Shown: piece after piece, positions 1 through 40,476 of the stretch
Layout of the letters: every line of letters starts with the position of its first letter
Position numbering within the stretch: the stretch's first letter is position 1
NCBI GenBank assembly: GCA_048213135.1
Contig: PS015458.1
Span: forward strand, 1-40,476
Direction: 5' to 3'
Origin: Reclinomonas americana ATCC 50394
Taxonomy: Eukaryota
Length of the DNA stretch: 40,476 bases
Position numbers and translations under genes: made by a program
Notes under the pieces: generated by a model
What the model was told of the DNA's origin: nothing
Seen by the model: the letters and a program-made list of their open reading frames with translations, nothing else
Databases searched by the model: none

Positions 1-1663
1 GTTGGTCTCGCACCACCGTCCACTCCGCCTGGCAACAACAGCGGAAACAACGGTGGGACCGGATCTGGAACGGGATCTGGAACGGGATCTGGTTCGAGTT
101 CTGGCTCGGGAACAACTTCTCCGCCACCGCCGGACTTTTCCAATCCTGGGAGCTGCTCTTCCAACCCGTTCGCGCAGGCTGTCGAACTGCCACTCGGTTC
201 CGCTCTTGCGTCAGTTGAGTGGCGCGAGTGTGCATGAGTATTCTCCCCCTCCATGTGCGCCGCTAACATCTTCTCCTCCTGCGCGTTTGTATCGCATGTC
301 ATCAGCTCACCAGCGCTGTTTGTGGCTCGACTTGGGTTGGCCGGCAGAGTTGCTGCACGAGCGATACCTTCAGCGCCATTGTGACGGTCGTTCAGAAAGC
401 CAACAGGAAGATTGCTGACATGGTAACATGTGCATCCCTCGTCCCACGACTGCCTTCGACAAAGTAACTCAACCGTCGACTGCACCACGCAGATCGATCA
501 AGTGGAGCAGTGGGAGATGTCGGTCCTCACACAACTCATCAACAGTGTGCAGGGTGAGTTCTTGTCGCTGTCGCACATGTGTATTACTGCTGCTCATCGT
601 GTTCGCGCACGCCCTCAAATGCCTCTTTGCAGCTGACGTCACGCAAGTGTTGGAACTCGTGCGTAACGTGTATCAGGTGGACAACTCAGCTGCTGTGCAG
701 AGTGGTGAGTTGCAGCATGCAGTGTCAACGCTCCGCTTGACCTACACGACGAGTCCTCACGATACCGATTGCATTCGCAGCTCTACGGGATGCCTCCACT
801 GCGGCAGACAACTCGCACTTCCACTCGTCGTTCGGCACGGCGTCGCGACAATGCGTAGCTGCCCTGCGGCGGTATGCGGCTGGCATGGCTTGCATGTCGT
901 GTACTTCGGACTGGGGTCAGTATATCACGGCAGACCGTCACATTCGAGTCAGCGCGGCCACGTGCAGCTCCCTCCTCACCGGCTGTCAGCCCATGTTCGA
1001 CGCGACAAACAATGTCTACTCGCTGCTGGTGGCGGTGTATCGAGCCGCCGTGCGCGGAACTGCCTTGCTGTCGACAGTCAGCAGCTTCTCTGCGCCATCA
1101 ATCTGCAATACGAACGACTGTCGTTCGATGGTGTGCACTGGCATGGTGCGAGGTCTCGACTTTGCCGCCGACACACTGCCAGCGGCCGCTCCGCCTCTGA
1201 CTCTCAACCTCGGCCAGCGAATGGCGCTGCGCATGGCAGTCATGGTGAATTCCACCACGCAACAAGCCGACGTCACACGCGCACTGGAAGCAGTGGTTGT
1301 CAAGTTCCGCCGCCACCTCGCCCAGCATTCGCAGCAGCAGCATGTCACCGGAGAGTTGCCCGAGGAGGAGGTCGAGACTGCCACTGGCGATGTCATTATT
1401 GGTTCGCGCACTGGGGCAACGACGTTTGTCAATGAGGTACGACCATTGGCTGTGATTTTGAGTGCACTGTGGGGTGACATTGTTGATGATGTCGCCTTCG
1501 CTTGTAGTATGTCACCAGCGGAGGATTCGCGCCCATGCAAGTGGAGTCGTCGTTGTATGTTGATCCGGGAGCAGGGACAAGCAACAATGCCATCAATGTG
1601 GCCGCCGCTGGCACGATTTGGTGGGCTGTGTGCGTGATCGCCACCATGGTGCTTGCAATGTGA
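1..1663 (+). CDS. Cys-rich cell-surface protein, probably GPI-anchored, with folate-receptor/NPC1-N-like Cys spacing (5' truncated)
   Basis: Hand-spliced across 5 GT-AG introns (donors at 214, ~422, ~554, ~706, ~1437). A G/S/T/P linker (GTGSGTGSGTGSGSSS) precedes VCGSTWVGRQSCCTSD...QCVAALRRYAAGMACMSCTSDW...CSSLLTGC. The C-terminus is small residues plus a hydrophobic tail (SNNAINVAAAGTIWWAVCVIATMVLAM*, TGA 1661-1663). The family call is inferred from Cys spacing only. Confidence 0.6.
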
Positions 1664-1857
1664 CCCAGCGCTGCGATGATGCTCCACGGCCAGTGTCGAT
1701 ATCAGATATATATCAGAGATCACAGACTCGCAGAACGATAAGGCACTGTCGGCAAGGGATTTGTGCGATGTGGTGAATGAAGTGTTTTGTTTTGTAGTGC
1801 ACGTATACGCCCCCGACGATGCATGTGACAACGACAACAACATGCGCAACAACAATT

Positions 1858-4181
1858 TTACGGAATCCCAATGGCAACACAGTTGCATGACTTCAGAAAC
1901 TGAGTCATGTACGGAAACGGGAGGAAAAAACATCGGATAGAAATGCAGCAAGGAGTGGCTTGGTACACGTAGTCGCCGTCCATGCTCTCCGGATCCAGTA
2001 TGCCTGCAAGTTGATCTCTTTCACGCCACCAACGTACGACACCACCGCGTTTTTGCTCTGCTTGCTTCANNNNNNNNNNNNNNNNNNNNNNNNNNNNNNN
2101 NNNNNNNNNNNNNNNNNNNNNNNNNNNNNNNNNNNNNNNNNNNNNNNNNNNNNNNNNNNNNNNNNNNNNNNNNNNNNNNNNNNNNNNNNNNNNNNNNNNN
2201 NNNNNNNNNNNNNNNNNNNNNNNNNNNNNNNNNNNNNNNNNNNNNNNNNNNNNNNNNNNNNNNNNNNNNNNNNNNNNNNNNNNNNNNNNNNNNNNNNNNN
2301 NNNNNNNNNNNNNNNNNNNNNNNNNNNNNNNNNNNNNNNNNNNNNNNNNNNNNNNNNNNNNNNNNNNNNNNNNNNNNNNNNNNNNNNNNNNNNNNNNNNN
2401 NNNNNNNNNNNNNNNNNNNNNNNNNNNNNNNNNNNNNNNNNNNNNNNNNNNNNNNNNNNNNNNNNNNNNNNNNNNNNNNNNNNNNNNNNNNNNNNNNNNN
2501 NNNNNNNNNNNNNNNNNNNNNNNNNNNNNNNNNNNNNNNNNNNNNNNNNNNNNNNNNNNNNNNNNNNNNNNNNNNNNNNNNNNNNNNNNNNNNNNNNNNN
2601 NNNNNNNNNNNNNNNNNNNNNNNNNNNNNNNNNNNNNNNNNNNNNNNNNNNNNNNNNNNNNNNNNNNNNNNNNNNNNNNNNNNNNNNNNNNNNNNNNNNN
2701 NNNNNNNNNNNNNNNNNNNNNNNNNNNNNNNNNNNNNNNNNNNNNNNNNNNNNNNNNNNNNNNNNNNNNNNNNNNNNNNNNNNNNNNNNNNNNNNNNNNN
2801 NNNNNNNNNNNNNNNNNNNNNNNNNNNNNNNNNNNNNNNNNNNNNNNNNNNNNNNNNNNNNNNNNNNNNNNNNNNNNNNNNNNNNNNNNNNNNNNNNNNN
2901 NNNNNNNNNNNNNNNNNNNNNNNNNNNNNNNNNNNNNNNNNNNNNNNNNNNNNNNNNNNNNNNNNNNNNNNNNNNNNNGCCCACCACAGCGTTGCATGCA
3001 CTCGGTGAGCTGGCGTTGGTGGGCACGCTGCCGCCACTGCAACGGATCGCAGTGGAGGTGGGCATTGTGCTGCCCTGCATCGGCGATACGGTAAGCAGGC
3101 CGGCTGTCACCTCGACAAAGCCCACCTCCGTTGTCGAGGCGGCACGCCAGCACAGGCGAAAACGGCCGCCAGCAGTCGTGAGGGTCGACGAGTCGGCCAT
3201 CGCCGAGACACTCCACGTCGTGGCATCCTGGTTGACCACGGGCGTGTTGAGGAATCGAATCGCGCTGCACGACACCCACGCAGGATCTGAGCATGTGGTC
3301 GTCGCAGGCACGTACGCGACGCGGTCGCTGGTCGTCAGTCTCGAGCCAGACAGCATCACAGTGAAAGCCGTATCGAGGGCCACAGTGGTCGGCGTCGCTA
3401 GAACAGGTCCGCCTACAGTGATTACTGCTGTGGACGGTCCGCTCACCACCGAGCCGTCGGTGAGCCGCAGGAAGTAGCACGCGGTGAAGGTGCCCGTAGG
3501 AACGCCGCCCATACGGAAGGTGACCTCGGTTCCGTTCTGGTTCGGGACCGCCGCTGCGAGCTGGGTGATCGAGGCCGCCGCGTTGCCCTGCGACGCCGAG
3601 CAGTCGCTGCCACTGACGCCGTTGCGTAGATTGAGTTGGTCGGCATTGGTGGCGCCCCAGGTCTGCAGAGTGAGGAGCAGCGTCTGTCCGAGCAACCAAG
3701 AGGTCGTGAGGCGCTGCTGCCATGGAGTTGGACCATGGACGCCGAGGAACTTGGGCCCCGTGGTCGGAAATGTGATACTGTAGCGCGCACCACCATCTCG
3801 CATGGCGCAAAAGTAGTAGCCGCCTGGCCGCCCGATGACTGCAGCCGGCAGCACCCATGTCGCACTGTTGTCGTCGGTTACCGGCGAAAACAAGGGGATG
3901 ACGGTTCGAGTTGCTGTCGAGCTCCACTCCTCGCTGCAAGACGTGCTGTCCGTGGCCATGGCAACAAAGAAAAAATTCTGAAAATAACCGTACAAATCTC
4001 GTCGAAGCCAATAAAGATTGACCCCGGTGATGGTGAGCTGAAACTGCTGACCAACTTTGACGGTAGTCGGCGAGAAGGAAGAAAACATCGACGTCTGTCC
4101 GTGCGCCACTGTGCAGCTCGCGGCAATGATGACAATTGCCGCTGCCAGCAGCACAAGGTGGTGAATGGCAGAGCGCGACAT
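1858..4181 (-). CDS. Secreted/surface protein with about three ~110-aa beta-rich repeats; middle lost in N gap
   Basis: ATG 4181 opens a signal peptide (MSRSAIHHLVLLAAAIVIIAASCTVAHG). The frame stays open without introns to the gap at 2978. Three repeats share the pattern P-t-t-v..g..f.l.l.G ... CS ... G.(Y/F)..C. The 3' end at 1858 (open frame after the gap) is tentative. Confidence 0.7.
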
Positions 4182-4720
4182 GCTGCGTGGGATTGCAAAA
4201 CGGATGATTATTGACGCGTAAACGCTCAACGCCACTGCACAAACTTGAAGATACCTTTGCATCTGCGGTGGTCAGCGCTCTCCGGAACAAAGGTGACGAA
4301 TAAACGCGTCCCGTCATGACTTGGCACGACACAATGTCAGTGTCGCGTCGTGAGTCGCAAGATATTCCGATACCAATTGCGCTAAGCAAGCTCTCGTCAA
4401 GAACCCTACGAACTGGTCTCGTTTCTGATAGTGTTTGCTCCACAAGCCTTGTGGGCGTGCGAGGAGGAGAGTCTGTTCGTCACAATCGTCAGACTCTGAG
4501 AATTGCAATTCCGACACGACACTGCACTCACCAGTGGACAGCAAGCGAAAACCCGACATGACACTGGAAACCAGTCAACGAGCAGCGGACACTGCATACA
4601 CCGAACATTCACCAATGTCAGATCTACTAACAAACCAAGCAACTTCATTCACCGCATCAACGGTGAGTAAACTCGGCGCCTTTGGCTTCGCATCGTCTAC
4701 ATTCCCGTTCCATCCAACCC

Positions 4721-6667
4721 CTAGTCAACATTCTCCGGCTTGTTCACCAGGTGCTTGTCCTCGTTCAGATTGTCGATCGCCAACAGCTCCTCCTCCGTCA
4801 GCTGGAAGTCAAACACCTGCAAATTCTCGATGCGGTGCTCCAAGTTCGAGGTGCGCATGATGGTGACTGCAACAGGCCGTCAGCGCCGGACGGGAAAGAA
4901 ATCGCACAAGAGAGATACACGCACTGAATCCGTGCTGCAAGCTCCAGCGCAGCAGCACTTGCGGAATGGTCTTGCCGTAACGCGCCGCCACCGAGTTCAG
5001 CACCCGTTCGTCCGAGTCGACCAGCTGCAAGGCAGGAATTAGCTGTGCACCCACACCAAACACACAAGCTGGCAGCAGTGACGCACATAGCCGTGTCCGA
5101 GGGCCGAGTACGCCGACACAAGAACGCCATTGTCGCGGCAGTACGTCACCAGCGGACTGCACATTTTAATAAAAGGGCGAGAGTTAGATTGCGCACTCCC
5201 CTCTTTCTCTCACACACTCCCTCCCTCTATCCTTCCCTCCTCCCCACACTCACCGCTGCGTCAGCTTCGGGTGAATCTCCACCTGATTGATCGCCGGCGG
5301 AATGGTGCAGTGCGCCATCAGCTCCTCGAGGTGCTTGATGGTGAAGTTGGAGACGCCAATCGAACGCGCACTGCGCCAACGACAAATGAGCGATTACTTG
5401 CCACCTTTCTGTCTCCCGTTCTCCCACGTCTCACTCGCCTCCGGCTCCACTCGCCTCTGTCTCCACCCGCCCCTGTCTCCACCCGCCCCTGTCTCCACCC
5501 ACCCCTGTCTCCACCCGCCCCTGTCTCAGCTCGCCTCCTCACCCGCCTCTGCTTCACCCGCCTCTTTGTCTGTCTTACGTTCTTTCCGTTTCCTCTCCCT
5601 CCCTTATCTCCTCCCACTCCTCTCCTTCTCCTCTCCCTCTCCCCTCCTCTCCCCTCCCCTCCCTCTTTGCGTGTGCGCTTCCTCACCGCCCACTGTTGTA
5701 GATCTCCTCCATGGCGCGCCAGGTGTCGCGGCGAAGCGCAATGTTGTCAGGCGGACTCGTAAACATCTGCACAATCTTCCACCTACAAGAAGTCAATACG
5801 AGACAGACATGCAGGAACGACGCGAAAAGAGCGACGCACTGCGGCTGCGGGCCTGCGGTTCCACGAACATATACAGTTATGTCAATAACTTCTCTTCATC
5901 GTCCCACCCCTCTTCAACCCTCGATCACTCACCGGGGAAGTGCACCAAGAACAAGTCAATGTAGTCGAGCCCGAGGTTGGTGAGCGACTTTTCGAACTCT
6001 TCCAGCGTCTCCTGGTACCTGCACGACACCATAAAGAATGCGTCAACCTCGGGCATTCAAAGCACGGAGAAGAACACCGACTTACCCCATGCGATCACGC
6101 AAGAGCTTGGTGACGATAAAGAGCTCCTCGCGCGGAACACCCGAGTCGCGAATGGCACGGCCGACTGCACACAACCAAAGGTTGAGAGAATCATTCGGTG
6201 CACACGACCGTCGAAACGCACCTTGATCCTCGTTGCCGTAGTACGTGGCCGTCTGTTGAAGCCCGCGTGCGACAGTGAGTCTCACAAGCGGAACTGAGAG
6301 AGAAAATGAAAAAGCAGCCGCAACATCAATGTGTCGGAAGCCGAGACGAATGGCGCTCAACTGCGTAGCGCGCGTCAGCGTCGGTGGAGAAACGTGTCGC
6401 AGAGCCTACTCACCACCGACTCGTAGCACTCGTCGCCCTTGATCTCCCACACTCCGTGCGCAAGAATCGGGATCTTAACCTCCTGTCCATCGACACTCGC
6501 CTGCTTCAATGTCACTGTCGGAATGGGCGACACGAGCACTCCACCCGGCGGCTACACACTGCGTGAGAAACCAACGAGTGGCGGCGAGCAGAAAAGGGCG
6601 CACATCACCAAACCTTGGACGAGCTCACGCCTCCGGCGACTCCCTGCGGTGCGATTCCTGTCGACAT
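4721..6667 (-). CDS. Aldo-keto reductase (AKR1/AKR5-like)
   Basis: Splicing 11 introns yields [81 protein letters not shown] and [14 protein letters not shown]. The catalytic D/Y/K/H tetrad is present. Stop TAG at 4721-4723. Confidence 0.95.
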
Positions 6668-7089
6668 GGTGCGCTCTCTTTCTCTCGTAAAGAATGATCG
6701 TAGGGTGCGATCCGAGCATGGACAGGCGAATGCACTGCGCTGCTGGTCATGACGAGGGCTGGGCGGACAAGTAGTACCTCAGCGCGCCCTGCGGACTCGG
6801 CACGCAAGAAGGGAGAGAGAGAGAGAGAGAAAGGGTGGCGTGCAATACAAAGCAGAGTGCGGCACGGATTGACTGAGTAGAAATTTGATCCCGAAGAGGA
6901 CCGAAGAATGCTAGATTCTTGTCAAGACCGGTCGCGCCGTCATGACTTGCGCGACGCTTCCCTCTCACAGCCAGAATAAACAGCACGAAGATAGAACACA
7001 GAGCATCGTGGCACGAGATGAAAGAAGCCACAAACTAAGACCATGCTGTGCCCTAGCACAAGAAAGATTCAGTCTCAAGTTTTGTGAGA

Positions 7090-7720
7090 GCACTGTCTGC
7101 TCCTGCATTTTCTCCCGGATCATCGCCGCTCTTCGTTTCATCGGGGTTTTCTGTGTGTGCATTCTGCCTACCCCTGCATTCGTACTTCACTCCTTCGGGG
7201 TCTTCTGTGTCGTGCAATCTGCCTGCTCCTGCATGCCAATCAGCTTCTACCTTGCCTGCCAACTCTTCCCCATTTCTTCTCGTCGCTCATCTGGTGCAAG
7301 TTCTCTGCCTGCTCCTGCAGTCGTGTATCTCGCCAGCCTGCTTCTACCTTTACTTCACACTCTATGCTTCTTCGGCTCCGCCTGTCTCCTGCATTCGCGC
7401 TGTCGCCAGTTTCTCCTTCGTTCCTTACTCATTGTTTCTTCGGGGTCTTCTGTGTCGTGCAATCTGCCCGCTCCTGCATTTAACTAGCTCACTTGTTTCT
7501 ACCATGCCTACCAACTCTTCCCCCAATCGTCTTGCTCATCTGTTGTGTGCGCGCTGCCTGCTCCTGCAGTCGTATCTCCTACCTTCCCCACTCTTCGTTT
7601 CTTCTCAGCCATGGTTCTTTCTGCTCCAGAATTCGTATTATCGCCATTGCGTTTCAACCGTCACCCCTTCTCTTCGTTTCTTCTAGAGTGTGCTCTTCCT
7701 TCTCCTGGAGCATCATCGCC
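7090..7720. repeat. Degenerate intergenic tandem repeat (~55-60 bp subunits within a ~245 bp duplication)
   Basis: TCGGGGTCTTCTGTGTCGTGCAATCTGCC(T/C)GCTCCTGCAT occurs at ~7196 and ~7440, with a diverged copy at ~7141. The block ~7241-7333 recurs at ~7495-7583. CTGCTCCTGCA recurs throughout. Confidence 0.65.
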
Positions 7721-7882
7721 AATCAGCCTCTAGTTTGCCTCCTATCTCTTCTCCCATTTCTTTCGTTCATCTGCCACACAACCTCTGCTCTTCCACTGAC
7801 AAAGTCCTTCAAACGCAACTTTCAATTTGCCTCTACACAAAAAAGAATCACTGCTGCTGCACTATTGCTACGGGCGACGGCA

Positions 7883-8475
7883 CTACATCTGCCGTTGCAC
7901 AAACATGACCATCGAGTCGTTCTCGATGCCCAGCGACCCCAGGTTGGCCGTATCCGGCGCCAATTCGCGTCCTCGGAACACGAAGCGGATGCTACTTGGG
8001 GCGACATTCCCGGTGCGCAGTCGATCCACCGAACGCACAAACACTGTCGTCGCAAGTATGAGTCTCAAGCAACTGCCACGGAGGTGGAAAAAACGAGAAA
8101 CGCAACACGTCTTGAAGTCGAGCAGCGTGGACGACAGTTGCGCAGAGACTGTACACTCGCGCTTGAGATCAACGTCATGGTGAGCGGGGGGAAAGAGTGG
8201 AACCGCCGCACCTGCGTGCACAGTGGCGCCTTCGCGCACTCGCACATTCACAGTGGCGTTACTGGCAGCTGCCGCGGGCGCAGCACTGGCCGCACTGGCC
8301 GACGGCCCGGAACTCGATCGCAGCTGAGCGACCTCTTGCTGCAGTTGGCGCTCCCTGCTCTGACTCTGCTCCAGCTGCTGCTGCAACTCGCGCTCGCGTG
8401 CTCGTCCTTGCTCCACGGCTTGCTCCAAGGCGGTCTGCGCAAAACGCGAAGGGGGTGAGAGATCTGCATCAAATG

Positions 8476-8574
<99 letters not shown>

Positions 8575-9384
8575 AGACGAACAANNNNNNNNNNNNNNNN
8601 NNNNNNNNNNNNNNNNNNNNNNNNNNNNNNNNNNNNNNNNNNNNNNNNNNNNNNNNNNNNNNNNNNNNNNNNNNNNNNNNNNNNNNNNNNNNNNNNNNNN
8701 NNNNNNNNNNNNNNNNNNNNNNNNNNNNNNNNNNNNNNNNNNNNNNNNNNNNNNNNNNGAGAGAGAGAGAGAGAGAGAGAGAGAGACAAGAGCAGAGCAT
8801 TCTCTCATTCTCATTCTCGATGAGGGTGCGTGTGAAGGAGGGAGGAAGAGAGGTGGAGAGGGATGTCTAGATTTTTCTCTCTCCTTTTCAATGCAGGCGT
8901 GGGAATGTGTGTGCATGGAGTGCGAAAGAGGGAGAGAGGGAGGGAGAGAGAGAGAGCGTGTGTGGAGAGAGAGACAGCAAGAGCACCTCCCTGTTCCTCT
9001 CTTTCTCTTTCTCTAGTAAAGTATGCGAGTTCTCTTTCCCTTTCTCTCTCTTTCGGTGAGTCTGTGCGGGTGCGGGAGTGGAGAGAGAGAGAGAGAGGGA
9101 ATGAATGCAAGATGGAACGAGTGAGTCACGGCTGACAACACTCCCCACACACTCCGCTCCCCTCTCTCATTTTCTCTCTCTCACACACACTCTTGCACTC
9201 ACAGACTCCTCACACGAGAAAGAAGACAGACTCCAGCTCTCTCTTTCTCCCTCACACACACTCGCGCATATTTCCTCACATGGATCTGCCATCCATTGCG
9301 CTCTAGCAGTGTCCGCGCCGCCGTGCGGTCAATGGCGCAAATGTCGCTCAGCTCTGAAATCGCCGCCTCCTGCTGCTGTGCCAT
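7883..9384 (-). CDS. Protein with N-terminal UBA-like domain, coiled coil and C-terminal ubiquitin-like domain
   Basis: Exons 9384-9280, 8434-8107 and 8043-7883. They give MAQQQEAAISELSDICAIDRTAARTLLERNGWQIH|TALEQ (UBA-like, p47/DCN1 N-terminal type), an ERELQQQLEQ coiled coil, then STLLDFKTLFV...NVAPSSIRFVFRGRELAPDTANLGSLGIENDSMVMFV (ubiquitin-fold pattern, no C-terminal GG). Confidence 0.75.
8483..8786. repeat. Intronic (GA)n/(TG)n microsatellites flanking an N gap
   Basis: Direct dinucleotide runs inside intron 1 of the UBA/Ubl gene. Confidence 0.95.
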
Positions 9385-9524
9385 TCTCTTCTGTCTCCAG
9401 CGCGAACCAACACGTCGTTCGCAGGACATCCTTGTCTTTCGTCTTCCATTGAGAAAGGCACTTGCAGGATCCGTAAACCTGGTACGAGCACGCATTGTGT
9501 CTGTACTGTGTGTGTTGCCAAGGG

Positions 9525-9746
9525 TCAACGGCACGGGAACTCGAAGTTGACGAAGAAAATGGCGAAGTCGAAGTCGACGTCAATTGATCAAGGCATTCGG
9601 TGCACGAGCATCAGCTGACCAAGTCCAACCGTATCCAAAAACTCAACGTTATCACCAGTCTTGATGGCAGCAGCAGGTTCCTTGTGTGTGTATGTTCGCT
9701 CTCGCAGCGGAGCTTCGAACAAGTCGAGAACTGCGATCTTCACCGC
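9525..9746 (-). pseudogene. Possible decayed P-loop GTPase fragment
   Basis: One frame reads AVKIAVLD...TYTHKEP...NVEFLDTVGLG...MP*SIDVDFDFAIFFVN. This resembles beta1, a G3-like DTxG and the following strand, but there is no intact GxxxxGK and there is an in-frame TGA at 9588-9590. Confidence 0.25.
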
Positions 9747-10075
9747 ATAAGCACACTTGCGTAGACGCATAGCATCTTCTGCAATCGTACAAGACGCATC
9801 CACTCTTGGGAAAGAGTCAGAGCCAGGCAAACAAAGCACAGCTCGCTCCGGGATCAGTGAAGTAACCAAATCAGTGGTACACGACTGACTTCAGTGAACA
9901 CTGCTCTCCTCCTCACTTCACGTCATGTACAAACAAACACTAGCTGCGCACTTCCGCATTCATTTTCTAACCACATCGCCCCAACACAATATACAACACA
10001 CTTCAGTGCACACAAACTAGTTTTCCATCGCAAAACAATTTTCTTCTCCCACGTCCAGCTTATTACTTTTCCGTA

Positions 10076-13000
10076 TTATTTCGCACTCGGCACCAGCAAG
10101 AAGGAGCTGACGTAGCCGATGCCCTTGACTGCGCACAGCCCCCCCCCAAATTCGTGAGCAGACTCCCTCACATTACAGCTCCACCACCGTCTCTCACCTT
10201 CCACAGTCGACGCCTCCACCTCGAACAGTCCGCGGACGTGTCGATTCACCGACTGCACACATGGACGAGTGAGCGGTCACGAAAAGCAGCGAACTCTCCC
10301 CCTCACACCTGTTTCTTATCTCCCCCACTCACCTCGCTGAGTTGTATCCTGTTCATCGGCGCCGAGCTCTCCATGCGCGACGCCATGTTGACCGAGTCTG
10401 TTGCACGGCACCACCAGTAAGACAACAATTCATTCACCAAAAACAAACAACTGCTGACTTGACGACCACGTCCAACCATAGTACATCCTCACAACACCGG
10501 TCTTGTGGGCAGCGGAAGGTTTTCTTGTTCTTCTTGTTCTTGTTCTTGTTCTTCTTGTTCTTGTTCTTTTTCTATTCTTGTTCTTCTCCTCCTCCTCCTC
10601 CTCCTCCTCCTCCTCCTCCTCCTCCTCCCGTCCTCCTCCTCCTCTTCCTTCTCCTCCTTCTCCTTCTTCTTTCTTCCTCCTTCCTCTTCCGCCTCCTCAT
10701 TCTTCTCCTCCTCCTTCTTCTGCCCCCTCTCTCCCCCTCCCCCCTTCCTCTCTTTCTCACGCACCACCATACATGTCAAACGTGCGAATGAGACCCGCCA
10801 CAATGCCCGACGTCACTGGACCAGTGTTCAGACCCATACGGAAGTCAATCTCCAATTGATGCTGTGCGAGGCGACGATTTCAGCAGCTGGGCACACAACG
10901 CATCTGGTGCATCATGCTCACCTCGCGACACAGCTGCAAAATGGCGTGCCTGGCATCCAACGCAAACTCCACCATGGCCGTCGCATGATCATGTCGCGGA
11001 GCGTACATGCCCGAGACAGCAAGGTATGCCGATCCTGTGCGTCGAGTCTCGATTGAGAAGCGCGCGACACAGACCGTTGCGTACAGACAAAGGAGACTCA
11101 CCAATAGTCTTCACTCGCTCCACAAGGTGCTTGCGCACCAGTGCATCAAACGCACTCATCGCGAGGTGCAACACGTCGACTTTCTCACGCAGACTCACCA
11201 CTTCTGCGCTCAGGATAACAGAAAAAGGAGAGATCAGCAATGGCCGACACAAGCGGCAGCGAAAGCAAGACGAACCACGAGTGGAGGCGCGTCGCACAGA
11301 GACCACCTTGATGAACAAACAGGTGACCTCCTTGTGGAAATCACAGAATGTTGTCTGCTCATCGTCCGCTTGCTGTGCACGACGCAAGTGGTGAGTGTCC
11401 AAGGACAGCAATAGCTCAAAGATCATCACCAGGCACTCACCACATCCAGGATATCCCTTGCGGTGCTCATTGATTTCGCTGTCAGCTGCTCTAGTGCCGC
11501 GGCAGGGAACGACAGTCGAAGAAGCTGTGTTGCAAGGCAGATGAGCACGCAGAGCCGATGAACCACTCTCCTTTATCGATTGTCACACCTGCTGCAGTCG
11601 CTCGTTCGCCTCACGCTGCACATTGACACGCTGCGCCAGCAAGTGCAATTCCGAGACACGAACCAGCAGACTTGATTCTCCCTGGTCAGTGACCAGAATA
11701 CCGCGCACGAGCACACGGACGCTGTCCAACCGACCAACACACAGCTGTCAGCACTTTGTGTACATACACTGCAAAGCTACTATTACATGGAGACGCAACA
11801 GGTGACCATCCTTTCGCTGCACCTCGGCCTCCACTGTCGTCTCAGACATCAGCTCCGACCGCGTCATCGGTCGCAACATGTCCTCGACAGTCAATTGTTG
11901 AGAGCCTGCACTCGTGTCAGACAGGCATCTCCACATAATCTCACGCAACCAGCCAACTCACCGACAACCTCTTCGACCGAATACCCCAACACTCGCGTGA
12001 CCGACATGTTGCACCAGCGAATCCTGTCGTGCTCGTCGACCAACAATATCTGTGTGGGTCATAAATTGTGAGTTGTCCGTGCAGCCACACGAGCTCCACC
12101 CCCCCCCCCCCCTACTCTCTCCACGAAACTACATCGCTGCTCGTCGACAGCATGCCATTCATCCGGTCAATCCTCTCTTCGTAGTCGGCGCGCACCTCGG
12201 CCTCGTTCTTGTCGCTGTGCATGACGGCGCACAGGGAGCGTTGACCGCCAACCGTCACATCCGCCACATGGTACGCAATGGGGATCAGCGTGCCGTCCTT
12301 GCGCAGACCCTGGACCGCGCGGGCACTGAACGCACACAAGGATATGCGTCAAAAAGCAAGTTCCAGAATGCGAAGGGATGAGATGTAAAAAGCTGGAAGA
12401 CACCTTTGCAACCCGCTACGCTCATTGCGCGCCAAGTACGCTTCGACGTAGCTGTGTGAGCGTGTGAGAGAGTGAAGTCAATATACAGTCGCAAGATGCC
12501 TGCCATCATTGGCACGCAACGAGTGGTGGCGCTCCGAGTGCGGTGCCGGCATGAGCTGACGCACATTTCGACCGATCAACTCAGCCACGGTGGGATAGCC
12601 AAACAAGTCCAGCATCGCCTTGTTCACTTGCTGAATGGTGCCTGACGTGTCCGTCACAACCACCGCCTCCGGCATACTCGTCACCATCGACAGTGTCTGA
12701 TACATGGCCATGAGCGATCGGCTCTGAGTGGAACCAAAGACTGCGCGCACTCACCGTATCATGCATGCGACGCGCTTCGGCCTCCGCTGCCAGTGCCGCC
12801 CCACAATCTCGTAGCATGGCAGCGAAAAGAAGACGGCCGTCAACATGAATTTCCATCACAATCAGTCGAATGGGCACATCGTGACCCTGACGATGCTTCG
12901 CCTGTGGCGCGTATGCGGTGAGATACCATGAAAAAGAGAACTTTTCTGACACATCATTGCTTACCACAGTGGTACGCTCCAAGCGGAAAGACGAGCGTGT

Positions 13001-16000
13001 CGTCGAAGTGTTGACCTGCTGCAGCAATCGGCTCATGTAAACGTCGTGCGCAGCGTGAATGTGTGGCGGAATGATGGTCTGCGATTCGTGTCACGGAGAG
13101 TGAGAATTGATGGCATCACCACCAATGAGCCGTTGTGTGCAGTACCTTGACACTTGAGCCGACGATTTCGTCGGACGTGTAACCAAGCATGCGGGTAAAT
13201 GTCTTGTTCACAGACTCAACTGTGAGATCCTCCGTGGCGATAACCATTCCGAAACCTATCGCAGATGTCAGAAACAAAACTGGAGAGAGCACAAAGCGAG
13301 AATGATCAAAAAAACGCAACTTTGTGTCAATTCTTTCAACATGTGCTCGCTCTCGTTCAGCTTCTGATTCAGCGTAATCGACACCAGCAGCGACTCTGAC
13401 GAAGGTGCGCACGTCAGTGATGTGCGCATAAAAAAACAGGAAGTGGTGGTCACTTGGAGCGCAACGAGGAAGCAGTGACTGCTGCAATTCGGGAACCAAG
13501 CTGATGACATCCACAGACAGTCCTGCAATGACTCCACGGAGGAAGCGCAGCTCCAGATCACAAGTGCGAAGCAGTGGTGCAATCAACAGCCAGGATCCGA
13601 GAGCGGCCACCACGAGACCGAGTCCCAGCAGAATCTGACCGCCGACGACGAGTTTTGTCATGTAGTCTTCGTAGGTGCCACTGTATAGCTGCATGTAGCG
13701 AGTCAGAATGTATGGCACTAGATATCGACAAGATAATAACTCACTTCCGCTGACTCATCAAAGAGAGCATGCACAACTGGCTGAGCGGCCAACAGGAACT
13801 CCATTGAATCCATTTCCGCACTCGTCACGGGAGGCCCGCGCTCAGCCACAGCGAGACCGGTGGCAATCATTTTCTCAACCTGTTCACATGCACGATGCGT
13901 GAGATGGTGACAGTGACGGAGTAAAGCACACAGGCGACAAACTTACCAACGACTCAATCGGCGCGCAATCCACATCGACCCGCCACACTGGAGTCACATT
14001 GCCGCCGCGCTCATCAACCCGGCAGCGCGCACCATACAACATCGAGTGCTGCAAGGCATCATCTGTCGACGAGAAGCCGCTGCTGTCGATCACTCCAAGA
14101 ACGGCCCTTGCATCGTTACTTGCCTGATGCGCGGGTGTCAAAACGATGAACGACGATGCNNNNNNNNNNNNNNNNNNNNNNNNNNNNNNNNNNNNNNNNN
14201 NNNNNNNNNNNNNNNNNNNNNNNNNNNNNNNNNNNNNNNNNNNNNNNNNNNNNNNNNNNNNNNNNNNNNNNNNNNNNNNNNNNNNNNNNNNNNNNNNNNN
14301 NNNNNNNNNNNNNNNNNNNNNNNNNNNNNNNNNNNNNNNNNNNNNNNNNNNNNNNNNNNNNNNNNNNNNNNNNNNNNNNNNNNNNNNNNNNNNNNNNNNN
14401 NNNNNNNNNNNNNNNNNNNNNNNNNNNNNNNNNNNNNNNNNNNNNNNNNNNNNNNNNNNNNNCGCGTGCCTCGGTGTTCAAATACATCCAGAACAGAGTG
14501 CGCAACATTTCGGTCACTCTCCGACATGTCGAGATATGTGAGGTACTGCTGCTGCAGCTTGAGACGCATGGCGGCAGCTTCCTTCTTTGGCACAAGCCGA
14601 CACGTCACCAGTCCGTCGCGCAGTCTGCGGCGCACCATGAACAGCGCCGGCACGAAGAGGCAGACGAGGAAACCAACGGCGAAACTGCATGGTAGAAGTC
14701 AAATAGTTAGCAACGTTGCTGAACAGTCGCAACATGCGGAGTAGCAAGCAGAAACGCACCCAGCAGCCACGCCCACATACACCCACAGCAGAGAACTCGC
14801 GTTCGCCGCTTCCTCGATTGTTTGGTCAATCATGTCGTTGCACACTTCCAGCCATGCGCTCCGTGCTCGCAGGCTGTTGCGTCCGGCACTCTCGATGAAT
14901 GCCGGCTGCCGCAAAGCAGGGGTACCCGCTTGCGCAAGAGAACGTGAGGCATACAGCTGCATCGAGAGCCGTATCAGTGTTTGCACAGCGAAGGTGCACT
15001 CATGAAGCAGCAGCGGGTACCGACCGTCAGAGAATCACTGTGATTCACAATCACATCCAGGCTGTGCTTCGGTCGCACCACCATGTTGACCTTGGGCACC
15101 TCGAACTGCGCCTCGAAGACATTCTGCATGGCGGCCTCGCTGTCCAACCAGCTCCAGTCGGAGTGCAGGACTGCAAGGGCATGGTGCGACGTGGTAATGT
15201 TGGTGAGGATGCGATCTCGAAAGACATCGACTCGCGCGCCGAACGAGGACGGCGAGTCCTGCTTGGCGTACTCGTGCATCTGCAGCGCCGAGAGGCTGGC
15301 CAATGTCGCATCGATGCTACACACCGAGAACACAAACGCGGTCAGATAATGCCATATACAGCACATGAGCGCCGACCGTCCACACCTGGCATCGACAACA
15401 ATCTCGAAAATTGTGCGCCTGCCGAGCGTATCTTGCACAGTGGTGATTGTCAGGACGCCGACAAAGATGAGCACAACACAGAGAGCACCAGCGGTAAGCA
15501 GCAGGGCCCAGTTGGCTCGAGTCACTGCCACAATCTGTGAATGGGGGAAAGGGGGAGAAAAAACTGTTGGTCACCAACGAACAATCGCACACACAGTACA
15601 ATGAGTGTGACTGAAACCTTTTCGGCGGCAATGATGCGCCTGACAGTGCTCGAGTTGGAGTATTCACTGGCGGCAAAAGACTTGGAGTGACACGAGGCAC
15701 TGCAACGAACGGTCAGTATAGATTGCATCATGAGAGGCATTCTTTTGACTCACCTGTCTCCGTTGGACGACGCACAGCGACTGCCCGAATCGCTTCCACG
15801 GCCTCGAGCGTCTCGATTGGGAACTATCTCGCAAAGTGCAAATGTTAGCGAGCGCCACACTAATTGGATGTAGATAGACGCAACTCTGAGGGACGATGCG
15901 AACACTCGACTTCATGTTTGCGTGCTGCGCAACGAGAGCGAGTGAGCGACACATCAGCACCAAGTTATAACCCAGGTGACCGACCTTGGAAGCCGTACGC

Positions 16001-18599
16001 TTCTTCAAGCAAGTAGACTTCAATGAAGGCAGGCTGGCATCGTCCTTTGTGACTGGGATGTTGGCCGTGGGTTGACGTGTCACCTTGACCGTGTCCTCTT
16101 CCTCGTCAGGCATCTCCACCGACGACACAGAAGACTGCGACGACTGGTCTGCTCCGCAGTCTGCAACAGCGACATCGCCTTCAGTACGCGCACGAAGACG
16201 CAGCGTGGTGCCTCCTCACCAAAGTCATCGTCGCCGTCGTCATCCTGGATATCGAGCTTTGAATTGAGCTTCCCGAAAGAGCTGCCAACTTGGTCGTCAC
16301 CATGGAGCATTGCGTGCAAGTGCTGCGGAAATGATGAGAGCGTGTGGCGAAAAACGGGAAGACGGGGCGGCGATCATGCAGACCTGCACAGTTTCCAGAA
16401 GAGAGAACTCGCGCTCGGCATCGCTCGCTCGCGATCGATTGGCGCCCTCGGCCTCCACGCTGTCAGCCAGTTCATCCAGAAAACGACCTCGTCTAGCATC
16501 GCCCTTGATGTCGGTCACATACTGCACGCAATGCGCGGTTGAGCAACTCAACATGCTGGGTGCAAAAAGACGCTTGGGCTGACCATCGAGTAGAGCGAGA
16601 TGAGCTTGAAGTCCGTTGGATAGTCCTCCAGAATGGACTTGAATAGCCGGTCCGTGACGTCCTCGCGTTCGTGCAGTGTGAGCAGCAGGGAAAGTAGCTT
16701 GGCATCTGCTCACCATAATTGATGAGGGAGAGAGAGGCATTTCACAGCGAGCTATCAGCACACAGTCGGCCAACCTTGACGATGAGCCGCAGACTCCAGT
16801 TCTCTCCACACGGCGATCGACAGTGAATAGCACTTGCACATCTCCTGATGCAACGCCGCCACGCGCTCCTTGTACAACACCTCGGCATATTTCCGGTCGT
16901 CGCCGGTCGTCAGCCGAGCACCCAGAGACCACACCACCTGCTCCAAGTCGAGGGGCAAGCATTGATTGGCCTCGTGGACGGCTGTCACGTGGGCCACCAG
17001 AGATCGCGTCTGCTCCAATTCCTCTCCGTACTCGCACAGGTAGAGAGCGTGCAGCAGTGGGACCAGGAGGCTTGTCGGTGCATCCGAGGTGGAGAAGCGA
17101 AGGGTGCCTGTGGTGAACAGGGAAGAGCACAGGAATGTGAGGAGAGGGGCAATGGTGAGAAGGGTAGAGTTGTGAAACTGAAGCATCGGTGTGCGGCTAC
17201 GATGAGGAGAGGCAAGACAGACGGAGAGTGGGGAAAGGGAAAGGGAGAGAGAAGAAAGAGGGAAGAGGGAGAACGGAAGAGAGACGAAAGAATGAAGAAA
17301 TGGTGGCGAGGAGGAGAGGAGTGGAGAGGAGGAGAGGGGATAGAGAAGAGAGAGAAGGAGCTTGACAGACGCACAGACACGTATCCGCGAACATGCAGCG
17401 AAAGAGATAGCACGACACAAAGAAGAGACTGCACAGCGCAAGCACTCGAAGAGGGATACTCTTTCACGGCATAGGGAAGACAAAGAGAGAAGAAAAAGAA
17501 CACTGCATCACCAAGGAGCCGACACGCACCGAGCTCAAACAAGTCAATGGCTCGAGCCCACGGTTCAGGAGTTTTGGCTGATGGAAGGCGCGCGGCAATC
17601 TCCACCGCCCACGCACTCGGGAATAGGCGCGTCAAGTCGTCAGAGCCGTCTGCTCGACGACTGCCTCTGTCGCTCGCCGCACTGCTGGATCCACTCTGCG
17701 CAAGCGTGTGTGTGTTCCGTGAGGAGAATGCAGTGCACCCTTGCAGAATAAGATACAAACCATGAACCGCTCAGTCGGCGACGCCACTGTCAGCCGACTG
17801 CTACTCTTGCCAGCCGCCAACGTCGCATCGCCGTCTGCAAAACGATCGATTGCGTCGCCGATTTGCCGCTGTCGCCAGCGATGCAGCAGCCACCCGACGC
17901 ACCAACCCACCAGCAGGCTGCCACCAATCACCGCCAGTGACATCCACCACGCACTTGCCCCGATAACAGACAACGTGCCCGCGGCGACAGCAGCACACAG
18001 CATGGCCACGCACCACGCCACAGAGGCGTGACAGGCCATGGGCACTGAGAAGGGCAGGAAACGCAGTGCTCCGTACAAGAGAAGCGCTCCGGCAGCCGCA
18101 CCAACGCCGGCATGCAGCAGAGGCATCGTGTGCGCGGCATATGTGTGTGTGGCAGCGAGGAGGATGCGCATGATGTTGAGGGTGGCGAAGAAGCGGCCGG
18201 AGAGGATGCCGGCCGACCACAAGCGCGAGGCCGGTCCAAAGGGCATCGAGCTGAGAGGCGGAAGAGGTTGAGAGAGGGAGAGAGAGAGAGAGAGACGAGG
18301 GAGAGAGAGGGAGAGAGAGGGAGAGAGAGGGAGGGAGAGGGAGAGAGAGGGAGAGAGAGAGGAGGAGAGAGAGGAGAGAGAGGAGAGAGGAGGGAGGAAC
18401 GAGAACGAATTGTAGAGACGGGCGTTCTACTGCAGCTGTTGTCAGCACTCTCTCTCTCTCTCTTCCTCTCTCTCCTCTCTCTCTCTCTCTCTTCTCCCTC
18501 TCTCTCTTTCTCTCTCTCCGCTCACCTATTCTTCATATCATCCAGCGATTGTTGCGCCACTCGACCGCGCTCTGTGCGTTTGCCTCGTCGGAACAACAT
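10076..18599 (-). CDS. TmcB/TmcC-like membrane protein with TPR, multiple TM helices, three PAS domains and a C-terminal class III (adenylyl-type) cyclase domain
   Basis: More than 25 introns and one gap. N-terminal TM helices (~18246-17880). TmcB-type TPR: AIDLFELGTLRF...LLHALYLCEY and FKSILEDYPTDFKLISLYSMYVTDIKGD. Further TM helices follow. PAS domains: VNKTFTRMLGYTSDEIVG, VNKAMLDLFGYPTVAELIGRNVRQLMP, CNMSVTRVLGYSVEEVVG. Cyclase: EVTCLFIKVV, FDALVRKHLVERVKTIGSAYLAVSG, RMGLNTGPV, FDMYGDSVNMASRMESS, EVKGIG. Stop TAA at 10076. Start at 18599 is tentative. Confidence 0.87.
10520..10756. repeat. Intronic (TTCTTG)n/(CCT)n low-complexity tract
   Basis: Lies between the FDMYG exon and the DSVNMASR exon of the cyclase gene. 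Confidence 0.9.
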
Positions 18600-19050
18600 G
18601 ACAAACAACAGACACACACACACAGACACACTTACACACCATCCTGTGTCAACTTCTCAAAGTATTCCACTTGCTATTGAGCGATCGAGAGTGAGCGCAA
18701 GTGTGAGAGAGAGAGAGAGAGTCAGTGAGTGTGCCATAAGAAAAAAAAAGCGAATTGCATGTGCGTGCACACCTTGCGCAAACGATCAATCTCCGCCTCC
18801 TTTTGTGCAAGCACACGCTGCAAAACGCGATTCTCCTCTTCCACAGCAAACATCGACATTCCCACTCACTCTCACAAACACACACAAACACAAAGGGACA
18901 GACGGGGACAGAGTGAGCACTGTCCCGCACTGTCCACACAAAAAAGTTGGAATGCTTTGAGCTGCTCTGTGTGTGTGCACGGCCTTTCTTGCTGCACTGT
19001 GCGTGTGTGTGTGTGGCGTTCAACCCTTCGCTTGCACACTCAGCGACCAT

Positions 19051-19382
19051 AGTGGACAATGGACAATTCTCGATTGTCCATTTTCGAGACGATCGCAGTG
19101 GGCTCTTCTCTTCGTTTTTTCTCACACACACGCACACGCATGCACATACATACTCTCCCTCGCACTGAGCACGGCGTAACGCATCTTCGCCCGTGATCAA
19201 AGTGGACTGTGCTCGCTCTGTCCATTGTCCACTGTCGAGATGTTCTCTCTTTCCCCTTTTCTCTCTAACACACGCGCATGCACATATACTCTCTCTCGCA
19301 CTGCGCACGGCAAAACGCATTCAACTCTGCCCACTTTCACTGTGATCAAAGTGCTCGCTCTGTCCATTGTCCACTTTCGACA
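19051..19382. promoter_or_regulatory. Duplicated upstream segment carrying repeated TGTCCATTGTCCACT motif (candidate bidirectional promoter)
   Basis: TGTCCATTGTCCACT at 19219 and 19361, with an inverted copy AGTGGACAATGGACA at 19051. The segment is an imperfect ~140-bp tandem duplication ending a few nt before the PAP ATG. Regulatory role is inferred from position only. Confidence 0.45.
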
Positions 19383-19386
19383 AAAC

Positions 19387-22376
19387 ATGTATGGCGGTGA
19401 GCTCGCCTTCTCTTTACTCTCTGCTTCTCTCTCTCTCTCTTACTCATTTATCCAGAGCCCATTTCGTTGACTGAGCCGACTGCCGCCGACGAGGCGGCCT
19501 CTGCGGAGTTAGATGCGCTTTTGCACGACTTTCAACTGTACGAGTCAGAGGAGGAGTCATTGCTGAGACAGCGAGTTTCGTCTTTCTTTCTCTTTCTCTC
19601 TGTGTGTGTCTGTCTGCTTACACAGAGCATGCACGCAAGGTCATTGGAGATCTGGAGCAATGCGCATGTGAATGGGTGGAGTCATGTGCGCGCGCAAAGG
19701 GTCTCTCTTCCGCAGGTGGCACTGCGCGAATGGTGCCATTTGGATCGTACGCACTGGGTGTGCATGGAAGCGGCTCAGACATTGACGCGTTGCGTGACGA
19801 AAGAGAAAAAAACGGAGGCAAAATCCGTTACGTAATCATCATTCATACGTGCATGCATGCGTGCAGTGTGGTCATTGCGCCGACGTGTGTGACACGTGGC
19901 GACTTCTTCTCGTCGTTTGTGGATGCACTGGCCGCGCGTGCAGATGTCGCAGAGTTGACGGTTTGCCATGCATTTTAAAGATCAAGTCTCATTCTCTCCT
20001 TCCTCTGTGTGTTTGTCTTGAGTGTGTCTCGTACTCTATTTCTTTCCCTGTTTGTGTGGTTCTCTCACTTCTCTCTCCCTGCCGTTTTTCTCCCTGTGTC
20101 TCGTGCTCTCCTTCTGACTGCTCTCTCTCTCTCTGTTGACATGCACGACAGCCTGTTCCCGATGCGTACGTGCCTGTGATCAAGTTCCGCTGTCGAGGAG
20201 TGCCCGTGGATCTGCTCTTTGCGGCGGTGGCATCGGCGCCGCAGCCGGGCGTCGAGTGGGATGTGTTGGATGAGAATCACTTGCGCGGTGTCGATGAGCA
20301 GACGCAGAGATCGTTGAATGGTCCGCGTGTGGCGGCCGAGTTCTTTCGTTTGGTGCCGCGCATCGAGCCGTTTCGTGTCACGTTGCGGGCGGTCAAGTTG
20401 TGGGCGCGCAGTTGCGGGCGTGCGATGCAGCGTTGTGCAAGCGGTTGCCTCTTATTTTTTTCGTTTCTGACAGGGCGTGGCGTGTATTCGAATATTCTTG
20501 GCTTCTTTGGTGGCGTGACGCTGGCGCTGCTCGTCGCGCGGGTGTGTCAGCTGTACCCCAAGGCGCTGCCCAACGTGCTCATTCGCCGGTGAGAGCACGC
20601 AAGCAACTCTATTTCTCACCGCCTCTCCTTGTGCCTACTCATGGCACTCTTTCCCTCTCTTCTCCCTGTTCCCCCTTCTCGCTTCCCCTGTCCCTTCCCC
20701 TTCTCTTCCCCCTCTCTTCCCCTCTCTCCCCCTTCTCTTCCCCCTTCTCTTCCCCTTTCTGCTCCCCTTTCTCTTCCGTTCCCGTCTCCTCCTCTCTCCT
20801 TCCCCTCCTTCCCCACTCTTCCCCCTCTCTCTCCCCCTTCCCCCTGCCTTCCCCCTTCTCCTCCCCCTCTCTTCTCCCTGTTCCCCCTTCTCGCTTCCCC
20901 TTCTCTTCCCCTCTCTTCCCCTCTCTTCCCCTCCTTCCCCTCCTTCCCCCTCCTTCTCTTCCCCCTCCTCTCCCCCTTTCCCCTCTTTCCCCCTCTTTCC
21001 CCCTCGTTCCCCCTCGTTCCCCCTCCTTCCCCCTCGTTCCCCCTCCTTCCCCCTCGTTCCCCTCCTTCCCCTCTTTCCCCTCCTTNNNNNNNNNNNNNNN
21101 NNNNNNNNNNNNNNNNNNNNNNNNNNNNNNNNNNNNNNNNNNNNNNNNNNNNNNNNNNNNNNNNNNNNNNNNNNNNNNNNNNNNNNNNNNNNNNNNNNNN
21201 NNNNNNNNNNNNNNNNNNNNNNNNNNNNNNNNNNNNNNNNNNNNNNNNNNNNNNNNNNNNNNNNNGCCATGAACTCCACCTACAACATTTCGCAAACCAC
21301 GTGGTCGATCATTCGCGAAGAGGTGCGCGCACGCCAAGTGGTGTGGCGTGTCTCACCTCGCTCTCTCACCCCCAAGCGCGCGCGCGGCACAGCTTGTTCG
21401 CGGCGATGAAGTGTGTACTGCCATGGACCGAAAGGAGCGGACGTGGAGTGATTTGTTTGCCGAGTATCCGTTCTTTTCGCGCTTCCGTCGCTACTTGCAG
21501 ATCGAGGTGGCCTCGCGGGAGTCCGCCGATCATGTTCGATGGTTCGTGTGTGCCCGCTCATGTCCAATTAGCGTGCCCTCTCAACGATCCCCTGCACTCG
21601 ACAGGGTTGGCGCGGTGGAGTCCAAGTTGCGCCTGCTGGTGGGTCAGCTGGCGGACAGCGCACCCAGCCTGGTGATCCGACCGTGGCCCAACTCGTATGC
21701 CGTGGCGGCGACTGGCGCCGAGTCGCCGACGCAGCTGCGGACGCACTTTTATTTCGGCCTCGATCTTTCACAGGCGGTGCGGTGTTCTTTTCATTTGTGC
21801 CGGTCGTTCGTCCTCCGACTTATTCATACTGCAAGCAGTCCTCGTCTCGCGTGTTTGATCTCACGTTTGTGACAACCTCGTTTCTGACGGATGTGATTCA
21901 CGGATCGCACATGACACGCACGGCGGCCATGCTTCGACCCTCGATCCGCGCAATTCATCGGTGCCGCCTCCCCTGCCCTTCGATGCCCCTGCACCACACA
22001 CCACTTTCTCCGTGTTGCGTCGTCTGTGTTGACGTTGTGCGTTGCTGTGCAGACGTGAATTGCCCTCGTCGCTGTCGTGCATCAAGCGATCGTCGTCGGC
22101 TCTCGACATGGAGGCAGAGGCAGAGGCGGAGACGGAGAGGGAGAGAAGTGAGGAGACGACGACGACGACGACAGAGGGGATGTCTCGTAGCAACGAGTCG
22201 GAGCCGCCACTCAAGCGCCGCGCGCCAACACTGCCTGCACGCACCGCTTCATCGGCCTCCGGTACCGCTCTCCACACCCGTGCATGTCACGCCCACCTCC
22301 CGTGCGTGTGAGACGACTGATTGTGTTGTTGTTGCTGCTGTGTTGCTGCTGTGCAGTGTCGGCTGCCGCCACCTGA
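19387..22376 (+). CDS. PAP: Canonical nuclear poly(A) polymerase
   Basis: Spliced product: MYGEPISLTEPT...[114 protein letters not shown]. All three catalytic Asp are present. One exon region lies in gap 21086-21265; the last exon is tentative. Confidence 0.97.
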
Positions 22377-22648
22377 TCCGCGACGACGAGGACTCAAGAA
22401 GTATGTGCAGGTTACTAGCTAGCCATATATAGTTTCGTGAGTGAGGTAGCGAGACGGAAGAGCTGGCCAGTGGCACGGCACTGGGAAGCGGGAAAGTGGC
22501 AACGATCCACACTTTCGCCTCTCGGAGAGAGAAAGACCGGCACTTGCGCACACGGTATTGCATGAGAAGTGCGAGTGGTGAGAGGAGAGCAGAGCGCCTT
22601 CAGTAAACACACACGCACGTACATTTCAATCTCCCGTCGCCGTTCGTT

Positions 22649-23682
22649 TTACCTCTTTGGTCGCCGAGCACGCACTCGGTTCGACAAGTGCCGTGCGCGA
22701 CGCAGGTTTGTCGCCAGCTCTCCCACAGACACCAACAAAGCCTCTGCATCGGCCGGAGACGCTTCTGTATCCTCGCTCGCCGGATCGTGCCCCACAACCG
22801 CACTCTCCACCTCGATCAGCATATCAGTCAGCCCCTGCAACACCTGCGTGCCATTGCGCGCACGTGACACCGTGTCCTCCATGTGTCGGATCTGGTCACT
22901 GGCCGCAGCGTACTGCACACCAGAAAAAAGACGCGCGCGTTGGAAGAGGCAGACAAAGAGAGAGGAGAAGATCGAGTTGTCCAACCTGCTTCTTCAACAC
23001 AGCCAATCGCTCTCGCAACTCGCGCTTCTCCCGCTCGGCTTGCGCCACTGCTCGCGACACCATGCGGTAGTCCATCAACGCAGTGCGCTGCGCAGTGTGT
23101 CAGCAGCACGCATGCAAGGAAAGGAGAAAGAGGAGGAAAGGGCAGACCATGTCTTCAGTCATTGCTGCGAACTGGTGCACCAGATGTCGCAACTCGGGGA
23201 ACTCCTGCAGTCTGATGTGACAGTGAGCAGAGGAGGGGAAGAGGCACGGGGAGAGAAGAGGAGGAGGAGGAGGAGGAGGAGGAGGACGAGGAGGACGAGA
23301 AGGAGGAGGAGGAGGAGGAGAAGAAGAAGAAGAGGAGAAGAGAAGAAGAAGAAGAAGAAGAATAGGAAGGAGGCGGAGGAGGAGAAGAAGGAGAACAAGA
23401 ACAACAAGAAGGATGAGGAGGAGGAGGAGGAGGNNNNNNNNNNNNNNNNNNNNAGAAGAAGAAGAGGCACAGAGAGAGCATGAGACACAGAGAGGAAGAG
23501 GCACAGAGAGAGCAGACTCACTCAGGTTGCACAGCCTCCTTGAACACCATCAACATCACATCGGCCTCAGTCAGCTCCTCCACCGCTCGCTCAGTGTGCC
23601 TGCGCTTGCGACTACTGCTTCCTTGCTCGTCATCATCTTCCCTCTCGCCAGCAGCAGCACCACTTCGCCTGCGCTTTCCCAT
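22649..23682 (-). CDS. Coiled-coil nuclear protein, possibly CENP-U/Ame1-like
   Basis: Four exons. MGKRRR (NLS-like)...ELTEADVMLMVFKEAV...FAAMTEDMRTALMDYRMVSRAVAQAEREKRELRERLAVLKKQY...LTDMLIEVESAV...RPKR*. The gene is supported by phase-consistent splicing; the family call is pattern recognition only. Confidence 0.65.
23256..23467. repeat. Intronic (GAG)n/(GAA)n tract with N gap
   Basis: Inside intron 1 of the coiled-coil gene. Confidence 0.9.
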
Positions 23683-23739
23683 GCAACACGAAAACAAAAA
23701 CACAGGACGCGAGGACGCACGCGGACAAGTCTTTTCGTG

Positions 23740-24412
23740 ATGGAAGTTGGGCGCGGACTGTGTGCCGCCCTCGCCTTGTGCGACATCAACCTGTGCGTGC
23801 TCGCCGAGCAGCGCGCCAAAGTCGAGGCCGCAATGATGAGCAACCGAGCGTCCAAGGTGAGTGAGACACACGCGACGTTCTCTTTCTCAATGTGTCTCAC
23901 CTCTCTGCACAGAGGGCGGTTGACTCGTTCATTGCTGAGAGCTCTGCGATGCTGAGTGAGCTCAACTTGCCTGGAGTCGGCTTGTCGTACTTTATCGATG
24001 TCAGAGGCGAGGTGAAGAAGAGAGAGAGATAGAGAGACTCAGAGAGAGAGAGAGAGAGAGACTCAGAGAAGAGAAGAGAGAGAGAGTGACTCAGTGAGTG
24101 ATCATCATCTTCTTCTCCTCTTATGTTGTTTTGTTGTTGTTCTCAGAGACCACCGGCGACTGCGGAGGCACAGCGCACTGCTGTGATTCGTGAGAGTATG
24201 CCATTGGAGTACTCGACTCGAAAGTGTTGCGTCTTCTCTCACTCTCTTGCCTTCTCTCACACTCTCTTGCCTTCTCTCCTTCAGTCTCGACCTGCCTCCC
24301 TCACCCATTCAGTCCTTCTCCTTCCCTGTCTTTCTCCCCTTGGTTGCCTGTCTCCCTGTCGCACTCACTCTCAGACTGCATGCTTGCCTTCCAGTCTGTC
24401 TGTCTTCTGTCG

Positions 24413-24454
<42 letters not shown>

Positions 24455-27400
24455 GCCCTGTTCGTGCCCTTCCTCCCTCTCACTCTGTCTCCTTCATCGA
24501 TCGATACCTCTCCTTCCTCCCTTCCCTCCTTGTCTCCCCTCTCCCCCTGTCAATCAGTCTGCATGCTGCCCTGCCAGTCTATATGTTGTCTCCTTCCTCT
24601 CTTCTCTCCTTGTCTCCCTCTCCCTCTCCCTCTCTTCATTCCTCCCTCGCCCTCCCTCTCTTCATTCTTCCCTTGCCCTCCCTCCTCCCTCACCCTCCTC
24701 CCTCACCCTCCTCCCTCACCCCCCTGCCTCACCCCCCTCCCTTCCCCTTCTCCCTTTTTGCAGGGTCTTCCGAGGACGACGCACTGCTGACCTACACAGT
24801 GCGAAATCTCATCCTGGAGGACCTCACCGCGCATCTCATGGAACAGTTGTGTAATAATAGTGGTAGAAGGTGTGGGGCGAGCTTCTCACTGTGAGAGCGC
24901 AGGTACAGCAACATGTCTGGCGGCGACATTGCGGAGCTAAATGACAAGCTGCAGGCGCTGTCGGAGGAGTCGCTGGAGGAGCTAGAGAAGAAGGCGCTAA
25001 AGCCGATTGACTGGAAGGCGGTGGCGGCGTCCAGTGTTGCGTTTAATCTTCCCTCGTTGTCTATATGGTGGATGCTGATGGTGTATGTCGTGCCGTAGTT
25101 TGCGTCGCGTGAGCCGCGTGAATTGCAGTGGCACTGGTACCACCATCTGAGTGCGCTGGTCAATCGCGGCTCGTGGACCAAGGAGGAGGAGAAGGAGCTG
25201 CGCCGGCTGGCCGCCGTGCACGGTGGACATCAGTGGGATCTCGTCAGCAGCGAGCTGGGAGTTTCGTGTGCACATTGTGTGTGTGTGGCGGGGATAAGAG
25301 TAGTTAACTCTGTGTTTGTGTTGGCCGAGCAGACGAATCGCACCCCTTTTCAGTGCCTGGTGCGGTATCAGCGGTCGCTGAACAAGACATTAACCAAACG
25401 GTCTGGTTGCCGTGAGTGTTGCGCCTGCGCGCGTGTAATGGAGTTGAGTGCTGACCCGCGGTGAGCAGTGCCTGGAGTTCCGAGGACGACGAGAAGCTGC
25501 GCGAGGGTGTGCGCATGTATGGCGAGGGGAACTGGCAGCAGAGTTTCGTGGGTCGCAGTGGAAAGAGCCCCGCTTCGCGTATTTACTATAGGTGTGTGCG
25601 ATGCAGTTGCCAGCATTGTGCAGGGTCGCACCGGTCAGCAATGTCTCCATCGGTGGCACAAGACGCTGCGGCCGAGCATTTGTCGCGCACCGTGGATGCC
25701 CGACGACGACCGAGTTGCGTGCTCTCGACTTGTTTGTGGATCACTTTTCTCTGAGTCTCACCCACCGCCGTGCACAGCGTCTCTTGCTGGCTGTGCAGGC
25801 GTATGGGAAGGGCCAGTGGACGCATGTCGCTCGCCACGTTCCCAGTACGTGCACACCAAGTACACGGCAACACATCAACAGACACAGCACAGTAGATTGC
25901 ACACGCATTCTCTCTCTCTCACTCTCACATTGTTTCGGTGTGCCCTTTTTTACACTTGCTGACACGATCTCGGGATTGGCAGATCGCACCGATGTGCAGT
26001 GCCGCGAGCGATGGGAAAACATTCTCAACCCGTCGGTGGCCATGCACGAGTGGACCGAGGACGAGGACAAACTGCTGCTGGAGGTGGTGGAGAAGTATGG
26101 GGCCGGCAAGTGGAGCTTGATTTGTCGCGAGATCCCCAATCGCACCGACAATCAGTGTTGGAGAAGGTGCGTTTGTTTGAAGCGCATGAATAATAAGGAG
26201 CCGGAAATTGACACATTCAACGATGTGCAGATGGAGGGCGCTCACTGAACGTGAAGATGTAATTGAGCATCGCCGCAAGGCACGCAAGATGAAAACCGCG
26301 CTGCCTGTGGGCAGCAGTCGACCGTCGGACAAGCCTGCGCTGTCGGTGGAGGAGCTCGTCGATCTGGAGGAAGAGGAGGAAGAAGAGGATGAGAATGAGG
26401 GCGAGAAGACTGCGACACCGGTGGGGCGCGACTGTGTTGTTGAGCTGTGCACCCTTCCCGTTCACTGACTCCACCCCCCTCGACGACAGGGAAGTGCGCG
26501 TGGCTCCAAGGGCCGCAAGCGTGCCGCCGACGGTGAAGGCGACTCGGCGGAACAGTCGGTCAGGAAACGGGCGCGCACGAAAAAGGCGAGCAAGGAGACG
26601 GGCTCGGCAGCTGCGGCCGCTGCGGCGCTTCTCGGATCGCCCTTGTCGTCGTCGGAGGCGACGGGCGAGGTAGTGCCCAAGCGGCGCGGTCCAGGCAGGC
26701 CACGCAAGGACAGGAGTATCGGCGGTAAGTTTGCCTCAATATGGTTGCAGTGATGTATTGGTGACTCAATCTTCTCGTGTTCGCAGACGCGGCGAATGTG
26801 CCTGCGCCGATGAGGTGTGCTTTTTTCGTGCAAGTGTGTGCCTTGCTTTATATTTCTTCTCACTCTCTCCGCCGCACACAGTGCTGAAGAACGGCTGTTT
26901 GTGGCCATCGAGTCGCGGATATACGACGAGACCGGACAACTCGTGCAAGTGGTGCCCGCCGCACCGCTGCCAGAGGGAGATGGCGGTGCTGCGGGTGCCG
27001 TGGCGGCTGGCTCCGCAGCGGCGCCGATTGTGGTGGAGGAGCACGACGTGGAGATGCAGGAAGAAGACGATGACGATGCGGACAGTGATGAGGGTGCGGA
27101 AATGGAGGAGGTGGAAGAGGAAGGTGAGTGGGGGGAGGGAAGGGGAAGGAATAGGAAGGGCAAGGGATTGGTGATAAGAGAGAGGGGGGAGAAAAGGAAA
27201 ATATGTGCGCGGTGGCACAAAGAAGGGCAAGGTGTGTCTGAGAGACGGAGATGGGCAGGAGGACAAGAAAGGGAGAGAGATAGTGGAATGCAAAAGGAGA
27301 ACATTTGCTTAACATGGGGAGTGGACAGAGGAGGGGAAGAACTTCTGGGGAGTGTCAGCGACAAATACATGGGTGATGTGGACACGGGAAGTATGTTTGA

Positions 27401-28156
27401 GTTAAGGAGAGGATATGCGTAATGGATGTGGATGGGGAATGGGAATGTGCAGGGGACTGAGATGGGGAGTGGACAGAGGAGGGGAAGAAGGTAAAGGAGA
27501 GCAAAAATGACAGCGAGCATGTGTAGGGGAATGTGAAGGTGAAAGAGGAAGGCGGGTGAAGGAAAGGGAAGGGAAAGGGGGAGTGCGGAGGAGATGACGC
27601 AATGGTGTAAGAGAGGGTGCTGATGAGCAAGAGGAAGATGGAAGCCGATAGAATAATGGGTGTGTGCAGTTGAGTGACAAGCAAAGGTGGGGAGCAAGGA
27701 GAATGTGGAATGAGAGGTATGCTTGAGTTACCGAGAGTAAAGGTGACGGCCAACGCATAGAATGTGTTGAAACGGGAGTGGGCGAAGGAGAGGTAGATGA
27801 GGCGAACATGTTGCAAGGAGTAGGTGTGCGCAAGTGCCCAAAAGCAATGGTGACAGCCAGCAGAGAGGATGGGCGTTCTTGAATGCGAGAGAGAGAGGGA
27901 CAGAGCGATATGATGATAACTTTGTTGAGTGGGAGTACACTCTACTAGAATCATCCTGCTTGTCTCTTCTCCTCTGTCGTCGTTTTTCATTCCCAGAGTT
28001 CATCCTTCTTCTCTCTCGGAATCATCACCGTCAGAGCGCTATGCTCTCCTCACACTCAGGCTCACATCTCCGTGTCCCTGTCTCTCTCCCGCCATCGCAG
28101 ATTCGGCGGCCTTTATCGCGTGCCCTGCCCACATTCACATGTCCACCGACGACTGA
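23740..28156 (+). CDS. SNAPC4: snRNA-activating protein complex subunit 4 (SNAP190)-like Myb-repeat protein
   Basis: 15 introns. An N-terminal coiled coil is followed by SYFIDVRGERPPATAEA...RKWSSEDD (the SNAPC4-type YF.D...G..PP block). A half repeat (IDWKAVA...QWHW) precedes four Myb repeats: GSWTKEEE..WDLVSSELGTNRTPFQC, AWSSEDD..NWQQIA..GRTGQQCLHRW, PWMPDDD..WTHVA..NRTDVQCRERW, EWTEDED..WSLIC..NRTDNQCWRRW. The C-terminus is acidic with an AT-hook. The last exon is tentative. Confidence 0.85.
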
Positions 28157-28190
28157 ATGAAGGGGCACTCCTTGTTGGCTCTGTGTCCTT

Positions 28191-29375
28191 TCACGCCTCG
28201 CCGTCGCCAATCTCAATGTCCACCACCACTGGCCGGTTGGTGAGAACGCGCGAGTCCATGCCACCGCCGACGTTGGCGGCGTTGACGAACAGGGTGTTGT
28301 CGTGCACCGCAACCCCGTAACCGGCATGAATGTGACCGAATACGTGAAGCAGCGGCTGCAGGTGCTTCACTGTCTGTGTGTGTGGAGAGTTAAGCGTTGA
28401 GTGAAAGGGAAGAGAGCATGCAGTGTGCCAACCTGGAGAACTCTGCATGTGATGTGGTCAGTCACTCGATCAACGACGACGAGGCTGGCGCAGAGGTACA
28501 ACGCAACTCTGGGCACCCGCCTGCTCGCCCACCGTCGCAAATGCCCTGCGGTGGTGGGTGCGTGATGAGGATCTGTGCGGAAATGGCCTGGGTGAGGAAC
28601 AGTGCCGGGGAGTTGCAGCTGAGAGGGATGAGAACACACATCGACACTGCCGGGCGCCGCTCCTCGTGGCAGCTGGTAAGGGGTGCCCTCTGTGGCGCGT
28701 CGTTGTGAGCAGTGGCACAATGGCATGCAAGCACAACGTCTCCATACCTGGTTGAAACGGCAAGCCAATGATCCGCACACCGTCGCACTCGACCGCCTCG
28801 TGATCCGTGTGCAACACGGCGGTGGCATTCGACAGCACCTCCCTCAAGCCCTCATACCCGCCCAGATCGAGATCCACATAATTCCGCTCGTGATTCCCGC
28901 AGATCACCACCTTGTGCTGGTGTGGCAACGTGCCCAGCCACTCGTTGAAGGCCACAAAGTGCGCCTGGCGTGACATGAGCGTGAAATCGCCTGCATGAAC
29001 GATCGATCGGTTTTCGGAACAGCGATCGATCGCAAACGAGCGAGACAACTGACCGGCGTGAACGAGGATATCGCCAGTCGGCACAGCGGCACCCAGCACC
29101 GACTCGAACTTGCCTTGCTGCGCGTGCGTGTCTGCACAGTTGTCTTTTGTGCAAAAATAGCATCGATCGCAAAAAAAGATCGCGATCAATCGATCGCAGC
29201 CCTCACCTGACACGCACACCACACGATGCCGACGTCGACGGTGATCGTGATCACCAGCATCATCCACCAGCGCGACACTGGCCTCTGCATTCACAGCGCA
29301 CGCATTGACAGTGCGCTGTCCGTAATCCGTAACTCGTGCGACGGATCCACGTTGCGCCACTTGAAGTGGTGGCAT
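28191..29375 (-). CDS. Calcineurin-like metallophosphoesterase (MPPED1/2, 239FB-like)
   Basis: Six introns. Motifs VVCVSDTH, DILVHAGDFT, FNEWLGTLPHQHKVVICGNHE, VDILITHPPP, GCPEVLQTV, LHVFGHIHAGYG and TLFVNAA. Stop TGA at 28191. Start could extend into the adjacent gap. Confidence 0.93.
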
Positions 29376-30107
29376 AGGCGGCGACGAGGAGGAGGAAGGC
29401 GCACTNNNNNNNNNNNNNNNNNNNNNNNNNNNNNNNNNNNNNNNNNNNNNNNNNNNNNNNNNNNNNNNNNNNNNNNNNNNNNNNNNNNNNNNNNNNNNNN
29501 NNNNNNNNNNNNNNNNNNNCAGTCGTGCGTGCTCTATCTTTAGTGCATTCTGTGTCGTTGTCTCTCTCTCTCTCTCGCTGCTTGTGTTTGCATCCATCTG
29601 CACGCTTCCCATCCTCTCCGTTCGCTCGTTCTTGCATTCCTTGTCTCTCCTCTCGGACACATACATACTCTCTCTTTTCTCTCTCCTCTCTCGCTTCCAA
29701 TGTGTTTCTAGCGTGTTTGGGTGTCCTTTCTCTCTCATCTCCTGAGTTCCTCTCTCCCTCGGTGTGTGCGTTCGCCTGTGCGTTTCTCCTTTCTCTTGCC
29801 CTCTCACTCGCACCCAACTTCCCTGCGCTTTCTCTGCTTGTAAGTGCATCGGGCTCGCTCTCTTTCTCTCTCCTCTGCTCGTTTGTGTCCATCTCTCTCG
29901 TTCCCTGTGTTTCTCCCTCTCCAATATACAGTTCTCCGTCTCTCTCTCTCAGCGTCTGTGTTTGTCTCTTTCTTTCTCGTTCGCATAATTCGATCTCGCC
30001 GACTCTCTTTCGCTCTTTCTTACTCCCCTTCTTTTCTCTCTCCTTCTTGCCTTTTCTCTTCTCTCTGCGTGTGTGAGTACCGCTGCTAATCGTGTTCCTT
30101 GTTGCAG

Positions 30108-33065
30108 CCTTTGACGCCCGCGCCAATCGCATCGTGGTGGCCTTCAAGGGCACCGACGGCATTCCCGACTACATTGCCGACATTGATGTGCTGAAGACGC
30201 AGCTGTGGGACACGGGTGCGTGGATGGAGGCTGGGATTTTGAGGCGTGGGAAGTGTGTGTTTATCTGATGCGCTGTGTATTGTAGGCGTCAAGGTGCACG
30301 AGGGCTTCCTGCGCTCGTATGAGGTGTGTGAGAGGGAGGGAGGGAACGAGGGAAAGGGAGAAGGGGGAGAGAGAGAGGAGGGAGGGAAGGAGGGAAAGGG
30401 AGGAAGGGGGGAAGGGACAGAGAGAGAGAGAGAGATAAGTACAATCTATTTGCGAGAGAGAATGTGTCGTGTATGCGTGCGACTTTATTTTGTGCAACGT
30501 GAGTGAAAGAAGGAAGGGAAGGAGTGAGGGAACAAGAGAGAAGAACAATCAGTTTGCGAGAGAGAATGTGTCGTGTATGCGTGCGACTTTATTGTGTGCA
30601 ACGTGAGTGCCTGTGTGACAGGGATGGAGAATTCTCTGACTGCTGTGCAGCGTTCACGCGCGCACATGCACGCTCTTCTACACTGTGTCTTATGCGCTGC
30701 ATTTCTCTTTATCGCACGAATCACTATTGTGTTCCGTTTGTGCGAAGAGTGTGTTGCAGCAGGAGGGAGGGAGGGAGATCACTTGTGTGTGCCATGAACA
30801 GTGTTATGTAGGAAGGGCGGAAGAGACTAATGTGTTTCCTGTCTTGCACTTGTGTATGTCACAGAAACTGTGTCATGATGTCTTCTTCCTGTGTGTCCTG
30901 AATAGGGCTTTATTTTCAACATCGATAGCACACTTTTAAACAGTATTAGTTGTAGAAGGGAAGCACACGAGACTTGTTGGCGATCACTGGTAGATGCTCA
31001 TTGTTGTGTGTGGATTAGTGAAGTTTCTATTTTTTGTAAAGCGAAGGGAGATTCACTTGTGTGACGACAGTGTTTTTTTGTGATTGCCATTTCTTACATG
31101 TGCGTTCCCCATTCTACAGGCCTGCAAGGACCAGTGGTACGCCGATTTCGACCGCCACAACCAGAACCACCCGAACGCACAGATTGTCGTCCTCGGGTTG
31201 GTGGACCGCTGGAGTTGCTCTCCACTTCTCTCGACACTCACAACATGCTTTTCTCCACGGCAGACACTCGCTGGGCGGCGCACAGGCGACGCTGGCCGCT
31301 GTGGATCTGACCTACCACCACCAGATTGATGTTGCGTTTCATACGAGTGTGTTTGTGTGCTGCTACTGCTGTTGCCGACATCTCCGTGTGTGCAGCCGAG
31401 CCGCATGATGGTGTTCACCTTTGGCAGCCCGCGTGTTGGCGCCGACAACTCGTTCTACCCGTTCTACATCAGCGAGATCCCGCTCGGACGCTCGTGGCGC
31501 ATTGTGCAGTTGCGTTTTCCGTGAATATTTTTGTTGCTTCTGCATTGTTGCTCACATTCCCGTCTCCACTTTGCAGCAACCACGACATTGTGCCTGGTGA
31601 GTGTGTGGGAGTGGAGGGAGAGGGAGAGAATGTGTTTAGTGCACACTGATCAGTGTGAAAGTGACGTTGGGAGTGAGTCAGTTGTTGTCGGGAGTATGTA
31701 AGTGAGTTCTTGCACGTGTATCAGTGAATGTGAGTGAGGCAGTGTGTGTCGGCGAGTATGCAAGTGAGGAGTGCAGTGCGATTCAGTGAGTGTGCAAGTG
31801 TGGGGTGAGTCAAATTGTGCGAATCGTCAAGTGAGCGTGCACGTGAGGAAGTGCGTGTTAGTGAAATGTAGGAAGTGCGTGTTGGAGGTGCAGAATGCGC
31901 GCCTGCCTGCGTGTCCGAATGCTCTCTCTCTCTCTCTGCACCAGTGTGTGCGCGTGGAAGGGTGAGAGTGTCCAACTGAGTGCTTGCACGTGTGTCAGTG
32001 AGTGTGGGAATGTGTGTTGGCAAGTATGCAAGTGAGGGAGTGCAGTACGATTATGTGAATGACCAAGTGAGAGAGCGCACGCGTATCAGTGCGAAATGCG
32101 CGCCTGCCTGCGTGGCTGTAATCTCTCTCTCTTGAAAAATGAGAGTCTCCGAATGAGTGCTTGCACGTGTGTCTGTGAGTGGGAGTGAGTATGTGTGTGT
32201 GAAAAGTATTACGGGAATGAGGAGGCGCACAATGTTCGCTTGTCAGCGTGTCTGTTTGTTGCTCGCTGCACGACTGTGTACGCGTGGAAGCGTGAGAGAG
32301 TGCCAGAGAGTGTCAGCGAGTGAGAGAGAGAGAGATTGACTGCACCCTGCATTGGGAAAATGTGACTGAGTGCTTGTTATTGTGCCCGATGATGCTGGTG
32401 CGCGTGCTGACTGTTTTCATTCCACTTCTCCCCCTCGCAGATGTGAGTTGGTCGCTGACAATACCGAGCAAAATAATTGTTCTTTCATACTAACAATTGC
32501 CATTGCAGCTGCCACCGAGCTACTTTAGCTTCGAGCACGTGCCGATCGAGGTGTGGTACAACGAGGTGAGTGGCATACATCAGTGCGGGCACAGGAAGCT
32601 CGCTCGTCGCTCATTTGCATTCTCAGGACAACACCGAGTACAAGGTGTGCGAGCCGACCAAGGACTGCGGACCTCGTTGCGTCTTATTCCCCCACGCACT
32701 TGCACTCTTGACACACTTGCTGACATTGCATGTGCAGAGATCAACTTGTCGTCGGCCGGTACGCTCGCCTCACTTGTTCTTTTCGTCTGCTCACTCTCAC
32801 TCTACGCTTGTATCTTGTCTGTGCAAAAAATATTACCCAACAGACCACCACTTCTACGTTGCGCACACGCCTCTCCTCACCGTTCGTGAAACACACACAC
32901 ACACACACGGCTCCCTCACTTCTTGTGTGCATTTGTTGATGCGTGCAGGTCGGTGTGCCGCTCGACTGTGGCCTCAAGCGCGTGCAGATCGACGACGGTG
33001 CCTACGTGCGCGCTCTGTCGCGCAACAAGTGGCGGTACAACTTGGCCGCCAACGCCGAGGAGTAG
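30108..33065 (+). CDS. Class 3 lipase (Lipase_3); 5' exon(s) missing, probably in gap 29406-29519
   Basis: Spliced motifs IVVAFKGT, VKVHEGFLRSY, VLGHSLGGAQATLAA, FTFGSPRVG, WRIVHNHDIVPDLPP, FEHVPIEVWY and ADHHFYVG give a complete Ser-Asp-His triad. Stop TAG at 33063-33065. Confidence 0.94.
30448..30609. repeat. Intronic ~57-bp direct duplication
   Basis: TTTGCGAGAGAGAATGTGTCGTGTATGCGTGCGACTTTATT(T/G)TGTGCAACGTGAGTG at ~30448 and ~30553. Confidence 0.9.
30898..31005 (+). repeat. Dispersed ~100-bp repeat, copy 1 (lipase intron)
   Basis: Aligns to 36516-36618; shared core GTTGTAGAAGG(G/A)AAGCACACGAGACTTGTTGGCGATCACT..AGATGCTCATTGTT. Confidence 0.9.
31700..32190. repeat. Degenerate tandem duplications in a long lipase intron
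   Basis: GAGT(G/T)CTTGCACGTGT recurs at ~31704, ~31978 and ~32155. AGTATGCAAGTGAGG and AATGCGCGCCTGCCTGCGTG each occur twice. Confidence 0.75.
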
Positions 33066-33389
33066 TCGTGGAAGGAGTTGTTTTGTTTGCGCTGTTTTGC
33101 ACACCTGAAATGAATCAGTCTGATGGAGGAGAGCGGATGGGAGGAGGAAGACGTGCTTCAGTGTGCTTTCACCGGTGAGTGTTGGTGTTGATAATGCTGT
33201 GTCTTCATCGCTGTCAGTTTGTTGCATATGCACGACACTGTTGGCATGTTTCTCCCAGCTCTGGCGTGACACCCCTGTCACACCATATCCATCGAAGATG
33301 CACAGACTTCACGACTCTCCATCGCAGACAAAGGAACGAAATTTGCAGTGCTCTAGTTTTTCCTCATTGTCTTCGTGAGCACTGGCAAG

Positions 33390-33536
33390 ATGCCGCCCAA
33401 GTTCGCCCCACCCCCGAAGCCGATCTTGACAACCTTCGGAAAAGTGGCCCAACCGCCGAATACTGGCGGCGGCAGGGGATGTTTCCCCACCAAGCCCACC
33501 CAGCCAAGCGTTGACATACTGCGAACATTCCGCTGA
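33390..33536 (+). CDS. Putative 48-aa Pro-rich microprotein (paralog A)
   Basis: MPPKFAPPPKPILTTFGKVAQPPNTGGGRGCFPTKPTQPSVDILRTFR*. Shares KFxPPxKPI and homologous upstream DNA with the ORF at 34087. Too short for the supplied ORF track. Confidence 0.5.
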   Translation: MPPKFAPPPKPILTTFGKVAQPPNTGGGRGCFPTKPTQPSVDILRTFR

Positions 33537-34086
33537 ATCGTTGAACCGCCACGTGCGAACGAGCCAGCGTCGGCTAACGAGAATACTTGCTTCGCAACGC
33601 CATCTCTCCACCACGCGTACGATTTCCCGTCCTTTGTTTTTTTTGAACATCTCAGTGTAGTCGTCAAAATCATGATCAACAGTCACGTGCACCATCAGTG
33701 TGTCTCGCGTTCACTTTTTGTGTACAACTGACCCGTGGTCGAGACTGTCCACACCACTGCCAGCTGCACCGCACAACTCCAGAAGGCTGCTTTCCTCCAT
33801 GCACATTATACTCCATGTACACAGAGACACTTTGCAGTCATCGATCGCGATCAGAACTACCAGTCGTGCATGCTGCGCATGCGCCATCATTGTGTTCGGC
33901 CAGCAGTGTATATGTGCGACTGGATCCAGCCACCAGCTTCCCCTCTCACCATGCGCGTCCCCGTATCCATCGGACACGCACAGATGATAGTTCGCGACTC
34001 CACGCCACACAAAACAGGAAAATTGCTGTTTTCCATATATTTGTTTTTTCTTTTGTTTGCCTTGTTGTGAGCCTTGACGAAAGAAT

Positions 34087-34269
34087 ATGAGTGGCCGCAA
34101 CGCTCCGAAGAAGTTCGTTCCACCGTCGAAGCCAATCGTGCGCGCACCAGCCACTCCTATCGTGCAGCGGCTGCCACCACCGCCGCCTCCACAGCCAAAC
34201 TTCCCGTTCACCAAAGCAGGTCTCATTGCTGGCGCAATCTGCGCCGCCGCGGATGTGCTGTTCAAGTGA
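34087..34269 (+). CDS. Putative 60-aa Pro-rich microprotein (paralog B)
   Basis: MSGRNAPKKFVPPSKPIVRAPATPIVQRLPPPPPPQPNFPFTKAGLIAGAICAAADVLFK*; homologous to the ORF at 33390. Confidence 0.55.
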   Translation: MSGRNAPKKFVPPSKPIVRAPATPIVQRLPPPPPPQPNFPFTKAGLIAGAICAAADVLFK

Positions 34270-34281
34270 TGGTGCTGTTGC

Positions 34282-34319
<38 letters not shown>

Positions 34320-34536
34320 TCTCTCTCGCGACTCTCTCGCGCATATCCCTCGTCCTTCCGTCGTACGTACGTACGTAACGTAAAGTAAGTAGTACGTACG
34401 TACGTTCCGTCCGTCCGTCNNNNNNNNNNNNNNNNNNNNCGGTACGTTCCTACTTAGTCGTCGGTCGGCGAACTACTCGTCGCCGCCCGCCGGACGTAGT
34501 TGTCGTCGTTCGTAACGTAGTAGTGTGTCGTCGTTG

Positions 34537-34577
<41 letters not shown>

Positions 34578-35212
34578 TCTCATCCGCGAACTCCTCTGCG
34601 CATATGCATGCGCTTGCCTTCCTGACGATCGTGAAAAATGTATGACCACGTTTGCCCGCTGCGTACCACTGTGCACACACGATCAATCGTATCTCAGCAA
34701 GTTCGACGCATGCGTCTTGCGAGAGAGCTGTGCGCAGAGAGTCACTATGGACTGGCTGCTTATCGAAAATAGGCGTGCACGAGTGTACACTTTGCCGCGA
34801 CACTGCATGCGCACGCGCAGTTATTATGACGCCGACGGAACATCCTCACACAACGCACACTTGCAGTCGAAGAGAAACACTACATGACTGTGTGCATCCA
34901 GTGGCGTAGCAGGCAAGTGAATACAGGCAGACCTTGGTGACAGCTAGATCTCAATTCTGTATTGTCCGCGGCTCTGCTTTCTGCAAATCACGTTGACACA
35001 AGGAACCCTCGCTTGTCACGACACTGCGGCTGTAATTGCCGCACATCTGTACCAGCAAGGCTCGCCAGACTGGCTCTGTGAACATCAAACATGCCTAGGC
35101 CTGGATTATTTTTCCACGCTCTTCTTCTTTTCATTGTTGTCGGACAAAGAGAGTGGTAGAGCAGACAAGCAGAGTGAGCAGAGGAAGAAAGACTCGCTAC
35201 TGTCACACCGCC

Positions 35213-38200
35213 ATGTCCACGCACGGATCACCATCACGTGAGTCGCGTGATGACACAGGAGGTGCGTCGCATTGCTTCTTCAGTGTTTGTTTTTCAGTGA
35301 TTTCTGATCTGCGTTGCGTGTGCGATCACAGCAAGCGCAGCAGCTCTCTCCTCACCGGGCGGCAGCCAGCCGCGCAGTACCAACACTGACGAGTTCACTG
35401 GTGTCTCTCCGCACTGGCGTGCGCCCCCCATTGGTGAGCTCGAGCGTGATCCCAACGCCGCCAAACCACTGTCACCACCGCAGCGAGTTCTTCGATATCT
35501 CTCACACTGCGCTGCGTGTGACACGTTGCAGCTCCACCGAGTCCATCGAGCCCCCATCACCAGCCACAATCGCCCACCGTTCGCCGATACATGGTGCGAC
35601 GCTCGTATCGTTCTTCTTGCTGCTTGCATGCATACTTGTGTGTTCTCACTCTCGCTCATGACACTTGTAGGAGGCCAGTTACGACGACGACGACGACACC
35701 AGTACCATCCCCGAGGGATACCGATCACCGAAGATCGTGCCGAAAGATGCTCCCAACAGCAGCTTCATCACTGCCGAAGGCGGACTGTCGCCCACGCGCA
35801 TCGCATTCATGCATATGGAGCACCAGCAATACTCCGATGTCCACACTGCGGTGCGTACGACTCCCCCTCTTTCACAGGTGCACGATCGCTGATGTGAGAG
35901 CGCAGTTGTTGGACGCTGCGTCAGTCAAGTCGCAGATGAAGGGCTGCTGTACGAGAGAGGTTCTCTGTCCGCTTCCCTGTTTGTGCTGCAACTGCCGTTG
36001 CTGCACGAGCCCTTCAGCGGAGGAGGAGCAACAACAAGTTCCTACAGCGTATGAAGTGTTTACACTGCTCCTCCGCATTCTGCGCTTCTTCAAACCGGAG
36101 GGATGGCTCATCATCATCGCCATCATGGTCAGCTGCACCACAGTGGCGCTCTCACAAGTCGAAATCAAGCTCCTCGGCAATATCGTGACATCGGTGCAAG
36201 TATTGCTGCAGACCGTAGATGATCCAGGGTATGGCACTTATTACCCCCTCTTGCAATACATGCATTTGTTCAAAAATCTTATTTCTCGCTTTCGGCGCAG
36301 TCATCGAGAGGATGTCGACTGGTACCCCATCCGATACGACCTCTTCATGTGGGTGATTGTCATGTCACTGAACCAGATCCTCACGCAAGTCGGCGTCTTG
36401 CTCTTCCGCAGTACGCACAACAAGGTGAGGGAGCAGGAAACAAGTGCAGCGAACACGGGATTGACAAGGAAGCTTTCCTTCTCTGTTCTCCGCTCTTCTA
36501 CATCTAGATCTCGTACTGAATGCCTTATTCTCAACATCGATAATGCACTGTAAAGAGCACTGTTGTAGAAGGAAAGCACACGAGACTTGTTGGCGATCAC
36601 TAGCAGATGCTCATTGTTNNNNNNNNNNNNNNNNNNNNATTTCCTTCATTATTGCCATGTGCTTCCACTGCTCAAGACTCCTCAATCGGTATTTGTGTGT
36701 TCTCCTGGCCCATCCACACCGCTTGTTGGTGTTGTTGGTCCGTCTCCTCGTGTTCTCTTCCTGCCACTTTCTCGTTTTGTGTCCATCTCCGTCTTCGCTT
36801 TCACTCCCCCATCGTTGAATCCTTCTCCCTCACTAACTCTCTCTCTCTCCTCAGATTATTCTTCGTGCACGCTGCCGTTTGATGGACGTGCTGTTGTGCC
36901 AACCAATGTCGTTCTTCCAGACGGCACAACAGGGAGACTTGCTGTCACGACTGTTGCGTGGACGTAATTGTAATCTGCTGCTCTTCGTGATGACACCGAC
37001 GACACTGTTGATAATTTGCGCACACAGCATCACCAACATGGAGCAGCTGTGTGGCATTCCGAGCGCCCTGTTCTCATTCCTGCAGCCGATCTTCCTCTTC
37101 ATCACCAGCAGCATCCTCATGTTTAATCTTTACCCGGCGCTGACACTGGTGCGCAGCCGCATCACACATGCACTCTTCGCATCATCCACACACTCACCAT
37201 GCAGCACAGGGCTACTACGGCGTCTTCATCGTTCAGGTAGTGACCTCGGTGTACGAAGGCCGGTTGCTTGGCACTCGCAGCAAGGTCTGTGGCGCACAGT
37301 GTTGTCTCGCGAGCGCGAGTGACTGCATTAATTATCAACTTACTCACGCTCTCTCTCTGTCTCTCATGCTGCGCAGTTGTACTATGATGTTCTGTTACCC
37401 ACGCTTGCCATCGCACGCACATACTCCCATTCGTCGATGCTGACGGTGTGATTCCATGTGCAGACACAAGGTTCCATGACGAATGTGGCCGACGACATCT
37501 TGCGTCGCATTCGTGGCATTCGCAGTTGCGGGCGACAGCAGACCGAGTCGAATCGGTACTACGGCAGCTGCCGCGAGCACTACTACGTGGAGACGAGCAT
37601 GCTCAACGTCTCCATGGTCTGCTGACAGTAATGGCTTGCTCTCTGTTGCAGCTGTCGCAACTCATGCTGTGCTGAACAGTCATTCAATGTGGTCACCATG
37701 GTGGTTACCGGATTCATTGGGGCGTTCAGTCAGTTTGTGCTCACTTGGTCCGTGCTGCGTGCGGCAATCACCCTGGGCGATCAGACAGCCTACGGAGGTG
37801 AGTCTTGCCGCATTTCATGTGGTGCAAACTGCCTCCTCACTGTGATATTCAGCAATCTCGACGTCTGCATTGCACGCGGTGCAAACCTCCAGCGATTCAT
37901 ACTCGTCACTCATGCAGCAGCTCGGTGGTGTGGAGGACATCTTCAACCTGATGATGACAGCTCCAGGCGATGGAGTGAGTGAATTATTCAGTGGTAACTA
38001 GAGATAGATGACTGTTTCGTATATTGTTGGTGTGCCAAGGTCATTGTCGGCAAGATCTAGAGATTTGTGGCATTGTGTATTGTTGTGGTCTCTGACTTGT
38101 GTTTGCTGTTTGTGCGCACAGGAGGGCATTCCGGGAGTGACAAACATGGAGGCCACTGCACCGATTCCGCGCTCAGCCACTGGCCGTGTGAACAAGCCGA

Positions 38201-39048
38201 AGAGTCCCAAGGCAGCCATTCCACAGGCCGGAGAGCCGATCATTGTGATGCGCGATGTTTCGTACTCGTACGTCGTCCACAACAATGGCGCTTTCGGCTA
38301 CGGCGATTATGACGACGACGATGACGATGAAGAAGAAGAAGAAGCAGATGCCGGAACACGCCAGCAATTCCAGGTACGTAGCAGCAGCGTGCAACCGGCA
38401 AGCACGAGCACTTGTACAAATTCGCGCTTGTGCCAGATTTTGAATCGAGTGTCGCTCACGATCCGTGCCGGTGATCGAGTGGTGATAAGTGGCCCGAGCG
38501 GCGGCGGCAAGTCCACACTCGTCTGCCTCTTCATGCGGTACTACCTCGTATCCAGCGGCTTCCTGAGTCTCGCCGGGCACACGCTGTCGTCAACAGTTGC
38601 GTCAAACACAACAACAGTGTCAGCAGCAGCTCACCACTGCCCCTCTTGACCTCACGAACGCAGATGAGTGGCTCGGAGGTCCGACAGCTGCGCCGGCGTA
38701 TCTCATTCGTGCAACAAATGTCGGCGGAGCCATTCCTCCTCAGGGCCACCATTCGCGACAATATCGTGTACGGCACTCCTCCCGAGGACCGAGTGCCGAC
38801 ACTCGCCGCCGTTCGTCGTGCAGCGCAACTGGCCTCCATCGACCAGGACATTATGCAGATGAGTGACGGGTACAACACTCTGCTGGACGTCTCCGTGGCC
38901 AGCCAGGGTGGCAGCTTGAGTCCCGGGCAGCAGCAGCGGTGAGTGTGTGTGAGGGGTGGGAGAGAGAAGAGAGGGAAGAGTTGGATGGAGGGAGAGATGG
39001 GAGTGCAAACCAAGTGCCTTCAACAACAACAACAACAACAACAACAAC

Positions 39049-39080
<32 letters not shown>

Positions 39081-39742
39081 CAATTCCTTCGCCAACAAAC
39101 AAGCAACAGCTGTCTTGATGACCAAATCCAACTGAATCCAAGCATCAACACAAACACCAGTCCTGAGACTGCAGCAGGTTTCTTGTGTGAGTATGTGCTC
39201 TTTCATCATCGTCAGAGACGAGCACAGCAGTAGCGAGTCGTATTGCCCATAGGTGTGGTGACAGTGAGCGACTTGCAGCTCACTTCTTGGTGACCACACA
39301 GCATTGCACTGGCACGAGCGTTTGTGCGCGAGGCACCCATCCTCATCCTCGACGAGCCTACGAGTGGCCTGGACCCAGTCAACTCGGCGCAAGTGTATGC
39401 CGCGCTTGAGTCGGTGAGTTGTCTGCTGCATGCAAGGATCTTCATCAGTCTGAACTCGCGCCGTGTGCACAGTACTGCAACGCCACCGGCGCCACACTAC
39501 TAATGATCTCTCACAATCGCGTCCCCGCCTCACTGTGCGACTACGTGCTGCGAGTGGGCGACGGACAAGTCCGCCGACTCGAACCGCACGAAGCCGACCT
39601 GGTCGAACCGGCCGCGGGCGAGGCGGCGCCCAACGAAACGCACACCAATAGAGAAGTCGTGAATGCGGCCGCAGCACGACATGCAGACCAGCACCGTGAA
39701 AGGATGCCCGGAGCGGTGCCGGATAGTGAATTCGAGGAGTAA
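35213..39742 (+). CDS. ABCB-family half transporter (TMD-NBD)
   Basis: About 15 introns. TMD: ILRFFKPEGWLIIIAI, LLCQPMSFFQTAQQGDLLSRL, IRGIRSCG. NBD: Walker A GPSGGGKST, Q-loop ISFVQQ, TIRDNIVYG, signature LSPGQQQRIALARA, Walker B ILILDEPTSGLD, H-loop ISH. Stop TAA at 39742. The start exon and the region around gap 36619-36638 are tentative. Confidence 0.93.
36516..36618 (+). repeat. Dispersed ~100-bp repeat, copy 2 (ABC-transporter intron, runs into N gap)
   Basis: Aligns to 30898-31005 in the same orientation. Confidence 0.9.
39021..39082. repeat. Intronic (CAA)n/(CAC)n microsatellite
   Basis: Inside the intron that splits QQQR|IALARA. Confidence 0.9.
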
Positions 39743-40220
39743 TAAAGTTGACGACGACTGCGATGCAGGTTAACGTTGTCAGTTCTGCAAGCTTCTCTTC
39801 AGCTGTGTTGCTGTTCGCATTGGTAAAGCTGTTGTTGTTGTTGGCTTCGTCATTGTCGCCACGCGCCACCTGCACTCCTCCTCCGCTGCGGTCACGTCTC
39901 GGCTCGTACGCGTGTGCTGTTAGACACGAATGACCTCTCGACTCCTCCTCCACGCCCTCACTCAAACAACAACAACTCCTCTGCCAATGTCTGCGTCTTC
40001 TCGTGCAGACGTCGACATGATGATCATCGACAACACTCCTTTTTTCATCTTCTTCTCCATGCATGGTTGGCACTCAATGATCTCTCTCATTCAGGTGCAC
40101 GTCCTGCACAGCTGCCTCTCTCTCTCTCTCTCTCTCACTGGCTTTCAAGGGCACAAAGCGAGCCAGTTTTGTCCTTTGTGTGTGTGTGTGTTGTTTTGTG
40201 TGTGCAAAGCAAGCCGAGTG

Positions 40221-40278
40221 ATGAAGGCTGTGGTGTTTATCGCTCTGCTCATTGTGGCATGCGCCACTGTGGTTGCTG
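40221..40278 (+). CDS. First exon (signal peptide) of a secreted protein continuing beyond the window
   Basis: ATG...MKAVVFIALLIVACATVVA followed by a G|GTGAGA donor. Confidence 0.6.
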
Positions 40279-40476
40279 GTGAGAGAGAGAGAGAGAGTGT
40301 GTGTGTGAGAGTGAGAGAGAGAGAGTCGTGCGTGTCCGCAAGTTGCACACTCGTCATGCAGCCAACCAGTGAGACACACGCACGCACACACAGCAACCGC
40401 TCTCCACATGTGCGCACGCGTGTGTGTGCGTGTGCGTGAGAGAGAGAGAGCGAGTGACAGTGACTCCCGACTCAGA

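Follow-up and report, generated by a model that had tools for sequence, protein, structure and literature searches.

A candidate second class of 5′ splice sites, GTTGCGT, set one base out of register with the ordinary donors of an intron-dense eukaryote

In a 40-kb window (the whole stretch of DNA analysed, 40 476 nt) of an intron-dense eukaryote, 26 donor sites in about ten genes begin with GTT and carry G at position +6, one base further into the intron than in ordinary donors. With middling confidence, we assign the corresponding introns to the U2-type GT-AG group, with donors of a separate, second class whose consensus, (G/C)A|GUUGCGU, is read one base out of register. This GTT class makes up roughly 25–35% of the introns in the window.

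The 26 introns had been listed in an earlier note on this DNA as opening with a shifted motif, and the sequence agreed: GTT was present at the intron start on the assigned strand at 26/26 sites, with T+3 at all sites, G+6 at 26/26 and T+7 at 22/26. The heptamers were GTTGCGT (17), GTTTCGT (4), GTTGCG[G/C] (3) and GTTGAGT, GTTGTGT and GTTCTGT (one each). Position +5 was nearly always C (24/26), and A+5, which would pair with standard U1, occurred at a single site of the 26. GTTGCGT was found 23 times in the window against 7.9±2.7 expected from 200 dinucleotide shuffles, an approximately threefold excess comparable in strength to that of ordinary donor heptamers. The broader pattern GTTKCGT matched 32 times against 12.2±3.6 in 100 dinucleotide shuffles, none of which reached 32; 21 of the matches were listed donors and the remaining 11 were about the number expected by chance. 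The single-base neighbours GTTGAGT, GTAGCGT and GTCGCGT showed no enrichment over dinucleotide shuffles of the window, GTTGAGT being found 9 times against 7.9 by shuffling even though no ordinary donor is commoner than GTGAGT. When a gene finder was allowed any GT as donor, GTTGCGT was the heptamer most often chosen at all four penalties.

Our own models of eight homology-supported genes assigned 21 of 60 introns to the GTT class, a rough figure because donors in these models were limited to the two patterns; the previous estimate of roughly a quarter is reasonable in order of size, not in precision. The two donor classes are not exhaustive, since intron 3 of the poly(A) polymerase gene begins G|GTTTGCC, and donors in the window are varied, GTGAGAG being a further example.

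The 26 junctions are all predictions, based on protein homology or on open frames. Conserved residues had been said to fix the cut at the GT. This is supported at 9/26 sites, including HID|TA, LG|TNRT and QQ-I(a|tt)-A, where protein homology favours a cut before the G of GTT and removal of a GT..AG intron puts a conserved protein back in frame, as judged by profile matches or by structure-sequence spacing; it is disfavoured at 38596. In the poly(A) polymerase gene (plus strand), the phase 2 intron GTTGCGT..CAG at 19789..19866 ranked first of 321 frame-preserving junctions against the PAP profile, with Pfam PAP_NTPase continuous across 95|96|97, and the phase 1 intron GTTGCGG..CAG at 20411..20473 ranked first of 319, with PAP_central continuous across 14|15|16 and a rival in-frame GTGCGA 9 nt downstream scoring 8.2 bits lower. 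The GTTTCGT intron of the same gene at 19575..19639 starts at the sole GT fitting the PAP profile, in both GT-AG candidates; of its two candidate acceptors, the one at 19639 scored 39.2 bits, compared with 32.1 bits for that at 19627, 12 nt before it. Junctions in a Myb-repeat gene (plus strand) were supported for the GTTTCGT introns at 25261..25332 (LG|TNRT; Pfam Myb profiles continuous to within 2 positions) and 25543..25606 (QQ-I(a|tt)-A; PF00249 continuous across 25|26|27 and PF13921 across 22|23|24) and for the GTTGCGT intron at 25714..25777 (WMPDDDR|RLL), where downstream residue 2 aligns with PF00249 position 12 and thus places the junction at 10|11. The GTTGCGT intron at 31331..31395 (plus strand) of a class-3 lipase gene leaves Pfam Lipase_3 continuous across 91|92, and that at 36953..37027 (plus strand) in an ABC transporter membrane domain was the better of two GT-AG pairs (27.6 vs 15.0 bits) and ranked fourth of 318 overall. 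In an aldo-keto reductase (AKR) gene on the minus strand, the GTTGCGG intron at 6253..6324 (HID|TA) was placed by AKR spacing: with this and the next intron removed, exactly 10 residues separate the conserved AKR Asp from the VGRAI block, as in residues 52–63 of PDB 1vbj.

For a further 15 GTT sites the placement is tentative and draws on open frames, branch-like motifs and YAG acceptors. The Myb-repeat gene also contains three putative introns, namely a 538-nt, CT-rich GTTGCGT intron at 24226..24763, read directly from the sequence (K-W(t|gg)-SSEDD), a GTTGTGT intron at 24846..24902 placed by open frames and a CAG acceptor, and a GTTGCGT intron at 25036..25128 placed by open frames, with its acceptor at 25098 or 25128 (all plus strand). 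For the lipase-gene GTTGCGT intron at 31509..31576 (plus strand; V-H(ca|c)-NHD), the evidence consists of open frames and a CAG acceptor with a CTCAC branch-like motif, the downstream exon being too short for Pfam. Candidate donors, likewise on the plus strand, are GTTGCGT in the 3′ part of the lipase gene (32676..32737; likely a 62-nt intron, the motif being followed by CTGAC..CAG), GTTGCGC at 32858..32948 (likely a 91-nt intron, from motif and acceptor signal) and GTTGAGT in a gene without an assigned family (214..305; followed by CTAAC..CAG). Outside these 15 are two sites of the ABC transporter (plus strand). The candidate GTTCTGT intron at 37389..37463 is the sole GT-AG pair in range, with a profile score too low for a judgement. 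The candidate GTTGCGT intron in the ABC ATPase domain at 38596..38663 has good splice signals and is disfavoured by homology, the ABC profile preferring by 6.9 bits the donor GTCAACA, which lies 7 nt upstream and is paired with a GAG acceptor.

On the minus strand, the GTTGCGT intron at 8044..8106 was placed by open frames ahead of a ubiquitin-like domain, its downstream exon corresponding to Pfam ubiquitin 33–70. Five putative introns lie in a PAS-domain gene: GTTGCGT at 11722..11799 (open frames, CTGAC..CAG), GTTTCGT at 12050..12129 (downstream exon matching from PAS profile position 14, the junction lying outside the domain), GTTGCGT at 12452..12520 (RHH-S(tc|c)-YV; upstream exon ending at PAS_9 profile position 46, downstream side without a match), GTTGCGT at 13256..13320 (downstream exon matching PAS_9 from profile position 3, open frames) and GTTGCGC at 13396..13465 (open frames, CTGAC..CAG). 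Two GTTGCGT donors are candidates, one in a membrane-protein gene (15824..15884; likely a 61-nt intron, with CTAAC..TAG) and one in a putative metallophosphoesterase gene with weak Pfam support (28443..28507; CTGAC..CAG at 65 nt, acceptor and frame provisional).

The branch and acceptor signals of GTT introns are the same as those of ordinary introns. YAG acceptors were present in 21 of 22 assigned GTT introns, with C at acceptor position −3 in 20/22 (ordinary introns, 35/39), and a branch-like CT[ACG]A[CT] lay in the last 45 nt of 13/22 GTT and 16/39 ordinary introns (0.19 of random 40-mers); the CTRAY-like motif near the acceptor that is expected of U2-type introns is thus found. A U12-type identity was rejected, RTATCC at the intron start and CCTTRAY within 150 nt both being found at 0/26 sites and the 3′ signals resembling those of ordinary introns.

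The exon side of the cut distinguishes the two classes. G at exon position −1 was absent from the GTT class (0/26), compared with 20/39 ordinary donors (P=3.5e-6), and A at this position was present in 13/26 and 7/39, respectively (P=0.012); the ordinary set was taken from our gene models, which admitted only GT[AG]NGT donors, and contains errors. Under the ordinary profile, the log-likelihood of GTT-class exon bases −3 to −1 was −122.6 unshifted and −104.6 when slid by one base (background, −109.3), an improvement of 18 log units; a mis-called ordinary donor at 25277 was removed for this comparison only. Positions from +8 onward in the GTT class parallel those from +7 onward in ordinary donors (G>T>C>A). 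The consensus is therefore displaced by one base on both sides of the cut, and this pattern speaks for a shifted register rather than a bulged +3 U, a choice that had previously been left undecided and on which the exon side discriminates.

Paired with a standard U1 5′ end, the GTT class had a mean duplex energy of −1.6 kcal/mol, stable in neither the shifted nor the normal register, compared with −1.7 kcal/mol at 945 other GTT sites (P=0.57), and the area under the curve (AUC) against random GT sites was 0.31. Standard U1 thus pairs with the class no better than with other GTT sites, and the register cannot be argued from the known U1; the G+5 and T+6 columns and good U1 fit of the ordinary set are themselves partly built in by the forced donor pattern. 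The earlier view of the motif as the ordinary one displaced by an extra T is right in that G+6/T+7 replace G+5/T+6, and does not extend to GTTGAGT, which is unenriched, or to U1 pairing. From these two results, differing snRNAs or factors are a reasonable inference, and the near-obligatory C+5 together with the poor fit to textbook U1 suggests that a G stands opposite C+5 in the U1 of this organism or in that of an additional U1 gene (core ACGCA). A hypothetical U1 5′ end with this core separated both classes from random GT sites, although with modest discrimination (AUC 0.78 and 0.64), and ranked second of 1024 variants by summed score. It folded the GTT class in the shifted position (U1 position 4 with +6 and 7 with +3) at 17/26 sites, 12 of which also paired U1 position 9 with +1. 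A search of the window for snRNA genes at two thresholds found none at either.

Several other explanations were weighed. It is very unlikely that there is no real class, and that loose donors combined with base composition, or mis-traced junctions with true donors elsewhere, produced the pattern. Such a view draws on the variety of donors (G|GTTTGCC, GTGAGAG), on the other GT favoured by homology at 38596 and on the 11 of 32 GTTKCGT matches that are not donors; it is opposed by a GTTGCGT excess equal to that of ordinary donor heptamers, by the homology at nine junctions, by the lack of enrichment of single-base neighbours and by the significant skew at exon position −1. Shared descent of the GTT introns from a mobile introner with GTTGCGT by coincidence at its end would suit the many introns of similar length (57–93 nt) with a common 7-nt start, yet is hardly credible: all-against-all BLAST of 22 GTT and 39 ordinary interiors returned only low-complexity matches of 9–19 nt, so that no meaningful similarity ran along any of the 61 interiors, the single long match was one intron called twice, and one member of the class spans 538 nt.

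The remaining alternatives concern how U1 would read the site. In a bulged register, the same U1 would pair normally with G+1/U+2, an extra U at +3 (or +2) would be bulged and pairing would resume at +4 to +7. This has been proven at a few human sites, according to the passages on registers in PMC4856993, and would let G+6/T+7 stand for G+5/T+6 and G+4 for the ordinary G+3. We consider it doubtful here: exon-side pairing left in place predicts G−1 at the ordinary frequency, against none in the GTT class, the unshifted exon profile fits worse, GTTGAGT is not enriched, and with the ACGCA guide U1 position 8 fell on +1 in only 5/26 folds. Somewhat more plausible, if still rather unlikely, is that a dedicated U1-like snRNA exists beside the first and reads the class in its own normal register, its 5′ end being complementary to the whole of GUUGCGU (…CGCAAC…); two U1 species would then serve two donor classes. 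The sharp definition of the class (C+5, and T+3 throughout), its poor fit to the standard U1 end, and the variant U1 genes described in humans all accord with it, and the top class discriminators among the 1024 variants contain GCAAC (AUC 0.81), a result that is not independent because the best guide complements the consensus by construction. On the other side, the window yielded no snRNA gene, and an unrelated guide would not predict the shifted exon signature, in which GA|G resembles GAG|.

Under the shifted register that we prefer, the cut would lie before the G of GUU and the signal around it would be the ordinary GAG|GUGCGU slid one base downstream, so that the G that normally ends the exon would become the first intron base and the UGCGU core would lie at +3 to +7 instead of +2 to +6. 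U1, the first recogniser of the donor, would most likely pair one base out of register, and later components (U5, U6 and Prp8) would set the cut at the sole available GU, one base upstream of the point given by the U1 register. The U6 contact would then be with G+6/U+7 in place of G+5/U+6. The proposed partners are probably a non-standard or second U1 and a slipped U6.

Donor layouts slid by one base had been known from human genes alone, where they are rare, and such human cases were the only published descriptions found in the literature searched. Human shifted-register sites (Roca and Krainer, 2009, as cited in PMC4856993 and PMC11162779) share with the GTT class G+6, U+7 and cleavage at GU, and their U1 pairing is displaced downstream by one base, as proposed here for the GTT class; the test oligonucleotide ACA/GUCAAGUAUA (PMC4856993) also has A−1 and G+6/U+7. 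According to the relevant passages of these two sources, all non-canonical registers together account for about 1.5% of human sites, far below the GTT-class share of the window; unlike the human shifted-register sites described there, the GTT-class consensus has C+5, a mismatch to standard U1. Human bulge +2/+3 sites (Roca et al., 2012; Tan et al., 2016) resemble the class in the extra U after GU and in G/U moved to +6/+7, but keep the exon-side signal in place; according to the passages of PMC4856993, 68 of 201 541 human sites are predicted to be of this kind and 54 are curated. New here are the absence of G at −1, the better fit of the exon signal when slid by one base and the near-obligatory C+5. 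The proteins of the window have no close relative in the sequence collections searched. Its ordinary donors include GTGCGT and branch-like CTGAC is common, recalling the strict GTGCGTG donors and ACTGAC branch of Ostreococcus lucimarinus (Irimia and Roy, 2008; PMC2483917), for which passages of that paper also raise snRNA changes matching the unusual donor; apart from chromosome 2, the O. lucimarinus genome has few introns, in contrast to the intron-dense window, and the paper describes no GTT class, the string 'GTT' being absent from its text. For U6, the passages of PMC11162779 on the STAT3 tandem donor indicate that C42/A41 can pair with GU one base out of place, in that case upstream (+4/+5) and in one human exon, whereas the GTT class would call for a routine shift in the downstream direction (+6/+7). 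That one genome can have two donor classes is already known from U12-type introns, although the GTT class lacks U12 motifs. It is possible, and put forward tentatively, that a single major spliceosome handles two donor grammars in this lineage, with a third of introns out of register, an ACGCA-core U1 or second U1, and a routine slipped contact of U6 with G+6/U+7. If true, this would be a natural, genome-wide instance of a flexible register, for U1 as well as for U6, hitherto shown only at isolated human sites.

The window (40,476 bases, GC 53%, eight N gaps) is densely packed with short exons and with introns of ~55–95 nt that have CAG acceptors, and its genes were recognised by Pfam matches at the level of exons. 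These placed a poly(A) polymerase (PAP) at 19.4–22 kb, a multi-repeat Myb protein at 24.2–26.5 kb, a class-3 lipase at 30–33 kb and an ABC transporter at 35.6–39.7 kb on the forward strand; on the reverse strand they placed an aldo-keto reductase (AKR) at 4.7–6.7 kb, a ubiquitin-like domain gene at 7.9–8.4 kb, a PAS-domain gene with a weak cyclase match at 10–14 kb and a weakly supported metallophosphoesterase at 28.2–29.3 kb. The PAS-domain gene (10076–14093, −) contains several PAS domains and five introns of the GTT class (donors resembling GTT(G/T)CGT, with G at +6 instead of +5); one of its exons weakly matched the class III adenylate/guanylate cyclase domain (E = 0.0046, short of the Pfam cut-off), and the gene possibly encodes a PAS-cyclase sensor. 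The genes at 2979–4181 (−) and 517–1940 (+) have long exons of 288 and 242 residues, respectively, and no Pfam domain was found in their long open frames; the 288-residue exon had no relative among 5.8 billion proteins, and none was found for the C-terminal exon of the AKR in the protein search. Both genes look like those of lineage-specific proteins from a poorly sampled eukaryote. The best match of a PAP exon was 59% identical, and a metagenome scan with this exon returned 32 loci (36–59% identity, GC 26–73%) with no close relative among them; none of these loci, all from distant relatives, was rich in GTTKCGT. An Rfam scan of the window detected no family at gathering scores and no snRNA, and at E ≤ 1 nothing beyond spurious microRNA-type matches at ~18250–18540. 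In that region a (GA)n tract followed by a (CT)n tract (a mirror repeat) forms a long imperfect hairpin, and the ~40 matches below threshold that it gives on the two strands, to families of microRNAs and snoRNAs, were rejected as low-complexity artefacts.

All 26 introns assigned to the class in the earlier note do start with GTT on the strand given there. The heptamers at the 26 sites comprise 17 GTTGCGT, 4 GTTTCGT, 3 GTTGCG[G/C] and one each of GTTGAGT, GTTGTGT and GTTCTGT. On both strands GTTKCGT occurs 32 times, against 12.2±3.6 expected from 100 dinucleotide-preserving shuffles, none of which reached 32. With 200 shuffles, the excess of GTTGCGT (23 against 7.9±2.7) was on a par with that of the ordinary donor heptamers GTGCGTG (33 against 13.0) and GTGAGTG (29 against 12.9), and no enrichment was found for the neighbouring motifs GTTGAGT (9 against 7.9), GTAGCGT (0 against 2.5), GTCGCGT (6 against 8.5) and GTTACGT (2 against 1.7). 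Listed donors account for 21 of the 32 GTTKCGT matches and the remaining 11 are about the number expected by chance; two or three of these, at 11949 (−), 22014 (+) and 1263 (−), may also be donors.

The class was compared with 39 ordinary donors (G at +5) drawn from imperfect gene models, the evidence comprising 26 sites in roughly ten genes of a single window. C stands at +5 in 24 of the 26 GTT sites, the corresponding ordinary position (+4) being C in 12 of 39 (p = 6e-7), while A occurs there once in 26 and in 17 of 39, respectively (p = 5e-4). With C nearly fixed and A rare, the class cannot be described as just any ordinary donor with a T added. The exon side differs as well: G never occupies the final exon position before the 26 GTT introns but does so before 20 of 39 ordinary ones (p = 3.5e-6), and A occupies it in 13 of 26 and 7 of 39 (p = 0.012). 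The 3' half of GTT introns is the same as that of ordinary introns: 20 of the 22 GTT introns and 35 of the 39 ordinary ones have C at acceptor position −3, and 13 and 16 of them, respectively, carry CT[ACG]A[CT] in their final 45 nt (0.19 of random 40-mers). Lengths of the two kinds of intron are alike, no U12-type signal was present at any of the 26 sites and no similarity was found among intron interiors.

Where the cut falls was assessed by scoring all frame-preserving, stop-free pairs of cut points within ±15 nt, with any dinucleotides, against protein profiles. With a PAP profile built from 19 of 24 poly(A) polymerases (those of 540–720 residues), the proposed GT..AG pair ranked first of 321 for the intron starting at 19789 and first of 319 for that at 20411, the sole tie in each case being a +1/+1 slide that gives an identical protein; an in-frame, ordinary-looking GTGCGA 9 nt downstream of 20411 scored 8.2 bits lower. 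At 19575 the donor is common to both GT-AG candidates, the better acceptor lying 12 nt beyond the one first assumed. Pfam profile positions continue across the junction at 19789 (95, 96, 97), 20411 (14, 15, 16), 25543 (25, 26, 27), 25714 (10, 11) and 31331 (91, 92), and to within two positions at 25261. For 6324, two in-frame introns of the AKR gene were read through and the product aligned to PDB 1vbj, in which 10 residues separate the conserved Asp (52) from the block that follows (63); the 31-nt exon lying between 6324 and the intron after it encodes 10 residues, with one base left over as the first of a split codon. An ABC profile made from 70 of 107 extracted half-transporter segments (from 150 hits) favoured 36953 as the better of two GT-AG pairs (27.6 against 15.0 bits) and gave 6.7 bits at 37389, a score too low for judging the junction. 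At 38596 it preferred a product four residues shorter and, among GT-AG pairs only, gave 6.9 bits more to a GTCAACA donor lying 7 nt upstream and paired with a GAG acceptor; the splice signals, unlike the profile, favour the listed site. The claim that conserved residues fix cleavage at the GT thus stands at residue level for 9 of the 26 junctions, with one disfavoured (38596) and one low-scoring (37389), the basis for the other 15 being open frames and 3' signals. A GTT-class donor is also found on a long intron, 24226–24763 (+), which is 538 nt and CT-rich; its TTGCAG acceptor at 24763 gives the junction that had been written 'K-W(t/gg)-S'. Another long intron of ~363 nt, at 38939–39302 (+) with a GTGAGT donor, is implied by the contiguous ABC profile positions 649 and 650.

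A gene finder whose training admitted only GT[AG]NGT, GTTNNGT or GTTGCG as donors gave 39 ordinary and 21 GTT introns in eight homology-supported genes, and at least one of the ordinary calls (25277, inside intron 25261) is wrong. The resulting GTT share of 35% is an upper-side estimate, coming as it does from pattern-restricted models. When any GT was allowed as donor, GTTGCGT outnumbered every other heptamer at each of the four penalties tried (9/276, 8/161, 7/121 and 5/84 in these noisy predictions). On the restricted and free-donor counts, the earlier estimate of about a quarter of introns is reasonable. The ordinary and GTT classes together do not cover all donors. In the PAP gene, T is at +3 in all of introns 1–4, and the third (19961–20151, +) starts G/GTTTGCC (slash, cut), which leads the scored GT-AG pairs by 15 bits and has G at −1, T at +3 and +4, and G at +5; this shows a third, normal-register tolerance of T at +3. 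Ordinary-looking and GTT-class donors also lie close together in the same frame, as GTGAGTT and GTTGCGT 12 nt apart at 11949–11961 (−) and as GTTGCGG and GTGCGAT 9 nt apart at 20411–20420 (+), and are possible alternative 5' splice sites differing by 3–4 residues.

Ordinary exons end in GAG/GT (G 14, A 13 and G 20 of 38–39 at −3, −2 and −1), and those of the GTT class in GA/G (G 10 and A 13 of 26 at −2 and −1). Scored with the ordinary profile, GTT exon bases −3 to −1 had a likelihood of −122.6 in place and −104.6 when slid by one (background −109.3). Bulging of a U at +3 would not displace the exon side, but the exon signal of the GTT class has moved by one base; the data fit a shifted register, in which U1 pairing slides one base downstream and the exon side moves with it. 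In the shifted register of Roca and Krainer, as cited in PMC4856993 and PMC11162779, the base pairs are all displaced by one; the site that they tested, ACA/GUCAAGUAUA, carries A at −1 together with G+6/U+7. GA/GUUGCGU or CA/GUUGCGU would accordingly correspond to GAG/GUGCGU with the 'normal' +1 G turned into U, the cut falling at the GU that this substitution creates one base upstream. U6, whose normal partners are G+5/U+6 (PMC11162779), would need to contact G+6/U+7 or go without. At human sites U1 marks the site roughly, and U5, U6 and Prp8 fix the cut (PMC11162779); by analogy, we infer that the same may apply here.

The standard U1 5' end fits the class poorly. Duplex energies, calculated for naked RNA without pseudouridine or snRNP proteins, averaged −1.6 kcal/mol at the 26 GTT sites and −1.7 at 945 other GTT sites (p = 0.57), although this organism's own U1 may differ; the ordinary set averaged −6.95 against −2.75 kcal/mol at random GT sites, the ordinary figure owing partly to the way in which its sites were selected. 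When all 1024 sequences possible at U1 positions 3–7 were compared, the standard end ranked 210 in serving both classes (AUC 0.31 for the GTT class), and an ACGCA core ranked 2 (AUC 0.78 and 0.64), pairing with 17 of the 26 GTT sites in the shifted register. The poor standard fit and the ACGCA fit yield a concrete prediction that this organism has an altered U1 or an additional one; C at +5 would then be needed because the U+2 mismatch is already present and a second could not be afforded. The ACGCA prediction is not independent evidence, since the best guide is roughly the complement of the consensus. Of the proposal that the same motif is displaced by an inserted T, the register shift survives, with the exon side included; a simple inserted T read by known U1 does not, given C at +5 and a standard-U1 fit no better than elsewhere. 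Judged from the sequence, the observation of the earlier note appears to hold in a sharper form than was stated there.

How the cut is set when U1 pairing and the GU disagree has been studied in artificial constructs and a few human sites. A species with this offset in a large share of its introns would be a natural system for asking by which component the cut is set, how far U6 and the catalytic core tolerate a changed spacing of the GU and the ACAGAGA helix, and whether snRNA variants co-evolve with donor classes. Gene finders trained on +5 G would mis-annotate at least a quarter of introns in such a genome.

A search of the available literature found no such donor class reported in any lineage, which does not prove absence, and a search for the motif itself returned primers only. 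Ostreococcus has strict GTGCGTG donors, and the paper on them makes no mention of a GTT class (PMC2483917). A non-canonical U6 register has been shown for one tandem donor (PMC11162779). In humans, according to PMC4856993, all validated non-canonical registers together make up ~1.5% of 201,541 sites, and the list for bulges at +2/+3 holds 68 predicted and 54 curated sites. The frequency of the GTT class in this window is, as far as we found, new and not described before.

Follow-up and report, generated by a model that had tools for sequence, protein, structure and literature searches.

Gene models and donor classes

The window, by which we mean the whole 40,476-nucleotide (40-kb) stretch analysed, comes from the nuclear genome of a eukaryote rich in introns. 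Gene models were rebuilt from the window alone using reading frames, Pfam profiles and one homologue alignment, giving 13 modelled gene pieces, including genes for an aldo/keto reductase, a poly(A) polymerase, a class-3 lipase and an ABC transporter. In the dynamic-programming (DP) gene finder, donor scores came solely from intron positions +3 to +9 and ignored the exon bases; curation of its output by hand then gave 109 GT-AG introns. Because hand curation sometimes favoured a G-ended site among the in-frame options (16774, 16583, 24012, 1437, 26421, 15024, 29206, 12403 and 11961), the share of ordinary donors with a G at the exon end (-1) rose from 64% to 85%.

Ordinary donors account for 74 of the 109 curated introns and follow a G in 63/74, with the consensus G/GTG[AC]GT (the slash marks the exon-intron boundary). 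We defined shifted donors as those with a GTT start and a G at +6, without a G at +5 (mostly GTTGCGT). There are 26 of these (24%), with the consensus H/GTT[GT]CGT; the -1 base is A in 13, T in 8, C in 5 and G in none. Exons that end in a base other than G use the shifted form in 26 of 37 cases in the curated set. By position, the shifted class has T at +3 in 26/26, G at +4 in 21, C at +5 in 23, G at +6 in 26 and T at +7 in 22. A third group, GTT donors with G at +5, makes up 9/109 introns. Intron length is near-identical for the shifted and ordinary classes (median 68 against 67 nt) and the phase spread is similar, as expected if a single spliceosome serves both. The shifted subtypes GTT-GCGT, GTT-TCGT, GTT-CTGT, GTT-GTGT and GTT-GAGT have ordinary counterparts after G in GTGCGT, GTTCGT, GTCTGT, GTGTGT and GTGAGT, respectively.

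An earlier note on this DNA had also counted 26 shifted donors, none after G. Its range of 6324 to 38602 holds 25 of the rebuilt 26, the remaining one being at 214, and the other sites that it named, at 19961, 21542, 31197, 28432(-), 17760(-), 15617(-), 5839(-) and 25845, are all present.

Boundary evidence for the shifted donors

For 20 of the 26 shifted introns the frame stays open only if the intron is spliced out, and for 15/26 donors no in-frame alternative within 45 nt scores positively as an ordinary donor (11/26 have some). Pfam profile positions continue exactly over the junctions at 19789, 25543 and 31331, to within 1-2 positions at 25261, 25714 and 36953, and roughly at 38596; the poly(A) polymerase model is gap-free against six homologues at 19789 and 20411. 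Profile coordinates and homologue alignment together support the GT...AG boundaries of about ten shifted donors. Sense-strand copies of GTT[GT]CG inside the modelled genes fall exactly at frame-restoring positions with an acceptor following in 23 of 44 cases, the acceptor mostly being 53-92 nt downstream and in one case 538 nt away.

On the forward strand, A/GTTGAGT at 213..220, outside the range of the earlier note, is the sole frame-consistent GT for the intron 214-305, with no in-frame alternative. Three donors lie in the poly(A) polymerase gene. At 19574..19581 (A/GTTTCGT) the exon end aligns with homologues, and the alignment would put a tentative acceptor 12 nt past 19627, at an AAG. At 19788..19795 (C/GTTGCGT) PAP_NTPase position 95 ends the upstream exon; the next exon, of 31 aa plus a split codon (32 residues), corresponds to PAP_NTPase 96-127 and the one following runs from 128. 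At 20410..20417 (A/GTTGCGG) the gap-free junction is WARR/RGVYSN, and the next exon runs from PAP_central position 16.

The junction codon T/GG of T/GTTGCGT at 24225..24232 is the first Trp of a Myb-like repeat, and removal is required. The shifted-type donor A/GTTGTGT at 24845..24852 is placed by frame only, with a stop within the intron, and T/GTTGCGT at 25035..25042 fits in frame with an acceptor at 25098 or 25128 and has no in-frame alternative donor. At 25260..25267 (A/GTTTCGT) the Myb profile continues within 2 positions, and retention would insert 24 aa in a Myb repeat; at 25542..25549 (A/GTTTCGT) Myb_DNA-binding runs to about position 25, the split codon is 26 and the next exon starts from 27; at 25713..25720 (A/GTTGCGT) the Myb profile carries over to within 1 position and there is no in-frame alternative. 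In the lipase gene, the exon upstream of T/GTTGCGT at 31330..31337 reaches about Lipase_3 position 91 and the next starts from 92. A/GTTGCGT at 31508..31515 yields RIVH/NHDIVP, a motif match made by eye. C/GTTGCGT at 32675..32682 is frame-consistent, with removal required and no in-frame alternative. C/GTTGCGC at 32857..32864, also with no in-frame alternative, is preceded by a 15-nt exon (32844-32857) that encodes DHHFY together with a base carried from the previous exon. In the ABC transporter gene, ABC_membrane positions 103, 104 and about 105 succeed one another across T/GTTGCGT at 36952..36959, where retention would add a 25-aa insert. T/GTTCTGT at 37388..37395, a shifted-type donor of moderate confidence, is preceded by a 12-nt exon the skipping of which is equally in frame. 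At 38595..38602 (A/GTTGCGT), the last site of the earlier note, ABC_tran stands at about 52 before the junction and at 53 after it, 4 residues being extra, and removal is required.

On the reverse strand, the exon after T/GTTGCGG at 6318..6325, in the aldo/keto reductase gene, begins at Aldo_ket_red profile position 52; the 36-nt exon at this donor gives a 12-residue stretch with a motif match judged by eye. T/GTTGCGT at 8100..8107 is frame-consistent with the acceptor at 8044; its 63-nt intron, free of stops, need not be removed. A/GTTGCGT at 15878..15885 is in a run of four strong frame-keeping sites and its intron must be removed. Both C/GTTGCGC at 13459..13466 and T/GTTGCGT at 11793..11800 are frame-consistent, with removal required and no in-frame alternative. 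A/GTTGCGT at 13314..13321 fits in frame with an acceptor at 13280 or 13256, and a PAS domain opens in the next exon; PAS profile position 55 ends the exon upstream of C/GTTGCGT at 12514..12521, with the frame held to an RKDG motif; and PAS profile position 14 starts the exon downstream of A/GTTTCGT at 12123..12130, where removal is required. The candidate A/GTTGCGT at 28501..28508 is uncertain: its frame needs an 8-nt exon (28440-28433), and a conserved GCxxL in homologues rather favours read-through of 28507(-).

GTT donors after G and ordinary donors after other bases

The earlier note had proposed that GTT donors following a G keep a G at +5, and all nine GTT donors with +5G do follow G, including four beyond its list (6613(-), 16774(-), 11275(-) and 22985(-)). 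On the reverse strand these are G/GTTTGG at 6607..6614 (frame-consistent), G/GTTTGT at 17754..17761 and G/GTTGGA at 22979..22986 (both frame-consistent with removal required), G/GTTGGC at 16768..16775 (in frame, and preferred to C/GTCAAG 6 nt upstream), G/GTTCGT at 11269..11276 (frame-consistent, in a cyclase domain region) and the uncertain G/GTTGGC at 28426..28433, which hangs on the same 8-nt exon as 28507(-). On the forward strand, the exon after G/GTTTGC at 19960..19967 starts from PAP_NTPase position 128 in a gap-free alignment; PAP_RNA-bind runs 24, W=25, 26 over the junction of G/GTTCGT at 21541..21548; and G/GTTGGT at 31196..31203 splits a codon GG/A that, with the following HSLGG, gives the lipase GHSLGG motif, the next exon opening at Lipase_3 position 70.

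Two further sites follow a G. For G/GTTTCAG at 15611..15618(-), which the earlier note had set apart as an exception, an in-frame T/GTGCGA at 15590(-) is closer to the donor consensus. The sole G-preceded GTTGCGT that could be a donor, at 11943..11950(-), is in frame with the acceptor at 11906. This site, 11949(-) G/GTTGCGTGA, could replace in frame the perfect donor G/GTGAGT at 11961(-), whose intron begins 12 nt upstream of it and includes it, and is the only shifted case with -1G in the DP set. Ordinary donors also occur after bases other than G. A/GTGCGT at 5833..5840(-) keeps a VHFP motif in frame only with a 5-nt exon (5844-5840), and at A/GTACGT, 25844..25851(+), the Myb profile runs 31, N=32, RTDVQC over the junction.

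Composition of the exon end

Among the curated introns, G at -1 separates ordinary from shifted donors (63/74 versus 0/26, Fisher p=1.2e-15) and, among the GTT donors of this window, is associated with G at +5 (p=1.4e-8). The difference between ordinary and shifted donors also holds for the 98 introns of the DP set before curation (41/64 versus 1/24, p=1.6e-7). We thus regard the pattern of shifted donors after non-G ends, as read from these models, as real.

The bases further upstream are displaced in step. The shifted -1 position (A13 C5 G0 T8) agrees with ordinary -2 (A34 C23 G8 T18; chi2 p=0.25), and shifted -2 (G in 10/26) agrees with ordinary -3 (G in 28/83; p=0.85) and is unlike ordinary -2 (G in 8/83; p=0.005). 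The upstream sequence of shifted donors behaves as if the recognition register lay one base downstream, and counted in that U1 register a G occupies -1 in 98/109 donors (63+9+26). This supports reading the shifted donors as GT-AG introns with an exon end outside the usual selection for G. The earlier note's idea of a shift in U1 pairing stood to this extent: the exon end appears freed from G selection and the composition on the exon side has moved by one base.

Predicted pairing with U1

Nearest-neighbour energies were calculated for the U1 5' end as given in PMC4856993, which may not be that of the host; an Rfam search of the window found no RNA gene. For A/GUUGCGU the shifted register scores -2.5 kcal/mol versus 0 for the canonical and -0.6 for a bulged register. 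Bulged and shifted pairing score the same (-0.6) for the 13 shifted donors that follow U or C, so that the energy comparison proposed in the earlier note favours the shifted register at A-ended sites and does not separate it from a bulge at the others. Shifted donors are predicted to pair weakly in every register, averaging -0.7 in the shifted, 0.0 in the canonical and -0.4 in the bulged one, compared with a mean of -7.1 for ordinary donors, and for 14/26 none of the fixed registers is predicted to give a stable duplex.

The earlier note had held the rule to be one-directional, and the energies account for this. After G the ordinary form is far stronger (G/GUGCGU -9.2 versus G/GUUGCGU -2.8 kcal/mol), whilst after A the two forms are roughly equal (A/GUGCGU -2.4, A/GUUGCGU -2.5 kcal/mol), and ordinary donors persist there. 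The base at +5 fits less well. It is C in 23/26 shifted donors and A in 1, whereas the matching ordinary position has A in 37 and C in 23. This near-obligatory C is at odds with simple U1 pairing, in which GUUGAGU (-6.9) would outpair GUUGCGU (-2.5), and the standard U1 5' end does not explain it.

A probable shifted U1 register and its alternatives

These models establish two donor classes with boundaries that hold and an exon-side composition moved by one base. The reading we favour, and think probable, is that U1 pairs one base downstream at shifted donors, which would be normal GT-AG introns cut before their own GT. The intron +1G would pair where the exon-end G usually pairs, +2U would be a tolerated mismatch, and +3 to +7 (UGCGU) would stand in for +2 to +6; a later step would set cleavage at the GU. 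Such a cleavage-fixing step is provided by U6/U5/Prp8. Where an exon ends in G, the ordinary form would win by its far better pairing. After a non-G end the two forms would pair equally; since they differ only by one intronic T, they could interconvert with the mRNA unchanged. The absence of G before shifted donors would need no special ban, the position being register -2, where G is rare, and the scarcity of GGTT in the window DNA would add to it.

A stricter alternative is that an exon-end G is incompatible with a shifted donor, so that G/GTTNCG would be absent genome-wide, not merely rare; GG might let the two C residues of U1 snap to the canonical register and spoil recognition. The count of 0/26 fits this, as do the location of 11949(-) within an intron that a perfect ordinary donor opens and, for G/GUUGCGU, a canonical 3-bp duplex (-2.8) predicted to be stronger than the shifted one (-1.8). 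Yet G is scarce to begin with, both at ordinary -2 (7/74, 9.5%), at which rate 0/26 has p=0.075, and before unused copies of the motif: we found no depletion of -1G beyond this background, unused GTT[GT]CG copies following G in 3/37 cases versus 0/23 for strict-motif donors (Fisher p=0.28). Across the whole window, GTT is preceded by G in 128/973 cases. The count is thus about what the shift alone predicts, and a sample of 26 is unable to distinguish 0% from about 10% G. The earlier note's "only after non-G" therefore holds as an observation and not as an exclusion; "never G" as an extra rule is not shown, and we consider it unlikely.

Less likely again is a dedicated reader, a variant U1-like snRNA or a protein that matches GUUGCGU in the cleavage register and defines a separate intron class. 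Donor bases vary less in the shifted class than in the ordinary one (+3 T and +6 G are invariant), the +5 C of the shifted class is the feature that the standard U1 5' end leaves unaccounted for, and variant U1 snRNAs exist in human, according to PMC3561869 and PMC10870369. However, the composition on the exon side is displaced by exactly one base, which is what a shift of the same reader predicts, every subtype has its ordinary counterpart after G, and intron lengths and phases are alike.

We find it improbable that U1 keeps its ordinary register (+1G-C8, +2U-A7) with one U bulged and +4 to +7 paired as +3 to +6. The Figure 1 legend of PMC4856993 describes bulge registers at +2/+3 in human, and the energies of U- or C-ended donors would allow one here, but the exon end would then face U1 C9 and a weak, bulged site should depend on -1G no less than ordinary donors (63/74). 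This, or any canonical-register reading, predicts enrichment of -1G, the opposite of what is observed (0/26), and is disfavoured; in addition, exon -2 tracks ordinary -3 and not ordinary -2, and A-ended sites favour the shifted register. That the GTT[GT]CG sites are not donors, with true junctions elsewhere, is very improbable given the roughly ten profile- or alignment-backed junctions, the 20/26 introns requiring removal and the 23/44 copies at frame-restoring positions, despite the in-frame alternatives for 11/26 and the doubtful 28507(-).

Comparison with known splice sites

The favoured reading, U1 pairing one base downstream, has a precedent: passages in PMC4856993 and PMC11162779 report U1 binding one nucleotide downstream at some human 5' splice sites. 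The kind of register is thus known in human, where it is rare; what would be new here is its apparent frequency, 24% of the curated introns.

Gene models

The 40,476 bases of the window have a G+C content of about 55% and include N gaps as well as numerous (GA)n/(CT)n tracts. They read as nuclear DNA from a eukaryote rich in introns, which are mostly 55-95 nt long. Gene models and junctions were derived from reading frames, from matches to protein profiles and from a single homologue alignment. In the dynamic-programming (DP) gene finder, donors were scored on intron positions +3 to +9 only, with a two-matrix mixture and a background; since this score takes no exon base, the last exon base (-1) cannot bias the choice of site. 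Spurious open frames are numerous in the GC-rich DNA of the window, and the errors of the DP run comprised in-frame introns called falsely at 19668 and 39187 and others missed at 29053, 38374, 36953 and elsewhere. Hand correction against three-frame translations gave 13 gene pieces, which together contain 109 GT-AG introns; all 13 translate without a stop.

Genes were named from single-exon Pfam matches, many of them below the gathering score, as expected when the query pieces are 20-60 amino acids long. Pfam matches on exons gave an aldo/keto reductase (4721-6667, minus strand), a multi-PAS protein with a class III cyclase domain at its end (10076-18246, minus strand), a poly(A) polymerase (19387-22375, plus strand), a Myb-repeat protein (23740-27123, plus strand), a class-3 lipase (30108-33065, plus strand) and an ABC transporter (35213-39742, plus strand). 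A metallophosphoesterase-like gene (28191-29404, minus strand), none of whose five exons had a Pfam match, was recognised from motifs by eye and from phmmer homologues. The best identity in a protein search with the poly(A) polymerase was not above 60%, word-based protein searches found no relative of the 80-aa exon at 28749-28988(-), and an Rfam scan of the window found no RNA gene at the gathering score. At 3003-4181(-) lies a gene of one exon and 393 codons whose start resembles a signal peptide; a word-based protein search with it also returned no relative.

Micro-exons of 2, 5 and 8 nt are apparently required in three genes for frame and family motifs: the dinucleotide AT at 32441-32442(+) in DIVP-D-LPP of the lipase, flanked by an acceptor and by a GTGAGT donor; 5 nt at 5840-5844(-) in VHFP of the reductase; and 8 nt at 28433-28440(-) in the metallophosphoesterase-like gene. 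They could reflect splicing that is nested or proceeds in steps, or else errors in the assembly. The 844-nt lipase intron 31597-32440(+) contains repeated units (families D2, D4 and D7) rich in GTGAGT-like decoy donors. A 57-nt stretch (family D6), which may be a mobile element or a dispersed repeat, occurs with 95% identity in introns of two genes that are unrelated, the lipase (30949-31005(+)) and the ABC transporter (36562-36618(+)), the latter copy adjoining an N gap. Two short proline-rich ORFs at 33390-33540 and 34088-34270(+), 700 nt apart and with alike starts (…PPKF.PP.KPI…), are possibly paralogous small genes. Downstream of a ubiquitin-like gene, at about 7080-7800, recurring units of ~100 nt were seen by eye, each ending in a CTGCCTGCTCCTGCA-like core; Tandem Repeats Finder at a score of 150 did not list them.

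Shifted donors follow exon ends other than G

The introns fall into three donor classes. Ordinary donors, in which +3 is not T (n=74), have G at -1 in 63 cases, A in six and T in five. All nine donors that start GTT and carry G at +5 follow a G. Shifted donors, which start GTT and by definition of the class have G at +6 (26/26) and not at +5 (0/26), make up 26 of the 109 introns (24%) and are preceded by A (13), T (8) or C (5), never by G. Twenty-three of them read GTT[GT]CG, the remaining three being GTTGAG, GTTGTG and GTTCTG, and T stands at +7 in 22 of the 26. Among ordinary donors with C at +3 (GTCGGT, GTCTG[TCG]), those in our models always follow G: 15984(-), 15024(-), 16383(-), 23147(-), 25401(+), 37285(+) and 37617(+).

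An earlier note, made from the sequence alone, had claimed that shifted donors occur only after non-G exon ends between 6324 and 38602. The sites it cited are all found in the window sequence. The non-G exon end was borne out at every shifted donor; 25 of the 26 lie within that range, whose ends coincide with the first and last in-range shifted sites of the present models, and one lies at 214. The difference in -1G between ordinary and shifted donors (63/74 vs 0/26) has a Fisher p=1.2e-15. The companion claim, that GTT donors after G keep G at +5, held in nine of nine cases, and among the GTT donors of the curated set a non-G -1 base and +6G always went together (p=1.4e-8). In the uncurated DP set of 98 introns, -1G was present in 41/64 ordinary and 1/24 shifted donors (p=1.6e-7); the sole exception, 11949(-), is in frame with an acceptor at 11906 and sits 12 nt within the intron of a perfect G/GTGAGT donor at 11961(-) (the slash marks the exon-intron boundary). 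No G-ended exon has a shifted donor (0/72), and the 37 non-G exon ends divide into 26 of shifted and 11 of ordinary form.

Shifted sites as junctions

All 26 shifted introns have frame-keeping GT...AG boundaries, the cleavage position being deduced from the protein. In 21 of the 26 the exon that follows begins with a base other than G. For 20 of them removal is forced, as a frameshift or stop would otherwise result, and 15 of the 26 donors have no positive-scoring ordinary-type in-frame alternative within 45 nt. About ten junctions are fixed through Pfam profile positions or homologue alignment. Profile continuity is exact at 19789 (PAP_NTPase positions 95, then 96-127, then 128), 25543 (Myb 25, 26, 27) and 31331 (Lipase_3 91, 92), within one or two positions at 25261, 25714 and 36953, and rough at 38596. 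The poly(A) polymerase model aligns with six homologues free of gaps at 19789, 19961 and 20411; at 19575 the exon end agrees with the homologues, and the alignment suggests a slightly later acceptor. By eye, family motifs are rebuilt at junctions in the reductase (HID/TA) and the lipase (RIVH/NHDIVP and DHHFY), and in a motif likewise recognised by eye the 24226 junction splits a Trp codon. Intron lengths and acceptors resemble those of the other introns.

Some sites are doubtful. Both 28507(-) and 28432(-), the latter cited in the earlier note, depend on the 8-nt exon, and at 28507(-) the conserved GCxxL of the homologues in the phmmer alignment of the metallophosphoesterase-like gene, if anything, speaks for read-through. 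The 12-nt exon before 37389 can be skipped in frame, and 15617(-), noted earlier as G/GTTTCAG, has a better in-frame alternative, T/GTGCGA, 27 nt downstream. Omitting these four sites leaves all conclusions standing.

Several further candidates were rejected as donors: 22014 lies within intron 21961-22052, which homology favours; 35313 is 18 nt ahead of an acceptor; 37525, 23019(-) and 23193(-) are exonic; 7819(-) is past a stop codon; 16552(-) has the wrong phase; and 28737(-) is superseded by G/GTATGG at 28747, which gives the conserved LPRG motif. In intron 25401-25468(+), frame and the Myb repeat require a weak donor, G/GTCTGG, which was kept despite a perfect GTGAGT 10 nt and a GTTGCG 17 nt into the intron.

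Exon-side evidence for a probable shifted U1 register

The best-supported explanation of the shifted donors, and one that we consider fairly probable, is that U1 pairs with them one base downstream of the canonical alignment. A shifted U1 register would displace the exon preferences by one base; under a register with a bulged U at +2/+3, or with a dedicated reader in the cleavage register, the exon positions would stay put. This exon-side criterion is our own. Composition at -1 of shifted donors (A 50%, G 0) is like that at -2 of ordinary donors (A 41%, G 10%; p=0.25), and composition at -2 of shifted donors (G 38%) is like that at ordinary -3 (G 34%; p=0.85) and unlike that at ordinary -2 (G 10%; p=0.005). 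The exon-side composition is thus displaced by one base, as the shifted register predicts. Counted in U1-register terms, 98 of the 109 donors have G at register -1, and every shifted subtype has an ordinary twin after G: GTT-GCGT and GTGCGT, GTT-TCGT and GTTCGT, GTT-CTGT and GTCTGT, GTT-GTGT and GTGTGT, GTT-GAGT and GTGAGT.

Duplex energies are based on the U1 5' end given in PMC4856993, which may not equal that of this organism. For A/GUUGCGU they are -2.5 kcal/mol in the shifted, -0.6 kcal/mol in the bulged and 0 kcal/mol in the canonical register, in keeping with the earlier proposal that the intron's own +1G takes the place of the missing exonic G. Across the class, 12 of the 26 donors are predicted to pair best with this U1 end in the shifted register, and no fixed register is predicted to be stable in the other 14. 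Predicted duplexes of shifted donors with this U1 end are weak in every register, with a mean over the 26 of -0.73 in the shifted vs 0.00 in the canonical register, and -7.1 for ordinary donors.

At a G-ended exon the ordinary form would pair far better (G/GUGCGU, -9.2 kcal/mol in the canonical register; G/GUUGCGU, -2.8 kcal/mol, its best register also being canonical), and at a non-G end the two forms, one intronic T apart, would pair equally (A/GUGCGU, -2.4 kcal/mol in the canonical register, vs -2.5 for A/GUUGCGU). The predicted equality after non-G and the ordinary advantage after G would account both for the split of 26 to 11 over the 37 ends and for the one-directional character that the earlier note had given the rule, non-G ends still using ordinary donors. 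By human precedent the reader would be U1, with a later step holding cleavage at the GU.

The base at +5 is less readily accommodated. It is C in 23 of the 26 shifted donors and A once; at the matching position the 74 ordinary donors have A 37, C 23, T 11 and G 3 times. GUUGAGU is predicted to pair better with U1 (-6.9). Where the exon does not end in G, most donors of the GCGT/TCGT type are shifted and most of the GAGT type are ordinary. A dedicated reader or a U6 constraint could lie behind +5C and this split. With a dedicated reader, the GUUGCGU introns would be a separate class, read by a U1-like snRNA or other factor complementary to GUUGCGU, which would account for the tight seven-base consensus and for a near-obligatory +5C that the standard U1 5' end does not explain. 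Such a reader, acting in the cleavage register, would not move the exon preferences, whereas those of the shifted donors are displaced by one, and we regard it as unlikely. If true, it would be a further 5' splice-site recognition system beside standard U1 and U11.

The remaining alternatives are disfavoured. A U bulged at +2/+3 leads one to expect a favoured -1G, found at 0/26 shifted vs 63/74 ordinary donors. Cleavage after the G, with introns starting TT and ending one base later, was rejected: it would leave the introns without a common 3' dinucleotide and would swap out a conserved Ile at 25543. Minor (U12-type) introns have [AG]TATCCTT-type donors and a matching branch-site consensus; GTATCC and ATATCC are absent as donor starts from the shifted class (0/26).

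Expected frequency of G at -1

For -1G at shifted donors the proper null is neither 25% nor the 85% of ordinary donors. Across the window, 128 of 973 GTT are preceded by G; GTT[GT]CG copies unused as donors have -1G in 3/37 cases, against 0/23 for the strict-motif donors (Fisher p=0.28). Ordinary donors have G at -2 in 7/74 cases (9.5%), from which 0/26 under the shifted register has p=0.075. It is established that exon-end selection for G is absent in the shifted class. The observation that shifted donors stand only after non-G holds (0/26), but these counts do not demonstrate an active exclusion of G beyond the background or register expectation (p=0.28 and p=0.075). On present data the non-G rule is a consequence of the shifted register and base composition, with no separate law needed.

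Implications and comparison with known systems

Should the pattern hold genome-wide, about a quarter of introns would have a recognition register separate from the cleavage register in a natural system; in human, such separation is known for rare sites only. This could make it possible to test directly what fixes the cleavage site once U1 has left, could weigh the role of the exon-end G for U1 against that in later steps, and could show whether U6 tolerates a one-base bulge. Gene finders trained with one donor matrix will mis-call shifted introns, as early DP versions did here. With U6 aligned to the cleavage register, positions +4 to +6 of the shifted donors (GCG) presumably find no partners in its ACAGAGA box, so these donors may need U6 off register. 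Bulged U1 registers at 5' splice sites were reportedly described by Roca in 2012.

Pairing of U1 one base downstream is known at some human 5' splice sites (Roca and Krainer 2009, via PMC4856993 and PMC11162779). Like these sites as there described, the shifted donors belong to GU-AG introns in which all U1 pairs would lie one position downstream, the +1G replacing the -1G, with G at +6, where it would pair with U1 C4, rather than at +5, and with cleavage at the GU. They differ in frequency, since PMC11162779 gives a share of about 1.5% of human sites for the non-canonical registers combined and the shifted donors make up 26 of the 109 introns (24%) in this one window. They also differ in their GUUGCGU consensus with a near-fixed +5C, and are predicted here from sequence.

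Bulged and asymmetric-loop U1 registers (Tan et al. 2016, PMC4856993) share with the shifted donors what looks, compared with the consensus, like one nucleotide inserted between +2 and +5, as PMC11162779 words it. In a bulge, however, the exon end lies opposite U1 C9 and -1G would be favoured; here -1G is absent (0/26) and exon -2 is displaced too. The compensation or "seesaw" between -1G and +5G (Burge and Karlin 1997, Carmel 2004 and Wong 2018, as summarised in PMC8283771) is similar in that two conserved guanines at fixed spacing carry recognition, the first being present here at register -1 in 98/109 donors. Unlike in the seesaw as summarised there, no strengthening of intron positions within one register offsets the lost exon G; instead the register appears displaced as a whole. 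At the human STAT3 tandem donor the U6 register is shifted by one nucleotide, according to PMC11162779. U6 can thus pair one base off, as the shifted donors may need; unlike that single gene with tandem sites 3 nt apart, they form a class. A limited search of open-access text found no report of a shifted-donor class like GUUGCGU in any organism. The register shift itself is already known, and the interest of the present donors lies mainly in their frequency here and in the unexplained +5C.
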